From: a virus | DNA length: 64,000 nt | Strand: one strand, 5' to 3' | IMG/VR virus record: IMGVR_UViG_3300014911_000001 | Location: 1 to 64,000 of that record | Shown: piece by piece, positions 1 to 64,000 of the stretch | How the letters are laid out: each line of letters opens with the position of its first letter | Position numbering within the stretch: position 1 is the stretch's first letter | Position numbers and translations under genes: made by a program | Notes under the pieces: model-generated | Told to the model about the DNA's origin: nothing | Databases searched by the model: none | Seen by the model: only the letters and a program-made list of their open reading frames with translations

Positions 1-1
1 C

Positions 2-1099
2 AGTATAAGAAATATTCCGAACGATATAGTGGATGGTGACGATTATGATACTTTGAAGGCTAATTGGAACTTTATAATAAATATTCCTTCAGGATTTGCA
101 GATGGAACAGATGATATTGGTGATGAATTAGCCGGAAAAGACACATTTGTGGCTTACTGGGACAGTATAAGACAAATGCCAAGTTGCTTTGCTGATGGAG
201 TTGATAATATAGGAGATGAGTTAGCGGGCGTTGATACAATGATAGCACAATGGGACTCTATAAGGGGAATTCCTTCTGACATAGCGAACGGCGATGATAT
301 AGATACATTTATTGCCTACTGGAACTATTTGCGAAATATACCGAGTGGGTTCGCCGATGGTGTGGATGATACAGGACATTATGAGCCGAAGGATACTTTT
401 ATTTCTTATTGGGACTCTATACGGAACATCCCCAATGATATTGCCGATGGTGACAATATAGATACAGTAAAAGCTGATTGGAATTATATAAAAAATATAC
501 CCTCTGGCTTTTCGGATGGAGTTGACGACACAGGAAAAACAATTGGCACAAAAGACACGATGATAGCTTATTGGGACTCTTTGCGCAATGTGCCGTCAAG
601 TTTAGCGGATGGGGATGATATAGACACATTCATTGCGCACTGGGACTCGATAAGGGGAAAACCGCAATTTTATTGGATAAATTTATATATTAAATTGGAT
701 GGTGACACTATAATAGATACAGTTTTTAATCAGGACACAGTAAAATCAAAAGCTTCTGACAGTTTAAATTACAAATATGTCAAAGCCAAACATTTACACG
801 GTGGTTCTAATCATTGGAGGGTAAAGGCAATATCGGCTTCGGAGCAAATTGATGATTCAACGACAGTATATTTATGCGATGCTTCGAGTGATGTAGTAAC
901 TTTAACTTTAACTACACCTTCTAATAATTCGAATAGATTGATAGTGGTAAAAAAAATAGATAATAGCTCTAATAAAGTAACTATTGATGCTGGTTCGAGC
1001 ACGATTGATGGTTCGCAGACATACGATTTGACAACACAATATCAATCTGTTATATTAATATGTGATGGGACAAAATGGTATATAATAGCGGATAGATAA
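2..1099 (+). CDS. Tail-fibre/spike-like repeat protein, 5'-truncated by the window
   Basis: Frame is open from base 2 (SIRNIPNDIVDGDD). About 8 repeats of DTxxAxWDSIRxIPSxFADG. C-terminal DASS..TLTL..KKID.S.NKVTI..TIDG..Y.SV.L..DG.KWYII module typical of phage fibres. Confidence 0.7.
   Translation, partial: SIRNIPNDIVDGDDYDTLKANWNFIINIPSGFADGTDDIGDELAGKDTFVAYWDSIRQMPSCFADGVDNIGDELAGVDTMIAQWDSIRGIPSDIANGDDIDTFIAYWNYLRNIPSGFADGVDDTGHYEPKDTFISYWDSIRNIPNDIADGDNIDTVKADWNYIKNIPSGFSDGVDDTGKTIGTKDTMIAYWDSLRNVPSSLADGDDIDTFIAHWDSIRGKPQFYWINLYIKLDGDTIIDTVFNQDTVKSKASDSLNYKYVKAKHLHGGSNHWRVKAISASEQIDDSTTVYLCDASSDVVTLTLTTPSNNSNRLIVVKKIDNSSNKVTIDAGSSTIDGSQTYDLTTQYQSVILICDGTKWYIIADR
29..665 (+). repeat. Intragenic degenerate tandem repeats (about 66-96 nt) encoding WDSIR.IPS.FADG units
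   Basis: Recurring tgggactctataagg / gc(a,c,t)gatgg blocks. Confidence 0.85.
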
Positions 1100-1101
1100 C
1101 T

Positions 1102-2520
1102 ATGAAACCAATTAACAGAACAACAACGCTAATATATAAGAAGGGGCGCAGGGTCAAGGTCGAGAAGCATGTTAAGAGGATTTATTATCCTGACCACAAC
1201 AATCCTAAAGTTCTAAAGCCCATCATAACAGAACCTAAAGACGCAAAGGTTTACTATACTGGTTACAAGCACGAAATAATCGACCACGACCTATTGATAG
1301 GGTTTTCGCCGAAATATAACGATTTGCCGTTCTTGCGCTTTACTGACCCGAAGACAGAAAATACATGGGTACTGTGGATTAAGGGGTTCGGTGACAATGT
1401 GCCAAAAACAGGCATACGACCGAAAATGATAGAACGATTAGAATACGGTATGCGATATGAAATTGACCAAAATACCGAGCTAATAATAAATGTGGCGGGA
1501 CATGCTATTAGCAAAGAAATCGTTGTTCACAAGCGCCCTGAATGGAATGAGTTGACTTTTATAATTTCACGATTCGGTGGACATTTGATAACAGGTAAAA
1601 CTTTCGGTAAAAACGAACCTTTATTAGCCTTTCGGAAAAATGATGTAAAACCGTTGTTTAAATTTTTGCGACCTGTTGTGAGGGATTCGGGTGATTATCA
1701 TAAGGACGAAATTCCGAAAGTATATAGACCTATGATAGTTTTAAGAAATATACGGGCTGGCGTGTGGGAATTAAAAATAAAAATATCTGATAAGTGGCTC
1801 GATGAAGCGAAATATCCGATTTATATAGACCCTTCACTAGAGATGCAACCTGATGAGGATGAAGGTAAAGATGCCCGTATATTATCCACGAATATTAAAG
1901 CCAATTGGGGATATTCTGTAGCACCACACGACCATCATGACCAATATCATAGTGGTGCTATCGGAACTTGGAATTCAACATATGATAAAACAAGATTTAT
2001 AATTCAATTCGATTTATCTGATATACCTTCTGGTGCGAATATTAATTCGGCAGATTTAAAATTATATCCTCTTTATATAAATAAAGCAATAACAATTGAG
2101 TGTCATAGACTAGTAACAGAATGGAATGAGGGCAATAAGCATGACGAGTATAATACAGCAGATGATGGAGAATGTTGCTGGAAATCACCAAAATATAATC
2201 AAGCAGATGACTGGGATGGCGGTGATTTTGATAGTTATCATACAGATGTGATAACTGATGATGGTATTCAGTGGTATACTTGGGATGTAACTCAACAGAT
2301 TCAGAACTCTTTATCGAACAATAAAGGATTGATATTAAAAAAAGATGATGATTCCTATTATGACTATGATGAGAATGGCTTTGTAACAAGTGGTTGCACT
2401 GATTGGACTGATAAGCGCCCTAAATTAATTATTGAATACACCGCAGATGACATATACTGGAAAATCCACAGAGTAGGTTGGGAAGGTGAGGAAAGACCAT
2501 TTGTATGGATTTTTGATTGA
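1102..2520 (+). CDS. DNRLRE (disaggregatase-related/CBM96-like) domain protein, putative adhesin or virion protein
   Basis: AKYPIYIDP, then KDARILS..NWG, RFIIQFDLSDIPSGANINSADLKLY, WNEG, WDVT, NKGLILK, RPKLIIEY. Confidence 0.75.
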   Translation: MKPINRTTTLIYKKGRRVKVEKHVKRIYYPDHNNPKVLKPIITEPKDAKVYYTGYKHEIIDHDLLIGFSPKYNDLPFLRFTDPKTENTWVLWIKGFGDNVPKTGIRPKMIERLEYGMRYEIDQNTELIINVAGHAISKEIVVHKRPEWNELTFIISRFGGHLITGKTFGKNEPLLAFRKNDVKPLFKFLRPVVRDSGDYHKDEIPKVYRPMIVLRNIRAGVWELKIKISDKWLDEAKYPIYIDPSLEMQPDEDEGKDARILSTNIKANWGYSVAPHDHHDQYHSGAIGTWNSTYDKTRFIIQFDLSDIPSGANINSADLKLYPLYINKAITIECHRLVTEWNEGNKHDEYNTADDGECCWKSPKYNQADDWDGGDFDSYHTDVITDDGIQWYTWDVTQQIQNSLSNNKGLILKKDDDSYYDYDENGFVTSGCTDWTDKRPKLIIEYTADDIYWKIHRVGWEGEERPFVWIFD

Positions 2521-2545
2521 CAGTCTATTAATTATCCATATTAAT
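2517..2545 (+). promoter_or_regulatory. Sigma70-like promoter TTGACA-N16-TATTAA
   Basis: TTGACA at 2517-2522, just upstream of the ATG at 2553. Confidence 0.5.
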
Positions 2546-2552
2546 TATACAT

Positions 2553-3026
2553 ATGAAGTTACAAAGTCTTAGTATCATATTAGCTTTTATTGTTCTATCA
2601 TTTTTCACTAATACATCTGCAAAAACATTAGGTTATGGCTTGATCACAGGATGTGATGTTTACCATACATATGGTGGAACTATCGGGTTCTTCACATATG
2701 GAGGACTAAAGTACTGGGGTATATCACTATCTTATCATCAATCATGGGATGGCGATTACTGTGGTGCTAATATTACTGTGAATAATTCATATCGGTTCGA
2801 GTTCTCAAAACATATTGGTGTAAGCATAGGCAGTTTGACTGGTGTTGGTATTTTATTTACTGACAAGATATTGAGTGAGCATATTGAAAGTTTCGTTGGG
2901 GTATTTTATAAGTGGAAGCGGGGCTTCCTTGAACTTGCATTACATACAATGGTCGATCCTTACCATAAGAAGACGTCGTTTAATAACTGTTATACAATAC
3001 AAATAAAGTATTTTAGGATATTTTAG
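2553..3026 (+). CDS. Signal-peptide protein, probable small outer-membrane beta-barrel
   Basis: Sec signal ending TSA. Alternating Gly/aromatic strands. Ends YTIQIKYFRIF with a terminal Phe. Confidence 0.55.
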   Translation: MKLQSLSIILAFIVLSFFTNTSAKTLGYGLITGCDVYHTYGGTIGFFTYGGLKYWGISLSYHQSWDGDYCGANITVNNSYRFEFSKHIGVSIGSLTGVGILFTDKILSEHIESFVGVFYKWKRGFLELALHTMVDPYHKKTSFNNCYTIQIKYFRIF

Positions 3027-3035
3027 GGGGTTATC

Positions 3036-3275
3036 GTGGCAAAGGATAATAAGAAGAAAGATAACGAGAAAAAACCATTTTGGAAGAGCAAAACCTATTG
3101 GGGTTTGTTTATAGCAGCCATGGGTATGGTACTAAGCAAATATGCAACATCACCATGGCTGTCAATGATTGGGCATTTCTTGGAAACATTTGGTCTTTTG
3201 CTTGCAGGTTATGGTCGTGCTAAGGCTGTAAAACAAATAATTTTTAAGAATAAAAATAATGGAGGTGAGGAATGA
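3036..3275 (+). CDS. Holin-like small membrane protein
   Basis: KPFWKSKTYWG followed by two hydrophobic helices and G...YGR; basic termini. Confidence 0.55.
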   Translation: MAKDNKKKDNEKKPFWKSKTYWGLFIAAMGMVLSKYATSPWLSMIGHFLETFGLLLAGYGRAKAVKQIIFKNKNNGGEE

Positions 3276-3571
3276 ATATCATGGAGGTTTTTGGCAATAT
3301 GGACTCGCCGATATTGGGCGCGCTTCAGCTCGTACTTAGATTCCTTGCTGGTAAGTTCGTTAAACCATGGTACGACGGGCAGCATACCTATGCTAAGTAT
3401 CTTATAACAGATGAAGCGCAGGCCCTTTATGATGGTCTATTGCTTCTTAGAGAAAAAACAACTGATGAGGAGAAGAAGAAGACCATAGAGCAGATAATCG
3501 AGCTTATACGGAGTGTGTTTGAAGCCGCCGAGTTTGGTGTAAACTTCAGAGGTATTGAATTTGGTGGCTAA
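3272..3571 (+). CDS. Hypothetical protein
   Basis: GGAGG RBS; ATGA overlap coupling. Confidence 0.7.
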   Translation: MNIMEVFGNMDSPILGALQLVLRFLAGKFVKPWYDGQHTYAKYLITDEAQALYDGLLLLREKTTDEEKKKTIEQIIELIRSVFEAAEFGVNFRGIEFGG

Positions 3572-4059
3572 TGAGAAAGGTTATTGTAACATTATTTGTG
3601 TTATTTAGTCTGATTGTTGCACAAGATTTTTCCTTCCATTATTCTCCATGGGAGGCCCAGCAGGCTAGAGCTGAATTGGATTACCGATTATGGAGAGGGA
3701 GCATTGTTTATGCTAAATTTGGCATGTGGAACCATTTTGGTGATGAAAAAGGCGCCGGCTTATACTTCGGTCTACCTGTGAAGGTTTCACTATATCAGGA
3801 TATCCTTAAGGCACAGGCTTCAACTAATTACGGTTTTGGATACTTATATCATGGTGATAAGCTTAACAAGTATGCAAACGGACAGGTGAATTTTGTTCTC
3901 CATATTAAGATCGGGAATACCTACTGTCTTACATGTTGCAAGGAGTATTCTAAGGATGTGTACCTTGATATCGGGATAGGTTATACGCTTTTCAGATATA
4001 AGTATGATGATTACAAAGATGTTGTTTCTATATTTTTCGGTGTATCATTTGTAAATTAA
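3571..4059 (+). CDS. Signal-peptide protein, probable outer-membrane beta-barrel
   Basis: MRKVIVTLFVLFSLIVA|Q signal; amphipathic strands YLDIGIGYT and VSIFFGVSF near the C-terminus. Confidence 0.55.
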   Translation: MRKVIVTLFVLFSLIVAQDFSFHYSPWEAQQARAELDYRLWRGSIVYAKFGMWNHFGDEKGAGLYFGLPVKVSLYQDILKAQASTNYGFGYLYHGDKLNKYANGQVNFVLHIKIGNTYCLTCCKEYSKDVYLDIGIGYTLFRYKYDDYKDVVSIFFGVSFVN

Positions 4060-4278
4060 ATGAAAGGAGGTCCAGTGGATTTACGTATTATTATCTTGGT
4101 TATTCTGCTCCTCACCATTCTTTATGTTGCTGGTCCAAAGGGATTTAGTTCACCCTATCATGAGTGGTCATGGTGGGATGCTCAGATTGGTTTAGCTACA
4201 TGGGTGCCCCCACCTGATACCTTGCCAGAATTGGACACCCTTAATATCCGTTTTGAATTCAGGGTGGTTGAAAAATGA
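4060..4278 (+). CDS. Small membrane/exported protein (start possibly GTG at 4075)
   Basis: N-terminal hydrophobic helix; AAAGGAGG precedes GTG at 4075. Confidence 0.6.
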   Translation: MKGGPVDLRIIILVILLLTILYVAGPKGFSSPYHEWSWWDAQIGLATWVPPPDTLPELDTLNIRFEFRVVEK

Positions 4279-4279
4279 C

Positions 4280-4307
4280 TTGACAGTTGGCGCCGGCTTC
4301 ATATTTT
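4280..4307 (+). promoter_or_regulatory. Sigma70-like promoter TTGACA-N16-TATTTT
   Basis: Intergenic, 8 nt before the ATG at 4315; the spacer contains a GGCGCCGGCTTC motif copy. Confidence 0.5.
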
Positions 4308-4314
4308 TTAACAC

Positions 4315-4710
4315 ATGAGAGAAAGAAAAAGGAAAAAGGGGTACTACAAAATTTTTGCTCTCTACAACCCACAAGCAAAGAAGCTCGCCTTTTCCCTCCA
4401 CTGGAGAAAGCATTCAAATGGTACATGGTCACACATATGTGATTCAGTTTATACGGATGTTAGCAAGGCATCAAAAGCAATCCAACTGTTGACAAAATTT
4501 ATTAACAAGAATATTTACAAGAGGTATAAGGTCAAGGTTATCCTTATAAGTGGATTTCCATCATCGATTGTACCTCTTGGTGTTTTATCTGATAGGATTG
4601 TGTTCGTATCATATTATAATGAAAAGCAATATAAGAGGTTATTAAAATTATCGGAGAGTAATTTGGTGGGAAGCCGGCGCCGTAATGAGGTACGTATATT
4701 TAATAAATAA
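4315..4710 (+). CDS. Hypothetical basic protein
   Basis: ORF in a tightly packed operon. Confidence 0.65.
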   Translation: MRERKRKKGYYKIFALYNPQAKKLAFSLHWRKHSNGTWSHICDSVYTDVSKASKAIQLLTKFINKNIYKRYKVKVILISGFPSSIVPLGVLSDRIVFVSYYNEKQYKRLLKLSESNLVGSRRRNEVRIFNK

Positions 4711-4993
4711 GGGGAGGATGAAGCGCGCGCCTCTTGATACTACAAAGCAGAAGCGCGCCTCGAAGAAGCTTGTCGAATCATATGTCAAGCAATATGGCAG
4801 CCTGCCTAAGGCTATTGCCAAGCTCATTAAAGAAGGCTATAATGTCATACCGACAGAGATAGGCTTAGTAAAATTAATGAATGTTATGCATAATAATAAA
4901 TCTCTGTATGTCCCTGTTGTTATGTTCAATGATGTTATTATAAAGGCGGTGGCTTCCCTTCAATTCAATGTCAAAGTGAAAGGAGGATCATGA
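4685..4993 (+). CDS. Hypothetical basic protein
   Basis: ORF coupled to the next gene; alternative start at 4718 after GGGAGG. Confidence 0.65.
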   Translation: MRYVYLINKGRMKRAPLDTTKQKRASKKLVESYVKQYGSLPKAIAKLIKEGYNVIPTEIGLVKLMNVMHNNKSLYVPVVMFNDVIIKAVASLQFNVKVKGGS

Positions 4994-5850
4994 GCAAAGT
5001 GTTATCATATCTTAGAAGCTGCGCGGCTTCCTACATTGAAAACGAACTTGAATATGCCTATAATGCGTGGATTTATGGTGTTAGGCCTGTGCTTTCATGG
5101 CAAGTACTTCCTCTTATTAACATATCAGATGAGGCGGCTTATGGAATCGTATCATTTGATATGGAGCATCCAACAATAACTCACGGGCTTGCCCTCTGGT
5201 CACCATTTTTATTTAACACCTATAAGAATCTGTATAAAATCATGGCTCAGGATGTCGACAGGCGCAACATTCTTTTGTATCCACACCATCTCTTCCTCAC
5301 GAATGAGAAGGATAAGAAACTCCATGATAAGTACACTAAAAAGATCTCACAGGATATGCCAATCATATGGCAGTCGTCATATGTACCGCCATTTATTTAT
5401 TCATACATAGCAGAGACACCTGTGGATCATACAGATTCCATCCCTAGTGGTTTTCTGAAAAAACCATTGGATAACAGGCTACCAATTGTAGCAACAGATT
5501 ATTTAACATCTGAATCAACAAATCCTTTTTCTGCCTATCTTACATCGATACCCACATTTGATGCCTTTTACATGGCATGGACATTCAAGTTATTTCCGGA
5601 TCTTGTTATAAAACAATGTGATTTGACTATATTGCCAGAGTTAAGAAGACAAGTTGTTGCAGTTCTATTATACACCTTATTCCCTGATAGCGAGCTTGAG
5701 CCTCTTATGGAAAAATATGATCTGAAGGAGTTTTCATCGTTTCCCGAATTTATCCGTCCATATTTGGAATTTATAAAGGCATTAAAGGCACAAGAAATAA
5801 TATATGCACAGGAGGAAGGAGGGAGTGATGAATTCATCATTTACGATTAG
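4990..5850 (+). CDS. Hypothetical protein
   Basis: 286-aa ORF with AGGAGG RBS. Confidence 0.75.
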   Translation: MSKVLSYLRSCAASYIENELEYAYNAWIYGVRPVLSWQVLPLINISDEAAYGIVSFDMEHPTITHGLALWSPFLFNTYKNLYKIMAQDVDRRNILLYPHHLFLTNEKDKKLHDKYTKKISQDMPIIWQSSYVPPFIYSYIAETPVDHTDSIPSGFLKKPLDNRLPIVATDYLTSESTNPFSAYLTSIPTFDAFYMAWTFKLFPDLVIKQCDLTILPELRRQVVAVLLYTLFPDSELEPLMEKYDLKEFSSFPEFIRPYLEFIKALKAQEIIYAQEEGGSDEFIIYD

Positions 5851-6532
5851 TAAACTTTACAGAGATTATGGGGTGGGCCTTTTTGCCGATGCATCACTAT
5901 TATTCAACATGAGTAATTGTCAAGCATGTCCTGTCAAGGAGGATCCAATTATCGATCTTAGGGACCCACCTGTGAGGTATTTAGTTATTGGGGATTATCC
6001 GGGTTTAGAGGAGCATCAAGGAAGGCGGCTCTTTATTGGGCCAGCAGGAAGATTCTTGAGAGAACTTTTGACCAAGGAGGGTATTGATGATGACAATGTG
6101 GCATTCCTGAATGCCTTCTTATGTTATGGTGCGCATAATCGTATTAACCATAACAACCCTGTTTACTATTGCCAACCAAGGATTTTGTATTATATTGCCT
6201 ATTATAATCCTGAGGTTATTATATGCATGGGAAGACATGCTTGTGGTGTATTGGAGATACCAAATCAGGATCTTTATGATAAGCCGACCGCTTATCGTTT
6301 GGAGACACCATGGTTTAAGGCCTATTTAGTAGCGACAATTAACCCTGCGTTGTACCTCAGGAATAAGTGGTCGGATGTTTTATATAAGAACATACTAATG
6401 GCTGTGAGATTAGCCAAGTGTCTTGGTGATTATGATTGTCCAACGATTGAGAGTGTTTCGATAGGATTTCCAGATAATGTGCAAGAAACAAGACCAAGGG
6501 GGATCACATGCAATATGAACGAGGGGTATTGA
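5828..6532 (+). CDS. Uracil-DNA glycosylase, family 4-like
   Basis: CQAC, VIGDYPGLEE..GR.FIGPAGRFL, NAFLC, YCQP, PEVIICMGRHA, TINPALYLR. Confidence 0.85.
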   Translation: MNSSFTISKLYRDYGVGLFADASLLFNMSNCQACPVKEDPIIDLRDPPVRYLVIGDYPGLEEHQGRRLFIGPAGRFLRELLTKEGIDDDNVAFLNAFLCYGAHNRINHNNPVYYCQPRILYYIAYYNPEVIICMGRHACGVLEIPNQDLYDKPTAYRLETPWFKAYLVATINPALYLRNKWSDVLYKNILMAVRLAKCLGDYDCPTIESVSIGFPDNVQETRPRGITCNMNEGY

Positions 6533-6909
6533 GCGATAAGTATGTTGATGTTGATTTAAAAAATCTGAAACTTATTCGTATTAATGCACTACCACAGACT
6601 ATACAGTCATTATATCGTATGACAATACAAAATCTACGTAGGGCGCCTATAGTTATTGAAGCCCCCACCTTTGAGTTATTTAATCGTATTGCAGCACAGT
6701 TTGGAGCGCAAGCTGATCGCATAAAAGAAACACGACCATTCGCAAGGTTTCTGTTTGTTGCATATGCTACATATGAAAGGGAAACGTATAAACGTGAGAC
6801 AATCGATGTACCAGTTATCATTTTTTATGATTTGGGTACTGATGTGGCAACATGGTTAGCGCCCCGGTTTTTTATCCCAAAGGTAGATCTAACAAAGGAA
6901 TTAGAATGA
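6508..6909 (+). CDS. Hypothetical protein, weak resemblance to a degenerate DnaC/IstB-type ATPase
   Basis: VPVIIFYDLGTD resembles Walker B LLILDDLG.E; no Walker A. Confidence 0.5.
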   Translation: MQYERGVLSDKYVDVDLKNLKLIRINALPQTIQSLYRMTIQNLRRAPIVIEAPTFELFNRIAAQFGAQADRIKETRPFARFLFVAYATYERETYKRETIDVPVIIFYDLGTDVATWLAPRFFIPKVDLTKELE

Positions 6910-7448
6910 TTGTTGTTAGCAAACAATGCATTGGAACTGATAGAGGTCTTATCTCGCCAAGAAAGTTGGAGCCGGGCCTCATTGTCTATTCATATGCGAA
7001 GAATGTATGGATACCAAATATTTTATTAGATATTGAGGAGGCCGGCTTCATTAACGTATTACAAATTAAAACATCCAACCCTATAATAGGGACAATCCAT
7101 GTGCCTAATATGGTAAGTGTAAGATTACATGGGCGGCTTCTCCTTTTAGACAAAGAACGTTTAAATGATCGGATGCGCATAGGGATTGTTTATGGTTTCC
7201 CTGTCCTTTTTGAAATAGCAAGGACTATAAGAAGTCGTATTGGTAGGTTATATTTGGGATTAGTGAATTTGCATAATAAAAGTATGCATCATAGATTACT
7301 ATTAGATAGAACACGTAAGTATCATAAGGTAGTGCCGAAGTTCGGTACTGTGCGCATAAAGGAATTTAAATGGTGCAAGATGTTAGCATATAATTTAATA
7401 TTGGAATATGACCTTCCTACTGTAGTTAATTTGACATTGCAATTCTGA
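6906..7448 (+). CDS. Free-standing degenerate Hint (intein-like) domain protein
   Basis: IGTDRGLISPRKLEPGLIVYS (block A-like); C-terminal VRIKEF..MLAYNLILE...VVN (blocks F/G-like); no Cys1 and no terminal His-Asn. Confidence 0.55.
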   Translation: MIVVSKQCIGTDRGLISPRKLEPGLIVYSYAKNVWIPNILLDIEEAGFINVLQIKTSNPIIGTIHVPNMVSVRLHGRLLLLDKERLNDRMRIGIVYGFPVLFEIARTIRSRIGRLYLGLVNLHNKSMHHRLLLDRTRKYHKVVPKFGTVRIKEFKWCKMLAYNLILEYDLPTVVNLTLQF

Positions 7449-7459
7449 AGGAGGTTGAG

Positions 7460-9253
7460 ATGCAATTTATACCAGTAGAACAGAGATATGACATAACAGC
7501 TTTGCTTGCCACATATCTCCACAAATATGGTTCTGATTGGTTGAGAAAACTCAGAGAGGATTTGAAAACAACACCATTATCGAAACTTATGGCTAATGTT
7601 GCTACTGATATTGATATAAGCAAGATGGATGAGGAGACTGCCAGCTTATATGATTCGTTATCGAAGATAGGCGGGCGCTTCGGTATAAGGCGCTCGCTTA
7701 ATGCATTCATTACCATGGATATTGATACTTATAAAGCCAAACTAGAGGATAATAGGTATAAGCTACTACAAGAATTTAAATATGAATTCAATGATCCCAC
7801 ATTTTTATTAAATCCACCTGACGATGCTCCTGTTCCTAATGTAACAGAATTTGGTCAGTTTTTGGGTATTATTGATGCTCTTGTATCAAGAGCTATCCCT
7901 TTTGCTATCATAAAGGATGACGCGCTACATGTTACATCATTATTCATAAAAACATTTATTAACATGCGTGACCTTGGATTATTTGAGAATACAACATTTG
8001 AGAACACTCATTTTCTTATTCATAATGAACAGCCGGTTGTATGGCAATCATTTGCTGAGGTAATGCAATATAGCGGTCCTTATTTAAGCAGTTTCGATAC
8101 AGTATTTGTGATGCCTGAATTTCAGGGTTCCTATGATGAGTGGCAGATTATTCTTAGCCTTATTGAGCAAGCTGGTATCCCAATCTTATTTGTTGAAGGT
8201 CGGACGATTGAACCATTCGTAAGCTATTTAACAGGTTATCTGAAGGATCAATCCGATATTGTTATTTTAGACCCTAAGGAGACGAAGAGGCCGTGGGTTA
8301 ATTATCTTATCAATTTCAGAAACAGGGTAAGAAGCGCGCTTCATATAGGTCCAAAGTTGCAACCCACAGAGACAACAAAAGCTTATAAGTCTTATGTTCG
8401 TTCGGCGCTTCCAATTATTAAGCAGATGGAGCATGAAAACATTTCATCTTTTATAAGCAAGCGCTTCTTTGAGCAGGAGAAAATTGTTGATGATATTATT
8501 AAGTGGATTCTCTTGCACAAACATCTTGCAGTAAAGGAACCGTTGAAACGGCCCTTTAGTATGCTATTTGTTGGTACAACAGGTACGGGTAAGAGCTATC
8601 TCGCGCGGCTTCTTATTGAATACTTCGATGTTCCTTCGTATACCATACATGGTAGCCTATTTAGTGAACAACATACGATAAGGATTTTATTAGGCGCGCC
8701 GCCTAGTTATGTAGGTTTCGGTTTGGTACCTGCCTTCGAGAAGTTCTTATCACAATTGGGTGGATCAGACCAATTTCCTGCTGGTATTCTTGTTATTGAT
8801 GAAGCTGAAAAGATGTGCCTTGAGGTTGTAAATCGCATATTGGTGCCTCTTTTAGATGGTGAGGGCATACAGTTTGCTGATGATAAACATATTGTCCCGT
8901 ATAACCTTATGGTAATCGCAACAGCTAATGGTGATGCGGCAGAGCTATCTAAAAGCATAGGGTTTGAGCAACAAGTTCTTGATGATCAAAAAATGGTGAT
9001 GGAGTCCATTGAGAAGTATATGACACCAGAGGTATTGGCCCGCTTCACAGCTGGATATTTTTTCTATCCTCTTTCAGTTGAAGCCCTGTATAAAATTGCT
9101 GTTAGGGAGTTTAAGAGATATGCTAATGATTTGTTTAACGATGAAGTGGCGAAAAAATTACGATCGTTTGCAGAAAGGGCCAAGCATGCAAGAGATGTAG
9201 AGCGGCAGGCCCTCATGTATGCATTCTCATTGATGAAAGGAGGTGATTTATGA
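7460..9253 (+). CDS. ClpA/B-type AAA+ ATPase (D2-like domain) with an unknown N-terminal region
   Basis: FVGTTGTGKS Walker A, LLGAPPSYVGF pore loop, LVIDEAEK Walker B, IATAN, TPEVLARF. Confidence 0.85.
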   Translation: MQFIPVEQRYDITALLATYLHKYGSDWLRKLREDLKTTPLSKLMANVATDIDISKMDEETASLYDSLSKIGGRFGIRRSLNAFITMDIDTYKAKLEDNRYKLLQEFKYEFNDPTFLLNPPDDAPVPNVTEFGQFLGIIDALVSRAIPFAIIKDDALHVTSLFIKTFINMRDLGLFENTTFENTHFLIHNEQPVVWQSFAEVMQYSGPYLSSFDTVFVMPEFQGSYDEWQIILSLIEQAGIPILFVEGRTIEPFVSYLTGYLKDQSDIVILDPKETKRPWVNYLINFRNRVRSALHIGPKLQPTETTKAYKSYVRSALPIIKQMEHENISSFISKRFFEQEKIVDDIIKWILLHKHLAVKEPLKRPFSMLFVGTTGTGKSYLARLLIEYFDVPSYTIHGSLFSEQHTIRILLGAPPSYVGFGLVPAFEKFLSQLGGSDQFPAGILVIDEAEKMCLEVVNRILVPLLDGEGIQFADDKHIVPYNLMVIATANGDAAELSKSIGFEQQVLDDQKMVMESIEKYMTPEVLARFTAGYFFYPLSVEALYKIAVREFKRYANDLFNDEVAKKLRSFAERAKHARDVERQALMYAFSLMKGGDL

Positions 9254-9657
9254 ATTCAATAACAATCGTTGGTACCATTGCTAGCAAGATAATGCATACA
9301 AATGGTCAATATGGTTGTTACCTGAAGGATGATGATAACCTGTTTTACATCTGGATGAGTGAGGGTATTATAAAGAGGGTGAAGGCCGGGTCTATATTGA
9401 ACAAGGGCACCGAGGTTTTTATTATAGGGCGTGTAATACATACATTTAATAAGAATGGCAAGACGATCATTGCTGTCGGCGCCTATAAGCTACAACCCCT
9501 TGCATCAGTTGCTCTTAAGAACAGCATTGTATCTCCCAGTAAACCAAAAAAGAAGAAGGAAGAGAAAAAAATTGTTGAAGATGAGGATGGAAATGATATA
9601 ATACCTGTTAATGTCAGGGATATATTAAATGGTCAATTTGAAGGAGAGGAAGCCTGA
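9250..9657 (+). CDS. ssb: Single-stranded DNA-binding protein (OB fold)
   Basis: MNSITIVGTI, LNKGTEVFIIGRV, charged tail. Confidence 0.7.
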   Translation: MNSITIVGTIASKIMHTNGQYGCYLKDDDNLFYIWMSEGIIKRVKAGSILNKGTEVFIIGRVIHTFNKNGKTIIAVGAYKLQPLASVALKNSIVSPSKPKKKKEEKKIVEDEDGNDIIPVNVRDILNGQFEGEEA

Positions 9658-9959
9658 TGGAAGTTGGGAAGATTTTATCTGCCTTTGTTAACAGAACAAG
9701 TGATGAGAAATACCAATTTCTGAAGAATGAGTTTGGTACATTACTAAAGTCGAATAAGGAACAAATTCCACAGGATGTATTGGATCTTTTATTCGCTGTA
9801 ACATATTATATACGTATTAACCCTACCCTTCTGCGAGGGCTTTCATATGTAGAATCATTAGTCAAGGCCGGCTTCAAGAATCCACGTCTCGATGAGCTAA
9901 AGGATTCTATTGCAGAGGCACATAAAATTGCCCGTGAGATATTCATTTCAACAGACTAA
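9657..9959 (+). CDS. Hypothetical protein
   Basis: TGATG coupling. Confidence 0.7.
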   Translation: MEVGKILSAFVNRTSDEKYQFLKNEFGTLLKSNKEQIPQDVLDLLFAVTYYIRINPTLLRGLSYVESLVKAGFKNPRLDELKDSIAEAHKIAREIFISTD

Positions 9960-9972
9960 ATAAGGAGAGAAG

Positions 9973-10395
9973 ATGAGCAAAGAAAATATAAAAGCACTTA
10001 AGAAGTCATTAAGGAAGCGCATTGAATCACATGTTGATTATTTGCAGAGGACTTATGGTGATCTTTTACACACCAATGAGGTCTGCGCAATATGTGGAAT
10101 CCTGCATGATACAATGACCTTTATTGCGGATATTGCAACGGAGATTGGTAAACTTGATGCTGATGAACAGCGCGTTGTATTAGTCAATTTAATAGTGTCA
10201 TGCATAAAGCTTAAAGGCATGAAAAAGGTATTAGTTATACCAATAAAGATGGGTTTATCCTTCCTGTTTAAGACACTTCGCTTAACAGAGATCGAGATAC
10301 CTGAGAAGCAGGCGAAGATGATAATGTCCATATATGGTATGCTCTTTATGATGGTCTCAATGGTTAAGGCAAAGGTTTGTGATGGAAAACAATAA
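9973..10395 (+). CDS. Hypothetical protein
   Basis: AAGGAG RBS. Confidence 0.7.
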   Translation: MSKENIKALKKSLRKRIESHVDYLQRTYGDLLHTNEVCAICGILHDTMTFIADIATEIGKLDADEQRVVLVNLIVSCIKLKGMKKVLVIPIKMGLSFLFKTLRLTEIEIPEKQAKMIMSIYGMLFMMVSMVKAKVCDGKQ

Positions 10396-10555
10396 GAAGA
10401 CAAAGCCAATAGCTATTGGTATTGAAGAAATGCCATTGTACAGATCCTACCTTGATCATTATTTTATGCAGTTTTACCAGTTGATGGAATCCTTCAAGAA
10501 ATGGTTTTGTAATCTATCGGAATACCTTGGGAAGGTTGATTGGTACTATCATTAA
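10382..10555 (+). CDS. Small hypothetical protein (57 aa, MENNKKTK...)
   Basis: Manually read ORF that fills the gap to the convergent sigma gene. Confidence 0.45.
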   Translation: MENNKKTKPIAIGIEEMPLYRSYLDHYFMQFYQLMESFKKWFCNLSEYLGKVDWYYH

Positions 10556-11259
10556 GCCGCCGGCTCATCAATGATAATCGTCCCGTCAATAATCCATTCT
10601 TCAAGCTTATGAGCTTCATCAATACTCAAACCATAACCAATGCAGAACCCATGTTTACCCATTAATAGCGTTGATCTGATGAAGGCGAAAACGGTTGGAT
10701 CAAGATTCTCTTCCATTATGCTAAGAACTTTACTTCCCACATCTGGTGGAGATAATTCTCTATGCGTATCAATATCCTCATCTATTGGGATAAATCCATC
10801 CTTGGCAAGTTTGACGGCTTTACTTAGTGCTGATTCATCATCGTCGAGATCAATATTAGCCTCTGTTGTACCTGGTAATGCGATAAAGTATCCGCTTCTT
10901 GTTATAGCTCGTCTGATAGCTTTTCTGACATTGTAAAATACGACAGAGCTAAATGTACTTCCTTGTTCACACCTCCATGTTCTGATAGCATTATGTAGTC
11001 CTATGATAGCAATGTCATACATCTCTTGGCGCTCAAATGGTGCCCAGTGAAAATAGTTTGTGATGATATCAACAATCAGTTTATGTGAACGCCTTATAAG
11101 CTCTTGGAAGATGCTGTCATAAAGAGGTTGCGTATCGTCGATTTTAGTGATAAGCGCCAGCTCATCAGTTTCAAGCCAGCGGAAAGCAGTTGCATATTCT
11201 TCAAATGATGCATAATCATATGTAGTGCGGGTTGTTGTTTGGTTTTCAATCTCTATCAT
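10552..11259 (-). CDS. RNA polymerase sigma-70-family factor
   Basis: Region 2-like ERQEMYDIAIIGLHNAIRTW..EQGSTFSSVVFYNVRKAIRRAI...IALP; divergent region 4. Confidence 0.8.
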   Translation of the reverse strand: MIEIENQTTTRTTYDYASFEEYATAFRWLETDELALITKIDDTQPLYDSIFQELIRRSHKLIVDIITNYFHWAPFERQEMYDIAIIGLHNAIRTWRCEQGSTFSSVVFYNVRKAIRRAITRSGYFIALPGTTEANIDLDDDESALSKAVKLAKDGFIPIDEDIDTHRELSPPDVGSKVLSIMEENLDPTVFAFIRSTLLMGKHGFCIGYGLSIDEAHKLEEWIIDGTIIIDEPAA

Positions 11260-11594
11260 GATATGATTTTTATTGTTGCTTCTATGTTATATTGAGTGTT
11301 TTTAAGGTCTGTATCTTTGCTGGGAAGCATATATAGGATAAGCTCGCCGTCGGGCTTATAGGTAATAGCTTTAAATGGACTGTTATCTAATAACCATGTA
11401 TTACCTGATTCATATTCATTGTGCGCCAACAGGTATGCAAGAACTAATTGTTTTTTTGTGTTATTAGGATTTGACACTATTGATTCATATAGTTGCCTAT
11501 AATACTTCATCCTCAGGTAGTAGCGCGTGCTTATAATCACCCCCGCTAATAGTATCGATAAATTCGTCAACAGTAAAATAACCCACGATATCAT
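11256..11594 (-). CDS. Membrane-anchored hypothetical protein
   Basis: N-terminal transmembrane helix. Confidence 0.6.
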   Translation of the reverse strand: MISWVILLLTNLSILLAGVIISTRYYLRMKYYRQLYESIVSNPNNTKKQLVLAYLLAHNEYESGNTWLLDNSPFKAITYKPDGELILYMLPSKDTDLKNTQYNIEATIKIIS

Positions 11595-13005
11595 GTCCTT
11601 CCTCCTGATATGTTTTTATTCTCTTTTTTACTAACCCTTGTAATATCCCATCCTTATCATGATCATGTAGATCGACAATCATCGGTTTACTTTTCCCTGT
11701 CGCGTGTCGGAGGATCCTACCAATAATCTGTACATGCAGTAGCTTGGATGCAAATGGTGTTGCATTGACAAGGCAATCGAGTCTTGGTAGATCAAATCCT
11801 TCCATGATTATTTCAGTGGTTGCTATTATTATCTGCCTAAGCTTAATGCTCTGTCGTTCCTTTTTCTTTCTTTGTGAGTGTATCGCTCCAATATCTTCAG
11901 GATTAACTCCTTCTTGTTTGATGATGTTATCATAGAGCTCATCAACCATTTTCCTCGTCGGTGTTGCAACGATTACATATTTACCTTGTTTATAGAGAGC
12001 CATTATAATGTTTAGAAGCATTCTGAGTCGTTCTCTATCCTTTGTGATACGTGATTTCAGGTGAGCTATTTGTTTACGTGTATCTGAAAGAAATGATGTC
12101 GATGGATATGTGCGCTCCGTATCAACGATATAAACATCAGCGCGCCACAGAGTTGGATCTGTTGCTGATATTAAATCTTTACCGAGAAGCCAATGTACAA
12201 CGGGGAAGAGGCCGTCGGTCCTATATGGTGTTGCTGTTAATCCCAAGCGATATCTTGCTGGTGATAGAAGTACTGTGCGGAAGAACATTGGTGCGGAAAC
12301 ACGATGTACCTCATCAGCTATGAGAAATGGGAAGTGTTGTAGAAGCGGCGCCTTCTTCTCCATATTTCTGAAGAACCATTGATATGTAGCTATCAGGATG
12401 TCAGCATTTTTATAGTTTTTATCCTGAGTGGTTGCTACTTTCACATTCTCAAGAAATCTATGTGCCGTATTGTACCACTGATCTTGGAGTAGTTTTGTGT
12501 GCACCAATACTACTGCACGTTTTTTACAATGTGCTATAAGATAGAGAGCAACAACTGTTTTTCCGGAGCCTGTGCGTGCTTGTATTATGCCACACTTTTT
12601 CTTTAGCCATTGTGAAGCCGCGGCTTCCTGATAATCACGTAACTCTCCATCAAAGCGCACATCCTTAATGTCTGGTGTTGTAATACGTTTATCATAATAT
12701 TTTATGTTATATGTAAGTAGAAGATCCTTCACAGGAGCATAAAGAGGTACAAGTAGATAACCATTTTTGACGGTATAGAATTTTAAGTATTCGGCTTCCC
12801 TAATTTCAGGTATTTTTGTACCCGCCTCCATAGCTGAAATGCCTGTGTAATAAGGGTTCTTAATGATGAAGCGCCGGCTTAATCTGTAATCAAAGGCTAC
12901 CTTGTCCTTGGGGATAGCAAGCAGATTGCTGATAATAATAGCATTCTTTGGCTGATTATAAAACATACTTGTATGAAGGTCTGTAATAGCAATCCATTCA
13001 TCCAT
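11497..13005 (-). CDS. Superfamily 2 helicase (XPB/UvsW-like)
   Basis: LRDYQ, ARTGSGKT, DEVH, GLTATP, EGFDLPRLD, QIIGRILR. Confidence 0.92.
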   Translation of the reverse strand: MDEWIAITDLHTSMFYNQPKNAIIISNLLAIPKDKVAFDYRLSRRFIIKNPYYTGISAMEAGTKIPEIREAEYLKFYTVKNGYLLVPLYAPVKDLLLTYNIKYYDKRITTPDIKDVRFDGELRDYQEAAASQWLKKKCGIIQARTGSGKTVVALYLIAHCKKRAVVLVHTKLLQDQWYNTAHRFLENVKVATTQDKNYKNADILIATYQWFFRNMEKKAPLLQHFPFLIADEVHRVSAPMFFRTVLLSPARYRLGLTATPYRTDGLFPVVHWLLGKDLISATDPTLWRADVYIVDTERTYPSTSFLSDTRKQIAHLKSRITKDRERLRMLLNIIMALYKQGKYVIVATPTRKMVDELYDNIIKQEGVNPEDIGAIHSQRKKKERQSIKLRQIIIATTEIIMEGFDLPRLDCLVNATPFASKLLHVQIIGRILRHATGKSKPMIVDLHDHDKDGILQGLVKKRIKTYQEEGHDIVGYFTVDEFIDTISGGDYKHALLPEDEVL

Positions 13006-13011
13006 TGTGCA

Positions 13012-13656
13012 TTACCTCCGGGATTTAACGCTTACCTGTGCTCCGTTATAGTAGCCGCTTCTCATCGGCAGTATAACAGAGCTATGCTTCACATGCTTAT
13101 GATATGGCTTACTTTGATGGCCTAACTTCACATGAATAATGGTTATGTTATTATTCGGTTCAATAATATAAGGCACCTTGGTTCTCATTAATAAAGCATA
13201 TAGGAGAGGGAATCTATCGTACGGTATGTCAAATTCATTGGGTAGCTGTTTTACTATTTTGCTCTGATATGTTTTCTTCGCAAATGAAATAATGTGTGGA
13301 GGAACAGGAAGACTCTCGTCATTTAAAAGATAGTCAATACATTCATCAGGAGAAACATCTACAACCTCAAAGAGATCCGTTATGTGCCTAATATGGATTG
13401 GTTCCTGATCATTTATATTGATGAGCCTAACTGGGAATGTTCCTTCCAGTCCGTTTTCAAAGTCAGGATAGATTTCATTTATTTGCTTCAAATATGCAGA
13501 CATAGGTAGTGGCAAGACAGTCTTATTAACATATACAGTATCGTATGGGATGCTATACAATTTGTGTATATAACGGCTTTTATAGAAGTCCATGAAGTAA
13601 AATGGCGGTGTTGGATCAAATTTGAATCCCTGTGGTGTTAAATACCATATTTTCAT
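13012..13656 (-). CDS. Hypothetical protein, possibly highly degenerate intein-derived
   Basis: YLTPQGFK near the N-terminus; YYNGAQV near the C-terminus; adjacent to a Hint-like gene. Confidence 0.5.
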   Translation of the reverse strand: MKIWYLTPQGFKFDPTPPFYFMDFYKSRYIHKLYSIPYDTVYVNKTVLPLPMSAYLKQINEIYPDFENGLEGTFPVRLININDQEPIHIRHITDLFEVVDVSPDECIDYLLNDESLPVPPHIISFAKKTYQSKIVKQLPNEFDIPYDRFPLLYALLMRTKVPYIIEPNNNITIIHVKLGHQSKPYHKHVKHSSVILPMRSGYYNGAQVSVKSRR

Positions 13657-13665
13657 AGTTACTCC

Positions 13666-14337
13666 TTATAGGTGGATAAATATTCCTGGTGCTATTATAA
13701 TGGTGTCCTCATCGGTAACAAGGTCGAATACAACACCACTGTAATCTTCAAATATTCTAACCTCTTCAACAGTGCGCACCCAACCATCGAAGTTTGTTCC
13801 TCTCCATTTATGTAAAGCCGGCGGCTTCCTATTATCAGATACAATAGGCTTCAATGTTATCGCAGGTAGTCTATCGCCGCTACGCAGTTCCTTGGCATCA
13901 ACATATGTCCATCCGCCCTGCCTGATAACGCCTACTCCAACATCAGCGGCAATTATGAATGTATTAACCCTTAATGGATCCTCATCTACTGGTTGTTCCA
14001 TGCGCACAGCGACGGCGGCTCCCTTATAGTGACGTATGGTCGCGCGCTTAACATTCTTCTGACAGAGAGCAAGTTTGCGTTGGTGAAGCGCGCCGGTTCT
14101 ATCATATGTTACAACTGTTGTGGCTATATCACTATAGCGCCTTAACATCTCATTTCGCTCGAGATAATCAAGATTCGGATAAAGGACCTCCCATGCAACA
14201 AGACCCTTTGTTTGCTGTATGTAGTTCCATGCATCCCTAAGTGTGGGCGCTGACATGTATTCAGTTACATGTAGGTAACCACCCAACGAAAGGATATAGG
14301 CATCAATTATTTTAAAGGATCTGACAAACATTTTCAC
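13666..14337 (-). CDS. Free-standing degenerate Hint (intein-like) domain protein
   Basis: GGWTYVDAKELRSGDRL and terminal VEEV..YSGVVFDLVTDEDTIIIAPGIFIHL* (blocks F/G, HL instead of HN). Confidence 0.65.
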   Translation of the reverse strand: MKMFVRSFKIIDAYILSLGGYLHVTEYMSAPTLRDAWNYIQQTKGLVAWEVLYPNLDYLERNEMLRRYSDIATTVVTYDRTGALHQRKLALCQKNVKRATIRHYKGAAVAVRMEQPVDEDPLRVNTFIIAADVGVGVIRQGGWTYVDAKELRSGDRLPAITLKPIVSDNRKPPALHKWRGTNFDGWVRTVEEVRIFEDYSGVVFDLVTDEDTIIIAPGIFIHL

Positions 14338-14342
14338 CTCCC

Positions 14343-14585
14343 TTATGAAATAGATTCATCTAATTCACGTATTATTATTAACATATCATCCACGAGTTCT
14401 TTCCTTTTCTTCACTAGATCTCTTAAGCGCCGCTCCAATGAGCTTGCGGACTGTATATCGAGAAGGCGCAATAGAATCCAAAATAGATTGTAAACTAGAT
14501 CGGGCCTTCTTAATTTCCTTGTCAAATTCGATATATTTATCATAACAAGACCTCCTATAGCGACAGTGGTCGCAGATACCGCCAA
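14343..14585 (-). CDS. Hypothetical coiled-coil protein (start uncertain)
   Basis: Its 3' end fills the gap to the next RBS; overlaps the upstream gene. Confidence 0.35.
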   Translation of the reverse strand: MAVSATTVAIGGLVMINISNLTRKLRRPDLVYNLFWILLRLLDIQSASSLERRLRDLVKKRKELVDDMLIIIRELDESIS

Positions 14586-15072
14586 TCATCACAGCTAATC
14601 TGAACGGATATCTCAAGGATGCGTACAGGTAGTCAGTATAATCATTAAAGTTGTCAATAATATATAGATAATTATGACGTTGCACAAGTACTTTTTGTAT
14701 ATCAGCTGCCATATTGAACAGCCAGAGATAGACAGAACCGACTAAGTGAGCAAGACGGAATGATATACCGGGGTTTAATGGAACCCAGATGACATCCTTC
14801 TTTATCGTCGTATAAATAGTTCCTTTGATATTTATAATACTAATTTTATGTCCTTGATAATGTAGAGTAACTTGGTTTGGTAATGGTTTAGATTTAAGTG
14901 AGAGCAAATCATAATGAAGTTTCCGTTCGTCTACATAGCCTTTTGATACATCTTTATAAGGAGATAGGCCTGAGTATATGAAGCCGGGACAGATGAGTTT
15001 ACCAGCAATACTTAGAATCGATAATCTTCGGGGGATTTGTGATTCTACATATGTCCTTGTTGTTTGTTTCAT
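14386..15072 (-). CDS. Cas4/PD-(D/E)XK-like protein, probably inactive
   Basis: LSILS...CPGF N-terminus and GGICDHCRYRRSC C-terminal Cys cluster; no clear catalytic D..ExK. Confidence 0.55.
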   Translation of the reverse strand: MKQTTRTYVESQIPRRLSILSIAGKLICPGFIYSGLSPYKDVSKGYVDERKLHYDLLSLKSKPLPNQVTLHYQGHKISIINIKGTIYTTIKKDVIWVPLNPGISFRLAHLVGSVYLWLFNMAADIQKVLVQRHNYLYIIDNFNDYTDYLYASLRYPFRLAVMIGGICDHCRYRRSCYDKYIEFDKEIKKARSSLQSILDSIAPSRYTVRKLIGAALKRSSEEKERTRG

Positions 15073-17414
15073 ACAACTGGTTCTGATAATTCAAACATTT
15101 CCGTTGTCGAACGGCGGAGCTTATAATGGAGAACCTCTGAGAATCCCGATATTTTATTTTTTCTAACATAGACCTCAACAATAGGATTGATTAGTAATTG
15201 TGTTCCAGATGCCAGTATAAATGGATCTCGTTCCTCCCAAGTGTATTCTTCTGGGGTTGCATCTAACTGTTTAGCAAATCTACTGTCAATGTGTAGGTTG
15301 ATATCGGGTTCGAAGCCGGCCTTCCTCGTATCAGAAAAGTCTGATAAATCCCCGTGTTTCTCCTTGCGTAGCTCCGCTGTTGCAAATACAGGTATGTTGT
15401 AAAACATACTCATTGCTTTAACGGATTTGTAAATGTTTGACATTCGTATGTATTCATTATCTCCTAATCCACCTAAATTGTTAATAGAATCTATAAAGAC
15501 GATAGGATACTGTCCTTCTGCCAATACCTGTTCTATTAATCTGGAAAGAAATTCGACCGTATTGCCGTCGCTTACATCTGTTATGATAATGCGGGATGCC
15601 ATGTTATTCTCAAAGAAGGCGAGGGCTTCCTCGATTCTTTCAACAGCTTCAAGGGCAAAAGCTGATCGTTTTCGCCTGAGTTTGGCATAGTGTCTGATGT
15701 GGTAAATAGGCACAGACGAAAGAATACCAAGTAGGTTCAGGTATACTCGTTTCCGCGAGTCATCAGTTGTATGATAGATTACTGTCGCATCAGGATTGTT
15801 TTTGAGTAACTGAATCATAAGATTCCTGATTAATGAACTTTTCCCTACATGAGGATCACCACCTATAACTGTAAATGATTGTTCCTTACCGATACCATCG
15901 AATTGTAATTTAGCAAATTTCTGCCAGTCAATTTTAAAGTATTCAACTTTTTTAGGGTTTAGGAGGGTTGACTTAAAATCATCGAAGTCTTTAAGTACTG
16001 ATTGTACAAGCGATTTTAATTCGGCATGGTATGACTTTTCTATTTCCTCAATTTGTTGAGCAGCATCCTTAAGCGCGGCTACACGCACTTTATTACTATC
16101 CCCATACTTTATTACATTAGCTAAATTGAATAATAAGCGTTCGACTCGTTTATCACGTTCAACCAGTGCTTGAAGCCGCCGCTTCTTTATCTCCTCCTGT
16201 AACTCCTCAATTGATATATCAACCTTTTCTGAAAGAAACTTTATCCACTTAATCCGTTCAGAGGCTTGTTCTATGGTTGCAATGAAATCTAATATGTCAT
16301 CAAGCTTACCTTTATACTGATCAAATAGATAGCGATAAACAGGGATATTTACCGATGCTTCCTTTATTTCGCGCTTCCATCCTCTCTTGCCTGCAATATT
16401 GAAAAGATACTCATCGGGATCCTTATAATCCTTTGCATGTCCATATGACCAGTCAAATATGTAAAGTGTGCCATAGAGAGGGTAGATGCGATGAACAATG
16501 CTTGGTGTTGCTTTCCTGCCTGCATCATCATTATCAAGCATTAATACGACGCGCTCAAAATCTAACTGTTTAAGAAGACTAACTCGAGTATCGTTTAAAT
16601 GTAGCCCCATCAATGCAACAGCTGGTAATCCGGCATATTCGAGTGTAATCACATCAGCTGGCCCTTCAACAATATAGAGGACGGGCTTTGTCTCACGATT
16701 TACAACATTATGAATATTAAAAAGCGTGCTTGATGGATTGAAGTGCTTACCTTTAGAGGTTAATAAATACTTAGGAGTTTCACCATCCGGTTGCCGTACA
16801 GCAAATCCAACAATATGGGATTTTATGTCCCGTAAAACAAATAATATATTCCCGCGCTTGAAAAACTTATTATACTGTGTATCAAATATATCCTGTATGG
16901 TCTTTAGTTCTTTATCGGTGAATGTTTTTTGGATGTATGACATAAATATATTTTTATCAGGAATAGCATATACATCAAGATCTGTCAGATATTTGAGCTC
17001 ACACCATTTTCTACGAGATAGGATGGCGCGGGCTTCCTCTGTGAATCTTAAGTCACGTAGAACCGAGACAAGCTTATCAAGCAAATAATCTACCGTATTT
17101 TCCTTGCGCTTGTATGTGGATATGTCAATTCCTAGGAACCGTTTTGCAAGTTCCTTTACAGTAGTTGTAATGAACTCAGGTCCGCTTATTGGCATGCCTT
17201 CTATAATATGTGCCAACTTAAATATGTCAAAGTATTCACCACAACGGAAGCAGTAACCTCCTGTATGATCAGCATTCATGTACCCCGATAGATCACGATC
17301 ATTATGAGCATGTTCTTTGTATCTTGGGCATTGGAAGGCACGCCCCTTAACGGTTAACCCAAGAGAGCGAAGGTATTCAGGAAAGAATTGCTTAAGCTTT
17401 TCCTTTAGATCCAT
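15069..17414 (-). CDS. DnaG-type primase-DnaB-type helicase fusion
   Basis: CHC2 zinc finger (CP..H..D...YCFRCG), PKYL, IVEGPADV, LDNDDAG, KDPDE; helicase GGDPHVGKSS, FIDSIN, VRKNK. Confidence 0.92.
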   Translation of the reverse strand: MDLKEKLKQFFPEYLRSLGLTVKGRAFQCPRYKEHAHNDRDLSGYMNADHTGGYCFRCGEYFDIFKLAHIIEGMPISGPEFITTTVKELAKRFLGIDISTYKRKENTVDYLLDKLVSVLRDLRFTEEARAILSRRKWCELKYLTDLDVYAIPDKNIFMSYIQKTFTDKELKTIQDIFDTQYNKFFKRGNILFVLRDIKSHIVGFAVRQPDGETPKYLLTSKGKHFNPSSTLFNIHNVVNRETKPVLYIVEGPADVITLEYAGLPAVALMGLHLNDTRVSLLKQLDFERVVLMLDNDDAGRKATPSIVHRIYPLYGTLYIFDWSYGHAKDYKDPDEYLFNIAGKRGWKREIKEASVNIPVYRYLFDQYKGKLDDILDFIATIEQASERIKWIKFLSEKVDISIEELQEEIKKRRLQALVERDKRVERLLFNLANVIKYGDSNKVRVAALKDAAQQIEEIEKSYHAELKSLVQSVLKDFDDFKSTLLNPKKVEYFKIDWQKFAKLQFDGIGKEQSFTVIGGDPHVGKSSLIRNLMIQLLKNNPDATVIYHTTDDSRKRVYLNLLGILSSVPIYHIRHYAKLRRKRSAFALEAVERIEEALAFFENNMASRIIITDVSDGNTVEFLSRLIEQVLAEGQYPIVFIDSINNLGGLGDNEYIRMSNIYKSVKAMSMFYNIPVFATAELRKEKHGDLSDFSDTRKAGFEPDINLHIDSRFAKQLDATPEEYTWEERDPFILASGTQLLINPIVEVYVRKNKISGFSEVLHYKLRRSTTEMFELSEPVV

Positions 17415-17427
17415 ACCTCTTTTCTCC

Positions 17428-17490
17428 TTGACAAAGGACTAATACCCAATATATTCTATCAATAATATAGGTTAAGAAGGCTTTTTGTCA
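17428..17490. promoter_or_regulatory. Pair of oppositely oriented sigma70-like promoters (TTGACA-N16-TATATT on each strand)
   Basis: + TTGACA at 17428-33; - TTGACA at 17490-85; between divergent genes. Confidence 0.6.
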
Positions 17491-17511
17491 AGTGAAAAGA
17501 GAGGAGAGCAC

Positions 17512-18441
17512 ATGTTAATGGAATTAATCGATCGCTTTTTAGTTGAAGAGGCTATTAAAGATGTTTATAAGCGTGATCCCAATCGTGTGCGTCCTACCGA
17601 AGCATCAGTAAAGATTGATGGTATCGTGTATGGCTCATGTTTAAGATCCGCATGGTATTCATTGAAGCATTTTAAGCCGCGCCCCCCTGATGCACGCGCC
17701 CTTCGTGTGATGGAGGTTGGTAAAGCTCTAGAACAATTAGAAGCGGAACGGTGTCGACGGATGGGCATTCTGGTTGAGAAACCGTTAGATTTTAAGGTAC
17801 CGAACCCACTGGAACCAAATCAAATTATAAGTGGCCGTAAGGATTTTTATGTGCATGTTAACGGTCATGATTATGTAGTAGAATATAAAACTGGCTCTGG
17901 GTATCCCTTTGAGAAGAACGTCATTAAGGGCGGTAAGTCAACAATCGATCATGTATTACAAATAGCGCTATACCTTCATTTTGGAGACATAAAGCGCGGG
18001 CTTCTCGTATACCTTGATAGAGGATATTCGCACTATAAGGAATTTCTTATCTATGTTGATAATGATGGTCACATATATCAAAACAACAAGGGTATTGGTA
18101 TCAAGGTCGATGATATTTTAATGCGTTATAAAGAGCTTTATCAATATGTTACTAAAGGTATATTACCACCGAGGGATTATATTCCCTTCTATACTTATGA
18201 TATGGCAACCGCTGTTAAAGAAGGACTTCAACATGGACGGATCTCGAAATCAATGGTTACTAAGTGGGAGAAGGGGAAGGCGCCGCTTATGGATTGGCAC
18301 TGTCGTTATTGCCCGTTCATTCAGTATTGTATCTTCGATGTAAAGAATCAGGAGGAAGCGGATGAGAAAATTACTGGTTATAATATCGATAATTTTATTT
18401 TTGAATATTATCGCTCCTTCCTTAGCCAGTGCAAGCGTTAG
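17512..18441 (+). CDS. Cas4-like PD-(D/E)XK exonuclease
   Basis: GSCLRSAWY, ISGRKDF, VVEYKTG, QIALY, WHCRYCPFIQYC. Confidence 0.85.
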   Translation: MLMELIDRFLVEEAIKDVYKRDPNRVRPTEASVKIDGIVYGSCLRSAWYSLKHFKPRPPDARALRVMEVGKALEQLEAERCRRMGILVEKPLDFKVPNPLEPNQIISGRKDFYVHVNGHDYVVEYKTGSGYPFEKNVIKGGKSTIDHVLQIALYLHFGDIKRGLLVYLDRGYSHYKEFLIYVDNDGHIYQNNKGIGIKVDDILMRYKELYQYVTKGILPPRDYIPFYTYDMATAVKEGLQHGRISKSMVTKWEKGKAPLMDWHCRYCPFIQYCIFDVKNQEEADEKITGYNIDNFIFEYYRSFLSQCKR

Positions 18442-19738
18442 CTGTAACCTTAATAGAATCTGGTACAATGCTGCTGATGGCCACCATTATATGGAACTCT
18501 TCATTGTCACATTTGATGACACACCTTTTTGTATTTATGATACATTACGTAACCTTTATTATGATCCTATAAATTTTAAATGGCAGTCGGATCGATATGA
18601 TTGTCGTTTTACGGCAGCATTGTACGAAATAAAGATGGTTCCAGGAACCCGGTATACGATTGCAATTGTTGATACAGATTCATTACATACAATATTAAGT
18701 GATTGCATTTTTGATACCTTTGGTGGTGTTTTGGATACATCACCTGTTTACCATGTTGCTGATTCACATTTAGTTAGATATTCCTTAAAGGTGGGGCGTT
18801 CGATATTTGTGTATGATTCAGCGCAGGTTAATAACATTGGAACATGCCCTGTACCTTTCGATACTGTTTTTGCCAAAGCATTTATGATTAAGAACGCGGA
18901 TGGTACATGTACAATGCTTAGACCAAGTAGGAGCAGCAGATTTAGTGCTGTCTTTGCGGGCTTATATTATGACGGGTGGATATGTGGCCGCTGCTATAAA
19001 TTCATTGTACCTTATGATAGTGTTGAATTCCTTGGTGTTGGATTCTCCGCAAGAACGCGTACAGATCCACCGCCTGATGCTATTGAGGCTGAGCAGATGA
19101 AAATTGTAATAAATAATACTGATACAATTTATATTTCCATACCGGGTCCTGCCTTCATGCATAATTTCTTTGATTCGACAATTATGTTACATGAGGATGA
19201 TACAATTGAGATATGCTTTTGCACACCACCGAATAGTAATGCTGATTGCCATTATCGGGATGCACAGGTACTATTATTTGGTAACATTTATGGTTATGCA
19301 TCAGTCATAAGAACAGAGATGTTTTTCATTGCATCGGGGATACCAGATCTAGAATTTAATCCTATGATGTTTGTTACAGATCCAATGGGCGCGGGGCCTC
19401 TTGTGATAACAATGCGCTGGATTAAATCATATTATGATGAAATGGGAGATTATCCAACTTATAATAGCTTATACAACATCATAAGTTTTTTGTATAGATT
19501 AACACCAGATGAATTCGATTTGAAAATAATGTCCTCGAGGCATTTGCTTACCAATAATACGAAACAGCTCCATACATATGGGATGATTCCATCAACAGTG
19601 ATTTATGGTTCAATTGATGGTGATTATGACCTCTATGTGTCTGGTGATGAATACATAAGACCATATGCCCCTGTTATCATAGCACCAAAGGTTAATACTA
19701 CTAGGCCGCCGATGGCAGCACTATTTATGGGATACTGA
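18362..19738 (+). CDS. Secreted Cys-rich protein 1
   Basis: Signal MRKLLVIISIILFLNIIAPSLASA; GGAGG RBS; many D[ST]x motifs. Confidence 0.75.
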   Translation: MRKLLVIISIILFLNIIAPSLASASVSCNLNRIWYNAADGHHYMELFIVTFDDTPFCIYDTLRNLYYDPINFKWQSDRYDCRFTAALYEIKMVPGTRYTIAIVDTDSLHTILSDCIFDTFGGVLDTSPVYHVADSHLVRYSLKVGRSIFVYDSAQVNNIGTCPVPFDTVFAKAFMIKNADGTCTMLRPSRSSRFSAVFAGLYYDGWICGRCYKFIVPYDSVEFLGVGFSARTRTDPPPDAIEAEQMKIVINNTDTIYISIPGPAFMHNFFDSTIMLHEDDTIEICFCTPPNSNADCHYRDAQVLLFGNIYGYASVIRTEMFFIASGIPDLEFNPMMFVTDPMGAGPLVITMRWIKSYYDEMGDYPTYNSLYNIISFLYRLTPDEFDLKIMSSRHLLTNNTKQLHTYGMIPSTVIYGSIDGDYDLYVSGDEYIRPYAPVIIAPKVNTTRPPMAALFMGY

Positions 19739-20145
19739 TGAAAAAGGTTATTTTTATAATATTGTTAATATATATAATAGCTTTACCTGCCGATATCAAG
19801 GTTTTTATTGATGCTGCTGTCGATACCACATATGGTGTTAATGGTTATAAATGGTGGGTTTTTTATAAATTTGGTGATAGCACATATTTCGTAACAGACT
19901 GGGCACAGCCTATAAAACAATCAAAGATAAGCAATGATACCCTTATTATATTCATTCCATTCTATGTATTCTTTGAAAGTGATAGTTGCATAAGGCAGGT
20001 TGCTCTCTATCCAGTCCCCGGTACTGGTATGAGCTTGCATGTGAGGATAAGAGAGAAGACAGGGGTCGTAAAGAATTCATGTCTAAATATAGACTTTACA
20101 TATTCGTCCTACTTGCGTGGGGGTGTTTGGTATCTCAAGCCATAG
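19738..20145 (+). CDS. Secreted protein 2
   Basis: Signal MKKVIFIILLIYIIALPA|D. Confidence 0.75.
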   Translation: MKKVIFIILLIYIIALPADIKVFIDAAVDTTYGVNGYKWWVFYKFGDSTYFVTDWAQPIKQSKISNDTLIIFIPFYVFFESDSCIRQVALYPVPGTGMSLHVRIREKTGVVKNSCLNIDFTYSSYLRGGVWYLKP

Positions 20146-21074
20146 GTCAGACGGTTATATCAGATAGTGCAGAGAATTGGTATAAATATCGTGTTTCTAG
20201 CATTTACTGTTATGAAGGCTGGGAGCCGCCGGCTTCTGTTATAAACTACATTGGTCTGTGCAGCATACCTTTTGATTCGGTCTTTGCTCATGTATATATG
20301 GTATCAACAGATTCAGGCTGTTTTCCTATATTAATATTAAAGAGGCAGCGCGTATGGTCGGGGTTTCGCTACATAGATGGCAAAGAGAACTGTAATTATA
20401 ATCTCTGTGTGAAGGGGGAGGATAGCTTATTAATTGAAGTTATCTCAAGGGTTAGTGATACTGTGTGCCTTAATGATACCTGCATGGTAACACCATTTGT
20501 ATATCATTATATTAGAACAGACACAACAGAGACGCTTATTAATATTTGTACTAATGGTTCTAATGATGTGATTATCAATGTTTATGGAGACGCTGTTTAT
20601 TATGAAGCCCGCGCCTATCCATTTTTTAATGTCTTAAGAGACCATGCTCTCTTTCCCATAACATCATCATGGATTGAGTGGGTTAGTAGGAAGTTGATGC
20701 ATAAGGATTCAATAAATATTAGTGATTTTTTAGAGATTTATTTTACATCAGAAGCTATGGGGCGTCCTGTTTTGCCAGAAGAATATAAGTATGCGTTAAT
20801 TTATACTGATAGCATAAATTATGGTTATGGGTCACCACGCTGTCCTGTCGTAGATGAATGTTATATTGACTATGGTTACCTATTTAGGTGGGGTGCAAAC
20901 AGTTATTTAAGTGGTTGGCTTACATATTTTAACCCTTATGAAACATCTGGCATAAGGGATACCACAATTAAGGAAGGAGTATATTGGTTTACCACAAGGA
21001 GAAAAACAGATGGCACAAACTCATTCCATAAGGGTTATATTCATCCTACTATTCCTTGGTCTTTCTATCATTAA
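20079..21074 (+). CDS. Secreted Cys-rich protein 3, partly paralogous to protein 1
   Basis: Signal MSKYRLYIFVLLAWGCLVSQAIG; shares (V/I)NxIGxCx(V/I)PFDxVFA with 18362..19738. Confidence 0.75.
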   Translation: MSKYRLYIFVLLAWGCLVSQAIGQTVISDSAENWYKYRVSSIYCYEGWEPPASVINYIGLCSIPFDSVFAHVYMVSTDSGCFPILILKRQRVWSGFRYIDGKENCNYNLCVKGEDSLLIEVISRVSDTVCLNDTCMVTPFVYHYIRTDTTETLINICTNGSNDVIINVYGDAVYYEARAYPFFNVLRDHALFPITSSWIEWVSRKLMHKDSINISDFLEIYFTSEAMGRPVLPEEYKYALIYTDSINYGYGSPRCPVVDECYIDYGYLFRWGANSYLSGWLTYFNPYETSGIRDTTIKEGVYWFTTRRKTDGTNSFHKGYIHPTIPWSFYH

Positions 21075-21498
21075 TGCGCAGTGTGTTCAGCAGGTTAATG
21101 CTGTTTCCAGAAGCGACGGCTTCCCTGATATATTACTGTATATCAATGGTCTTTATGACCGCTCATATGCAATAAAGGTCGAATATGTCATGTGTGATTC
21201 TATTGATACCCTCGTCTATCGTGGTAATGGATCTTGTTTATTAATTGGTAGTGAGCACATACTTGTTTTTAACGATATTAACATCGCACATATAAGAGTC
21301 CCTGTTTTGCCCGGGCATGACTATGATCTATACATATCTGCATTAGGTATAACAACATCGGGAAGTGATACGACAATAAGATATCATTTTTATTATAAGA
21401 TAGAAAATGTGGAGGAATGGATATGCAAAGAATTATTAATAGATACAGTGGTTGTCGATACATTAGATACATTGCCATCCTTTTCATCATCGCATTGA
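21010..21498 (+). CDS. Secreted protein 4
   Basis: Signal ...IFILLFLGLSIINA|Q; PVLPG resembles PVPGTG of protein 2. Confidence 0.75.
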   Translation: MAQTHSIRVIFILLFLGLSIINAQCVQQVNAVSRSDGFPDILLYINGLYDRSYAIKVEYVMCDSIDTLVYRGNGSCLLIGSEHILVFNDINIAHIRVPVLPGHDYDLYISALGITTSGSDTTIRYHFYYKIENVEEWICKELLIDTVVVDTLDTLPSFSSSH

Positions 21499-23948
21499 TC
21501 AGTACTTCATTAGCTGATCCCATTGTATGTGGAACTGAGTCCAATAGTAAATATGAAGATGTTGATAGCATGGATTTGATTTACATTATTAAGGGGGATA
21601 CGAATCATGCACAGATAGGGCGATGTGAGGATTCATATTTTAAGGCTATTTATTCGAAGGCTTTTTATCTAGTGACTGATACAGGTTGTGTCCCCGTTCA
21701 GGGTGCTGGAGGCTCGCCTCTTGAGTGCGATAGTTGTAAATTTTTCTCTACATTCTGGAATATGTTCATCCATACCAATGGTGAGACATTGTATGCGGAG
21801 CAACCGCATTTCAGGGAAAGCGATGATGGAGACACATTTATCTTTTATGATGCCTATTCTCCATTATCGCCGGGGAATAGAATGCTATGGATAAATGTTG
21901 AAGACATCTCACCTGATACGATAAGGATTAGTACTGACCAGAATAATAAAATTCTTAGCATTGGTAAGTTTAAAGAATTGTTATTGTGTGATCCATTTCT
22001 TGGAGCAACTAATTTAAGAGTTGATACGATTTTGTCATGTAATGATAATCTGGTAATAAGCCCGCCGGTTCTTTTTATGGATTCTACAACACTTATAAAT
22101 GGCGATATACATTGGAACGAATTGGATTCTATCGTTCAGTATCGTATTGATGAACCTCTTGATAGCATCGGCATCAGATACTTATGGATGTCTGGTGGTG
22201 AGCAATGCACACTTGATCTGATGATCAAGAACACCCCTATATTGTTCCAGTTCCTAAACAGTTACATCAATGTTGTTGTAGGTGATAGCGAGATGACCCC
22301 TAAAGATTTTGCCGAAGATTTTTGTCCTATCGAATGTACCAGTGCTCATCATTATAATGCTTGCCTTGCAGATACCGATACATTGATAATCTTTAGAATT
22401 GACCCGGGGGCTGCTGGCACAACAGCTGTCGATCAGATTATTGTGCACTATGAAGCTGACACCCTCTTCTCGCATGATACAACCGATGATACATTAATCC
22501 TTAATGATGGTACAACGGAACATATTTATGTACCTGTACCAACAGCAGGTAATGTTGGTTATGATTTGGTTATTGGCGACACATGTGACTGGGGTAACCC
22601 TATAGGATTGCATTCAGGTGGTGGCAGCACAGATACATTGATATTTAGAGTAGGGCGCGGGCTTCGTGTCTATAACGATAGGTTAGAATTATATTTGGAT
22701 ATAGAGAACCCCGGCTTAGAATTTAATGCTACTGAGGATGAATGCACTCTCTATACATTAAGGGTAGCCAATATTGACTCAACACACATAGCAGATAGTT
22801 CCATATCATGGGTTGATCTCAGCATCGCTGTAATGGAGAGCATAAGGGCAGGTAGATTGCGTGTATTGTGGGACCCAACCAATCAGGCGTCCAGTTGTAC
22901 TGACAATTTGACTGATACGGTCTCTCATGTAAGGACAGTAAGATTAATACCTCCTATACAGGCTCAATCAATAGGCGATACAGGGATATGTATCTATTTG
23001 GATTCAGTTGCTATAGGTCAGGCATGTGGATGTAATGCTATGGAACCTCTCTATAAGGAAGGAAGAGCTATAGGATTACATGCAGATGCATCACTCTTCA
23101 CTGTTAGTGGCGGTTATCTAACATTGAAACACCCTTTCATCTCTAAGGTGTTTTTCAATTATAAATCAACATCGTGTGTTGATACAGGTGATAGTAGTCC
23201 TAAAGGGTCTAAAATGTATGATTATTTGGTTATTAATGCTAACGAACCATTAGTTGCAACTGGTATTACAGCTGATGAAACTACGAAGGTAGAATTTTCA
23301 TTAGCATACGATGAGGATCTATTCACCATTGACACAACGGCACCTGATACATGCCAGCTTACTATAAGGGATAGGAGCATAACATGGAGATATATTGATA
23401 CAAGTGTTGCTGATACCATATGTAATCGTTGTGGAGGCGGCGCTTCACTCTCTGGATGGGATACAATACAGATGTTTCCTCAGTATAGCAATTGTATTGT
23501 TCTTAACAGTACATCGTCTGATGGTGTGTTAGATGTAATGATTGATCCTGATAACGACATGAATATGCCTGTTTATAGGTGGCGATCTAACTATAATAGC
23601 TCCTTCCAGACGATTATTTTACATGTAGTACAACCATTGATTGCAACAGACTCAACATTGGATACGATTAAGATATTGTTCAGGTATAGGAGGCCGAGCG
23701 CTCATGCAGATATAAAACTTGACTATAGGCTATTGGATAGTACACGCAGTACAATAGCTAGTGGTTCTAATATTACAATTGTAGGATCTCCATCCCCTAC
23801 AGGACCACCGGTAACATATACATACAAAATAACATGTGATGATATAAACATAACAAGATACATCCAACTTGACATAAAGATGAGGAGCAAATATGGTGCG
23901 CCGATTTATCTGGGTGACATTAGTATTATTTATAAGCGCCGCTATTAA
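21423..23948 (+). CDS. Large secreted Cys-rich fibre-like protein 5
   Basis: Signal ...YIAILFIIALISTSLA|DP; IADSSISW / IRDRSITW and GRGLRV..RLEL fibre-type repeats; about 30+ D[ST]x motifs. Confidence 0.75.
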   Translation: MQRIINRYSGCRYIRYIAILFIIALISTSLADPIVCGTESNSKYEDVDSMDLIYIIKGDTNHAQIGRCEDSYFKAIYSKAFYLVTDTGCVPVQGAGGSPLECDSCKFFSTFWNMFIHTNGETLYAEQPHFRESDDGDTFIFYDAYSPLSPGNRMLWINVEDISPDTIRISTDQNNKILSIGKFKELLLCDPFLGATNLRVDTILSCNDNLVISPPVLFMDSTTLINGDIHWNELDSIVQYRIDEPLDSIGIRYLWMSGGEQCTLDLMIKNTPILFQFLNSYINVVVGDSEMTPKDFAEDFCPIECTSAHHYNACLADTDTLIIFRIDPGAAGTTAVDQIIVHYEADTLFSHDTTDDTLILNDGTTEHIYVPVPTAGNVGYDLVIGDTCDWGNPIGLHSGGGSTDTLIFRVGRGLRVYNDRLELYLDIENPGLEFNATEDECTLYTLRVANIDSTHIADSSISWVDLSIAVMESIRAGRLRVLWDPTNQASSCTDNLTDTVSHVRTVRLIPPIQAQSIGDTGICIYLDSVAIGQACGCNAMEPLYKEGRAIGLHADASLFTVSGGYLTLKHPFISKVFFNYKSTSCVDTGDSSPKGSKMYDYLVINANEPLVATGITADETTKVEFSLAYDEDLFTIDTTAPDTCQLTIRDRSITWRYIDTSVADTICNRCGGGASLSGWDTIQMFPQYSNCIVLNSTSSDGVLDVMIDPDNDMNMPVYRWRSNYNSSFQTIILHVVQPLIATDSTLDTIKILFRYRRPSAHADIKLDYRLLDSTRSTIASGSNITIVGSPSPTGPPVTYTYKITCDDINITRYIQLDIKMRSKYGAPIYLGDISIIYKRRY

Positions 23949-26900
23949 TGCTTATCCTGTTACAGCAGTTAATAGTCTTCCTGATAGCTTTACTACATCT
24001 TTAAGGATTATTGATATCGAAGGCCGGCCTATTAAGGTTTCCTCTGTTGATACGATTGTTATTGAGACATTTTATGATACTATTAACACGCATGACACAA
24101 TTTTATTTCTTACATCATATACGAGCATTTTCCAGTTTGTTGAGTGGATCAAATATTATAGTGGAAATTATTATGTGAGGTTGAAGCCCGGCTTCGGTAG
24201 TAAAGGGACAAGTACTGATTCAATAAGAGGGCCGTGGCCTCCAGTTATGCATGAGATTTATCAGGGGGATACATTATACTTGTATACCCGTATTTACTTA
24301 CATATAAGGTGGGCACCATTTGAACATGCGTGGAATGATCAATTAAGTTACATACGACTATTATACATATGGAATTCAACAGCAAGCAAGTATGTCCTCC
24401 ACAAGATATCTACAGTGCAATTTGATCCAATTACTATTGGAAGGACAAATAGACATGAACTTTATAAAGAGGGATTGTTTTGGGGGCTTAACCTACGCAA
24501 GATTTACTTTCATTGTGATACATCAATGACTGATACAATATGCTACTTGCATTACCCCATTGATCTAGAACTTATCCATAAGCGATTACCAACATATGAT
24601 CGTTATTTCATCTTAAATAGTCTTAATATGTGTCGCTTTGTTGCTGATAGTGATAGCTCAGCATCAAAAGCATCTCCCATAAAACACATAATAAACGCGG
24701 GCTTCATTGACGACATAGCATCAATTATCTCGCCAGATACATCATTAGATGGTATAGGTTATATTAGTGATATTAGTACGCATCAAGATACATATGTAAT
24801 TGTTATAAATGGTATAACAAAGAGGAAATATCGTTTCTCTGGTATAACAGAGAGTGATTCACTTAATCCTGTTGATTCTGTTGTTGTTTGCAAAGGTTAT
24901 GGTGTTTCTGATAGTGTATTATATTTCCGTGCTCATAATGATACGGCTGTCATTGTTCTCAAGGCGCTGGCTTCCGACTCCTTTTACATCGCACTTTGTG
25001 CCATTGTCAAGGTTGACACAACCATTGATAGCTCAAGACATTTAACTTATATTGATTACTTACCAGTCGGGATCTTTAAGATTCCGCGTCGAACAAGTGG
25101 CGGCGGCTTAATAACAAGATTCATATCATGTGATCACTCGGACTTTCATATCGTGCAGCCCGGATTAATGCCGATTGCTTATGATACTCTATCAGAAATG
25201 CCCGATACAATAGGCGCGCCTCTCTTCAGATGGGTTGCTCTTACAAAAGGGATTATAACACATAATGATTCAACTAAGCTAGTAGCCGTTGCCATAATTA
25301 AGGACACAGTGCTTGTGTGGGATGTAACGAATGATACGACCATTATGTTTGGTTTACCTATCAGTATGGATACGACATACTATTATACTGAAATAGCATC
25401 CCAACCATATGATACATCCCTAATCGTATTCCTCCTTGATAATGATGATGAATTATTGTATATCCTTACCATCGACTATGATCTTTCATGGGATACTACA
25501 AGTATTCATTTACCATACTTAGGTCAAAGGAAATTTGTTTTTGCAACAACCTGTATTGATACAGGACCTTATTATGAGTATCCTATAGGGTGTAACTGTG
25601 ATACATCTGATACAGTATGCGATTCACTAAAATGGGATTACGAACTTATAGAACCTATAACAAAATATTCCTATCATACCGTTTACCCGCTCGTATATGA
25701 TAAAAAAGGCAAGTATTATATATTACTTAACTTAAATGATTCAATCGATGTCAGATCTGATTCTGTGATATATTTCTGGTCCATGACAATAAGGGATCTC
25801 ATAGAAGATGCCTTTGATAGCCTTCAATGGATCGATGTTAAACCAACATTAGCCGGTAGATCTAATTTGCTCCATCAGCCTTTCATTTATTACAAACTTC
25901 CTGGTTCATGGCATTGGGATATAAGAGGTGGCACATATGGACCTGCCGTCGGTTGGAATAATAGTTCTGTTTATCATGAATTAAACTGTCGCTATGCGTA
26001 CCTCTTATCACCGATACGTAACAACTTATCAGATGGGCGGCTTCGATATTGTTTGAAGGCATACCGTAATTATCCTTTGCGTTTGGGATTTGTTTATATA
26101 GATCCCAGTGGTATTTCAAATCCATCAGGAGTATATCCATGTGTTTATAGGATAAGTTTAAAGGGGAAATATTTTTCTAGCACTCGTATGTCAAGTTCAT
26201 GGTATTGGGCACACAGGGTTTATCCACGTTATTCATATGACTTCCAGATAGAGGTAGATCCCGGTACAGTGCCTGAAATGATTATAGGTACATGGACATA
26301 TACATTTACAGAAAATACTACATATGTTGAGACATATACTGACACGATTTTTGTACGAAATCAGATTAACCATACAGGTACTAGATATTACATAGAAGGA
26401 TTTGATTTTGCTAATATTGATAGTCTATTTCTTGTTAATTGGTGGGAGCATGGCTATCCATGGTATTCAACACTCCAATTTGACTTTTATTTTATTGATT
26501 ATACACCGCCGCGAAGTGGTGCTAGCATTACTGTTCTTGGGTATCTTGATAAACACCAAGCCGACACATTATTTAAAAATGATAGCATCTGTGGTAGATG
26601 CATCGATACACTAAATCCTTACTATATCAATGTAGTGCATAGAACAGCTAGTGGATTAATATCATTGACTAACGGGTTTATAGGCTTGATTATGGACAGA
26701 GAATTTGATTTCCGCAATGATGGATGGTTACAGGGGATACCTACATATTATTGGGATAAAAATGCTGAAACATGGCATCCAACTGGCGTTGATAGCCATA
26801 TTATTGATCTTCACATTTATTATGGAAGGCCGGGCTTCATCGATGCAACACCTAACTGTGTAGTTACCTACAATGGTTATCGATACCGCTCTCGCCATAT

Positions 26901-26976
26901 TATTAATCCTAATGAATATGGGACGTGGGGGTTAAGAAGGCGGCGCTTCTGGAATGGTATTAAGCTCCCGCCGTGA
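23893..26976 (+). CDS. Large secreted protein 6 (1027 aa)
   Basis: Signal MVRRFIWVTLVLFISAAINA|YP; beta-rich; about 40 D[ST]x motifs. Confidence 0.75.
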   Translation: MVRRFIWVTLVLFISAAINAYPVTAVNSLPDSFTTSLRIIDIEGRPIKVSSVDTIVIETFYDTINTHDTILFLTSYTSIFQFVEWIKYYSGNYYVRLKPGFGSKGTSTDSIRGPWPPVMHEIYQGDTLYLYTRIYLHIRWAPFEHAWNDQLSYIRLLYIWNSTASKYVLHKISTVQFDPITIGRTNRHELYKEGLFWGLNLRKIYFHCDTSMTDTICYLHYPIDLELIHKRLPTYDRYFILNSLNMCRFVADSDSSASKASPIKHIINAGFIDDIASIISPDTSLDGIGYISDISTHQDTYVIVINGITKRKYRFSGITESDSLNPVDSVVVCKGYGVSDSVLYFRAHNDTAVIVLKALASDSFYIALCAIVKVDTTIDSSRHLTYIDYLPVGIFKIPRRTSGGGLITRFISCDHSDFHIVQPGLMPIAYDTLSEMPDTIGAPLFRWVALTKGIITHNDSTKLVAVAIIKDTVLVWDVTNDTTIMFGLPISMDTTYYYTEIASQPYDTSLIVFLLDNDDELLYILTIDYDLSWDTTSIHLPYLGQRKFVFATTCIDTGPYYEYPIGCNCDTSDTVCDSLKWDYELIEPITKYSYHTVYPLVYDKKGKYYILLNLNDSIDVRSDSVIYFWSMTIRDLIEDAFDSLQWIDVKPTLAGRSNLLHQPFIYYKLPGSWHWDIRGGTYGPAVGWNNSSVYHELNCRYAYLLSPIRNNLSDGRLRYCLKAYRNYPLRLGFVYIDPSGISNPSGVYPCVYRISLKGKYFSSTRMSSSWYWAHRVYPRYSYDFQIEVDPGTVPEMIIGTWTYTFTENTTYVETYTDTIFVRNQINHTGTRYYIEGFDFANIDSLFLVNWWEHGYPWYSTLQFDFYFIDYTPPRSGASITVLGYLDKHQADTLFKNDSICGRCIDTLNPYYINVVHRTASGLISLTNGFIGLIMDREFDFRNDGWLQGIPTYYWDKNAETWHPTGVDSHIIDLHIYYGRPGFIDATPNCVVTYNGYRYRSRHIINPNEYGTWGLRRRRFWNGIKLPP

Positions 26977-27838
26977 TGAACTTGGCAAGCGATTTATTAT
27001 TAACGATGCTATCGAATGTAGCCTCGCCAGCAATGCGTCTTAATAAAGCATTTATCTTTACTAACATCTTACGAGGGGTTTTATCGTAGCCAAGAAGCCG
27101 CGCGGCTTCCATGCTTACAAACATATTATCCACCAAATCATAAGCAATCTTTATCCCTTCTGTAGGTCGATCCTGTGTGTAAACATTGATAATATCAATA
27201 TGTAATGAAGCCACGCTCGAAACCTTTTCAACTTTATATAGTGACTTAATCATTGTCTTTCTAAAATCCCCTCCGGGGCTGTCCTTCTTAACCTTTTTCG
27301 CCAGTTTCCTGCTCCAAGCGATATTAGAAACAAAGACAAATGGCACGCGGCTGCTCAACCATCTATAAATACCCATCATGAACCTAGAGAAGCCTGCTCT
27401 ATCAAATGCCTGTGGCGGCATATTAAACTCATTTTCTGATATCATAGCCGCTGCATTCAGAATAAAAACACCAACAAGTGCATCATAACTTGCAACAGCA
27501 TCATAGATTTCCTTTTCAATGCTTTGTTTAAATGAATTCTGAAGAATTGTTATATTCCTCTTAATCCTATCAGGTAAGGATTGTAATAACTTACTGTCAG
27601 ACGTATGTCTTATAGGATCGATTATTAAAACAGGGAAGGATGATGCCAATGTTGTTGCATAATGGAGAATAAGATCTTCACAATGTGAGTTAGGATACAT
27701 TAGAAATTCATGGATACCTATGGAAGGAAGGAAAATTTGATCAAGCTCTATTATGCCTGATGCAACGAAAGGATTGTCATTATTATATATCCCTTCCTCT
27801 TCTATGAGCTTTCTCACATCAAAATAATCAAGCTTCAT
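26960..27838 (-). CDS. RecA/RadA-fold protein with degenerate Walker motifs
   Basis: ASGIIELDQIF..GIHEF, VLIIDP, VFILNAAAM, FVFVSN, SPGG; the P-loop position reads YPNSHCED. Confidence 0.6.
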   Translation of the reverse strand: MKLDYFDVRKLIEEEGIYNNDNPFVASGIIELDQIFLPSIGIHEFLMYPNSHCEDLILHYATTLASSFPVLIIDPIRHTSDSKLLQSLPDRIKRNITILQNSFKQSIEKEIYDAVASYDALVGVFILNAAAMISENEFNMPPQAFDRAGFSRFMMGIYRWLSSRVPFVFVSNIAWSRKLAKKVKKDSPGGDFRKTMIKSLYKVEKVSSVASLHIDIINVYTQDRPTEGIKIAYDLVDNMFVSMEAARLLGYDKTPRKMLVKINALLRRIAGEATFDSIVNNKSLAKFITAGA

Positions 27839-30099
27839 ACTAATGCTCCCTCCTTTATATTGAATCCAAACTTCTCCAGTAATTTAGATAATTTATCGGA
27901 ATAATACTCATATGCAAGATCAATTTTATCCTTCCAATTCGGATCGTACTCTCTATCGACAAGATGGTAATGTCTGTTTTTGTTTACGACATATTCAACT
28001 TTTGTGCCGTGTGTTATTTCATTTATCCCATGTCGTTCCATAAGCTGGCGGGCGAGGCGGGCTTCAACACTATTTTTATTCTTGTATTCATCAGGATGGC
28101 TTTTTGATATCGATGTAGACATAATAAATTTTTCCACAGGAAACTTTGTAAGATCAAGATACTTATGTAATAATGATTGGTCCTCACCATAGAATATGAC
28201 GCGAACAATATCCCATAAACATTCCTTATAAATAGGCGGCTGCTTCGGTGATGCTAAAGCCGATCCCTTAAAGATAATAGTATCGCCATCCTTTAGTACA
28301 TAACTCTTCATAGCTATTGAATACATGGCATCATATTCTTCCTGCTCCATGAATGTTGTGATGTTCTCTTTATCAATGCCGTACTTTTTATGTATATAAG
28401 CCGCGACGGCTTCATTTATCTCATTTACATCAACGTAATCCGATATATAAACACCATCAGTATCATATTCTATAACACTGTCTCCAAGCTTATTAATAAC
28501 GAAACTTATAACATCACGGCAGAAGCCAACCACTACGATGGCAATGGAAAGATCACCTACCTTGGAATTTTTGTTTCCATGTATCCCATAGATTGAGTTC
28601 ATAACAACCTTACGTGCAACCTGCGCTGCTTGTGTCGCTTTATACTCAGGACTATCCTTTTTTAACTTTGATAACTTTTTCTTAAGCATTTTCCTATCGT
28701 TATACATCTCCTTAAGGACAAGACGGTAAATGCTATCAGATGATTGATCTATCTCAACAACAATCGTTTTATCAAGATTATCGTCAGGTACCTCTATGAT
28801 TAAGGATGTATCCTTCCAGTACGCATTAATATTATCTTGGTAATCCTTAACCTCAATAATCTTTGTTGTATCGGGACCAGCATTTAGTGTTATGAGTGAG
28901 TTAGGATAGAAGGAGCTGAAATCGATTTTATACACAGGTTTGAAGTAACCTTTCTTCTTGACACCGATAAGCGCGCCTTGATATTTATTCCATATCTTCT
29001 TTGTATTAAATGATGCTATGCGTCCATCCAATCCATATTTCTGTGCATTGGAGAGAAGCCCGATGACCTTTTTCTTAAATAAGCCGCGCAGCGTTACGAT
29101 ACGTGGTATAAAAGCAGGATATGAATTCATAATAGCATCAAGAGGTACCTGCATGTATTCAGCTAGTGCAATAATGTTATCAATGTAACGCATAGCAAGT
29201 TGATATGTTAAAATAATGTCATTTTGATGGTATCTTTCTAATTCCTTCGTGCCTACCCATTCACTCATGTTCATATGTGGAAGGCGGACGGCTTCATATC
29301 CAAAATATTCACCTACCGTCTCCAGCTTTTTATTCTGTAATTTTCCCAGTAGTGATTGATCTTTGTCAACTGATTCCCATATGTCATAATGGAGGAAGCC
29401 GCGCGGCTTAATCTCTATTGACGACCCCTCCTGTGTTGCAAGGAATAGACGCTCGAATTCATCTATAAGGTCCAATCTTACACATCTTTCATAAATGTAA
29501 CGCAGATCGAAGTGCTTGGAATAATAACCTGCTAAAACAGTAGGTTTCACCTCTGCAATAGTCCTAAGAAACCACAGTAATAGTTCCCTTTCCTCCTGTT
29601 CTGTGCCTGATGTATATCTTGCTAATAGCCGTTCTCCATCATAGATACCCAATGCAATAATAGGGTCTGTATCGTAATTGGCAAATTCGCCTGCATGGCT
29701 AAGAACCTCGATATCGAATGATGCTACCCGTACGGTTGATTTACAGTTGAAAAGATGTGGTGCAAACACATAGAGTGCTTCGTTTGCAGCGAGGTGGAAG
29801 TATGGAAGCCGCCCGTTTTTTAAGCGATGCACCTTGCGTCGGAGGTAATTGCGGTCAATTTTGTTAATGGGAAAACCACATACATCTTCATCAACTCTTC
29901 TCGATGCAAAGACACAAATTGAAGCCGGCTCCAGTGTTCCAATAACTCTGAAGCGAGTGAGTTCATAATGCTGCGAAAATGATGGAACAAAAAGCAGCTC
30001 CCCTACCGGTAGTTTAATGTACTTACCATCCTTATAATCTGTGAGAAGGAAGCCTCGCCCTTTTGCGAAGTATAGCTTAAGTGGTACCGCTATTTGCAT
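27835..30099 (-). CDS. polB: Family B DNA polymerase
   Basis: SFDIEV, GYYSKHFD, YHQND, DFSSFYPN, RKVVMNSIYG, YDTDG, KSY. Confidence 0.95.
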   Translation of the reverse strand: MQIAVPLKLYFAKGRGFLLTDYKDGKYIKLPVGELLFVPSFSQHYELTRFRVIGTLEPASICVFASRRVDEDVCGFPINKIDRNYLRRKVHRLKNGRLPYFHLAANEALYVFAPHLFNCKSTVRVASFDIEVLSHAGEFANYDTDPIIALGIYDGERLLARYTSGTEQEERELLLWFLRTIAEVKPTVLAGYYSKHFDLRYIYERCVRLDLIDEFERLFLATQEGSSIEIKPRGFLHYDIWESVDKDQSLLGKLQNKKLETVGEYFGYEAVRLPHMNMSEWVGTKELERYHQNDIILTYQLAMRYIDNIIALAEYMQVPLDAIMNSYPAFIPRIVTLRGLFKKKVIGLLSNAQKYGLDGRIASFNTKKIWNKYQGALIGVKKKGYFKPVYKIDFSSFYPNSLITLNAGPDTTKIIEVKDYQDNINAYWKDTSLIIEVPDDNLDKTIVVEIDQSSDSIYRLVLKEMYNDRKMLKKKLSKLKKDSPEYKATQAAQVARKVVMNSIYGIHGNKNSKVGDLSIAIVVVGFCRDVISFVINKLGDSVIEYDTDGVYISDYVDVNEINEAVAAYIHKKYGIDKENITTFMEQEEYDAMYSIAMKSYVLKDGDTIIFKGSALASPKQPPIYKECLWDIVRVIFYGEDQSLLHKYLDLTKFPVEKFIMSTSISKSHPDEYKNKNSVEARLARQLMERHGINEITHGTKVEYVVNKNRHYHLVDREYDPNWKDKIDLAYEYYSDKLSKLLEKFGFNIKEGALV

Positions 30100-30173
30100 A
30101 TCAACGCCTCCTTTTCAACTCCTTTACCACAGCGGGCAGAGGGGCACCTGTGCGGTGCAAAGAGGATTACTCA

Positions 30174-30824
30174 TTACATAATACCAAATGATAGTTCTCT
30201 TAAATACTCAATCCCCGTTGCTAGATTATCAAATCTTACATCAATCATTTCATCGATGAATGGATGCATATGCTTGTCATCGGTTATAACGGCCACTATA
30301 TGCTTTCGTTGATTGTATGCCCATGCAAGCTCACATATGCATCCTATTGATATATCACTCGTGAAACCATCTTCGATGATAGCGAATAATATATCCGATT
30401 GTGAGAGCATCCAGAAGTCGCGCCTCATATGATACTTCATTGAAAGAGCTATCTTGTCAGATCTTAATCTGATATAAGTATGATTATCTTTACCAACGGG
30501 TTGACCCGGAATAGCTGCCTCCTTTAACAGAATAGGTAGGAAAACTTTTAAGCCCGCCGACCTTAGTTCGTCAGCTATTGAGGATAACCTGTGTTTCACT
30601 ACATCCCAAGGAAGCCCTGTTATTGGATGCGAAACATAAACAGATAGCTGATCGGATGCAAATATTGGTTTCGTATTAATGGTTGCAGAAAATGATTCAT
30701 TAGTATCTTTGGTGCTTGTATCGCCTACACAAGGGTTTCTCCAATACTCCTCTTTATATGGCATATCATAAGGATAGTTGGGCGGTATTTGGGGCCACCC
30801 GCCTTCTTTAAATTTTTTGCACAT
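30174..30824 (-). CDS. Nucleoside 2-deoxyribosyltransferase / NMP N-glycosidase-like protein
   Basis: VYVSHPITG, RDFWMLSQSDILFA, SIGCICELAWAY, HPF. Confidence 0.75.
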   Translation of the reverse strand: MCKKFKEGGWPQIPPNYPYDMPYKEEYWRNPCVGDTSTKDTNESFSATINTKPIFASDQLSVYVSHPITGLPWDVVKHRLSSIADELRSAGLKVFLPILLKEAAIPGQPVGKDNHTYIRLRSDKIALSMKYHMRRDFWMLSQSDILFAIIEDGFTSDISIGCICELAWAYNQRKHIVAVITDDKHMHPFIDEMIDVRFDNLATGIEYLRELSFGIM

Positions 30825-31197
30825 TCTCACCTCCTTTTGGTATCTCCAATCTCTCTAATATATAATGATGCACATAATACTTGTCAAGGATATTTTTTAT
30901 ATTTATAGATACAGAATTTTTGTTAGATTTATTAAGCGCCCGCTTCAATATAAAAATATACATGTCCTCGTTAAAAAATATAATCAACAATGGAGTTAAG
31001 CCCCGCACGACGGCATTATTCCATAGTTTGTCAAGGAGAGACTTCGTTACCCGAAAGCGCGGCTTCCCTGTACTCTTAACCTCGATAGCATACTCATCAC
31101 TAATAACATCCACATCACCATGCGTAGAACCACTAGCTTTTGTAAACTTTCCCTTACATAAGGACCTGACTATTTCCTCAGCTTTTTTCCAGTTCAT
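30808..31197 (-). CDS. Hjc-like Holliday junction resolvase (PD-(D/E)XK)
   Basis: KAEE, ASGS..GDVDV, IEVKST. Confidence 0.75.
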   Translation of the reverse strand: MNWKKAEEIVRSLCKGKFTKASGSTHGDVDVISDEYAIEVKSTGKPRFRVTKSLLDKLWNNAVVRGLTPLLIIFFNEDMYIFILKRALNKSNKNSVSINIKNILDKYYVHHYILERLEIPKGGENVQKI

Positions 31198-31251
31198 GAT
31201 TATACGATTATGATATACTCACCCCTAATATTATTAAAAAATAAATTTAAC

Positions 31252-31758
31252 TTAACAACACAAAGAGTTTATATATCTGAATTCCTTTGCATAAATGTAT
31301 ATTAAGGCTCCATCTCTCAGAGCATTTTTCAAATCAATGAAGCACCACTGCTTATCACCTACATTAATAAACCCATCGCCGCATATAAAATTACCACATC
31401 TAGGACATTTATTTACCGAGCATTGCACCTCCAATATCTCTTCTGGTGTTGCAGAATACTTTTGGTATATAGGAATATAACAAGGCTCTATTTTATAAAA
31501 AACAAATGGTGATGCGATAAGATGTGGTGGTATAAAGTCAATATCTTCAATTGAGGCCGGCGCTTCAGAACCATCAAACGCATTAGTAGTTAATAAATAA
31601 ATATTAACTCCACCCGTATTAAGAAGGGTGATCATATTATCAAAGAATTTGTCGTAATCAAAAGAAACAGATTTTACCACTCTATCAATATTGGATGATA
31701 TTGGCCTCAGTACTAACCTTTTCATATTTGATTTCTTTGACAAAATAATATAATACAT
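31252..31758 (-). CDS. Hypothetical protein, paralog family A (CxxC)
   Basis: YIILS, GG..Y, PP..ASPF.FYKI, CPRC, KQWC..DL. Confidence 0.7.
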   Translation of the reverse strand: MYYIILSKKSNMKRLVLRPISSNIDRVVKSVSFDYDKFFDNMITLLNTGGVNIYLLTTNAFDGSEAPASIEDIDFIPPHLIASPFVFYKIEPCYIPIYQKYSATPEEILEVQCSVNKCPRCGNFICGDGFINVGDKQWCFIDLKNALRDGALIYIYAKEFRYINSLCC

Positions 31759-31759
31759 A

Positions 31760-32254
31760 TTACATGTTTTCTTTCCATTTTAATTGTACCCACTCACATT
31801 TTCCTTCATCGAAGTATTTCTTATACTTTAATAGCATGATAACCGCCAATAACAATTGTTCATGTGTTTTAAACTGCTTCCAGTATGATGGAGATATAGC
31901 TGGATCATAGTTCATGTATTCGACAGCGCTACTTTTGATAACATCATAAATAAGGTATAGCTCATCAACAGGCGCGGCTTCATTATAAGGATAAATACCC
32001 CTGAACATTTCCATAAGTTGCGCCCATGTAGGCAACCAAACAGGATGACGCGATGACCATGAGTGCCCATTTATCGGGGAGATACCAACATAAGCCTCGC
32101 CCTCATTACCATCGGGGTAGGTAATATGTTGTGGTTTATCGCTAGTAAGGATCCCATAATAACCCTGTGAACACACAACATGATCACCGATGCGCGGCTT
32201 CCATCTGTTCTGTATTTCCTTCACATTGCACATCTTATAATACTTGTCATTCAC
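31760..32254 (-). CDS. Hypothetical phage protein, paralog family B
   Basis: Y.KMC, W.P..GD, WLP..QL.EM, EQL.LA shared with 55814..56248. Confidence 0.75.
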   Translation of the reverse strand: MNDKYYKMCNVKEIQNRWKPRIGDHVVCSQGYYGILTSDKPQHITYPDGNEGEAYVGISPINGHSWSSRHPVWLPTWAQLMEMFRGIYPYNEAAPVDELYLIYDVIKSSAVEYMNYDPAISPSYWKQFKTHEQLLLAVIMLLKYKKYFDEGKCEWVQLKWKENM

Positions 32255-32477
32255 TCTCTATCTCCTCCTTCTCTTTTATAATAAAGCCAATATTATTACC
32301 GCTGACAACTAAACCAACAATTTCCTTGGTTTCTTCAACCTTCTTTATGAACTCCTCAATACCATGACATCTATAATATGCAACAGCATCATATGCTTCA
32401 CCTTCTTTTGAATTAATAAACCAGTAAACCTTTTCCATTGTTATCTCCTTTCCGTCCATGACTGGGCATAAGCCCAT
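32247..32477 (-). CDS. Hypothetical protein
   Basis: Small ORF in a co-oriented array. Confidence 0.6.
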   Translation of the reverse strand: MGLCPVMDGKEITMEKVYWFINSKEGEAYDAVAYYRCHGIEEFIKKVEETKEIVGLVVSGNNIGFIIKEKEEIESE

Positions 32478-32482
32478 TTCCT

Positions 32483-32887
32483 TTACCTTGTTACTTCCTT
32501 TCCACAGAACCTACATCTATACACATATACCTCCTGTTCATCCCAACCGCCTAATGTGAGAACCTTTTTATAGCGACCAGTGGATTCTTTCCTTTCCCAA
32601 AAGTGTATACACCCATCAATAGAGTCCTCATCTATTATACGGACCGTACCATCATTTAGCATCGCTTTAGTAATAAACCAAGGGCGGCCCAATTCATAGC
32701 CATCGATTTCATCACTATAAATGACGCGCGCTTTCACCTCATCCGTGTCTTCATCAACCTTAAAATATTCGATCCTACCTTTCAATACTTCATCCTTATG
32801 CTTAACTTCTACAGGTGTAAATTTATCAAGACCTGTCTCCTTTTTAAATTTTTCTATCATCTTCTGTTTAAGCTCTGCTAATGTCAT
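32483..32887 (-). CDS. Hypothetical protein with C-terminal Zn-ribbon
   Basis: CIH...CRFCG; AGGAGG RBS. Confidence 0.7.
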   Translation of the reverse strand: MTLAELKQKMIEKFKKETGLDKFTPVEVKHKDEVLKGRIEYFKVDEDTDEVKARVIYSDEIDGYELGRPWFITKAMLNDGTVRIIDEDSIDGCIHFWERKESTGRYKKVLTLGGWDEQEVYVYRCRFCGKEVTR

Positions 32888-32888
32888 A

Positions 32889-33074
32889 CTACACCTCCTT
32901 TTCTTCTTTGTTGATATTAAACAATTCCTCCAATGAACATTTTCTCAAGATATTATTCGCTATTTCCAAAAATCCAATGGTCAATCCTATCATTCCACTA
33001 ATAGCTCTTGCTATGAACCAACAAGCTAATCCCAAGCCTGATAGTAATAAGATTCCTATCGCAAAATCCATCAT
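32889..33074 (-). CDS. Small membrane protein
   Basis: Hydrophobic N-terminus; RBS. Confidence 0.6.
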   Translation of the reverse strand: MMDFAIGILLLSGLGLACWFIARAISGMIGLTIGFLEIANNILRKCSLEELFNINKEEKEV

Positions 33075-33364
33075 TTCTCCTTATCGGAAAATGCATGATT
33101 TACATCCTCAACCCACGCATGAATAGCTTCCAATGCTTCCTTATATTCCTCATCAGGGATTTCTATATTATAACCCAAGCACTCTTTCAGATCATTGATG
33201 GTCTTAATATTACACAAAGTATCATAAGTATATAGAACCTGTTGGTCCCTATCATGAACCTTTTTGTGCAATATAAATAATAATTGATCATCCTTAGGCA
33301 AGCCATCATTCATGCCGTCCCAATAAATGTACCAGTTCGAATAACTCCACCTAAGATATGCCAT
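33071..33364 (-). CDS. Hypothetical phage protein
   Basis: MAYLRWSYSNWYIYW; RBS. Confidence 0.7.
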   Translation of the reverse strand: MAYLRWSYSNWYIYWDGMNDGLPKDDQLLFILHKKVHDRDQQVLYTYDTLCNIKTINDLKECLGYNIEIPDEEYKEALEAIHAWVEDVNHAFSDKEK

Positions 33365-33378
33365 ACTCCTTTCTCCCT

Positions 33379-33723
33379 TTAATCTGTATATGGTTCAACA
33401 ATCTTCACATACCAATGAGAGCACTTGCCGGGCTTCCACTTAGGATGTGCTTGTTTTATCATTTCAGTCGTTGGTCCTACTGGTTCGCATACCTCCAATC
33501 TAGTCTCCCACCAACCTTCAAGTGATTCATTAAAATCCTCTACAAATAACTTAGCTAAAGACTTCACCTCTTCCTCCGTTAGATCAGGATAGAAAATGGC
33601 TCCATCAGTTAACATTCCTTCTGTCCTGCATGTTATATAGGCTTCATAAATCGTATCAGCATAACGCTTATTGCTAGTATGAATATCAATTTCTATGATC
33701 CTTTTCATTCTTCTTTTCGTCAA
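33379..33723 (-). CDS. Hypothetical protein
   Basis: ORF in the array. Confidence 0.65.
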   Translation of the reverse strand: MTKRRMKRIIEIDIHTSNKRYADTIYEAYITCRTEGMLTDGAIFYPDLTEEEVKSLAKLFVEDFNESLEGWWETRLEVCEPVGPTTEMIKQAHPKWKPGKCSHWYVKIVEPYTD

Positions 33724-33910
33724 TGTTCAACAACTTTCTTAATTCCTCTATGGCCTCTTCTGCAAGTCTCTTCCCAAATAATTCAGGATCCTCTTCGATC
33801 TCCAATTCCTCCTCGTCATCAGGAAGGTATTCATTTTTAAACTCTTCAATAGACTTGAATACCTTCTCCTTTTTCTTTCTTCTTTTCGACATCCTCACCT
33901 CCTTGTCCAA
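33686..33910 (-). CDS. Small highly charged protein
   Basis: AGGAGGTG RBS before MSKRRK. Confidence 0.6.
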   Translation of the reverse strand: MDKEVRMSKRRKKKEKVFKSIEEFKNEYLPDDEEELEIEEDPELFGKRLAEEAIEELRKLLNIDEKKNEKDHRN

Positions 33911-34547
33911 GGACTGTTGACTCTAAACAAGATGGGCGTTCCGAAATTAAGAAAATGAAGTCGCCATGTTCTATGGCATCTTGAAGGTCATAAATGCACC
34001 AAACCTCTTTACCAATTTTAAAGAGTCCTCTTTCCATGGGTACCAATATATGACATTTTGGACACTCTATAACACTCGGCATACCCGGTACATATATAAT
34101 AAGATCATCTGAGGAATCAAAATCAATGGTCTGTGTGTCAGTTGAATCAGATGTGTATGTACCTGTGTCATACCAAACATGGTAGTTAGTACCATCATCA
34201 TTATAACTATTAAAGGGCACATAATCATCAAAAGGTACAAATGGCACAATAGGATATGCTCTTAGTGGAAAAGCTAGCATATGAGAGGGTAATTTAATAT
34301 CTACCTCACCCTCAAAAACATCCCTTGTAAGTAAATATGCAGCAAATCCATTTTTATACCTATCAAGCGCATTCCGTAGTGAATGCACAAATACAGACAC
34401 ATGCTCTCTGAAGCGGCATGTGAATTCTCGCATTAAGCCGCGCAGTTCAGGAACATTAGTATCAATAATTGCTATATGCTCTCTGGAAGGCGAGTCTTTA
34501 TTATAACCAATTATCACATAAGGCATAAGCGCGTCATCACTTTGCAT
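33846..34547 (-). CDS. Hypothetical protein, paralog family A
   Basis: YVIIG, AYLLTR, LAFPL..YPI, CPKC, KEVWCIYDL. Confidence 0.7.
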   Translation of the reverse strand: MQSDDALMPYVIIGYNKDSPSREHIAIIDTNVPELRGLMREFTCRFREHVSVFVHSLRNALDRYKNGFAAYLLTRDVFEGEVDIKLPSHMLAFPLRAYPIVPFVPFDDYVPFNSYNDDGTNYHVWYDTGTYTSDSTDTQTIDFDSSDDLIIYVPGMPSVIECPKCHILVPMERGLFKIGKEVWCIYDLQDAIEHGDFIFLISERPSCLESTVLGQGGEDVEKKKEKGEGIQVY

Positions 34548-34562
34548 GTTTACCTCCCTTTG

Positions 34563-35276
34563 TTAGTAATCTCCTATTTCAAGGTAATATGTTTGCCAGT
34601 GGTAATTAATGGTGTCATTATAATCATTAATGAATTTTTTAATGGTGATATTAAGCCCGCCGGCTTCACTTTTCTTAACATCTGATACAAATATATACGG
34701 CGGGTATATAATATTATCCGGTATCGAATGCTGATTTGAGAAAGCACTAAGCGCGTGCTTAAAATAATTTCTTGCTACATTCGGCGTGACAATACCACCA
34801 GCATCTTTATAAGATGTAGGATGAGCATAATTTACATAGTCATATCCAAAATACATCATCTCTGATTCTATCTGTACTCTATAAGCGAGATCTAATAGAA
34901 CCATGTTTTCATAAAAGATGCTCATAAGATAGATGACATCATTCACAAAATTCCCCTTATGATATGTTTCTATATGATGATCATGTATATCTGGTGGTAA
35001 TTCCAGTTCATACCGCCAGCCCATAACACCACCAGCTATGATCCTTAACGACGGTAATACAGATTCATCAATTAGGTATTCAATTACCTCCTTACCAAAG
35101 TTAACATCCTCTATTTCAGGTGGGTAGAAGACAATACATTCCGAGTAGGAAGAAAAAGGACTTTCCTTCATTTCCACATCTATAGAATGGGGTCGGATTT
35201 CCTCTCCCTTGGATGTAGTAACTGATTCTATAATGAAGCACCTCTTTTCTTTATTTATAGGAATCATAATATTCAT
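34563..35276 (-). CDS. Hypothetical protein
   Basis: 237-aa ORF; RBS. Confidence 0.7.
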   Translation of the reverse strand: MNIMIPINKEKRCFIIESVTTSKGEEIRPHSIDVEMKESPFSSYSECIVFYPPEIEDVNFGKEVIEYLIDESVLPSLRIIAGGVMGWRYELELPPDIHDHHIETYHKGNFVNDVIYLMSIFYENMVLLDLAYRVQIESEMMYFGYDYVNYAHPTSYKDAGGIVTPNVARNYFKHALSAFSNQHSIPDNIIYPPYIFVSDVKKSEAGGLNITIKKFINDYNDTINYHWQTYYLEIGDY

Positions 35277-35464
35277 TCACCCTCCTTTGTATTTTGTTGA
35301 AGCATTCTCTTTACATCGCCCAGTGTCAAGTTTTCAGAGATCCAGCGCACCCTCTTTCCTTTATTTATTAAATGAATCATTTCGGTTTTGTCAAGTAGAA
35401 GAAGCCGCGGCTTCTTCCCCTTCTCATACAAAATAGCCCAGCGCATGCCTTTGCGAAAAAACAT
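35273..35464 (-). CDS. Hypothetical protein
   Basis: RBS; coupled. Confidence 0.6.
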   Translation of the reverse strand: MFFRKGMRWAILYEKGKKPRLLLLDKTEMIHLINKGKRVRWISENLTLGDVKRMLQQNTKEGE

Positions 35465-35472
35465 TAGCGTCT

Positions 35473-35685
35473 CTACCTCCTAAATAGTCTTGCTATTGAT
35501 AAAGCACGACTAACCTTTCTTACTGTACTTGGCATATAGTTATAGCGTCCGATATTCGTCAAACCTATGTTAATAAGCACCGCACCGAAAAATATCAATA
35601 AGTAATCGAGAGGTTTTATTTTCATCGAATTATTACTACTTTGCCTGACTTTATAATAAGGCTTATACCTTCTTAATTCTCCCAT
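35473..35685 (-). CDS. Small membrane protein
   Basis: One transmembrane helix; AGGAGGAG RBS. Confidence 0.6.
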   Translation of the reverse strand: MGELRRYKPYYKVRQSSNNSMKIKPLDYLLIFFGAVLINIGLTNIGRYNYMPSTVRKVSRALSIARLFRR

Positions 35686-35736
35686 TTCTCCTCCTTTTTT
35701 TATAGTTGTATCAAGAGTATTAATAAGCCACTCCCT

Positions 35737-36009
35737 TCAAACTGACATATAACTTCCTATAAATAATTGTATATCATCAGGTAAATTTTCGATCGCATTC
35801 CACCGTATATCGGCCGCGCTACCACTTTCAGGCACATAAACAATGTAGTTGTTATCAACCCATATTTCTGGCAAGATTTCCTTACCATATGTGAAGTCGG
35901 TTGCAAGTCGTTCAACGGCTTCAGGGATTTCACCATCATCGAGATCCTTTGTTAGCTGAGTCTTAACTTCATACATCACAAGGGCAATAAGATCTGAAAA
36001 ATCGTTCAT
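35737..36009 (-). CDS. Hypothetical acidic protein
   Basis: RBS; coupled. Confidence 0.65.
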   Translation of the reverse strand: MNDFSDLIALVMYEVKTQLTKDLDDGEIPEAVERLATDFTYGKEILPEIWVDNNYIVYVPESGSAADIRWNAIENLPDDIQLFIGSYMSV

Positions 36010-36350
36010 TGTGCACCTCCTATGATATCAATCTCTTTGATCATATCCTTTTTAATTCTCATATAACCTCTTGTTGGTTCTCCATTAATACGACCATTTT
36101 CAACAATTGCATATGTCAATTTTCGTTCCGGATGTGAATCATATGGCTCAATAACATAATCTTCAAACTCGCAACATGCATTTTCCTCAATGGTCTGGAT
36201 GAGATCATTTGCATCTACTTCACATTCCTTAGTATAATATTCAATGTCTTCATCATCGGTTTCCATTATGGCATATCTAGCTTCCTCTATTACCCATTCA
36301 ATCTTATCTGTCTCGATTATTGCACCATTATTTAACATGATTCTAATCAT
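36006..36350 (-). CDS. Hypothetical acidic protein
   Basis: RBS. Confidence 0.65.
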   Translation of the reverse strand: MIRIMLNNGAIIETDKIEWVIEEARYAIMETDDEDIEYYTKECEVDANDLIQTIEENACCEFEDYVIEPYDSHPERKLTYAIVENGRINGEPTRGYMRIKKDMIKEIDIIGGAQ

Positions 36351-36361
36351 AATTACCTCCT

Positions 36362-36706
36362 TTACCTTTTTAATGATTTAAATTCATTAGGATCTGGCTT
36401 CTCAAATGTTATCGTCCATCCTTTTCGTGGTTTAATATTAGGCCAGCGCTTCCTATCAAGAACATGGATCCTCTTATGCACGAAATCAATAAATGCTATC
36501 CAGTTTCTCCTGTAACCAAGATCTTCAAACAACCATACGATATCCTTCGACTGAACTACACCAGCCCGCACAAGTGAAGCCCATATTGATCTTGTAAAAG
36601 GATTCTGCCGCGCAACAATCATTCTGCCATTCCTGACGGAGAGCTTCTTTGTATCGGTCCTAACCTCCTTTATGGCCTTTCTTATCCACTCCGTTAATGA
36701 TAACAT
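36362..36706 (-). CDS. Hypothetical basic protein
   Basis: RBS. Confidence 0.65.
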   Translation of the reverse strand: MLSLTEWIRKAIKEVRTDTKKLSVRNGRMIVARQNPFTRSIWASLVRAGVVQSKDIVWLFEDLGYRRNWIAFIDFVHKRIHVLDRKRWPNIKPRKGWTITFEKPDPNEFKSLKR

Positions 36707-36707
36707 C

Positions 36708-36905
36708 TTAAACCTCCTTTAGATTAAGCTCTCCCTCTGATTTAACTATGATTATATGATCAGGAGGGTCCAGCCTCTTTAATTGCTTTTTACTCTTTCT
36801 ATAAACAGACAGAGCCTTTGCCTTGGCTTCATTCCCATCCTTTGCTTCTACAGGAATCTCATAAGCATTCCTTACCTCAATTACATACACTATATGCTTT
36901 GACAT
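36708..36905 (-). CDS. Hypothetical protein
   Basis: RBS; VEA...EA...A motif common in small phage proteins. Confidence 0.6.
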   Translation of the reverse strand: MSKHIVYVIEVRNAYEIPVEAKDGNEAKAKALSVYRKSKKQLKRLDPPDHIIIVKSEGELNLKEV

Positions 36906-36914
36906 TTGTTAACC

Positions 36915-37190
36915 TCACATGTTCCGTAGTGCTCTACAAACAGATATAACAATACCTCTTTCCACATCAACCTTATCAATAGGATTGCGTTTTGCTACTC
37001 CTATAGCCGATGCATTTCGACCTCGCCTCTTAAGCCGCGCCACAGTAAAGTTACCTTGAATGTTGATCTCGCAGCTGCTATAATTACTTAGTTTCTTAAG
37101 CAGGCGGCTCCTCTTATGCTGTTTTCTTACCCTCTCTTGGATAAGTCTCTTGACATCATCGACTGAAAGGATTACTCTTGTTACCTTCAT
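36915..37190 (-). CDS. Hypothetical phage protein
   Basis: GVAKRNPID..D.ERG..I...RA motif common in small phage proteins. Confidence 0.7.
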   Translation of the reverse strand: MKVTRVILSVDDVKRLIQERVRKQHKRSRLLKKLSNYSSCEINIQGNFTVARLKRRGRNASAIGVAKRNPIDKVDVERGIVISVCRALRNM

Positions 37191-37204
37191 AATCCCTCCT
37201 TTCT

Positions 37205-37232
37205 CTTTTGTTTTTTGTTCATTAAATTGACT
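37205..37232 (-). promoter_or_regulatory. Conserved upstream motif GTCAAT-N4-G(G/A)..AAAC (copy 1 of at least 9)
   Basis: Near-identical to 51800-51827; other copies at 42700, 50052, 54059, 57626, 59350, 62685 and 63405. Confidence 0.6.
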
Positions 37233-37331
37233 ATTTATACCTATTTATCCTCTCTTACCATCTTTCATCACAATATGACAACCTTTTGCTAACTTCATCA
37301 AAGAAAGTAAAGCATCCATTAAATTCTATTT

Positions 37332-37646
37332 TCATGTCATTGTAACAAGTGTGTATTTAGCTTCATAGGGACAAAGAAATGTACTTGGAAGTGGAATGAG
37401 AATTCGCTTGATATCTATCACTTTGGTATCATTCCAACCCTGCATATCACCCCATTTCTCTGTACTACTGTCCTCAATAATTCTGATTTTGGTTTTCTCA
37501 CTGTGAAGCAATTCCATCAATTTATTCCAACATGGAGCGCGCAATTCCGGATACTTGAATCCCATTATTAACTCATGCAGGCTAAAAGCAATAAATTCAT
37601 TATCAACATTAATAAAGAATTTCAATTCATATGGATTAATGTACAT
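37332..37646 (-). CDS. Hypothetical protein, tandem paralog family C
   Basis: MYI.P..L.F, FI.FS..ELI.G, WN.L.ELLH. Confidence 0.75.
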   Translation of the reverse strand: MYINPYELKFFINVDNEFIAFSLHELIMGFKYPELRAPCWNKLMELLHSEKTKIRIIEDSSTEKWGDMQGWNDTKVIDIKRILIPLPSTFLCPYEAKYTLVTMT

Positions 37647-37687
37647 TGTTATACCTCCGTTTCAGATTTCCATAACTATTATACCCA

Positions 37688-37870
37688 TCAACAAGAATAA
37701 ATCAACTTAATTTCTGTGTTATCATTATGCAATAATTCTATTAATTCATTCCAATAATCTGGACGTGATTCTGGGTCTTCATATCCTTGTATTAATTCTT
37801 TAAAGCTAAAACCGATAAAACCTGTATTAGTAGCAACAAGAAACACCATGTCATCAGGTTTGATATACAT
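37688..37870 (-). CDS. Hypothetical protein, tandem paralog family C
   Basis: Same motifs as 37332..37646. Confidence 0.75.
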   Translation of the reverse strand: MYIKPDDMVFLVATNTGFIGFSFKELIQGYEDPESRPDYWNELIELLHNDNTEIKLIYSC

Positions 37871-37884
37871 TACTACCTCCCGTA

Positions 37885-38214
37885 TTATTGTTTAACGCTC
37901 ACTAATTTCTTACAATCTTTTGGTAGCATTATGATTAGGGGATATTTGAAGCCCGCGCCTCTTACTGTACCCCTCAACACTTTGCATTCATATGAATTAT
38001 CAGACATGATTATGGAACACACCATGAGCTCGGTACCCTTTTTCAGCTCTATGAATCCTGAAGCGGAACCACCAATATCAAATTTTAATTTATCTTTTAA
38101 CACAAGATGGGTACCTATATCGATAGGCGCCGGCTTCTTCCTACTAGCCTTCTTTACTGTTTCTACTATATAAGTTGTTCTTTTCTTTGCTTTTGCCTTC
38201 TTTGGACGCCTCAT
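37885..38214 (-). CDS. Basic hypothetical protein
   Basis: AGGAGGT RBS. Confidence 0.65.
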   Translation of the reverse strand: MRRPKKAKAKKRTTYIVETVKKASRKKPAPIDIGTHLVLKDKLKFDIGGSASGFIELKKGTELMVCSIIMSDNSYECKVLRGTVRGAGFKYPLIIMLPKDCKKLVSVKQ

Positions 38215-38224
38215 TTAACCTCCT

Positions 38225-38563
38225 CTATTGTCTATGTTTATTATCTTCTGCCCGTTCGTCTTTCTTGGCCTCCTCACATGCAATATGGTATGTATAACTC
38301 ACCATGTGCTCCCACAAGTCGTGCCACATATCACTAAGAAGCCGCGCTGCTATATGCCTAAGGAACATATCTGTTTCCTTATCTGTTAGCTCTCTATCAA
38401 GAAGACTATTGCTATTTAATTCATCCTTACCGATGGCAAGAAGATTAACAACATGACCGCCGCGCTTCAATATAGCACATTCATACTTATTACCATTAAC
38501 ATCTTCAAGTTCAAATTTCGTACCACTCCTCCATTTTATTTTGACAACATTCCATCCATTCAT
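38225..38563 (-). CDS. Hypothetical protein, tandem paralog family D
   Basis: W..VKIK...T.F..E...G..Y.C.I.KR.G. Confidence 0.7.
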   Translation of the reverse strand: MNGWNVVKIKWRSGTKFELEDVNGNKYECAILKRGGHVVNLLAIGKDELNSNSLLDRELTDKETDMFLRHIAARLLSDMWHDLWEHMVSYTYHIACEEAKKDERAEDNKHRQ

Positions 38564-38568
38564 TTTGG

Positions 38569-38886
38569 TTACCTCGGTAGTTCAATATTATATTTTTCTG
38601 CAGCATCTTCAATGCCTGCCCATAACATTTCCTCTAAATTTCTATATATTGGATTTAATATGTCATCCAATATATCACCAACATATTCCAATACATAATC
38701 AGTAAAATCATCACTAATATCCATCCCTACTGTCTCTCTTACATACTCCTTATTAACAAGTGTTAAACCTATAGTCCTGCCATTACGTTTGATTATTTGA
38801 CACAGACACTCCTCACCATCGATGAATTCTATCCTGAATACCGTATCAGAAACTTTTTTTATTTTTACTATCTTCCACTCATCCAT
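38569..38886 (-). CDS. Hypothetical protein, tandem paralog family D
   Basis: Starts MDEWKIVKIK after GGAGG. Confidence 0.7.
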   Translation of the reverse strand: MDEWKIVKIKKVSDTVFRIEFIDGEECLCQIIKRNGRTIGLTLVNKEYVRETVGMDISDDFTDYVLEYVGDILDDILNPIYRNLEEMLWAGIEDAAEKYNIELPR

Positions 38887-39044
38887 TTTAATCCTCCACC
38901 TTCTCAGGTTCACCTATGGCAATATGAGCGAAGAGCCAATCAGTTGCCTGCTCTATGGCTAACATTTCGTCGGCGGCTTCAACCTCTAAATATCCCTTTA
39001 TTTCAATATCATCTATTGCATTTGTAGCTATACCCCAAGGAATC

Positions 39045-39380
39045 TTAAACTTCATGACTCACCTCCTTAAATTTTGATTCAAGCCATTTGAGACATTTCT
39101 GAGAATGAAAATAATCCCATACATAATTAGGAATTCTATCAAATTGAGTTGTTGGTTCTAAACTTATAATCTTATGCTCTGGGTTGTACCATATAAGAAA
39201 GATTTCACGATTAAGAAGTTTCCATATGCGTTTATCAATTTTTCTATTGCTGCTTTCTAACTTATCATAAAACAATCCATTAACAAGGTAATAGTAATCA
39301 TTCCCATCTTTTACCTTCATCATTATACTTCTCCTCCTTTTTATCCAGCTCTTCAATACAAAAAACTGCCGCCGAACCAA
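39045..39380 (-). CDS. Hypothetical protein (start likely MMKVKD, about 39323)
   Basis: AGGAGGAG RBS lies inside the called ORF. Confidence 0.6.
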   Translation of the reverse strand: MVRRQFFVLKSWIKRRRSIMMKVKDGNDYYYLVNGLFYDKLESSNRKIDKRIWKLLNREIFLIWYNPEHKIISLEPTTQFDRIPNYVWDYFHSQKCLKWLESKFKEVSHEV

Positions 39381-39570
39381 GTACGAAAATAAGCGTTGCT
39401 ATATTGTGAAGCTTCTGCATGTCAACTTTATTTTTATCTTTTTTATCACGAATATAATTATCCAAGGCAACAAATAGTGCTTCCATCGGTTCAACATTAT
39501 TGCGGCAGGCTTCCTTAAATAGATCAACAGAAGGATTATCTAAATAACGCTCCCAATCTCTCCATGACAT
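39298..39570 (-). CDS. Hypothetical protein
   Basis: RBS. Confidence 0.65.
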   Translation of the reverse strand: MSWRDWERYLDNPSVDLFKEACRNNVEPMEALFVALDNYIRDKKDKNKVDMQKLHNIATLIFVLGSAAVFCIEELDKKEEKYNDEGKRWE

Positions 39571-39582
39571 AATATCCTCCTT

Positions 39583-40074
39583 TTAAACAGTTACGAATTG
39601 TGAAACCAACTCTTTTAATGATCCCTCTTCTATTATATATCCATTATAATTAGCAACTATGACATACCAATTCATAGGATCATTCTGATCATGTGATCGA
39701 TATACGAAATATAAATACTCTACATCCCCATGTAAATACGGTTCCAACTTCTCAAGTGGTATATACTTTGAACCATCACCATCAGAAATCGGTGAATCAA
39801 TATCGAAATCAAAAACAACACCCGAGAATCCATATCCTAATGTTAATCCCGATCCTTTTTCCTTCTGTCTTTTGCACCAGTAAACCCAATTTGCTGACAT
39901 GTACTCAGCATCAAATCGCATACCCCAATATTTATCCTCTCTTAGCCATTTATTGAATCGAACAAGCCGCGCCAGTATACCAGCATCTGTATCAGGATAT
40001 CCATCTGAATGCACATATGTTATATAGGCACCATAATCATCAACAAAGATCACATGACATCTCGTGGACATCAT
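39583..40074 (-). CDS. Conserved phage hypothetical protein (MSTR...Y.HSDGYP type)
   Basis: Start after AAAAGGAGGT; YVHSDGYP and DVEYLY motifs. Confidence 0.75.
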   Translation of the reverse strand: MMSTRCHVIFVDDYGAYITYVHSDGYPDTDAGILARLVRFNKWLREDKYWGMRFDAEYMSANWVYWCKRQKEKGSGLTLGYGFSGVVFDFDIDSPISDGDGSKYIPLEKLEPYLHGDVEYLYFVYRSHDQNDPMNWYVIVANYNGYIIEEGSLKELVSQFVTV

Positions 40075-40084
40075 TACCTCCTTT

Positions 40085-40224
40085 TTCTGATGGGGCAGCC
40101 CCGAAGGACTGCCCCGTTGAAAGGAGCCATCATGAGGACGGACACTTTCACCTCCTTCGAAGCCTGCTGAGGTGACCCACGAAGGGCCACCCCAGCACGA
40201 GAAAGGAGCTGCCATGAGGAGTGC
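40085..40224 (-). ncRNA. Candidate structured intergenic RNA: two repeats, each followed by a UUCG-capped hairpin
   Basis: Hairpins at 40092-40115 and 40165-40197; direct repeats at 40119-40138 and 40201-40220. Confidence 0.55.
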
Positions 40225-40770
40225 TTAGAAGCCTACATCATCATCCATATCCTTCGGGAAGGGAGGCTCTTCATCAAATTCCTCTTCGTCCTCCTCACCT
40301 ACAGGAAGCTCATCCTCCTCTTCATCCTCGATATCCTCATCTGCACTCGCGCTTGTACGCCCATCATACGGTCTCTCACGGATAAGATCCCTTATCGTCT
40401 CATCGAGATACAAATAGAGTAGATAGAGTTCGTGTGAATCAAGAGGGAAGGCCAGCTTCCTTGCTTTCTTCTTCCCTGTTTTCTTGCTAATCGTCAGGAA
40501 GAAGGTATCCTTATAGAGACCGAAGGATAGTACGCTACTTCCCTTACCGCCAGCAAGAGATGCATCGTGTATGAAGCGGACCTTCTTACCTTTTCGGACG
40601 CCAAGAGCCAGCTGGGCGGCTTCCGTTAACCCAAGCTTCATCGTTAATCCGTCATCCATGTTGAAGCCGTCGCCCTCCTCATCAGCAGGATACAGAGAGA
40701 GGTAAATACTGCGGTCCTCCACTCTAGCATTGGCTCTGAGATACACAGACTTTTTGAAAAGACTCAACAT
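40225..40770 (-). CDS. Whirly-like ssDNA-binding protein with acidic tail
   Basis: MKLGLTEAAQL, FIHD, FFLTIS, FPLDSHE pattern; tail DEEEFDEEPPF..DDDVGF. Confidence 0.6.
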   Translation of the reverse strand: MLSLFKKSVYLRANARVEDRSIYLSLYPADEEGDGFNMDDGLTMKLGLTEAAQLALGVRKGKKVRFIHDASLAGGKGSSVLSFGLYKDTFFLTISKKTGKKKARKLAFPLDSHELYLLYLYLDETIRDLIRERPYDGRTSASADEDIEDEEEDELPVGEEDEEEFDEEPPFPKDMDDDVGF

Positions 40771-40788
40771 AATAACACCTCCTTTAGG

Positions 40789-41199
40789 TTAATTATTATT
40801 CTTTTGATTCAAAAATGCAAGTGCTTTTTCCTCTGTTTCTGCTATTGTTCTTCCACAATATGGACATACCCATTTATTCAATCCGCCTGTGGAAGTGATA
40901 TCATATGGCCAATCATCATATGTTCCATCTGGATTAAGTTTCCAGCTTACAAAACACTTTTGGACATTCTCTAAATATCTTATTTCCTTATTGCAATGTG
41001 GGCATATTGGATAATTCTCCTCTTTGTAAGCGCGAAGTTCAATACGGCAATTGTATCCTTGCCTTTTCAATTCTGCTATGATATCTTCATATTCCCTTAG
41101 CCTTTCTATTACTTCATCTTTATCAACCTCATGAATGTTTGCCAACAATCGATTAACCATATTCATCAACTTGGTATCTGACATATCCTTAAGATTCAT
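40789..41199 (-). CDS. Zn-ribbon hypothetical protein
   Basis: CPHC...CPYC; N-terminus resembles 42421..42630. Confidence 0.7.
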   Translation of the reverse strand: MNLKDMSDTKLMNMVNRLLANIHEVDKDEVIERLREYEDIIAELKRQGYNCRIELRAYKEENYPICPHCNKEIRYLENVQKCFVSWKLNPDGTYDDWPYDITSTGGLNKWVCPYCGRTIAETEEKALAFLNQKNNN

Positions 41200-41211
41200 G
41201 TTTGACCTCCT

Positions 41212-41796
41212 TTATTCAATATAAATTGTAACACGAGGCCGCGGCCTCATTATCTTCTCTATAACCTTCTTCGTAAGTTCTTTACCAACAACATATTCAA
41301 AATATTTACGATCGCTAAACAGTTTACTTTCCGGTGGAATGGTACCATCAGTAAGAGCTTGATATGCATCAAGTTTAGGACTAAGATCCATACCACAACC
41401 ACCTAGTGCAAGGAAAAACCGACTGTTATACTCAAACGGTATGAGATCGCATTCTATAGCCGCATTTACATCCTCTCTATGTGGTTCATAATATACTATC
41501 CAATATGAAAGATCCTCTTTTAATTGCTCAATTGCCTGCCATTTCCTTTCATCCTCATCCTCATACTCATACTTTTCCTTATACAATTCTATAATTTCAT
41601 CAGGAAATTCCACTTTCATTATATAATCATCATCATAATCGCTTAATCGAACTTCGTCATAAAAGGACTCAAACGGCCGCGTGCGCACTCTTTCGATCAC
41701 AGCCCTTATATGTGTATTATCATTAGCCACAAGTCTATTAAACATATATGTTATAGCATCATCATGTTCGATTGTTTCTATTAGTTTCTCATTCAT
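41212..41796 (-). CDS. Hypothetical phage protein
   Basis: LALGGCGMDLS motif; RBS. Confidence 0.7.
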   Translation of the reverse strand: MNEKLIETIEHDDAITYMFNRLVANDNTHIRAVIERVRTRPFESFYDEVRLSDYDDDYIMKVEFPDEIIELYKEKYEYEDEDERKWQAIEQLKEDLSYWIVYYEPHREDVNAAIECDLIPFEYNSRFFLALGGCGMDLSPKLDAYQALTDGTIPPESKLFSDRKYFEYVVGKELTKKVIEKIMRPRPRVTIYIE

Positions 41797-42074
41797 TAGT
41801 TACCTCCTGTAGTTACCTCCTGTGAGCTGACTTTTATAAGAAGCCCGCCGTTCTCCTGCAACTCCTCTGGATCGAATTCTTCAACCTCCATGGTATGACC
41901 GCAAGCAAATGTTATCTTCCTCACATTCTTAACATAGTCGTCGGGATCCGTCATATAGAGAAAAACAGCACCGTCTTCAATAAGCGCATGCACAATGACC
42001 TGATTCTTATCATTGTAACACTTTATTTCATTACTTATTTCTCCGCATTCTGGACAGAGCCATCCCTTGTACAT
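41796..42074 (-). CDS. Zn-binding hypothetical protein
   Basis: CPECG...ACGH. Confidence 0.65.
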   Translation of the reverse strand: MYKGWLCPECGEISNEIKCYNDKNQVIVHALIEDGAVFLYMTDPDDYVKNVRKITFACGHTMEVEEFDPEELQENGGLLIKVSSQEVTTGGN

Positions 42075-42241
42075 GGAGTAACCTCCTTTCTCGTAAATGG
42101 GTTTATGAACCTCTCAAACTTCTCTCTTATAAGAAGCTCGGCGCATCTTTTACATAAAGGGTAATTTGCTTTGAGGATTTCCATGAGGGCATATGAAGGC
42201 GAGGCTTCCTTTATCTCCTTTCCGCATATCACACAACGCAT
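42035..42241 (-). CDS. Small Zn-finger protein
   Basis: CVICG...LCKRC; RBS. Confidence 0.65.
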   Translation of the reverse strand: MRCVICGKEIKEASPSYALMEILKANYPLCKRCAELLIREKFERFINPFTRKEVTPCTRDGSVQNAEK

Positions 42242-42420
42242 AATAACCTCCTTTTTACCGTATTATTATTTCACCAGAATCAATCGCGGATAATGTCTCC
42301 TCCATTTCATAAAGCTTTGTTTCTAAGAACTTTCTGCTCTCTTCACTTAGTTTATCACCATACTCCTCAAGGATCCTACTCAACATTCTCCTCCATTCCT
42401 TTAAATCCTCATAGTCACTT

Positions 42421-42630
42421 CTATGTATTACCATTTATTTCCTCCTTTTCAAAACACAACTCAAGATGTGACCTATAACCTCTACTCTCCAGTTCATCCA
42501 TTATAAGTGAGAATTCATCCCACTCATCATCAGAGATATTGGCATCACGAACCATAATAGCATAATGCAATTCCTTCGCCCTCTTTATGAGATCCTCATC
42601 TGTTGCTCTTATGATACTTGCAATCTTCAT
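42421..42630 (-). CDS. Hypothetical protein
   Basis: RBS; ELESRGY shared with 40789..41199. Confidence 0.65.
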   Translation of the reverse strand: MKIASIIRATDEDLIKRAKELHYAIMVRDANISDDEWDEFSLIMDELESRGYRSHLELCFEKEEINGNT

Positions 42631-42673
42631 TCTTCTTACCTCCTTTACCTTTAATAATATTTCTTATTTTTGA

Positions 42674-42937
42674 TTAATCAATAATTTTTTGTCCATTAAA
42701 TTGACTTTTGTAGTTGTCGTCATCTGACACAGCTAATGGTAAAACGCTTATGTGGCCTTTGTTAGCCTCCTTACATTTATCTAGGAATGAGAGAAATGAA
42801 TATTCATCCATTATGAGGTGGAAGCCGGCGGCCTCATCACTTGCTCGTACTGTTCTGAAAAAGACAAATAACTCACCATTATCAACACTAAAGTTAATTC
42901 CTATCATTGTTGCTCTCCTTTTCAAGTAACTTAGCAA
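42674..42937 (-). CDS. Hypothetical protein
   Basis: Likely start MIGINF after AAGGAG. Confidence 0.55.
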   Translation of the reverse strand: MLSYLKRRATMIGINFSVDNGELFVFFRTVRASDEAAGFHLIMDEYSFLSFLDKCKEANKGHISVLPLAVSDDDNYKSQFNGQKIID

Positions 42938-42972
42938 TCAATCTCTTTATATTCTCTATTTCTCTTTGCAGA

Positions 42973-43173
42973 TCATATACCTGCTTCGTTACTATGCTGA
43001 GGCATATTTCTAGATCTTTCAGTCTGCTCATATCGTTTCCTAGTTTTGATTTTATAGACCATACCAAACTTGTAATTCTCTGGATCGATCCATCCATGAA
43101 AGTGTTTTGGTAGAACTCTACGACCCTTGCGTTTGTAGAATGCTACCTTCTTTCTCTGCTCCTTCATCACCAA
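42973..43173 (-). CDS. Small basic hypothetical protein
   Basis: AAGGAGG RBS. Confidence 0.5.
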   Translation of the reverse strand: MVMKEQRKKVAFYKRKGRRVLPKHFHGWIDPENYKFGMVYKIKTRKRYEQTERSRNMPQHSNEAGI

Positions 43174-43193
43174 ACCTCCTTCACAGGGAAAGA

Positions 43194-43280
43194 GGTGAGA
43201 CCCGGTTACTTGAAAGGGGGTTGTTTTATGGATTATGGACCGCGCTAGGTATGCTACGCGGAGGAAGGCCGGGCCTCACC
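43194..43280 (-). ncRNA. Candidate structured intergenic RNA (12-bp closing stem plus inner hairpin)
   Basis: GGUGAGGCCCGG/CCGGGUCUCACC stem (G-U pair only on the minus strand); inner CCGCG..CGCGG hairpin. Confidence 0.5.
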
Positions 43281-43287
43281 ATACCTC

Positions 43288-43530
43288 TTATGTCTCCCTC
43301 AATAATCTTTCCTTTACATAGACCTCGAGAAGCGATCTGAATACCTTACTACTACAGAAATGCTTATCCATTACAAACACATGATCTCCTTCGGTCCTTA
43401 CTCGCTTGTCCCATGTGTGGCCGGCTTCAAGAATACTAAACACATCATCATCAGAGAGGCGGACCTCACTACCATTATCATCAGTCCTCAAAACAAACGC
43501 ATCGGGTGTGATTCTTATTAACATAATCAC
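43288..43530 (-). CDS. Hypothetical protein
   Basis: RBS. Confidence 0.6.
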   Translation of the reverse strand: MIMLIRITPDAFVLRTDDNGSEVRLSDDDVFSILEAGHTWDKRVRTEGDHVFVMDKHFCSSKVFRSLLEVYVKERLLRET

Positions 43531-44680
43531 CTCCTTTTAGGTTTATATCTACTAATAAACGATTTGTCTCCTCAAATTTCTCTCCATATTCTATTCCCAT
43601 AATATCTGCATATTCCTGTATCAGTATTGGTGCAAAGAAATAAAGACGCTTATAATGTCTATCATTTTTCCTATATCTATGTTTGACAGACAGGTATAAA
43701 GAAGTAAGTAATTTCGCATGACCTCTTGTTATCAGCAAGTCATATAAGTTGTCATTTATAACAAGATAAGTTTCATCAGAGGAAAACAATTTTGGGAAAA
43801 TTTCGGATTCAGAATGATATACTGATGCATAACGGTAATAATATTTATCACTCATGACGATCCATGGCATATCAACTGGCATCTTCACAAGACTAACATT
43901 ATGATATGGCTTATGCTCGTGACCTGTATCCAACTTCACTTCTACACTACTGTTAAACAGCGACTTCATTGTTTGGATAAGGAATAATCCACCTATGTCT
44001 ATCACATTCACTCCATCAGATGGCAAAGATTTCTTAATAGTATCAGCATCCTTATAGACTGTAGTTAATAATCCATCCGGCACTCTGATCATATAGTTGA
44101 TTGATTCACCTTGGATAACCAGCTCATTATCTGCATCTGCAAATCCTTCCGCGTCGTTTGAACTAATATACTTTTTCCATCTACCAATATAATTTCCATA
44201 AAAACCATATGGTTTATTCCGATCAGCTGACCACTTACCATACAACATTATATTGCCTAGTGATATAGGATCATTAACATCAAAGTGCAATAAAAGAATG
44301 GGCATGTCGTATTTAGCTGAAGCTGTATAAATATGCCCTATATGCGCCGTTGTAGTTGTACTATAGTGGAGATAGTATGACCTTATGAAGCACACGGACC
44401 TCTGGTAATCAGATTTACCGCTACGGCGATCATACTTGTATTCATGGAAAACATATCCAATACCAGAACTATAGGAACAGATTCTCAGTCCAACAACTCT
44501 TTTGCAAGAGTTATAATTCCTACAAAATATCCTATCATAATATTGATGAAACCAGAAAGATCCTTTGTGATTACTACACCCATCATAACGCGAGAGGTCA
44601 AAATGGGGGTTAAGCGCGGCTTCCGCTACATCATGATTCTTCATACGCTTCAGACGGATGTTTCTTACTGAAGAAGACAT
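43481..44680 (-). CDS. Hypothetical protein (399 aa)
   Basis: Long ORF; AGGAGG RBS. Confidence 0.75.
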   Translation of the reverse strand: MSSSVRNIRLKRMKNHDVAEAALNPHFDLSRYDGCSNHKGSFWFHQYYDRIFCRNYNSCKRVVGLRICSYSSGIGYVFHEYKYDRRSGKSDYQRSVCFIRSYYLHYSTTTTAHIGHIYTASAKYDMPILLLHFDVNDPISLGNIMLYGKWSADRNKPYGFYGNYIGRWKKYISSNDAEGFADADNELVIQGESINYMIRVPDGLLTTVYKDADTIKKSLPSDGVNVIDIGGLFLIQTMKSLFNSSVEVKLDTGHEHKPYHNVSLVKMPVDMPWIVMSDKYYYRYASVYHSESEIFPKLFSSDETYLVINDNLYDLLITRGHAKLLTSLYLSVKHRYRKNDRHYKRLYFFAPILIQEYADIMGIEYGEKFEETNRLLVDINLKGGDYVNKNHTRCVCFED

Positions 44681-44698
44681 CAGAAACCTCCTTTCTCC

Positions 44699-45445
44699 CT
44701 ATATATCCTTTTGCTCCCAAGATCTCCTTATGTCAATACAATTATTAATAAAATATTCCTCAAACTCATCTTTTGTTTCATCAACGAGCGTAAACATGTC
44801 ATTAATATCCTTTGCTTTCAGCGTATCCATAAGAATTTTATACCGGTGCCGCGCCTTCTTCTCATCACCCTGCTTAATAAGGTTTATAACAAACTTCTTT
44901 ACCTCCTCTACTAGCTCCTTATTCCTTTTCACGGCCTCATATAAATCCTTAACCTTTATCGTAAACTCAGTATCATTGTCATCTATCTGTACTACATCAT
45001 TAAGCTCACCTTTATACAGAAGCTCCATAAATACTATTTCGGCAACCATTTCCTTATATGCATTATCAATAATCATCTGCCTCTTTTTCCTGCACAACAC
45101 ATCACCATAGAATCTACCTATATCGCGAGCCGGCATGTAAATGATCTTATTTGATACAAGAAATGGTGCTATCGCCAATGCATTGAACTGATGGAGATTC
45201 ATCACCTCAACAGCTACGAATGGTTCATTGCTGAACAAACCACGGCAGTAGCCATTCCAATGCAACCTGATGAACTTATAATAGGTTATCTTTGCGTCTC
45301 TATTTTCCTCTATATCTCTATCGATATCGATGTCATCCTCCAGCAGGTATTCGTCATTATGGATTATAAGAATATACTTTGTCACATCCTTATCTGTCAT
45401 GCTTTCAACACCTTTTATGAGCTTCTCCTTATCAAATGTAAACAT
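44699..45445 (-). CDS. Hypothetical protein
   Basis: RBS; coupled. Confidence 0.75.
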   Translation of the reverse strand: MFTFDKEKLIKGVESMTDKDVTKYILIIHNDEYLLEDDIDIDRDIEENRDAKITYYKFIRLHWNGYCRGLFSNEPFVAVEVMNLHQFNALAIAPFLVSNKIIYMPARDIGRFYGDVLCRKKRQMIIDNAYKEMVAEIVFMELLYKGELNDVVQIDDNDTEFTIKVKDLYEAVKRNKELVEEVKKFVINLIKQGDEKKARHRYKILMDTLKAKDINDMFTLVDETKDEFEEYFINNCIDIRRSWEQKDI

Positions 45446-45666
45446 TATGCACCTCCCTCCTCCAACATTTCCTCTATTGCATCTAAATCATTGTCCCATA
45501 ATTCGATTGCTTCCTTGTATATGTCCCCAACCTCTTTAATTACTTCATACTCAAAGTATTCACCTAATATCTTAGCAACCTTTCCTTTACCATACTTTTT
45601 AATCAATTCTTCTAATCTTTTATCAACTATCACCCTTGACGGAATTTTGATTTTTAGTGTTTCCAC
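45445..45666 (-). CDS. Small hypothetical protein, possible ribbon-helix-helix regulator
   Basis: N-terminal LKIKIP strand followed by two helices. Confidence 0.55.
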   Translation of the reverse strand: METLKIKIPSRVIVDKRLEELIKKYGKGKVAKILGEYFEYEVIKEVGDIYKEAIELWDNDLDAIEEMLEEGGA

Positions 45667-45684
45667 TTGATACCTCCTTTTTTC

Positions 45685-46233
45685 TTAGTTACTTCTTAAG
45701 TCAAGCAATAATGTAGTTATGTAGTATTTTCCGATATCATTATTATGCAATCTACTATTCACATTATTGACCTTCAGATAGACACATGGATAATTACGCG
45801 TATAAAAATATGTAGATCTGATATTTGATATGTGAAAACCTTTCAATCTATAGCACATCTTTGGTGTTAATATAAGCGTTCGCATTTTCTCATTTATAAT
45901 ATATTTAAATATCTCCTTTCTTATTCTGTTCATGAAGTCGCAACGGAAAAGAACTGGTACATAATCACTCATATACACATAGACAATTTTCTCTATGTCA
46001 CTCATATTACACTCATAACTTTCACATAGGAAATTATACAACTCTGTTCCATATGCAGTTATATTGAAATTATTAAACCTCTTCTTTGTACCTGAGATTG
46101 TTATGAAGCCCGCCTTTATTTTCTTTGTTATAGTTGAGATAGCATAAGTTGGCGTCTCCTCAATCCTCACCTCCTTCTTAGGAACTAGTGCATAAACAAT
46201 TAGTTTCATGACTCCTCCTTGATTAGGTCTCAA
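45685..46233 (-). CDS. Hypothetical protein, tandem paralog family E
   Basis: VYALVPK, KAGFIT, CVY.KVNNVN..LH..DIGKY. Confidence 0.75.
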   Translation of the reverse strand: MRPNQGGVMKLIVYALVPKKEVRIEETPTYAISTITKKIKAGFITISGTKKRFNNFNITAYGTELYNFLCESYECNMSDIEKIVYVYMSDYVPVLFRCDFMNRIRKEIFKYIINEKMRTLILTPKMCYRLKGFHISNIRSTYFYTRNYPCVYLKVNNVNSRLHNNDIGKYYITTLLLDLRSN

Positions 46234-46234
46234 G

Positions 46235-46753
46235 CTATGTTACCAATAATACTGTTATCCAATACTTGCCGATATCACTTTCATGAAGTAATTCATTAAC
46301 ATTGTTAACCTTAACATATACACAATTATAAACAACATCATCCCAATAGAGAGTAACATTATAATTATGAGAAATATGAGGATGATACCTTACATACCAA
46401 TATGACCTCCTTGTTAATGGAAGCGAAATGCACCTTCCAATAAGCCATTCGTATATTTCCATCTTTACCCTGCGACAATAGGATACTTCTGATGCACCAT
46501 ACATCACACTTATAAGATTTCTAATGTCTTCACAGACATTAGGCATCACACCCTCATAAAATATCGTAAACATCCTGCAAAGCTCATTCTTATCTATTTT
46601 TATATTGATCTGCTTGTACTTGCGTTTTACTCTGTGGACAGTTATGAAGCCCGCCTTCAACTTCTTCTCCAATATTTCCTTAACATACGCATGTACTTCA
46701 CCGAATTCTACTCTCCCTTTTGGGACAAGTGCATACACCAGAATACCATCCAT
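46235..46753 (-). CDS. Hypothetical protein, tandem paralog family E
   Basis: Same motifs as 45685..46233. Confidence 0.75.
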   Translation of the reverse strand: MDGILVYALVPKGRVEFGEVHAYVKEILEKKLKAGFITVHRVKRKYKQINIKIDKNELCRMFTIFYEGVMPNVCEDIRNLISVMYGASEVSYCRRVKMEIYEWLIGRCISLPLTRRSYWYVRYHPHISHNYNVTLYWDDVVYNCVYVKVNNVNELLHESDIGKYWITVLLVT

Positions 46754-46771
46754 GTTAAACCACCTTTATAC

Positions 46772-48064
46772 CTAATCAATCAATCCCTTTATCTTGTATA
46801 CTTTGAATCCATCGAATAATCTTATATTCTTTTCATCCGATAGAGCAAACACCCATGTTCTATCTCCTTTTATCATCTCCAAGCTATCCTGATCACATGG
46901 ATATCCATCAGTAGCCATGATTTTAACGTCATACTGCTTCCTAGCCGCCTCCTTAAATACCGGACGATAGAGAGTACCTCCCGACTTTATATCCATCACC
47001 TCAGGTACTTTCTCATTACCACTTATCCGCAACCATATGTCATCAGAGAAGAATACGATATCCAAGTTGCATCTGTTCTTTAGCGGCTTTAGCATGCTGA
47101 TGAAATACCTAACTTCCTCGTCCGTTATAGATAGAGATGTATCTACAGCAATGAATACAGATAGGATGAGCTTCTTGCTTTTCTTTATGAAGCCACGCCT
47201 ATCCTCTCTATTTAGCCGTATTTTCCTTGTGAACTTCAAGCTATTCATGCCGATAAGATATTTTATCAAGTGAACCAGATCCCATTTTTCATCAAGATCA
47301 AATGCACCTCTGTTCAATAGATTTCCCACTAAGCCGGCGCCTCTTGACGCCTGGCTCTTAATAATCTCTCTATCAGATTTACCTATGCCCGCTTTAGGAC
47401 AGGATCTGTAGGTATAAGGATAGAGCACAACCGCAGCCGGCCACTCAAAGACGATGTATCTATCAGACACAACAGCTATTTTATCTTCTATCACATCTAT
47501 ACCAACACTAAATAACCGCTTACCCGATGAAAGAAGATCTTTAAACTTCTTCTGATCGCTATCCTTGTTCAGATCAAGCACATAACGATCCTTTAGACTG
47601 TCAATTAATTCCTTTGCAACAGTCTTATATTCAATATTATAATCAGGTATCCCGAATGAATCAGCATTCACCCCTATCTGCTTATAGTATAATCCGACAT
47701 AGTAATTAACAACCACATCGAAGACGATATTCCTGAATGCTTGAGCCTCCACTTTATCCTTCAATCCTGATATCTCATCAACCTTTGCCGCTATCATTGA
47801 ATCGAAATGTCCCAGCAAGATGTGCAGTAATTCGTGCACTAATATTGATGCAATATAATCAGGATCCTTCGACTCTACCGTAACAGGATTCAATACGATT
47901 TTCATCTCATCGGTAGCAAACCCTTCGTACCCTATAATGAGATCTCCTTTTTCGCGACTGCTTGATACCACAATAGGATACTTAGCAAGAAGCATAAGGA
48001 GCGCGGGATCCCGGCTCCCTATGCTCATACGCGCATAAGTTAATTTTTTATTTTTATCTATCAT
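46772..48064 (-). CDS. Metallopeptidase-like plus vWA domain protein (DUF2201-type)
   Basis: FATD, HELLHILLGH, D..VN; VDTSLSI MIDAS, GGT, TDGY. Confidence 0.85.
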   Translation of the reverse strand: MIDKNKKLTYARMSIGSRDPALLMLLAKYPIVVSSSREKGDLIIGYEGFATDEMKIVLNPVTVESKDPDYIASILVHELLHILLGHFDSMIAAKVDEISGLKDKVEAQAFRNIVFDVVVNYYVGLYYKQIGVNADSFGIPDYNIEYKTVAKELIDSLKDRYVLDLNKDSDQKKFKDLLSSGKRLFSVGIDVIEDKIAVVSDRYIVFEWPAAVVLYPYTYRSCPKAGIGKSDREIIKSQASRGAGLVGNLLNRGAFDLDEKWDLVHLIKYLIGMNSLKFTRKIRLNREDRRGFIKKSKKLILSVFIAVDTSLSITDEEVRYFISMLKPLKNRCNLDIVFFSDDIWLRISGNEKVPEVMDIKSGGTLYRPVFKEAARKQYDVKIMATDGYPCDQDSLEMIKGDRTWVFALSDEKNIRLFDGFKVYKIKGLID

Positions 48065-49119
48065 TATGACCTCTTTTGTTTACGAGATGACTTTCTATAC
48101 TCCTCGACGACCTCTTTTATTACCTCAAAGTTATCCGGATCCTCCTTCTTAAACCGTGAGAGGAAGTTATGTATATCAACATTATCGTGCATTGCTAGAG
48201 TTCCCGTGAAAATATCCGGGAACTTATCAGCAAGAAATGCTGCCATGTGCCCAGCGAGAGGGTGATATGTCTGCTTATCCATGCATTCACTTATGATTCT
48301 TGATGTATAGAAGTATAGGAGACCATACTGATCCTTGGGCAACTGTTTCACAAGCGTCGGATTCTTCTTCAGCTCATCATACTTCGGGATTTTCTTGTAA
48401 TCCGACTCGACGAAGCCCTTGATGGCCGCCGCTACCTCAGCACCTACATAGACATCTATGTGGTCGATAGGAAGCCCCGCCTTCATCATCTCGGAGCAAT
48501 CCTCTATAGCTCTTGGAGGCACACCCATCGTATCCGCATCAAGTTTCATGTGCTGGTTATAGATCGAGAAGAACATAAGGAGCCTTTCATCCCAGCCTTG
48601 TTTAACTCCATATTCAAGGACCTCTTCTACTTTCGGTACCAGCTTTACCTTCGCGCTCCTCTCTATGAATGCGTCATCCATCTCTATAACGATATAATTA
48701 TCTTTGCCCTCCTGGATATTAGCCGTCATAACGATAAACGTGCCTTTAGGAAGCGGGCGTCCATTGAATGTCTTATACTGTATAACTTCAAATAATGCCT
48801 GCTGTATGAACGGATTACACCTATTTACCTCGTCAATAAGAAACACTGTATTTTCTTTCTCAGGAAACCAATCAGTATATGTGAATTGAGATTTACCATC
48901 TTTCACAATGATTTTTCCGAGCAGATCACCAACATCCTCCATATCGCCGGGCTTAAACTTCTTAAATGGCAGGCCGTGCTCATCAGCAAATTCTTTAACT
49001 ATGGCAGTCTTGCCGACTCCTGTTGCGCCGACAATAAGCACCGGCTTCCCTGCCTTTCTCGCAGCAGGTAGAATCGTATCTTTTACTTCCTTTATGTTCT
49101 TTACTGCATATTCTACCAT
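48064..49119 (-). CDS. MoxR-type AAA+ ATPase
   Basis: GATGVGKT, DLLG, LIDEVNR, TAN, MDDAFIER, PR. Confidence 0.88.
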   Translation of the reverse strand: MVEYAVKNIKEVKDTILPAARKAGKPVLIVGATGVGKTAIVKEFADEHGLPFKKFKPGDMEDVGDLLGKIIVKDGKSQFTYTDWFPEKENTVFLIDEVNRCNPFIQQALFEVIQYKTFNGRPLPKGTFIVMTANIQEGKDNYIVIEMDDAFIERSAKVKLVPKVEEVLEYGVKQGWDERLLMFFSIYNQHMKLDADTMGVPPRAIEDCSEMMKAGLPIDHIDVYVGAEVAAAIKGFVESDYKKIPKYDELKKNPTLVKQLPKDQYGLLYFYTSRIISECMDKQTYHPLAGHMAAFLADKFPDIFTGTLAMHDNVDIHNFLSRFKKEDPDNFEVIKEVVEEYRKSSRKQKRS

Positions 49120-49140
49120 CTTGACCTCCTTTTTGTTTAA

Positions 49141-49737
49141 TTAATAATGACAATCAAAATAGACAACCCAATAATTATTGATGTCCCTTTCACTTAATGG
49201 TTTGTCATCGTACTTGATATATTCACCTCCCTCAGGCATGCGCTTATGATATATGCAACCTGCACTCATTAAGTCTTCATATAAACTTTTACTCAGATTA
49301 TGGACAACAATGTGATTATATACATTTTGCCATTCACCATAATTATTTGTGTGGGGATAAAACTGTTCATTTTCATACATCAACATAAATTTGATGAACT
49401 TTTTTATATTCTTATTAAATGCAAGTATAAGCGCTTCGTACCATATCCTCATTGAGTACACATATTCATTGATAGCATCAGATAGCTTTAATATCGTTCT
49501 GCTAACATGGAGCATCTGATAAGGATAATGTGGGGAATCATAGATGAGGTCATTGAATGCCATGTCGATGAATCGGCCGCACGGTAAGCAATAGTCAAAT
49601 CCTAATTCCTCAATATCAACATCATTATACATGAAATCATCAGCTTTATGCAGCGCTTCTGCCCTTGTCTTTGCTACCTCTTTTGGTACAAGAACATGTA
49701 ACAGCGTGTGCATGGTATCACCTCCTTTACATGTCAT
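49141..49737 (-). CDS. Hypothetical phage protein (start likely MHTLLHV)
   Basis: FDY...GRF and terminal WVVYFDCHY motifs. Confidence 0.7.
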   Translation of the reverse strand: MTCKGGDTMHTLLHVLVPKEVAKTRAEALHKADDFMYNDVDIEELGFDYCLPCGRFIDMAFNDLIYDSPHYPYQMLHVSRTILKLSDAINEYVYSMRIWYEALILAFNKNIKKFIKFMLMYENEQFYPHTNNYGEWQNVYNHIVVHNLSKSLYEDLMSAGCIYHKRMPEGGEYIKYDDKPLSERDINNYWVVYFDCHY

Positions 49738-49981
49738 CCTCCTTTTCCATATTTATTATAGCTTGTTCAACAAAAATCGCAATAATATCCTCCGGAAAGT
49801 AGTCATATGGAATTGACTCATCGTATTCTTTAGTAAGCGCGCCGCCCAATGTCAGAGCCTCCACAGTAACGCTATCAGTATTGCCATAAGGATCCTTTAC
49901 CACTAATGGAACATCGAGATAGACTTCGCCAAATTTGCACTGTCCCAAAACTGCCAACAACTGCAACCTTTGCATTGTCAT
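49727..49981 (-). CDS. Hypothetical protein
   Basis: AAGGAG RBS. Confidence 0.65.
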   Translation of the reverse strand: MTMQRLQLLAVLGQCKFGEVYLDVPLVVKDPYGNTDSVTVEALTLGGALTKEYDESIPYDYFPEDIIAIFVEQAIINMEKEDDM

Positions 49982-50338
49982 TTTTAACTCCTTATGATTG
50001 TTCTACTATTAATTGTAATTCTAATTATCATAAGTTTTTATGTGCCAATAAATTGACTTTATCATAAGGAAAGGTAAACAGTTACAAGAATAGGCAGAAA
50101 TAGGGCAAAGCCCGCCGGCCTCTCCATTCCCAAAAAGTGTTGCTAACTCATTGATTTTCAAAGAGCTAATGAGGCCTGCCGCGGGCTTCCCCATCAACCC
50201 TAATAATAGTCCCATCACCACTTGCCCTTTCTCATCATATGAAATGTTACACCAACCATTATAATATATAATATTGCGATTACAAAAGCACCTGGGTCTG
50301 TATTCATTTCTCTACTCCCCCCCCCACATTAGTACTTA

Positions 50339-50518
50339 TTAACAATCATTATATACTGTTATTGTATTGCCAGTAATTTCGTTCTCTATGACAACACGAC
50401 ATGGTAAAAGAAGACGATATTTTCGTAGCAATTCTGCCAACTCATCTTCCAGTATTTCAGCCCATTCCTTATTTCTGGCATCAACAAATAACGATTTGAT
50501 GGTAAAAACCGTCCTCAT
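50339..50518 (-). CDS. Small hypothetical protein (59 aa, MRTVFTIK...)
   Basis: Manually read ORF with AGGAGG RBS. Confidence 0.55.
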   Translation of the reverse strand: MRTVFTIKSLFVDARNKEWAEILEDELAELLRKYRLLLPCRVVIENEITGNTITVYNDC

Positions 50519-50529
50519 AATATCCTCCT

Positions 50530-50880
50530 TTATTCATTCTTTCCCAACCCACTTTCTTCCGTCTGTTTTATTTTACATTTGATGCTGAGATACTTTTCAA
50601 CATTCCTATACAATATATTATAAAACTCCACATGCAAGTCATAATTAACTAGGTTAGATATACGCTTAAGTTCTCTTTTATCCAGATTCTTAATCATGCG
50701 ATACAATTCTTTATCTACATTATGGCCCGAGATTTTCTTATACCAGAAAGCAACTGCTATAAGTTCATGTGTCAATTTAAATTTAAATTTGGGGGGCTTA
50801 GCTTTTGCTCTACTAGAATCAACTAATATTAATTTCATAATATCCTCCGTTGTGCCTTCTTTAATTTTTTGATAATCCAT
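50530..50880 (-). CDS. Hypothetical protein
   Basis: ORF in the array. Confidence 0.6.
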   Translation of the reverse strand: MDYQKIKEGTTEDIMKLILVDSSRAKAKPPKFKFKLTHELIAVAFWYKKISGHNVDKELYRMIKNLDKRELKRISNLVNYDLHVEFYNILYRNVEKYLSIKCKIKQTEESGLGKNE

Positions 50881-51128
50881 TTCTTCAAACTATCTGGCAC
50901 CTCTTCCCATGTAACTCGCCGCCCTAATGACGACATATGAATATCAGATTTCTCACCGATATAATATAGAACACCAAGAGGATGCTCTGGATCTTTCGAA
51001 GCACCATATACATCCCTATTGTTTATTACCACTGTGTAACAATCTATAACGCCGGGATTATAATAGATTTTCACCTCAGATGGCTTTGGCCATGTTTTAC
51101 ACATCAATAAGTTGACTTTCTTACCCAT
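50835..51128 (-). CDS. Conserved phage hypothetical protein
   Basis: DCYTVV, P.HPLGV and LGRRVTWEEVP motifs. Confidence 0.7.
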   Translation of the reverse strand: MGKKVNLLMCKTWPKPSEVKIYYNPGVIDCYTVVINNRDVYGASKDPEHPLGVLYYIGEKSDIHMSSLGRRVTWEEVPDSLKKWIIKKLKKAQRRIL

Positions 51129-51291
51129 TATCTTCATAAAATGTTGCAGAGATGAACTCACTTCCTACTATTTTACCACAGAACTCACACTCCACATCAA
51201 ATGGTGGTAAACCGACAACATTAATATCAACCTCGAATATCGTTCCGCAATATGGGCATTTTAATTCATAACCAGTGATTTTTTCATTCAT
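51121..51291 (-). CDS. Small Zn-ribbon protein (56 aa)
   Basis: Manually read MNEKITGYELKCPYCG...CEFCG; AGGAGG RBS. Confidence 0.6.
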   Translation of the reverse strand: MNEKITGYELKCPYCGTIFEVDINVVGLPPFDVECEFCGKIVGSEFISATFYEDNG

Positions 51292-51292
51292 A

Positions 51293-51820
51293 TTATCCCT
51301 CCTTTTCCTTACTTAATGCTTTCATATATAGATATGAAAGCCGATCCATATTAAGCTTTGCGCAATGCTCACATACTGGAATGGGATTACAAAGATATCT
51401 TGATTCGCTATGTATTACTAGCTTCTCATCGTAATATGAGGTGCCTATGTACATGTTTCTGGTAAGGATCCTACCACAAATACCACACCTTTTTTGCTCC
51501 TCAGGCGGTTTTCTCAAAGTATCGATCACATCAGCTAATTCACAGAGGCGGGCTTCAATTGCTTTGATACTTTTCTCAAGTTCTTTCTGCATTTTATTAT
51601 GATATTCATTGTGGTCAATTTTGTATTCCCTCATATTGCCAAATAATACGTCAATTCTCATTTCAACATTTTCCCGCATGTTGTTAAGATCCTCTTTTAG
51701 CTTTCCAAGGTCTAATTCTAATGTACGGATCCAATTATCTATCATTGAAATACGACTTTCCATTTCCTTCTTTTTCTTTCTACTGAACATTTTATACCTC
51801 CTTTGTTTTTTGTTCATCAA
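51293..51820 (-). CDS. Coiled-coil plus Zn-finger protein (start likely MFSRKK)
   Basis: Heptads, then CGICG...VCEHC. Confidence 0.7.
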   Translation of the reverse strand: MMNKKQRRYKMFSRKKKKEMESRISMIDNWIRTLELDLGKLKEDLNNMRENVEMRIDVLFGNMREYKIDHNEYHNKMQKELEKSIKAIEARLCELADVIDTLRKPPEEQKRCGICGRILTRNMYIGTSYYDEKLVIHSESRYLCNPIPVCEHCAKLNMDRLSYLYMKALSKEKEG

Positions 51821-51825
51821 ATTGA

Positions 51826-52272
51826 CTACAAATCATTGGATTCAAGAAACTGGCGGACCTCTTCCACTATCCGCTTTATTATATCGTACCTCCTTATCGA
51901 ATTTAACGATATTACTTCATCACGGGTTAAATATTGTCCATATAATTTCTCTACATGTCCATTTTCAAACCTATAACCATACATTGATCCGTCCTCAGCA
52001 ATGAATTCAACCTGTGCTTTCTCAAGGTAAGGCGAGAGGGCTTCAAGCAGAACATCAAAATCATCCCACCTATCAAAATAATCGCAATCCTCGATCATCA
52101 GGAAATTATGGCCAGTAGACTCATTACGGATAACAGATACACTACAACCTTGCAAAATCCGTGCGGATCCGGATATAGACGCAGCCTTCTTTATAGCCTC
52201 CTTTATATCGTGGGTTGTAACACCATCCTTCACAGCAATAATATAGAAGCTGAGTGTGCTATACTGGGACAT
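51826..52272 (-). CDS. Hypothetical protein, tandem paralog family F
   Basis: A.VEF..ED..MYGYR.ENG. Confidence 0.7.
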   Translation of the reverse strand: MSQYSTLSFYIIAVKDGVTTHDIKEAIKKAASISGSARILQGCSVSVIRNESTGHNFLMIEDCDYFDRWDDFDVLLEALSPYLEKAQVEFIAEDGSMYGYRFENGHVEKLYGQYLTRDEVISLNSIRRYDIIKRIVEEVRQFLESNDL

Positions 52273-52771
52273 CCCTATCCTCCCTGTTTATTATTATGCT
52301 CATCATTTCTTTTATCAACCGTTTTGATAATTCATCGAAGAACCCTCCAAACACAGCAACCAGCATATCCGCGTCTTCTAATGGCACAAATATTCCCTTT
52401 GTTTCAATAAGCCGGCCGTTTTCCACACGGTACCCATGTAGTGTAGCATCATCCTCAAACAATTCTATCTCAGCAAAATCAACAATATCCTTTATAGCAT
52501 TCATTATTCTTTCTACATCCTTGACAGGTACTAATGCATCCATACTAAACCTTGAAAGCCACATACGCGGGCGGTCAAGTGTGAGTCTCGTAAATCCTGT
52601 TTTGAGCATATAGCGAGCAGCTTCATTATCAATCTTTTTTATTACTCTAAGGATGTTGTCAAATTTTTTCTCATCAGCGTATATGTCAAAACTAATTATT
52701 ATAGCTCTTCTTTCAGTCCTGAGTTCTTTACATATGTTATCCATCATATCCTCCCTATTGAAAAATATCAC
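52259..52771 (-). CDS. Hypothetical protein, tandem paralog family F
   Basis: IDNEAARYM, GY.VENG..IET.GIFVP. Confidence 0.75.
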   Translation of the reverse strand: MIFFNREDMMDNICKELRTERRAIIISFDIYADEKKFDNILRVIKKIDNEAARYMLKTGFTRLTLDRPRMWLSRFSMDALVPVKDVERIMNAIKDIVDFAEIELFEDDATLHGYRVENGRLIETKGIFVPLEDADMLVAVFGGFFDELSKRLIKEMMSIIINREDRDVPV

Positions 52772-52784
52772 TTGTGTTCTATTC

Positions 52785-53216
52785 CTAATCCTTCATCATG
52801 GAAGCCACTTCCTTTATTAACCTCCTTGCTATCTTTCCAGACTTGTTTCCAAATAGTGCACTTATTAGTTGCGCGTCGTCTACTGGTACAAATATGCCTC
52901 TTGTCTCTATAATCTGCCCATCCTCTACCCAATACCCTACGAGGTTATCATCATCACGAAGCATTTCAATACTTGCAAGATCAACCTTATCCTTGATAGT
53001 ATCTAGTATCTCCTTTACATCTTCTATAGGAAGCCACATATCAGGATCAAATCTTGCAAGGTGTGCGTAATCATCATCTCTACTAGTTATAAAGCACGCA
53101 TAAATCATGTAGCGGGCGGCCTCATTATCAATTCCCTTTATAACATCAATAATCTCACCAACTTTCCCTTTATCTACAGAGAATTCGAAATTTAGTAGTA
53201 TAGCTTTATCACCCAT
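52785..53216 (-). CDS. Hypothetical protein, tandem paralog family F
   Basis: IDNEAARYM, GYWVEDG..IETRGIFVP. Confidence 0.75.
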   Translation of the reverse strand: MGDKAILLNFEFSVDKGKVGEIIDVIKGIDNEAARYMIYACFITSRDDDYAHLARFDPDMWLPIEDVKEILDTIKDKVDLASIEMLRDDDNLVGYWVEDGQIIETRGIFVPVDDAQLISALFGNKSGKIARRLIKEVASMMKD

Positions 53217-53511
53217 CTTTATTACTCTCCTTTCTTGGAGGCGGCGGCTTCACCCCTGCATGCAATGCTAGAATGAACCATCGTCTCCTAGCTTCTTCTA
53301 AGCCGGCCAGCGCGGCCTCTCTTGTCTCTCCCATACTCATGCATCCGGGCAGATCCTCTATCTCTGCAACCCATTCATCATTCCACTTCCATACCTTAAT
53401 CGCATAGCTGCGCTTCATATACTTTTCTATTTCATCCTTATATTTCCTTTCTACCTCTGCAAGTTCATCGTTACTTATGAACCTTCCCATGCCATTATCC
53501 TCCTTTAACAT
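53209..53511 (-). CDS. hicB: HicB-family antitoxin-like protein
   Basis: WVAEIEDLPGCMSMGETREAAL..LEEA..W....G..PPPP. Confidence 0.85.
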   Translation of the reverse strand: MLKEDNGMGRFISNDELAEVERKYKDEIEKYMKRSYAIKVWKWNDEWVAEIEDLPGCMSMGETREAALAGLEEARRRWFILALHAGVKPPPPRKESNKDG

Positions 53512-53822
53512 TTACCGCCTCCATATAACTCTTTCAAATCCTTTTCCATTTCCTCAAGGCATTTTTCACATCTATCACATCTTTGTGGGAACCATCTTTT
53601 GTGTTTCTTACACCATTCGAGACCCGGTTCCCACAAGGGGCATTGGTGGTCTTCATCTGTTCCTACCTCTCCATTGATACCGAGTCTTTCAAGCTCTTCC
53701 TCTTTCATACAACCAGCATCTAACATACTGCCACCGGATAATGCTACACCCGACGGGGACGGATCGAACCATTCTTCATAATAATGCTTACATGTTTTAC
53801 ATATACCTACCTCTATATTCAT
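53505..53822 (-). CDS. Cys-rich hypothetical protein
   Basis: Start MNIEVG after AAGGAGGT; CKTC, CPLW, CDRC. Confidence 0.65.
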   Translation of the reverse strand: MNIEVGICKTCKHYYEEWFDPSPSGVALSGGSMLDAGCMKEEELERLGINGEVGTDEDHQCPLWEPGLEWCKKHKRWFPQRCDRCEKCLEEMEKDLKELYGGGKC

Positions 53823-53845
53823 GTAGGACCTCCTTATCATTAATA

Positions 53846-53877
53846 AATGACAACCATAATGACAATAAAAATGACAA
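53846..53877. promoter_or_regulatory. Three direct repeats of AATGACAA at a 12-bp period
   Basis: Copies at 53846, 53858 and 53870, just upstream of an RBS. Confidence 0.5.
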
Positions 53878-53909
53878 TGAAGCCGCGGCTTCACCCATAA
53901 CCCTTTTAT

Positions 53910-54018
53910 AGGCGGCGGTTTTTACGGGTCTGCACCTCGACCCTATTAAACTACCGACCTGACAGCCCGGTGCGAGGCCTTCAACGGTCGGGTGGGATTG
54001 ATACCCACATCGCCGCCT
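53910..54018. ncRNA. Candidate four-way-junction RNA with a kissing loop
   Basis: AGGCGGCG/CGCCGCCT closing stem; GGGTC/GACCC, CCGACC/GGTCGG and GTGGG/CCCAC stems; loops TGCACC and GGTGCG are complementary. Confidence 0.6.
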
Positions 54019-54070
54019 GCTTATAATATCACTCATCCTTTTGTTTTGTTGCCTTATAATTGACAATAAC

Positions 54071-54325
54071 TTATTCGTCAATCAAGGAAGCGCGTCTTCC
54101 TTCTTCAAGAAAGCGCGGCTCCTTTCCTAAAAACACTACCCTTACAAGATCCATAAATGCATCTACATAGATTCTACCTCTTACCTTCCATGGTAGTGAG
54201 CTCCACCTCTCATCATATTCTAACCTGCCTATCAATGACATTGCACAACATGAGAATATAATCCTGTACAAAAGACCATCAATAAAATTATTAAACCTCT
54301 GCTCCATTCTTCGCATTAATCTCAT
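54071..54325 (-). CDS. Hypothetical protein
   Basis: Coupled ORF. Confidence 0.55.
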   Translation of the reverse strand: MRLMRRMEQRFNNFIDGLLYRIIFSCCAMSLIGRLEYDERWSSLPWKVRGRIYVDAFMDLVRVVFLGKEPRFLEEGRRASLIDE

Positions 54326-55180
54326 TTATGTAATATGTTTTTGTATTCCATCTACCCACACCTCTAACCCATTTTGGTAGACAGTGTGGGTAGAACCATC
54401 ATTTAACGTGACACAAGCATATATAGTATTATATTCATCTTTACAGATTCTAATAGATTTTATCCCATAGGATTTAAATTCCTCATATCCTCGGAGACAT
54501 AGCCATGGGTAATAATAACATCTATCTTCTATTTCAACCCCTTCGGCTTCACTTATTTCTCTTATTCTCTGCCGAAGGGGTTCAAGTGATTCTTCGACCA
54601 GCTCCTCCAGCCTTCGTCGGAGCCGGTCGCAATAAATATCTCCCCTCTCGTCTCTCCCACTTTCACATTGCCCATTATAAAAATATGGGCAATCTTCGCA
54701 ATTCTGAACCCTCATCAACTCTTCCTCTATAGAAGAGTATTCATCTGTTTTCACTAACATGCCTTTCCTCACCCATATATAAATCTTCGCCAATAACTCA
54801 GCGAGGCTGCCGGCTTCATACATCACCACATAACTAATGCTGTCCCATCCATGGTCGATATAACCACCACATAACTTACTACCATCTAATCCTTCTATAC
54901 CAAGACATACTCTTATCTTACCACCTACTTCTATTTCATCATCTACCATAACACAATGAGGACACTCAGAGATTATTTCATCAGCAACAGGTGCCTTAAT
55001 AGCCACACCTTGCATAATAAGCCGCCGTAGTTCTGCATTATTAAAGTGGTACTCGAGCTCCCATTTATCGCCCTTATGTTTCCGCCAGTAGAAGCCGCCG
55101 CCTCCCTGAGGGAAGCCGGCTTCCTTCAACTTCCTACATAACTCCAAACTAGGAACAAGCTTTCTTATGTTACACATCAT
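54326..55180 (-). CDS. Hypothetical protein, paralog family G
   Basis: LVPSLELC.KL...G...FYW, AP. Confidence 0.7.
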   Translation of the reverse strand: MMCNIRKLVPSLELCRKLKEAGFPQGGGGFYWRKHKGDKWELEYHFNNAELRRLIMQGVAIKAPVADEIISECPHCVMVDDEIEVGGKIRVCLGIEGLDGSKLCGGYIDHGWDSISYVVMYEAGSLAELLAKIYIWVRKGMLVKTDEYSSIEEELMRVQNCEDCPYFYNGQCESGRDERGDIYCDRLRRRLEELVEESLEPLRQRIREISEAEGVEIEDRCYYYPWLCLRGYEEFKSYGIKSIRICKDEYNTIYACVTLNDGSTHTVYQNGLEVWVDGIQKHIT

Positions 55181-55553
55181 CCGCCTCCTTTTTCTTTATT
55201 TCTATTAACTGCTCCGCCACCTTATTTGTAAGCAACCCTATTACCTCTCTTACAAAATCACTCCTCTCCATTAGTACATACAACAGGCGACATATGAGCA
55301 CATCAAGGGTCGGGGCTTCATACATACACACAACCCTATCATGTTCAATAAAATTCCTATGAATCAGATGAAATGCATCTCTTATATCTGCTGTATAATC
55401 AGGACAAATGCTATGGTCCTTACTACTATCATCCTCATATAGCACCCAATAATATTCAGTATCCCTATGATGAATTCCCAGCTTCTCAAGTTGCATACAT
55501 AGGTCAACACTTGGTACAAGACACTCAAATTTTGGTGATAAACCTTCGAACAT
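55170..55553 (-). CDS. Hypothetical protein, paralog family G
   Basis: LVPSVDLC.QL...G...YYW, APTL. Confidence 0.7.
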   Translation of the reverse strand: MFEGLSPKFECLVPSVDLCMQLEKLGIHHRDTEYYWVLYEDDSSKDHSICPDYTADIRDAFHLIHRNFIEHDRVVCMYEAPTLDVLICRLLYVLMERSDFVREVIGLLTNKVAEQLIEIKKKEADDV

Positions 55554-55564
55554 TATTTACCTCC

Positions 55565-55813
55565 TTAATTTAAAGAATATGCTACCTTCTTGCAAGAACC
55601 GCCCTTATACATTATACAAGGCTTAGATTTCCCATATTCATCAGTCCTCCATACAACAACATACATATCCGGCGCCGCCTTCCTACAAATTTTGCGGGCT
55701 TCTCTCCTCGCCCGCTTAAACTTCCTGTACTCACCTACTATCGTAATCCCGCCGGCTTCACATAAAATAACAGTATATCTGTCCACACGAAATTCTTCAT
55801 TCCCTGTCCGCAT
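55565..55813 (-). CDS. Hypothetical protein
   Basis: RBS. Confidence 0.6.
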   Translation of the reverse strand: MRTGNEEFRVDRYTVILCEAGGITIVGEYRKFKRARREARKICRKAAPDMYVVVWRTDEYGKSKPCIMYKGGSCKKVAYSLN

Positions 55814-56248
55814 TTATTCCTCCTTAACATCGGATTTAACCATTCTATAATCCTCAAAAACCTTCCATTCTTTTCGCTCATCATCCCATACCTTCCTATA
55901 TTTCATCCACATTACGAACGCAAGCCAAAGTTGCTCAAAGGACTCAAATCCCTTCACATCACCAGTAAGCCAGTTGCCCTTCTGCTCGCGTATCCACTCG
56001 TCAAACAACACATGCTTCCACGCCAATCCATCAGGGATCATCTCCTGCAATTGATCCTGTCGAGGAAGCCAAATTTGTAAATAGGAAGGATCCAACCCCT
56101 TGGACTTATGAAAGACCGCTATACCCACGAGAATATCTTTTTTCATTCCTGCAAATTCTGCATAAAAATCTCCCTCGCGGGGCTCCCATTCACTCCGTAA
56201 TTCCTCCGCCTTAACACACATCTCAATATATTTAGATGACAAATCCAT
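55814..56248 (-). CDS. Hypothetical phage protein, paralog family B
   Basis: WLPRQDQLQEM, SFEQLWLAFVM..KY.K.WD. Confidence 0.75.
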   Translation of the reverse strand: MDLSSKYIEMCVKAEELRSEWEPREGDFYAEFAGMKKDILVGIAVFHKSKGLDPSYLQIWLPRQDQLQEMIPDGLAWKHVLFDEWIREQKGNWLTGDVKGFESFEQLWLAFVMWMKYRKVWDDERKEWKVFEDYRMVKSDVKEE

Positions 56249-56297
56249 TCAGGATACCTCCTTATCCACATCAAACAAATCCTAAAGGGCGCGGGCT

Positions 56298-56795
56298 TCA
56301 CAACAAATACTCCCGCTTAATCCTCCCTATCTCTGCATTAATCTCTTCTATCCGCCGCCTCACTCTCCTTAACCTATCCCAGTCCTCACCCGATACCAAA
56401 AAATCATCCAAAACAACCGCCTCACTCCAAGGAGTAGACGAAGCCTCACGCGGTAACGCACGAACCTCCACAGGCTCATTAGATAAACGCCACCTCTCCT
56501 CAGCTAACCTCCTCACCTTCTCCCTCATCTGCTCCCTCACATATAAAAACCCCTTTGCAATGTTTATAATATGCCTCAATCTGAATAAATCAACCTCACT
56601 CCGCACCTCCAACGGTATCTCCTCAACAAGAGACCCAGCTACCTTCCCGCCATGTTCACGACGCACCCTATCCACCAAACTCATTATAACATCCGACGTC
56701 ACATTAGCAAACGATAACGACTCAAATTCCTTCTCCACATCACGCGATATCGAAGCTATACGCCTCGCATTGATCAACGACTTAAATAATGCCAT
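56298..56795 (-). CDS. Hypothetical protein
   Basis: AGGAGGTG RBS; G-rich codons. Confidence 0.7.
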   Translation of the reverse strand: MALFKSLINARRIASISRDVEKEFESLSFANVTSDVIMSLVDRVRREHGGKVAGSLVEEIPLEVRSEVDLFRLRHIINIAKGFLYVREQMREKVRRLAEERWRLSNEPVEVRALPREASSTPWSEAVVLDDFLVSGEDWDRLRRVRRRIEEINAEIGRIKREYLL

Positions 56796-56822
56796 ACTTA
56801 CACCTCCTTGTATGTTTTCCTC

Positions 56823-57206
56823 TCACATAACATCTTCCCTATCAATAACATCTAAGGCATACCGCGCGGCTTCCTCTATATCACCAAACTCCTTATACCT
56901 AACATTCCACTTCGACGGCTTCCTCCCATATCCACCAACCTCTCTCCCCGTCCCCGCATCTACCACAATAATCTCACCAGGAATAAAAACATCCCTCATA
57001 ATACGATGAATATGCCACCTCCTTCCCTCATGCTCAATATCAAACTCATGAAGCTGCGAAAACAACACCTTCTCACCAGCACAAGAATCAACAAACATAT
57101 ACCCATCATCCGTCAACGATATACACGTATCCGCACAACAACGCTCACCATGCTCAGATGTAGGATCCGAAATTACACCCTCAATAACAATAAACTTCAA
57201 ATCCAT
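56823..57206 (-). CDS. Hypothetical protein
   Basis: Start MDLKF after AGGAGGT; GRKPSKW motif. Confidence 0.7.
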   Translation of the reverse strand: MDLKFIVIEGVISDPTSEHGERCCADTCISLTDDGYMFVDSCAGEKVLFSQLHEFDIEHEGRRWHIHRIMRDVFIPGEIIVVDAGTGREVGGYGRKPSKWNVRYKEFGDIEEAARYALDVIDREDVM

Positions 57207-57339
57207 GTTATTACCTCCTGTTAATGTTGTTAATACCCCCGTTACATCCAATGCATAACCTCTATGTCAATCCATTACCCAACCATAACCAAGCCAAACC
57301 ATGCAGGCCAGCACTGAGTCTACGAAGTCCACCAAGGTC

Positions 57340-57468
57340 CACCAACCCTCCACAAACCCTCTACAAACTACTCTACTTCTACAAATGGTTCTACAAAGTC
57401 TACAAGCGGTCCTACAAACGGTCCTATACATGGCCCTACACATGGTCCTACAACGGTCCTACAAACTG
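57340..57468. repeat. Degenerate 12-bp tandem repeat (CTACAAACGGTC-like, about 9 copies); candidate origin or terminus
   Basis: ctacaagcggtc ctacaaacggtc ctatacatggcc ctacacatggtc; located at a strand-composition switch. Confidence 0.7.
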
Positions 57469-57585
57469 AAGAGGCCTATGGCGCCTGCTGGCTTCGTCGG
57501 GCCTCGCTCGACCTCTGATGGGTTTCGTTGGGTGTCCTGACCTCGCTGGCTGGTTTTCGGCGGAAATTTGGCGTTGTTTGGGCAT
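57448..57585 (-). CDS. Small basic ORF (45 aa, MPKQRQIS...)
   Basis: AAAGGAGGT RBS and an upstream GTCAAT motif. Confidence 0.4.
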   Translation of the reverse strand: MPKQRQISAENQPARSGHPTKPIRGRARPDEASRRHRPLQFVGPL

Positions 57586-57632
57586 TTTGACCTCCTTTGT
57601 TTGATATTTGTTTTTATGCCAGTAGATTGACT

Positions 57633-58619
57633 TTATTTTAGTATGCGCTCTATGGCTCTTCTGAAGTTTTTTAGTGTTTGTTCTTTTGAGTGTTTGATTA
57701 TTTTTTTGGCTTCGTTCATGGTTATAGGGCGGGCTTCGATATTATTGTTTACGGCGTAGTGGTATGGTACGAACAGGGTTTTATTGGTTTTTATTATTTT
57801 GAGGTATAAACCGCGGCATCCTATGTCGAAGTCCTTTTTCATATCCCTATCTACGATCATAGCCTCGCTGAGGTAGGTATCTGGTATTGTTTCGAGGGTT
57901 AGTGGGTTGGTGAAGCCGCGGCTCCTCCTTACGAAGTAGTACTTGCAGTGGATGCAGTGAAGCCCGCACTTTTTTACTTTAGTGTTAAGTTCCATGTCAT
58001 CTGAGATCCACCTACCCTTCTCCTCGAATGTATCATATTTATAGCAATATACGGTGTTTGTTCCTATATCATATATGGTTTGTATATGATTATCTTCGGG
58101 CAGTAAGATGCACATCGCGACCTCGCGTTGGTGGTGTATTTTTATATCCTTATTACCGAGCAACAATCTTGTAATCTTGTTTTCATATTGTTCATATATT
58201 TTATCTATATCAGCGCAGATATATATTTCATCGCCTTTTGATAGGAGCTTTTTTATTGCTTCGGTGCAGAGTGTTATTGAGTTGCCTATCTTGATGGCTT
58301 TTAGTGGTATTTCGAGGTGTTTGCAGATGCTACATGTAGGCATGCTGGAGTGTTCACTTGGTTCTGCGTATGATATTTTATAGAAGAGGAATGGGAATGC
58401 TTGGAGTGAAGCCGGCGCCCATGGTGGGGAAGAAGCCGCGGCCTCCTTATGTTCTCTTGATACTATATAGGCTGAAGCCGCGCCGCCTAATGTATCAACG
58501 ATAAAATTAAGATGAAACACCATCTGCTCCACAGAATATTCTCCTTTGACATCAGGATCCGATTCCACTACATAAACCTTACCATCCTTCATTCCATAGA
58601 TAGCATATATCATCCCCAT
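57633..58619 (-). CDS. Hypothetical protein, paralog family A with a C-terminal extension
   Basis: GG...YIVSR, PPWAP...AFPFLFYKI, CSIC. Confidence 0.7.
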   Translation of the reverse strand: MGMIYAIYGMKDGKVYVVESDPDVKGEYSVEQMVFHLNFIVDTLGGAASAYIVSREHKEAAASSPPWAPASLQAFPFLFYKISYAEPSEHSSMPTCSICKHLEIPLKAIKIGNSITLCTEAIKKLLSKGDEIYICADIDKIYEQYENKITRLLLGNKDIKIHHQREVAMCILLPEDNHIQTIYDIGTNTVYCYKYDTFEEKGRWISDDMELNTKVKKCGLHCIHCKYYFVRRSRGFTNPLTLETIPDTYLSEAMIVDRDMKKDFDIGCRGLYLKIIKTNKTLFVPYHYAVNNNIEARPITMNEAKKIIKHSKEQTLKNFRRAIERILK

Positions 58620-59152
58620 CTACTCCTCCCTTCTCGTATAAACTCCCTCAGTCTTATGGGTTTATCATGTAGTATAAGAACGCTCGCGTTGTTGCGTGCT
58701 ATGATATCGACCCAGAACTCATCTGGTGTGACATATGTATTGCTTATTACGATGATGCCTTTGATTTGAGCTACCTTCATCCATAGAGGAATATGTTGCT
58801 GGACATACAGACATGGTACATCCTGTGGTGCTATTATGCTACAAATACGGTAGAAGGAGAAGGGGAAGCCGGCGACCTCTGCTGGTAGCCATGGTGGTTC
58901 ATCAGGTTCGTTGTTGGTTGGAGGTGGTTGGTCCATGTGTGATGGTAGAGGTATTTCATTGCGAGAGAAGATGTATGAAGCCCCGCCCTCTTTATATATA
59001 TCATATAAATTACTAATAACATCACTTTTATTAAATATATAATTCCACACGAGCAGATTATCTTGGTTCGTGAATGTTGGTTCTAAATACAACTTAGGAG
59101 GGATACCTATTTTGATTGGACTGAGTATGACATAGTAGTAATCGTCTGTCAT
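58610..59152 (-). CDS. Hypothetical protein, paralog family A
   Basis: Start MTDDYYYVILS after AAAGGAGG; GGASYIFSR, PPWLP...GFPFSFYRI. Confidence 0.7.
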   Translation of the reverse strand: MTDDYYYVILSPIKIGIPPKLYLEPTFTNQDNLLVWNYIFNKSDVISNLYDIYKEGGASYIFSRNEIPLPSHMDQPPPTNNEPDEPPWLPAEVAGFPFSFYRICSIIAPQDVPCLYVQQHIPLWMKVAQIKGIIVISNTYVTPDEFWVDIIARNNASVLILHDKPIRLREFIREGRSRWG

Positions 59153-59260
59153 GAAGCCCGCGCCTCCTTTTTTTATCACCTCTCTTTTTCTTCGCCGCCC
59201 CTCCCTTGCCCCACCGCCCCGCCTCATTGCCCTGCCTACGGTTATGACATATTTTACCAT

Positions 59261-59288
59261 ATTATAATGAAAATTTTATTATTTTCAA
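59261..59288 (-). promoter_or_regulatory. Sigma70-like promoter TTGAAA-N16-TATAAT
   Basis: Intergenic, minus strand. Confidence 0.6.
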
Positions 59289-59371
59289 GATCTTTCCCTT
59301 CCTTTTTTCCTCATTGCGATGCCGACAGTTATGGTTTAGTTACCGCAAAATTGACCAAAAAAATTTACGGT

Positions 59372-61348
59372 CTACTTATTAGGCCGCCAGCCTGACGCTG
59401 TCTTGAATGCGTAGAACAAGCTCTTCGCCTCCTCTTTACTTATACCGTTCTTTATCGCGATCTGCTCGATGACCAGATCCTCATTAGCAGGAAGAGGAAC
59501 GATATCAATCTCGGATGGATCCTTATCGTCTCTGAATCTGATGAAGCGCGGCGCCCTGAGAGCTTCTTTTCCTAGATCCATCGCGCGGACTTCGATGACT
59601 CTTCCTTTATATTTCTCAGGATGGAGCCACATGTCATCTCTTATTTCGTCTGTGAAGCCGGAACCGACCATCGCGACTACTTTACCCGTAGCATCAGCTG
59701 CTGCTACCTTCCCTGCGGAGTTGGATAACCTTCCTGTACCGGGCAGAATATCAACGATCTTCAAATCATAGGTATCAAATCTTTTTACCTTATACCACTT
59801 ATCCTCTCTTGGCAATCCGTTGGGATCCTTTATAATGATACCTTCGCCCAGTGGCAGATCGTCATCGATCATGTCGCGGAAGAAGTCGGCGGCCTTATCA
59901 GGATCACTGGACTTGAAGTGTATCATCTTTGGCACCGTGAACATCCTCTTGGTCGCGGCTTCAGGTATTTGGTATTTACCATAATAACTCTCATTAAGAA
60001 GCCCGACGATATCCTCGTATATGGTTCTTCTTTCCATGTATGAAGCCGGCGCTGGTATCAGTACTCCGTCCTCTGTGGCCCATCCGATCCAGTCGAATAC
60101 CATTAGTCGGATTAAGCCGCGCTCCTTCTGTGCAAGGACGGCATTCTCGGGACTCGCGTTGAGCATCCCGCTGAGGACATTAGCTCCATCAGGATGCCAC
60201 AGCTCGCCCCGCAGGACCATCCCCACCGCCCGCTCCGGTAGCCATAAGCCCGCGCTCATATGAGGAACATTACCCTCTCTGTGGATCGGATATCCCTCAA
60301 CGGAATACCTTCTACTTACTACAGTAAGAGTAACAGGCACTCCATCAGGCAGATAACCCTCATATTTGAGGAAGGCGCGCTTCAGTGCGTTAATCGCGGC
60401 TCTATCTAAGACTGGTTTGACTATAGCTGGCTGACTCACCTTGAACGACGGACCGGGGTCCTGGCTTTTCTTGGCAGCGGTGAAGACCTTGAGGACCCCA
60501 CCGATGGTCCCCACCGCCCGCCCCGCTTCTTCCCGCGGGCTTACTATGATTTGATCCTCTGTCTTAAGAATCTCATATTCTCCTGTCTCGAAGAACGGTG
60601 CGTTTATTCTTATTATGAAGTTGGCACCATCGACCTTCCGCTCTGCGATAAGCTCCTTACCTTCCTCGACTCTCTTGGTGACATCCTCCGCTGTTTCGAG
60701 GGCTTCATACACTCGCCTCGGGAACCATAATTCCGTAAATCCAGAATGACGGATCGCGATATAATTTTTATCTGTCACCTTAATGAACTCCCACCATCCG
60801 GACCACGGCTCATCTATTTTATACGGTGTGAATACCTCAACAGATTTCAGGTTGGATCTTACTACGCCCGGACTTTGGTATTCGATGGTCATTAAGCCGG
60901 CGCCGTATTGCCCTTCGGGGATTTCACCTTCGAAGTCCTCTGCTAGGATTTTATGATCCTGGGATCTTATCACATTTGTTTTCCATCCGCTTGGTTTCTT
61001 AGGATTATCGTCAGCATGAAGCGGCGGCTTCTTCTTGAACACGAACGATATCAGTCTTTCGCTAGCACTTTTGAGGAGGCGCTGGCTCCGTGTCACAGGA
61101 TATCTGAACCGGAAGTCCCAGTGAAGCCCCGCCGCCCGCGCCTCATGCCTATGCACCGTCACCCTAGTAGGATATGGTTTCAGAGGTCTTAGCTCCATGT
61201 TCTTCTTATAGAGCGCCCGCTTCGTGGATCCCTTAATAACACGCTTTGCGGCTATCTGTGTATACGCTTTAATGAGACCGTTAGTAACAGCCTTATGCAG
61301 GAGAGCACCGGTTATCTTCGTACCAAGGGTTGCTGCTATGTGCCACAT
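59372..61348 (-). CDS. ATP-dependent DNA ligase with an N-terminal LigD-type 3'-phosphoesterase domain
   Basis: HEARAAGLHWDFRF and FEGEIPEGQYGAG (PE domain); ERKVDG, RGEL, VFD, EGIIIK, KVK, VGSGFTD, RAPRFIRFRDDK. Confidence 0.9.
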   Translation of the reverse strand: MWHIAATLGTKITGALLHKAVTNGLIKAYTQIAAKRVIKGSTKRALYKKNMELRPLKPYPTRVTVHRHEARAAGLHWDFRFRYPVTRSQRLLKSASERLISFVFKKKPPLHADDNPKKPSGWKTNVIRSQDHKILAEDFEGEIPEGQYGAGLMTIEYQSPGVVRSNLKSVEVFTPYKIDEPWSGWWEFIKVTDKNYIAIRHSGFTELWFPRRVYEALETAEDVTKRVEEGKELIAERKVDGANFIIRINAPFFETGEYEILKTEDQIIVSPREEAGRAVGTIGGVLKVFTAAKKSQDPGPSFKVSQPAIVKPVLDRAAINALKRAFLKYEGYLPDGVPVTLTVVSRRYSVEGYPIHREGNVPHMSAGLWLPERAVGMVLRGELWHPDGANVLSGMLNASPENAVLAQKERGLIRLMVFDWIGWATEDGVLIPAPASYMERRTIYEDIVGLLNESYYGKYQIPEAATKRMFTVPKMIHFKSSDPDKAADFFRDMIDDDLPLGEGIIIKDPNGLPREDKWYKVKRFDTYDLKIVDILPGTGRLSNSAGKVAAADATGKVVAMVGSGFTDEIRDDMWLHPEKYKGRVIEVRAMDLGKEALRAPRFIRFRDDKDPSEIDIVPLPANEDLVIEQIAIKNGISKEEAKSLFYAFKTASGWRPNK

Positions 61349-61358
61349 TTGCACCTCC

Positions 61359-61643
61359 TTATATAACCTTTTTCACATTGAATTTTTCTACGAGGGCATC
61401 AGCCATCTTCGCAGCACATTTTATACAGTATGGCCCGAAGGTTTTCTCCTTCTGGAACGCTCGGTAATCATCCTCATTATTACTGGTTTTTCTTATATTA
61501 CCAGCAATGATGAGGAATGCGAGGTCCTTCGGACCATAATTTTTACCACATATTTTACATGTCCACTTTTTACTTTTTCTGAATAGCATATCTCTACTCC
61601 TTTTGATGTTGTTTACTCTTGAGTTCTTCGTGAAATTCAGCAA
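61359..61643 (-). CDS. Small Zn-finger protein (start likely MLFRKS)
   Basis: CKICG...YCIKC. Confidence 0.65.
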   Translation of the reverse strand: MLNFTKNSRVNNIKRSRDMLFRKSKKWTCKICGKNYGPKDLAFLIIAGNIRKTSNNEDDYRAFQKEKTFGPYCIKCAAKMADALVEKFNVKKVI

Positions 61644-61803
61644 CAGCTTCTTCTACCTTAGTGGAAGGCGTGATAAACAGAGTAATACCATTGAACTCTA
61701 GATCGATATACACACCAAGCCGCTTTGAGGTTTCAATAGCCTCTTCAACGGCATTCACTATGTGTGTACCGGGTAATGGTTTCATGGTGACTACCAATTT
61801 CAT
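61594..61803 (-). CDS. Conserved small phage protein
   Basis: GT.I..A..EAI...LEFNG; RBS. Confidence 0.7.
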   Translation of the reverse strand: MKLVVTMKPLPGTHIVNAVEEAIETSKRLGVYIDLEFNGITLFITPSTKVEEAVAEFHEELKSKQHQKE

Positions 61804-61865
61804 CCTGTCCTCCTTGTTGATGTGAGGCCCCGCTCCTGCCCCACCCCGCCGCCCCCATCAACTTA

Positions 61866-62303
61866 TTAAGCTTCTTGGGCGGCCTTCTTCATCGCATAAA
61901 ATTCCTTGAGCTCTTTTGCGCTCAAGCCCAGCTTGACAGCACCAGTCATAATAACAGGCACCGATACCACAGGTGGCGCCATCGTTGCGATGATAGCACC
62001 AGTTATAGCTCTTCCTACATTCAGCATGGATTTCAGCGTGTAATGTTTTATGTCTTTACACTCCTCAGGTCTTATATCCTTGGTTAACGCCGTACTTCCG
62101 AGGACGACCTTGGCAACGGGCCCAACGATCGGCAGCAATGTCAGGCCAGCGCCAATAGCCATGGTTGGCTTATCGGCCTCTATGATCGCGTTTCTTGCCG
62201 TTTGATACTTCTCTCTTATGAAGCCGCGGCTTCTTTCTGCTATATCCTTTATCTTTTCGCGCGGCTTCACCTTCTTTACTTTCATAGCGAGTTTCTTTAC
62301 CAC
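61866..62303 (-). CDS. Membrane-associated hypothetical protein
   Basis: Gly/Ala-rich hydrophobic hairpins; RBS. Confidence 0.65.
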   Translation of the reverse strand: MVKKLAMKVKKVKPREKIKDIAERSRGFIREKYQTARNAIIEADKPTMAIGAGLTLLPIVGPVAKVVLGSTALTKDIRPEECKDIKHYTLKSMLNVGRAITGAIIATMAPPVVSVPVIMTGAVKLGLSAKELKEFYAMKKAAQEA

Positions 62304-62304
62304 A

Positions 62305-62649
62305 TTACACCTCCTTGCTTCTGATTTTTATTAGCTCCTCCTCTATTTTTATATCAGGATCCATCACAAAGAAGATGAGGCGCGCATACCTGTTAACAGG
62401 ATAATCAGGATAACCACCGATTGTTTCCCATGTGTGCAGACATATTATATATGTATCGCTTTTATACACGACCTCAAGCTCATCATATGTGCAACAGTCT
62501 CTTAGCATGTTACCAGAATTAGCTATCCATCTCTGTCCTACTTCTGCTTTTTCTAGGTCACTCCATGTAATCGTGATCTCGTCGCCCTCTCCATTATAGT
62601 CGAGGGCCGCGAGTCTGAATGCAATGTTCTGCTGCACTGTTTCTACCAT
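62305..62649 (-). CDS. Hypothetical protein
   Basis: RBS and an upstream GTCAAT motif. Confidence 0.7.
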   Translation of the reverse strand: MVETVQQNIAFRLAALDYNGEGDEITITWSDLEKAEVGQRWIANSGNMLRDCCTYDELEVVYKSDTYIICLHTWETIGGYPDYPVNRYARLIFFVMDPDIKIEEELIKIRSKEV

Positions 62650-62702
62650 CCTAATACCTCCTTGTTTGTTTTAGTTACCACTAAATTGACACCCGCCGGG
62701 CT

Positions 62703-62894
62703 TCACTCCTCCTCATATTCCTCCTTGTAATATTTTTCCTGATGCGGTAATAACTCCACTAGTGTCCCGCAGTATACGCATTCATATGGAGGATTGTCAA
62801 CCCTGGCGTTCTTTCCTGTCCACATTCCACACACAGGACATATCACATTGCCTGTAACGCTTACATCACCAATAACGGTGACTTTTTCACACAT
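62703..62894 (-). CDS. Small Zn-ribbon protein
   Basis: CPVCG...CVYCG. Confidence 0.65.
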   Translation of the reverse strand: MCEKVTVIGDVSVTGNVICPVCGMWTGKNARVDNPPYECVYCGTLVELLPHQEKYYKEEYEEE

Positions 62895-63074
62895 GTTTAC
62901 CTCCTTCCTGCTTTTTTTCCTTACTATTAAACATTATCCTGCGGGCTTCCGCCCCCACCGCCCGCCCCTCAAAGGCGGCGGCTTCTTATATCCTCCGCCG
63001 ATATGATACACAATATAAACGAGGCTAATAGTGGTAACACAGCTAGTAGCATCTTAATTATCCTCCTTTGTGTA

Positions 63075-63109
63075 AGATTTGCGTCAGATGTGTCAGATTT
63101 GCGTCAGAT
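63075..63109. repeat. Direct repeat AGATTTGCGTCAGAT x2 (20-bp period)
   Basis: Copies at 63075-89 and 63095-109, intergenic. Confidence 0.6.
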
Positions 63110-63375
63110 TAGCTCTTCTTCTTACTGAGTAATGCGCTCATTTGGATGTATACACTTATAAGAACACTTGCCAGCAATCCTACTATCATGCCGGTTACCC
63201 CGACGAACAGGGTAACCCCAACAGCCACCAGAATGCAGCTGATCGCAAAATCGCGCAGGTAGTGATTGCCTCGCAATCCTCTGATCAGCCCTTTCTCCTT
63301 TATTCTCTTCATGCCACGGGTCAGACTTATATACATCCATACTAAGCCCGCGGCCGCCACTAGGTATAGCAACAT
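63109..63375 (-). CDS. Small membrane protein
   Basis: Three hydrophobic segments; RBS. Confidence 0.7.
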   Translation of the reverse strand: MLLYLVAAAGLVWMYISLTRGMKRIKEKGLIRGLRGNHYLRDFAISCILVAVGVTLFVGVTGMIVGLLASVLISVYIQMSALLSKKKS

Positions 63376-63425
63376 AATACACCTCCTTGTTTATTCGCCA
63401 TTTGATTGACTAGGCGGTTATGACA

Positions 63426-63626
63426 TCATGGCCGCCAATGCTTCGGTGGCTTCCGGCGGCCCTTCTTCTTCCTCTTTTTGTTTTCAAACGCCTGTCCCGG
63501 CTTGATTGGTCCTATCACTTCTCTTGATAGGTATTTGATCACCTTTGATATTTCGCTGCCGGGCTTCTTCTTCCTTTTGCGGCGCTTCTTGCCCACTCCT
63601 ACTCCTCCTTGGATATGTTTATGCAT
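63426..63626 (-). CDS. Small very basic protein
   Basis: K/R-rich; AGGAGGAG RBS before GTG GGC AAG. Confidence 0.5.
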   Translation of the reverse strand: MHKHIQGGVGVGKKRRKRKKKPGSEISKVIKYLSREVIGPIKPGQAFENKKRKKKGRRKPPKHWRP

Positions 63627-63680
63627 AATATAGCTATCAATGCGAAGAAGGCTGTATACAACATACTAACCACCTTTGCG

Positions 63681-63720
63681 AAAAGGGGGAGGAGGCCCCA
63701 AACATCAGGACCTCCTCCCT
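63681..63720 (-). terminator. Intrinsic terminator-like hairpin
   Basis: GGGAGGAGGUCC..GGGCCUCCUCCC followed by CCUUUU, downstream of 63744..63980. Confidence 0.6.
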
Positions 63721-63743
63721 GCTCTGGCTACCCTCAGCTATTC

Positions 63744-63980
63744 TTAAAATGGTGCTTCGTTGTCGTCCTCCTCCTCAACTGGTGTGGATGCAGGCCTGCT
63801 CCGACGCCAGCTTGGACGCATAAACTCACCGATCGCTATTTTACATAGCATTTGGAATGTCGGAAGACTGCAGATCTTGGTCTTGCCGAGCCTTACAACC
63901 TTACCGTCGGATATGAGAGTCTTCGTAGTGCCATCATTTCTCTCGTGCGTAATTTTCCACTCAGGTTTCGCTGCGCACAT
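63744..63980 (-). CDS. Hypothetical protein with acidic tail
   Basis: GAGG RBS; ends EEEDDNEAPF. Confidence 0.6.
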   Translation of the reverse strand: MCAAKPEWKITHERNDGTTKTLISDGKVVRLGKTKICSLPTFQMLCKIAIGEFMRPSWRRSRPASTPVEEEDDNEAPF

Positions 63981-64000
63981 GGCAACCTCGGTGCCATTCA

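Follow-up and report, generated by a model that had tools for sequence, protein, structure and literature searches.

Why should the G/C-only runs of a phage genome so often carry AAG on their left or CTT on their right, within genes as well as between them, and what could read such a word? The question arises from the first 64 kb of the complete genome of an uncultured phage (175.8 kb, 40% GC); this stretch of 64,000 nucleotides is referred to as the window in the following. Across the phage genome, about 430 copies of an oriented word, AAG plus at least six further G/C letters, are distributed over both strands and lie within genes as well as in spacers. Within the window, 81 (G/T)AAG+S5 and 93 S5+CTT(A/C) half-sites (S being G or C) amount to 174, i.e. 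2.7 per kb. The density of 2-3 per kb and total above 100 estimated in a previous sequence-only reading are thereby reproduced, while its chance expectation of 1-2 was set too low, as second-order Markov simulations of the window yield 17.2 ± 5.2 half-sites (maximum 31). With a chance level of about 17 per window, the excess is therefore about 10-fold. Similarly, 188 GC-only runs of at least 7 are present compared to 68 ± 8.5 in the simulations, and 133 of these (71%) are flanked by AAG or CTT, including 34 double-headed AAG-S-CTT runs. Hence, the flanks that were thought to accompany almost every GC run are found on about 70% of runs of at least 7, not on nearly all.

Genome-wide, the over-representation persists against codon-preserving controls (z = 17-42 over synonymous shuffles). 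Here, runs of at least 7 number 490 compared to 219 in synonymous-codon shuffles (z 22), AAG+S5 191 compared to 60 (z 20), S5+CTT 300 compared to 49 (z 42) and double-headed runs 84 compared to 6.8 (z 36). As had been suspected, the motif occurs in three frames and in genes of both strands. The excess arises mostly via correlated synonymous codon choice, with amino-acid order contributing only about 1.25- to 1.9-fold; the idea that the motif forces certain peptides into unrelated proteins thus finds little room, the effect being chiefly synonymous in the codon-shuffle comparison. In Vibrio phage KVP40, used as control (50 kb, 43% GC), such GC runs are depleted, not enriched.

Anatomy and distribution of the word

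The unit is an oriented word of 9-12 nt, 5'-(G/T)AAG(CC) followed by a G/C-only tail, in which the uninterrupted G/C run counted from the G of AAG is at least 7. With a strict half-site defined as AAG+S6 or S6+CTT on the + strand, the window holds the following set:

1141..63587, no single strand: 164 strict half-sites (82 AAG+S6 and 82 S6+CTT on the + strand), consensus 5'-(G/T)AAG-C-C-S(3-6)

The AAG head is highly specific, as S5 or more follows 7.9% of all AAG, 3.6% of GAG and at most 2% of other tested heads. GAGG/CCTC variants, originally counted as members of the element, have to be removed from it, since GAG/CTC is neither enriched alone nor conserved. Behind AAG, the tail starts with C (78%) and C (70%), thereafter being about 50/50 G/C. 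Enrichment sets in at a run length of 6-7 and climbs with length, and the GC-run excess resides wholly in AAG/CTT-headed runs, headless runs being observed 120 times compared to 140 expected. A tail that is read merely as G or C, and with a sharp length threshold, suggests that the strength of base pairing along about 7-9 bp matters, and not recognition letter by letter.

The ten full palindromic copies quoted earlier were all recovered in a sequence check at their positions (no strand assigned), and the window count likewise returned the three half-sites described for a short segment near 58 kb:

2914..2928: double-headed copy GGAAGCGGGGCTTCC
8331..8342: double-headed copy GAAGCGCGCTTC, with a GC run of only 6
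12614..12627: double-headed copy GAAGCCGCGGCTTC
24183..24195: double-headed copy GAAGCCCGGCTTC
27094..27109: double-headed copy GAAGCCGCGCGGCTTC
35401..35414: double-headed copy GAAGCCGCGGCTTC
53879..53892: double-headed copy GAAGCCGCGGCTTC
55111..55124: double-headed copy GGAAGCCGGCTTCC
61018..61031: double-headed copy GAAGCGGCGGCTTC
62220..62233: double-headed copy GAAGCCGCGGCTTC
58408..58488, + strand: three GAAGCC+S half-sites in 81 nt

Nevertheless, the palindrome is not the unit it was taken for: double-headed runs are 17.5-fold enriched, which is about the product of the single heads (2.4 x 7.0), and a permutation test gave no excess of perfect self-complementarity (26 of about 90 double-headed runs; GAAG-headed copies left out). 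Long-range stems were rejected as well, nearby reverse-complement partners of GC runs being no commoner than direct repeats: within 100 nt, 24 of the former compare with 23 of the latter. Neither Rfam families nor tRNAs were found in the window.

Word density is 2.41 per kb in coding and 2.76 per kb in intergenic DNA, with about one site per 0.8 kb per strand. Gaps are exponential (CV 1.00), so that spacing is of Poisson type and a regular lattice is not supported; short-range periodicity or helical phasing of the gaps was not detected. Inside genes, no preference for place is seen, the profile being flat apart from a gap at the start codon, which is to be expected. The window is balanced in orientation, with 82 sites each way. 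Along the entire genome, the orientation skew remains level from 0 to 70 kb, drops between 70 and 85 kb and climbs from 95 to 176 kb, a course that is confounded by strand asymmetry in the late genes, where it is strong and of the C>T (deamination) type; the skew may simply track this asymmetry. The divergent intergenic region near 93 kb, an origin candidate, contains no iterons.

Conservation at synonymous sites

Two relatives of about 92-96% identity were used for comparison, scoring G/C loss at four-fold degenerate sites. In both, the loss from headed runs is 3-6 times slower than that from headless runs or from background. Relative to the 95% relative, the loss is 2.3% in headed runs, 10.1% in headless runs and 13.5% in background (Fisher p = 1.3e-5), and relative to the 92% relative the corresponding values are 9.2%, 26.9% and 28.5% (p = 0.0017). 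The slower loss is seen in both orientations of the word relative to the gene and has its threshold at run length 7, the same as for enrichment, while the conserved footprint at third codon positions covers positions 0-8 of AAGCCSSSS. Since headed runs lose G/C more slowly in either gene orientation and with the same threshold of 7, the word is maintained by purifying selection on the DNA itself. The assumption of the sequence-only reading that selection acts on the DNA, for which synonymous-site conservation in related viruses was the proposed check, is therefore borne out. Because headless GC runs provide an internal neutral control in the same genome, this is a clean case of selection.

With respect to the 95% relative, 305 sites are common and 20 and 23 are private. 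The main effect in the pairwise four-fold estimate is an S>W rate lowered 3-7-fold; W>S is roughly unchanged against the 95% relative. When changes were polarised three-way, S>W amounted to 6/246 in the motif vs 212/1780 elsewhere, and W>S to 4/30 at near-miss positions vs 239/4948 elsewhere. Two mutational candidates were rejected. Sheltering of G/C runs by duplex stability fails on headless runs, which change at the background rate, and nearest-neighbour mutation bias, with C>T varying about 2-6-fold by ±1 context (a partly circular estimate), cannot yield a 7-nt threshold.

Candidate readers of the word

Four genes of the window are relevant to the question of what reads the word:

15069..17414, - strand: Toprim primase of the DnaG type, fused with a DnaB-like helicase and bearing a Cys/His motif like that of a zinc finger at its N-terminus
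5804..6532, + strand: UDG-superfamily glycosylase, a candidate actor only for motif-directed repair
17485..18441, + strand: Cas4/PD-(D/E)XK-like exonuclease, a candidate actor only for a Chi-like signal
11497-13005, - strand: SF2 helicase, a candidate partner of the Cas4-like exonuclease, again only for a Chi-like signal

The first of these is the sole primase of the phage, a Prim-Pol being absent from the genome, and we infer it to be a candidate reader of the word. Further replication genes encode PolB, RNase H, an RNase HII-like protein and a ligase; a RecA homologue is encoded as well.

Judging from sequence features, we tentatively propose, as our best guess, that the words could be preferred start sites of this zinc-finger primase-helicase. 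The template strand would present 5'-S(6 or more)-C-T-T-3', the zinc finger would recognise the CTT trinucleotide, kin to CTA/CTG of bacterial DnaG, and the primer would begin with pppA(A)G and run on into the G/C tail. The result would be a primer-template hybrid of 9-10 nt made of strong pairs only, within an otherwise AT-rich genome, and by retaining one site per about 0.8 kb per strand, selection would allow lagging-strand synthesis to restart wherever the fork runs. The Poisson spacing at this distance on each strand and the single zinc-finger primase in the same genome, together with the further replication genes, speak for priming; a primer may start at the CTT/AAG head, which is specific and conserved. 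An orientation skew without two clean replication arms speaks against it, as does the absence of the motif from three phages whose primase-helicases are the nearest homologues (26-28% identity). Moreover, the pairwise estimate shows chiefly a reduced S>W rate, W>S hardly differing in one of the two comparisons, a pattern that motif-specific repair would produce as well. We know of no primase that needs, or selects genome-wide for, a G/C tail of 7-10 nt. Primases of bacteria and phages begin at defined trinucleotides, which are CTA/TTA in Bacilli, CTG in E. coli and CCC in Aquifex, with Okazaki fragments of 1-2 kb (PMC2978363), and the G/C-only trinucleotides of Aquifex have been interpreted as an adaptation for stability (PMC2532735).

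Rather improbable, by comparison with priming, is a Chi-like or 'self' signal, in which a helicase-nuclease would read the oriented word on single-stranded DNA and shift from degradation to RecA loading. The enzyme would be host RecBCD/AddAB or the Cas4-like nuclease of the phage together with the SF2 helicase, leaving phage DNA protected and marked as self. An oriented, over-represented and selected word inside genes fits such a role, and exonuclease, helicase and RecA homologue are all encoded by the phage; likewise, the orientation skew reverses near 85-95 kb, and low-GC bacteria have short Chi sites rich in G/C. However, Chi sites are fixed sequences, whereas the word has four to seven G-or-C positions and a length threshold, and orientation bias is missing over 0-70 kb.

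Motif-directed repair, for which very-short-patch repair at CCWGG in E. coli offers a comparison, we consider unlikely. In this case, a phage or host enzyme would restore C:G from T:G or U:G in the context of the word, which would build up unused. The reduced four-fold S>W rate at nearly constant W>S in the closer relative would be accounted for, and a UDG-superfamily glycosylase as well as the deamination-type asymmetry of the late genes are at hand. Yet it is difficult to conceive of an enzyme that would require this head and accept any G/C tail of 7 or more, headless runs are unprotected, and the polarised data hint at W>S being raised at near-misses, which is not expected from deamination repair.

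That the words are bound by a phage protein of DNA organisation, packaging or transcription, which would recognise GAAGCC beside stiff G/C DNA, appears quite unlikely. A conserved footprint of 9-10 bp and sites located genome-wide on both strands would suit such a protein, but not the Poisson spacing without helical phasing, and G-vs-C degenerate positions are unusual in direct base read-out. No candidate protein was found, most neighbouring genes being without family.

The chances are slimmer still that the word is a target of chemical modification or programmed single-strand nicks introduced by a host enzyme or an unrecognised phage enzyme. Nick and modification sites, which the sequence-only reading had brought up, are likewise short and oriented. 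Against this, a search of the complete genome for C5, N4/N6 and D12 DNA methyltransferases (PF00145, PF01555, PF02086) returned none, and recognition sites of enzymes are not built as a degenerate tail with a length threshold. Programmed nicks of T5-type phages are few and all on one strand, in contrast to about 430 two-strand sites of the phage word, with equal strands in the window.

The word is not accounted for by codon bias, inserted mobile elements, sheltering through duplex stability or a signal in mRNA. A signal in RNA or transcription (hairpins in mRNA, pausing or termination) is largely refuted and highly improbable: although S-run+CTT on the sense strand is enriched about 6x vs about 3x for AAG+S-run in most gene blocks, and double-headed copies could form small hairpins, conservation holds in both orientations to the gene, raw counts in the window are equal, coding and intergenic densities are alike, complementary partners are not in excess, positional preference inside genes is missing and palindromy carries no premium. 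In-frame mobile GC clusters (with precedents in the AT-rich genomes of organelles and Rickettsia), a side effect of composition or codon bias, and duplex-stability sheltering are refuted by zero indels at runs among three genomes (changes are point transitions with positions kept), by run lengths without a multiple-of-3 rule, by the persistence of the excess after synonymous and codon-order shuffles and by headless GC runs that are neither enriched nor conserved.

Comparison with known systems

No known system explains the word. The comparison with HIP1 and Chi drawn at the outset is a fair analogy of kind, although the defining features of both are missing. HIP1 (GCGATCGC, cyanobacteria) is, like the word, hyper-abundant, located in coding sequence in all frames, above codon-preserving controls and conserved among relatives, and what it does is still under debate (PMC5861425, PMC4390886). 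HIP1, however, is a fixed palindromic octamer with orphan methyltransferases and quasi-periodic occurrence, whereas the word, borne by a phage instead of a cell, is built as an oriented half-site whose tail accepts G or C, with Poisson spacing, and no methyltransferase was found in the phage. Chi sites and uptake sequences (USS/DUS) are also oriented, over-represented in genes and act on DNA rather than protein. They are fixed sequences of cellular genomes, read base by base, while in the phage word only the AAG(CC) head is fixed and the tail is about 50/50 G/C. Mitochondrial GC clusters and Rickettsia palindromic elements resemble the word as G/C-rich islands in AT-rich coding DNA, but are mobile insertions, in contrast to phage runs without indels or length rule and with ordinary codons.

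Primase sites (5'-GTC for T7 gp4, 5'-CTA/CTG for bacterial DnaG, 5'-CCC for Aquifex) are oriented short template words that a zinc-finger primase reads. Occurrence on both strands and spacing of about a kilobase are shared; a preference for stable primers is known (PMC2978363, PMC2532735), and a primase of this type is encoded by the phage. Known primase sites comprise 3-5 nt, however, and a G/C tail of 7-10 nt is unprecedented. Enrichment or genome-wide conservation of known primase sites has, to our knowledge, not been described.

From its sequence, the word could conceivably be a genome-wide 'strength-coded' replication signal kept by selection, in which a fixed head of three to five letters and a strong-pair tail with a length threshold are read by the phage replisome, most simply as start sites of its primase; we put this forward with reserve. 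If true, priming sites, or any replisome signal built in this way, would for the first time be visible as written into a genome by selection. Such a signal would shape synonymous codon choice across the whole genome, and a large part of the unusual codon usage in the lineage would be explained by the word. If the priming reading is right, start-site needs of a replisome can constrain coding sequence genome-wide, a constraint of which we know no documented case. Chi, uptake sequences and HIP1 each exposed a machine that reads the genome directly; the phage word appears differently built, as an oriented head with a tail set by base-pair strength alone. The single primase-helicase gene in the window offers a concrete target for assays.

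In an IMG/VR scan with GAAGCCGCGGCTTC, the phenomenon was confined to contigs belonging to the same species cluster, no other phage lineage showing it. A close cultured phage relative was not found, and the ribonucleotide reductase of the phage has no close relative in the searched genome contigs. Its PolB has 99%-identical relatives, followed by the next at 24%.

Abundance and build of the word

A window-wide series of GAAGC-[GC]n-GCTTC palindromes and half-sites had been described in the sequence-only reading, and all of the copies quoted there were found where it had placed them. GC-only runs of 7-11 nucleotides are 2- to 12-fold more frequent than predicted by a composition model and runs of 4-5 are depleted, and in the window 174 half-sites of the form (G/T)AAG+S5 (S being G or C) were counted as compared to 17.2 ± 5.2 in second-order Markov simulations. 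Against shuffles preserving each protein together with its codon usage, the excess persists genome-wide with z = 17-42, and the motif is present in all three reading frames, both in agreement with that reading. Strict sites in the window amount to exactly 82 per orientation, and motif density is 2.76 per kb in intergenic versus 2.41 per kb in genic DNA. In a comparison stretch of 50 kb from Vibrio phage KVP40, which has a similar GC content, such runs are depleted, and when IMG/VR was scanned with the most frequent full copy, all contigs showing the phenomenon belonged to the phage's own species cluster. No earlier account of a phage word built in this way was found.

The excess of GC-only runs is confined entirely to those starting with AAG or ending with CTT (headed runs), and headless runs number 120 versus 140 expected; together with the survival of the excess in synonymous shuffles, this count rules out codon or composition bias. 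AAG is the strongly favoured head, with 7.9% of all AAG being followed by at least five further G/C, compared to 3.6% for GAG and at most 2% for the remaining heads tested. After AAG, the next two letters are mostly C (78% and 70%), followed by G or C in nearly even proportions. Double-headed runs (AAG-S-CTT), which had been taken for palindromes, are 17.5-fold enriched, which is what multiplying the enrichments of the two single heads (2.4 x 7.0) gives. Hence, an oriented half-site, 5'-(G/T)AAG(CC)S..., constitutes the unit, and the palindrome has to be given up as such, as it represents two half-sites back to back. In a permutation test on a 26-run subset of the double-headed runs, no excess of perfect self-complementarity was detected. 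Enrichment sets in once runs reach 6-7 nucleotides and rises with length, and four-fold degenerate sites carry G/C with a probability of 0.30 in ordinary surroundings versus 0.56-0.9 where a run of at least 7 is completed. Spacing between sites is exponential (CV 1.00) without phasing, so that the previously suggested regular binding lattice was discarded, and no excess of complementary partners was observed near the runs.

Conservation in related contigs

Two related contigs were fetched whole, one of 147 kb at ~95-96% identity and one of 55 kb at ~92%. Runs keep their position across these relatives and changes are transitions, never indels, which, along with the run-length distribution, disposes of in-frame mobile GC clusters. 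Conservation was assessed as loss of G/C at four-fold sites, using the headless GC runs of the same genome as control.

Loss of G/C at four-fold sites in the two relatives
Closer relative (~95%): headed runs 2.3%, headless runs 10.1%, background 13.5% (Fisher p 1.3e-5)
Farther relative (~92%): headed runs 9.2%, headless runs 26.9%, background 28.5% (Fisher p 0.0017)

At synonymous sites, headed runs thus lose G/C more slowly than headless runs and background, and runs headed by GAG/CTC behave like headless ones. As headless runs lose G/C near the background rate, a generic sheltering of G/C runs through duplex stability was rejected. Judged by third codon positions, the conserved stretch spans ~9 letters (AAGCCSSSS) with both flanks at background divergence, while the conservation threshold is a run length of 7, matching that of enrichment. 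Conservation holds for both orientations of the site relative to the gene, bearing out the earlier claim that selection acts on the DNA. The motif is a real, strong and lineage-specific DNA-level signal under purifying selection.

The phage and its closer relative have 305 sites in common, and 20 and 23 are private. Within three-way aligned regions, S>W changes (W being A or T) were found in 6/246 cases in the motif versus 212/1780 elsewhere, and W>S changes in 4/30 cases where the motif would be completed versus 239/4948. Small as these numbers are, both shifts would be expected under mutation-selection balance at a scaled coefficient of about 2.5.

The farther contig (G002) has fewer copies, with 32 sites private to the full phage record (G000) versus 11 private to G002, and a lower GC content (38.1%). 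Hence, the word is being lost in one lineage or gained in the other.

Priming and other candidate functions

A tail in which four to seven positions take G or C with equal ease and never A/T, and which is effective only beyond a threshold length, resembles a pairing-strength requirement and not base-by-base read-out by a protein. This tail is attached to a fixed, oriented head of three to five letters, and approximately one site per 0.8 kb per strand is present on both strands, regardless of genes. By analogy with known primases, primer synthesis is the best-fitting process, and the words are tentatively put forward as candidate start sites of the phage primase, a reading that is possible rather than probable. 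Bacterial and phage primases initiate at defined trinucleotides via a zinc-binding domain (CTA/TTA, CTG, or CCC in Aquifex), and Okazaki fragments measure 1-2 kb (PMC2978363). That the trinucleotides of Aquifex consist of G/C only was interpreted as stability adaptation (PMC2532735). In the phage, the predicted template is 5'-S(6 or more)CTT-3', on which a primer of pppA(A)G, then G/C, would be made. The sole primase of the phage, encoded within the window, is of DnaG/Toprim type, fused to a DnaB-like helicase, and carries an N-terminal Cys/His zinc-finger-like motif. Three points count against priming. To our knowledge, no primase requires a tail of such length, and the motif is absent from three phages whose primase-helicases are the nearest homologues (26-28% identity). 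Furthermore, the orientation pattern does not match two clean replication arms.

Along the genome, the raw orientation difference is flat at 0-70 kb, falls at 70-85 kb and rises steadily at 95-176 kb, and in the late region the sites are biased towards the plus strand. Late genes (G000 93000-175796) display strong sense-strand G>C (+0.26 to +0.31) and T>A skews at four-fold sites, whereas those in blocks of 0-93 kb are weak and inconsistent (-0.18 to +0.06); hence, the late region has a mutational or expression regime of its own. Since the AAGCC form requires sense-strand cytosines, the orientation skew may be a by-product of late-gene asymmetry and not a mark of replication direction.

As an alternative to priming, a Chi-like or self signal read by a helicase-nuclease is rather unlikely. 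Chi and uptake sequences belong to cellular genomes and are fixed words, whereas the phage word is fixed in its head only. The nearest parallel is HIP1 of cyanobacteria, which, as the phage word, is hyper-abundant in coding sequence and over-represented compared to codon-preserving controls, and which is conserved and still unexplained (PMC5861425, PMC4390886). HIP1, however, is a fixed palindrome, methyltransferase-linked and quasi-periodic, while the phage word displayed none of these three properties when tested. It belongs to the known class of selected over-represented genomic words, with a different build. In pairwise estimates, the decrease in S>W is clear and a rise in W>S appears in one comparison only, so that motif-directed mismatch repair comes into consideration as a possible, though improbable, process. 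A binding protein recognising the word, with which the appearance of the tail agrees poorly, is quite improbable. The same applies even more to a modification or nick target, and a HIP1-like methylation mark made by the phage itself was ruled out for the three methyltransferase families searched, none of which gave a match in the complete genome. An RNA or transcription signal is barely credible, and a sense-RNA signal was dismissed in view of the conservation of sense and antisense sites alike, equal counts, similar intergenic density and no nearby-partner excess.

Gene content and ends of the phage genome

The virus record comprises 175,796 bp with 40.2% GC in a single contig rated complete, the window being its first 64 kb. 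No close cultured relative of the phage was found, and relatives of its polymerase are 99% identical only, the next best falling to 24% identity. Replication and nucleotide genes include a family-B DNA polymerase, an SF2 helicase, a Cas4-like exonuclease and a UDG-superfamily glycosylase. Outside the window, RNase H, an RNase HII-like protein, RecA, ribonucleotide reductase, ThyX, dUTPase and PhoH are encoded, as well as TnpB and a terminase with a Hint domain.

Individual features of the phage genome (L133 and L134 are further pieces of G000)
Window 5804-6532 and 30174-30830: UDG-superfamily glycosylase and weak nucleoside 2-deoxyribosyltransferase-like protein
Window 55000-64000 and on to ~75000 of G000: G/C-rich island, 44-49% GC
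Window 59372-61354, minus strand: DNA ligase (OB domain), 660 aa, N-terminal LigD 3'-phosphoesterase-like part
G000 74808-76052 (L133:10808-12052), minus strand: TnpB / IS605 OrfB (Cas12f-like) gene, 414 aa
G000 100351-102897 (L134:16351-18897): large terminase gene with Hint/intein-like domain

Glycosylase and deoxyribosyltransferase-like protein, together with dUTPase and ThyX, hint at a tight control of uracil and base content in the phage DNA. The fusion of ligase and LigD-phosphoesterase-like part is unusual and could trim ribonucleotide ends. The TnpB gene is placed within the stretch of peak motif density. In the G/C-rich island, four-fold GC is 0.49 versus 0.31 elsewhere, and headless GC runs are plentiful. 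Contig G002 continues from G000 position 175738 directly into position 347, and G000 has no terminal repeat; hence, the phage map is probably circularly permuted and the ends of the record are arbitrary.

Follow-up and report, generated by a model that had tools for sequence, protein, structure and literature searches.

The window analysed here, a stretch of 64,000 nucleotides (positions 1 to 64,000 of IMG/VR virus record IMGVR_UViG_3300014911_000001), belongs to the 176 kb genome of an uncultured, contractile-tailed, lytic-type myovirus-like phage. Inside the replication module, between the primase-helicase and PolB operons and far from the structural module at 100-170 kb, lie six co-oriented genes on the + strand (g1 to g6; 18362-26976), which together occupy 8.6 kb, or ~5% of the coding capacity of the phage. 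The sole non-coding gap upstream of the block holds a sigma-70-type promoter on the + strand (TTGACA-16-TATATT, 11/12; 17428..17455), which forms a divergent pair with a twin (17491-17464) directed at the primase-helicase operon. First in the transcription unit is the gene of a Cas4-like PD-(D/E)XK nuclease (17512..18441, + strand; 309 aa), the final 80 nt of which overlap the part of g1 that codes for its signal peptide. From this consensus sigma-70 promoter the nuclease gene and the block are probably transcribed together by host RNA polymerase and, judged from the promoter consensus, the block may be expressed early.

The first of the six genes, g1 (18362-19738), encodes 458 aa with the signal peptide MRKLLVIISIILFLNIIAPSLASA followed by S (cleavage motif ASA/S) and 11 Cys, and its residues ~120-215 form a two-Cys domain common to g3. 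Coupled to its stop via ATGA is the start of g2 (19738-20145; 135 aa, 2 Cys), with the signal peptide MKKVIFIILLIYIIALPA followed by D (LPA/D). The start of g3 (20079-21074; 331 aa, 11 Cys) is an ATG inside the listed TTG ORF; its signal peptide ends in LLAWGCLVSQAIG, with Q at +1 (AIG/Q), and a search limited to the phage's own proteome (E 2e-7) shows the N-terminal domain of the protein to be a paralogue of g1. The signal peptide of g4 (21010-21498; 162 aa, 4 Cys) ends in FILLFLGLSIINA, also with Q at +1 (INA/Q), and the ORF is unbroken in 4/4 strains. The product of g5 (21423-23948; 841 aa) begins with a long basic n-region, followed by IAILFIIALISTSLA and D (SLA/D), and 23 of its 24 Cys lie past the signal peptide, while g6 (23893-26976; 1027 aa, 16 Cys) begins with the signal peptide MVRRFIWVTLVLFISAAINA and then Y (INA/Y). 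Shine-Dalgarno (SD) sequences (AGGAGG/GGAGGA/GAGGAG/AAGGAG) stand ahead of the g1, g4, g5 and g6 starts. All six genes are under purifying selection, as their dN/dS of 0.03-0.16 indicates; with these values, and with identities just below those of PolB, we rejected the idea that they are hypervariable receptor-binding genes.

A sequence-only reading of the window had described the six products as Cys-rich proteins with classical signal peptides, and both points held up. On a heuristic reading, each of the N-termini (6/6) has a basic n-region, a hydrophobic core of 10-15 residues and a small-x-small cleavage motif; the cores vary between strains yet remain hydrophobic, and the -3/-1 residues and first mature residues are conserved in the six proteins while the core drifts. 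Cys makes up 2.30% of their residues vs 0.93% for the remaining proteins of the genome. No further terminal 19-residue hydrophobic window was found in the six proteins, and g6 has one internal window, near residue 353. All six products have the look of Sec-exported proteins. Lipoprotein processing by SPase II was rejected, there being no lipobox (L-[AS]-[GA]-C); the sole signal Cys, in g3, has the context AWGC (AWWC in other strains) and is followed by the AIG/Q site. We also rejected T9SS cargo, because the C-terminal sorting domain (Por_Secre_tail / TIGR04183 or type B) is absent from the six proteins: in Pfam and NCBIfam none matched a T9SS C-terminal domain at E <= 1, and a PF18962 search across the whole genome came back empty.

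Pfam, PHROGs, NCBIfam and PADLOC held no match for any of the six proteins, and PDB sequence searches returned none. A word-indexed search of 5.8 billion proteins with g6 and g5 retrieved their own clusters only, as did a full phmmer search of 1.84 billion representatives with g6; the only relatives of g5 were those in its own 90% cluster. For g1 and g3, tblastn against 50,697 phage genomes found nothing, and the g1/g3/g5 domain profile met the sister strain only in IMG/VR. The ESM Atlas gave nothing usable, a feature search with g5 yielding sub-threshold leads to viral proteins and Mtd_N, and AlphaFold2 models of g5 and g6 built on 4-strain alignments reached pLDDT values of 30 and 26. By these searches the six proteins are ORFans, with relatives at strain level only. 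The sequence-only reading had itself raised the prospect of a host surface-protein locus captured wholesale; this was rejected, as the block matches no host locus and has no homologues.

What sets the six proteins apart is their load of D-(S/T)-hydrophobic tripeptides. We defined the strict motif as D[ST][AILVMT] and took expected values from composition-preserving shuffles. On this basis g1 has 8 strict sites (1.9 expected; 10 in the broad form), g2 has 3 (0.3 expected), g3 has 8 (0.9 expected), g4 has 6 (0.8 expected), g5 has 20 (5.3 expected; 30 broad, 34 D[ST]) and g6 has 28 (4.9 expected; 37 broad, 40 D[ST]), with z from 4.7 to 11.3 across the six; the D[ST] counts of g5 and g6, and that of 8 in PolB, are exactly those previously made by eye. 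Pooled over the mature parts, strict sites number 73 vs 14.0 expected (5.2x), and broad D-[ST]-[LIVTAS] sites 82 vs 15.8 expected (z 17.6). Such an excess over the shuffles rules out composition as its cause, a weakness that the sequence-only reading had foreseen: D/S/T content is insufficient. At ~3 per 100 residues the sites are dense, and their spacing is irregular.

The excess is also specific. At the -1 position Asp alone is enriched, every other residue standing at 0.19-1.23x and E/N showing no enrichment; the reversed motif reaches 1.13x in the mature parts, and disfavoured +2 residues 0.65x. Preferred at +2 are L/I/V/T/S, while K, R and Q are absent and D, E, N and P depleted, and 97/107 D[ST] dipeptides match the experimentally defined motif D(S/T)(A/I/L/V/M/T/S/C/G/F) (PMC8550257). 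The N-glycosylation sequon of Campylobacter was rejected as an alternative (0.91x), as was a DNA-level word: the motif is encoded by thirteen different codon pairs, and the signal therefore lies at the protein level. In the most divergent strain 72/73 motif sites are kept vs 99/121 control tripeptides (p = 1.4e-4), and the Asp is kept in 73/73 motifs vs 146/158 other Asp (p = 0.009). As far as sequence comparison can tell, natural selection is keeping the secreted proteins loaded with the sequon.

Across the phage proteome the excess follows the compartment. The 15 signal-peptide proteins have 105 sequons vs 29.1 expected (3.6x) and the 141 other proteins 114 vs 120.5 expected (0.95x; Mann-Whitney p = 1.5e-5), so that the contrast between exported and cytoplasmic proteins anticipated by the sequence-only reading is borne out, with the excess seen solely in proteins that have a signal peptide or a membrane segment. 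For the 22.5 k residues of the structural module the ratio is 0.88x, and the cytoplasmic Cas4-like nuclease has 0 sequons; three small and two fibre-like signal-peptide proteins also lack the excess. It is shared by at least four exported families that are unrelated to one another (g1/g3, g5, g6 and 81141/81831), and the gene of a phage glycosyltransferase (GT4+GT2; 634 aa) adjoins further sequon-rich exported paralogues. In bacteria, enrichment of this sequon in non-cytoplasmic proteins has been reported mainly from Bacteroidota and Fibrobacterota, and an excess restricted to extracytoplasmic proteins, as predicted here, is the published signature of Bacteroidota general O-glycosylation (PMC12871550). 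Sequons of foreign proteins, too, are glycosylated by Bacteroides thetaiotaomicron, Flavobacterium johnsoniae and Tannerella forsythia (PMC12871550).

The signal anatomy, the excess of Cys, the specific and conserved excess of sequons, and the purifying selection are all directly supported; from them we infer export, disulfide bonds, glycosylation and a role for the six proteins. Our main reading, which we hold with moderate confidence, is that the block constitutes an operon of six Sec-exported, disulfide-bonded, O-glycosylated envelope proteins. Cleavable signal peptides would direct them through the Sec pathway; they would fold in the periplasm with disulfide bonds, and a Bacteroidota-type general O-glycosylation system of the host would modify many of the D-(S/T)-hydrophobic sequons, so that the proteins are probably both exported and heavily glycosylated by the host. 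The phage GT4+GT2 enzyme may possibly remodel the glycan. As to their role, our best guess is that they form a glycoprotein assembly, no part of the virion, within the infected cell's envelope, where it would remodel or mask the surface and so serve, for instance, superinfection exclusion or receptor hiding. T5 Llp, lambda Bor/Lom and phi80 Cor are phage envelope proteins that act in superinfection exclusion or surface change; each is a small lipoprotein or outer-membrane protein on its own, and host-type promoters often drive their expression. The analogy to them would be functional: like them, the six would be exported phage products that act in the cell envelope during infection or lysogeny but, unlike them, they number six, reach 1027 aa and have no lipobox, beta-barrel signature or homology.

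The cytoplasm is regarded as the place where tailed-phage proteins fold. The sequence-only reading had counted virion spikes or fibres among the possible products, and the six could be virion appendages (fibres, spikes or decoration) that are matured and glycosylated in the periplasm and become part of the particle when the cell lyses or later. Fibre-like proteins with signal peptides are indeed encoded in the same genome, where the tail module ends (170343-175796 and 2-1099), and the sub-threshold Atlas leads of g5 would fit such a role. However, these fibre-like signal-peptide paralogues lack the sequon excess (1.33x), the PHROG, Pfam and PDB searches gave no fibre or tailspike match, and windowed HMMs detected no internal repeats in the six proteins, of fibre type or otherwise. 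Moreover, the block sits in the replication module, far from the structural one, behind an early-type sigma-70 consensus promoter and a nuclease gene, which therefore speaks against a virion role. We consider this alternative unlikely, having found no support for the spike or fibre option.

It seems similarly unlikely, and slightly more so, that the D-(S/T)-hydrophobic motif serves a structural purpose in beta-rich secreted proteins, for instance as a metal site or as an Asx/ST cap where strands begin, in a phage whose host lies outside the FCB group. Most motifs do precede alternating hydrophobic, strand-like runs, and the expression signals are unlike those of Bacteroidia. Yet the motif is in excess in families that are otherwise unrelated, beta-rich tail and head proteins folded in the cytoplasm show none, the position preferences closely match the published sequon, and the irregular spacing also argues against a structural device. 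Very improbable, finally, is that the N-terminal segments are uncleaved signal anchors tethering a membrane-bound complex to the inner membrane, facing the periplasm: the 16-residue n-region of g5 is long and strongly basic, the cleavage calls are heuristic and the overlap-based translational coupling suggests a stoichiometric complex, but in 6/6 proteins small residues at -3/-1 directly follow the 10-15-residue core, and constancy around the cleavage site beside a drifting core is the usual pattern of cleaved signals.

The operon of exported glycoproteins that we favour raises the question of the host. The sequon signature and a DUF3244 domain in the phage, which scores above cut-off and among 14 control genomes is matched by Bacteroides alone, point to a host in the Bacteroidota or Fibrobacterota; a sub-threshold likeness to the T9SS-CTD leans the same way. 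The Bacteroidota host assumed by the sequence-only reading agrees with the sequon signature and the DUF3244 domain but not with the expression signals. SD sites precede 56% of phage genes vs 10% at random, consensus TTGACA/TATAAT promoters number 28 vs 6.8 in shuffles, and TAnnTTTG showed no enrichment in the phage genome. Bacteroidia, Chlorobia and Rhodothermaceae lack SD-led initiation (PMC3155529, PMC9976891), and SD use together with TTGACA/TATAAT promoters makes these groups a poor fit, as it does the lineages known to possess the glycosylation system. Gln follows the predicted cleavage site in about 5/16 signal peptides (~30%), the Bacteroidetes mean for Gln at +1 being 71% (PMC5837995). 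Neither PolB nor TerL has a close relative in culture, and for PolB no relative reached E <= 1e-20; a TnpB scan of genome contigs gave only an uninformative 28% match in Runella, and a search of 301 Bacteroidota genomes with the phage GT was empty at E <= 1e-8. As a tentative proposal, the host might be an SD-using, sigma-70-type lineage that belongs to neither Bacteroidia nor Chlorobia (Fibrobacterota, for instance, or a deep FCB branch that is possibly thermophilic), with a D-S/T-hydrophobic O-glycosylation code, which the phage would exploit early for a hyper-glycosylated, disulfide-bonded, six-protein envelope assembly, possibly glycan-edited by its GT4+GT2 enzyme.

Among known proteins, the closest parallels in motif use are TfsA and TfsB of Tannerella forsythia, S-layer glycoproteins that are substrates of Bacteroidota general O-glycosylation (PMC12871550, PMC8550257). 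The six proteins resemble them in their signal peptides, in D-(S/T)-(A/I/L/V/M/T/S/C/G/F) sequons and in the same -1/+2 preferences, and resemble Bacteroidota O-glycosylation substrates in that the excess is confined to non-cytoplasmic proteins. Their sequon density is higher, with 28-37 sites in the 1027 aa of g6 vs the 20 sites predicted for TfsB, which carries the heaviest glycosylation of all T. forsythia proteins (PMC8550257). Unlike TfsA/TfsB, they are phage-encoded and, so far, predicted glycoproteins, have no T9SS C-terminal domain, and come with host expression signals that differ from those of Bacteroidia. Phages of Porphyromonas gingivalis also encode signal-peptide proteins of unknown function, which obey the Bacteroidetes Q-rule and have been proposed as envelope modifiers (PMC10367356). 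These too are phage genes with host-type Sec signals, and g3 and g4 likewise show Gln at +1; however, glycosylation goes unmentioned there (PMC10367356), whereas here six linked genes spanning 8.6 kb of a 176-kb genome have a five-fold sequon excess, and there is no sequence similarity between the two.

The literature searched contains no description of a phage that uses the protein-glycosylation code of its host. If our reading is correct, it would represent a new route by which a phage dresses or disguises the infected cell, or possibly its own parts, with host glycans, and the sequon excess would mark the hosts of uncultured phages from sequence alone. As the expression signals of this phage do not fit Bacteroidia, the known range of sequon-directed O-glycosylation could widen; if the host lineage that we tentatively propose is also correct, general O-glycosylation would operate well beyond the lineages with a demonstrated system.

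We confirmed that the six consecutive + strand genes g1-g6 (18362-26976) encode proteins of the kind that the sequence-only reading had described: predicted to be exported, Cys-rich and packed with the D-(S/T)-x sequon of Bacteroidota general O-glycosylation. On a heuristic reading of the N-termini, all six open with a basic n-region, run on into a 10-15-residue hydrophobic core and place small residues at -3/-1. Across 3-4 strain variants the signal cores drift yet remain hydrophobic; the residues around the cleavage site and those that start the mature protein are conserved. A single further hydrophobic window of 19 residues was seen, inside g6 around residue 353. Cysteine accounts for 2.30% of residues in the six proteins versus 0.93% elsewhere in the genome. 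The D[ST] counts previously made by eye (34 in g5, 40 in g6 and 8 in PolB) were exact. In each of the six proteins the excess goes beyond composition: the strict motif D[ST][AILVMT] lies 3- to 9-fold above expectation (z 4.7-11.3 over shuffles of that protein), with 73 observed versus 14.0 expected over the pooled mature parts.

The form of this excess resembles the Bacteroidota system, the one bacterial O-glycosylation system for which a sequon has been defined, in which Asp at -1 is nearly obligatory and L/I/V/T/A/S make up ~90% of the +2 position (PMC12871550). In the pooled mature parts the other 19 residues at -1 gave 0.19-1.23x and the reversed motif 1.13x; D[ST][LIVTAS] occurs 82 times versus 15.8 expected (z 17.6), D[ST] before N/E/Q/P/D/K/R/H/W/Y is depleted (0.65x), and the experimentally defined motif (PMC8550257) fits 97 of 107 D[ST]. 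The Campylobacter sequon D/E-x-N-x-S/T is not enriched in g1-g6 (0.91x). Motif spacing is irregular. That the motif is a DNA word is ruled out, since thirteen different codon pairs encode it.

The excess also follows the predicted compartment. Among proteins of at least 100 aa, the 15 with signal-like N-termini hold 105 motifs versus 29.1 expected, against 114 versus 120.5 in the 141 others (Mann-Whitney p = 1.5e-5). Every protein with z of at least 4 has a signal or membrane segment, or is part of such a protein; beyond g1-g6 these are two convergent Cys-rich paralogues (81141-81830 and 81831-82538), one protein at 170343-171257, and the piece at 2-1099, which is the C-terminal part of a fibre-like gene rich in repeats and interrupted by the contig ends. 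Sequon excess is not universal among proteins with predicted signals, being absent from three small signal-peptide proteins and from the fibre-like paralogues at 171270 and 173238. Four consecutive signal-peptide genes end the tail module (170343-175796 plus window 2-1099), two of them fibre-like 651-aa paralogues, 67% identical and without sequon excess. The contig ends interrupt the last of the four, whose repeats resume at the window start; the 175,796-bp record, a single IMG/VR entry rated complete by CheckV whose first 64 kb form the window, is therefore probably circularly permuted, with the break falling in a repeat.

Relatives of g1-g6 were found at strain level only, in two IMG/VR and three Logan contigs, where all ORFs are intact with identical ATG starts. 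dN/dS is 0.03-0.16, and in the most divergent strain protein identity is 87-94% versus 93% for PolB and primase, on which basis g1-g6 are somewhat faster-evolving, not hypervariable. Of the motif sites, 72 of 73 survive, while for control tripeptides X[ST]hydrophobic the figure is 99 of 121 (p = 1.4e-4); motif Asp was kept in 73/73 versus 146/158 for other Asp (p = 0.009), and motif numbers are constant or higher in the strains (for example, 28 to 32 in g6).

The block is a + strand island flanked by two minus-strand replication operons, in a phage that encodes an SF2 helicase, primase-helicase, PolB, UDG, RNR and RecA and has no close cultured relative (best identity ≤22% for PolB, ≤25% for TerL). 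Directly before g1, a Cas4-like PD-(D/E)XK nuclease gene (17512-18441) opens the operon; its product has a C-terminal Cys cluster, no sequons and a dN/dS of 0.03. The sole non-coding gap upstream (17415-17511) carries two divergent TTGACA-16-TATATT matches, 11/12 each. This near-perfect sigma-70 pair (17428-17491) separates the primase-helicase operon from the nuclease/secreted-protein operon. At the other end, g6 is convergent with, and overlaps by 17 nt (26960-26976), a minus-strand 292-aa gene preceding PolB; we found no intrinsic terminator separating the two transcription units. Strong SD sites precede g1, g4, g5 and g6, and g2 is coupled to g1 via ATGA. The other downstream starts lie 56-80 nt inside the preceding gene, so that the signal-peptide DNA also encodes, in a different frame, the C-terminus of that gene's product (18362-18441, 20079-20145, 21010-21074, 21423-21498 and 23893-23948 for g1, g3, g4, g5 and g6). 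The signal-peptide codons fall almost exactly within the overlaps, and all strains keep this layout, which points to coupled translation and to constraint from two reading frames.

The only glycosylation gene of the phage encodes a 634-aa GT4 (GT-B) and GT2 (GT-A) fusion without a signal peptide (whole-record 82805-84709, locus L002:5-1909, outside the window). It has an upstream TTGAAA-16-TATAAT promoter and adjoins the convergent sequon-rich paralogues at 81141-82538, and the enzyme could edit a glycan on the sequons. Neither a Wzy_C/PglL-type transferase, PMT_2 nor a Wzx flippase was found in the phage genome, so glycan transfer to protein would depend on the host.

Evidence on that host runs along two opposing lines. 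Motif enrichment in non-cytoplasmic proteins is found mainly in Bacteroidota (GTDB sense) and Fibrobacterota (PMC12871550), and we count the g1-g6 signature for an FCB/Bacteroidota lineage. A further clue to a Bacteroidota-lineage host is a 77-aa gene without a signal peptide between tail sheath and head/tube-like genes (119306-119539, locus L004:7-240). Its match to DUF3244 passes the cut-off, and its matches to models of the T9SS C-terminal domain fall short of theirs; among 14 controls, DUF3244 was positive in Bacteroides only. Counted on the same side, Gln occupies +1 in about 5/16 predicted cleavage sites; the Bacteroidetes mean is 71%, with most Chlorobi <9% (PMC5837995). On the other side, SD-like sites precede 56% of genes versus 10% of random positions, and near-consensus sigma-70 promoters (at least 11/12) number 28 versus 6.8 in shuffles, 13 of the 28 in the non-coding 4.5% of the genome, with perfect TTGACA-16-TATAAT at 77802 and 92803. 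TAnnTTTG, the -7 box of Bacteroidia, shows no enrichment. Bacteroidia, Chlorobia and Rhodothermaceae lack SD-led initiation (PMC3155529, PMC9976891), and Fibrobacteres retain detectable SD; the promoter and initiation signals argue against the first three as hosts. The host signals misfit the lineages in which the sequon-directed system is characterised, and we infer that both lines intersect at an FCB lineage that uses SD sites, Fibrobacterota for example.

Homology and fold gave no reading of what g1-g6 do; a two-Cys domain of ~70 residues common to g1 and g3, and weakly g5, is the only one shared. The sequence-only reading had offered virion spikes or fibres, or a surface structure remodelling the infected cell, and its interpretation is supported in part. 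The virion option fits poorly with the replication-module position and host-type promoter: large terminase, portal, tail sheath and head proteins are encoded in a + strand structural module at ~100-170 kb. That module scores 0.88x for the sequon over 22.5 k residues, and the replication genes 1.13x. As a specific role, envelope remodelling is our best guess, at fairly low probability. We favour an early, stoichiometric extracytoplasmic assembly that would not be part of the virion, because of the replication-module position, host-type promoter and translational coupling.

Phages of P. gingivalis encode signal-peptide proteins obeying the Q-rule, with glycosylation unmentioned (PMC10367356), and our literature search turned up no article describing phage proteins rich in the sequon. 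In T. forsythia, with 312 sites in 145 glycoproteins, the richest, TfsB, has 20 predicted sites (PMC8550257); phage g6 alone has 28-37 motif sites. It is somewhat probable, judging from sequence, that g1-g6 are exported and that their sequons are selected for glycosylation, and the six proteins would then be phage-encoded candidate substrates of sequon-directed O-glycosylation at record density.
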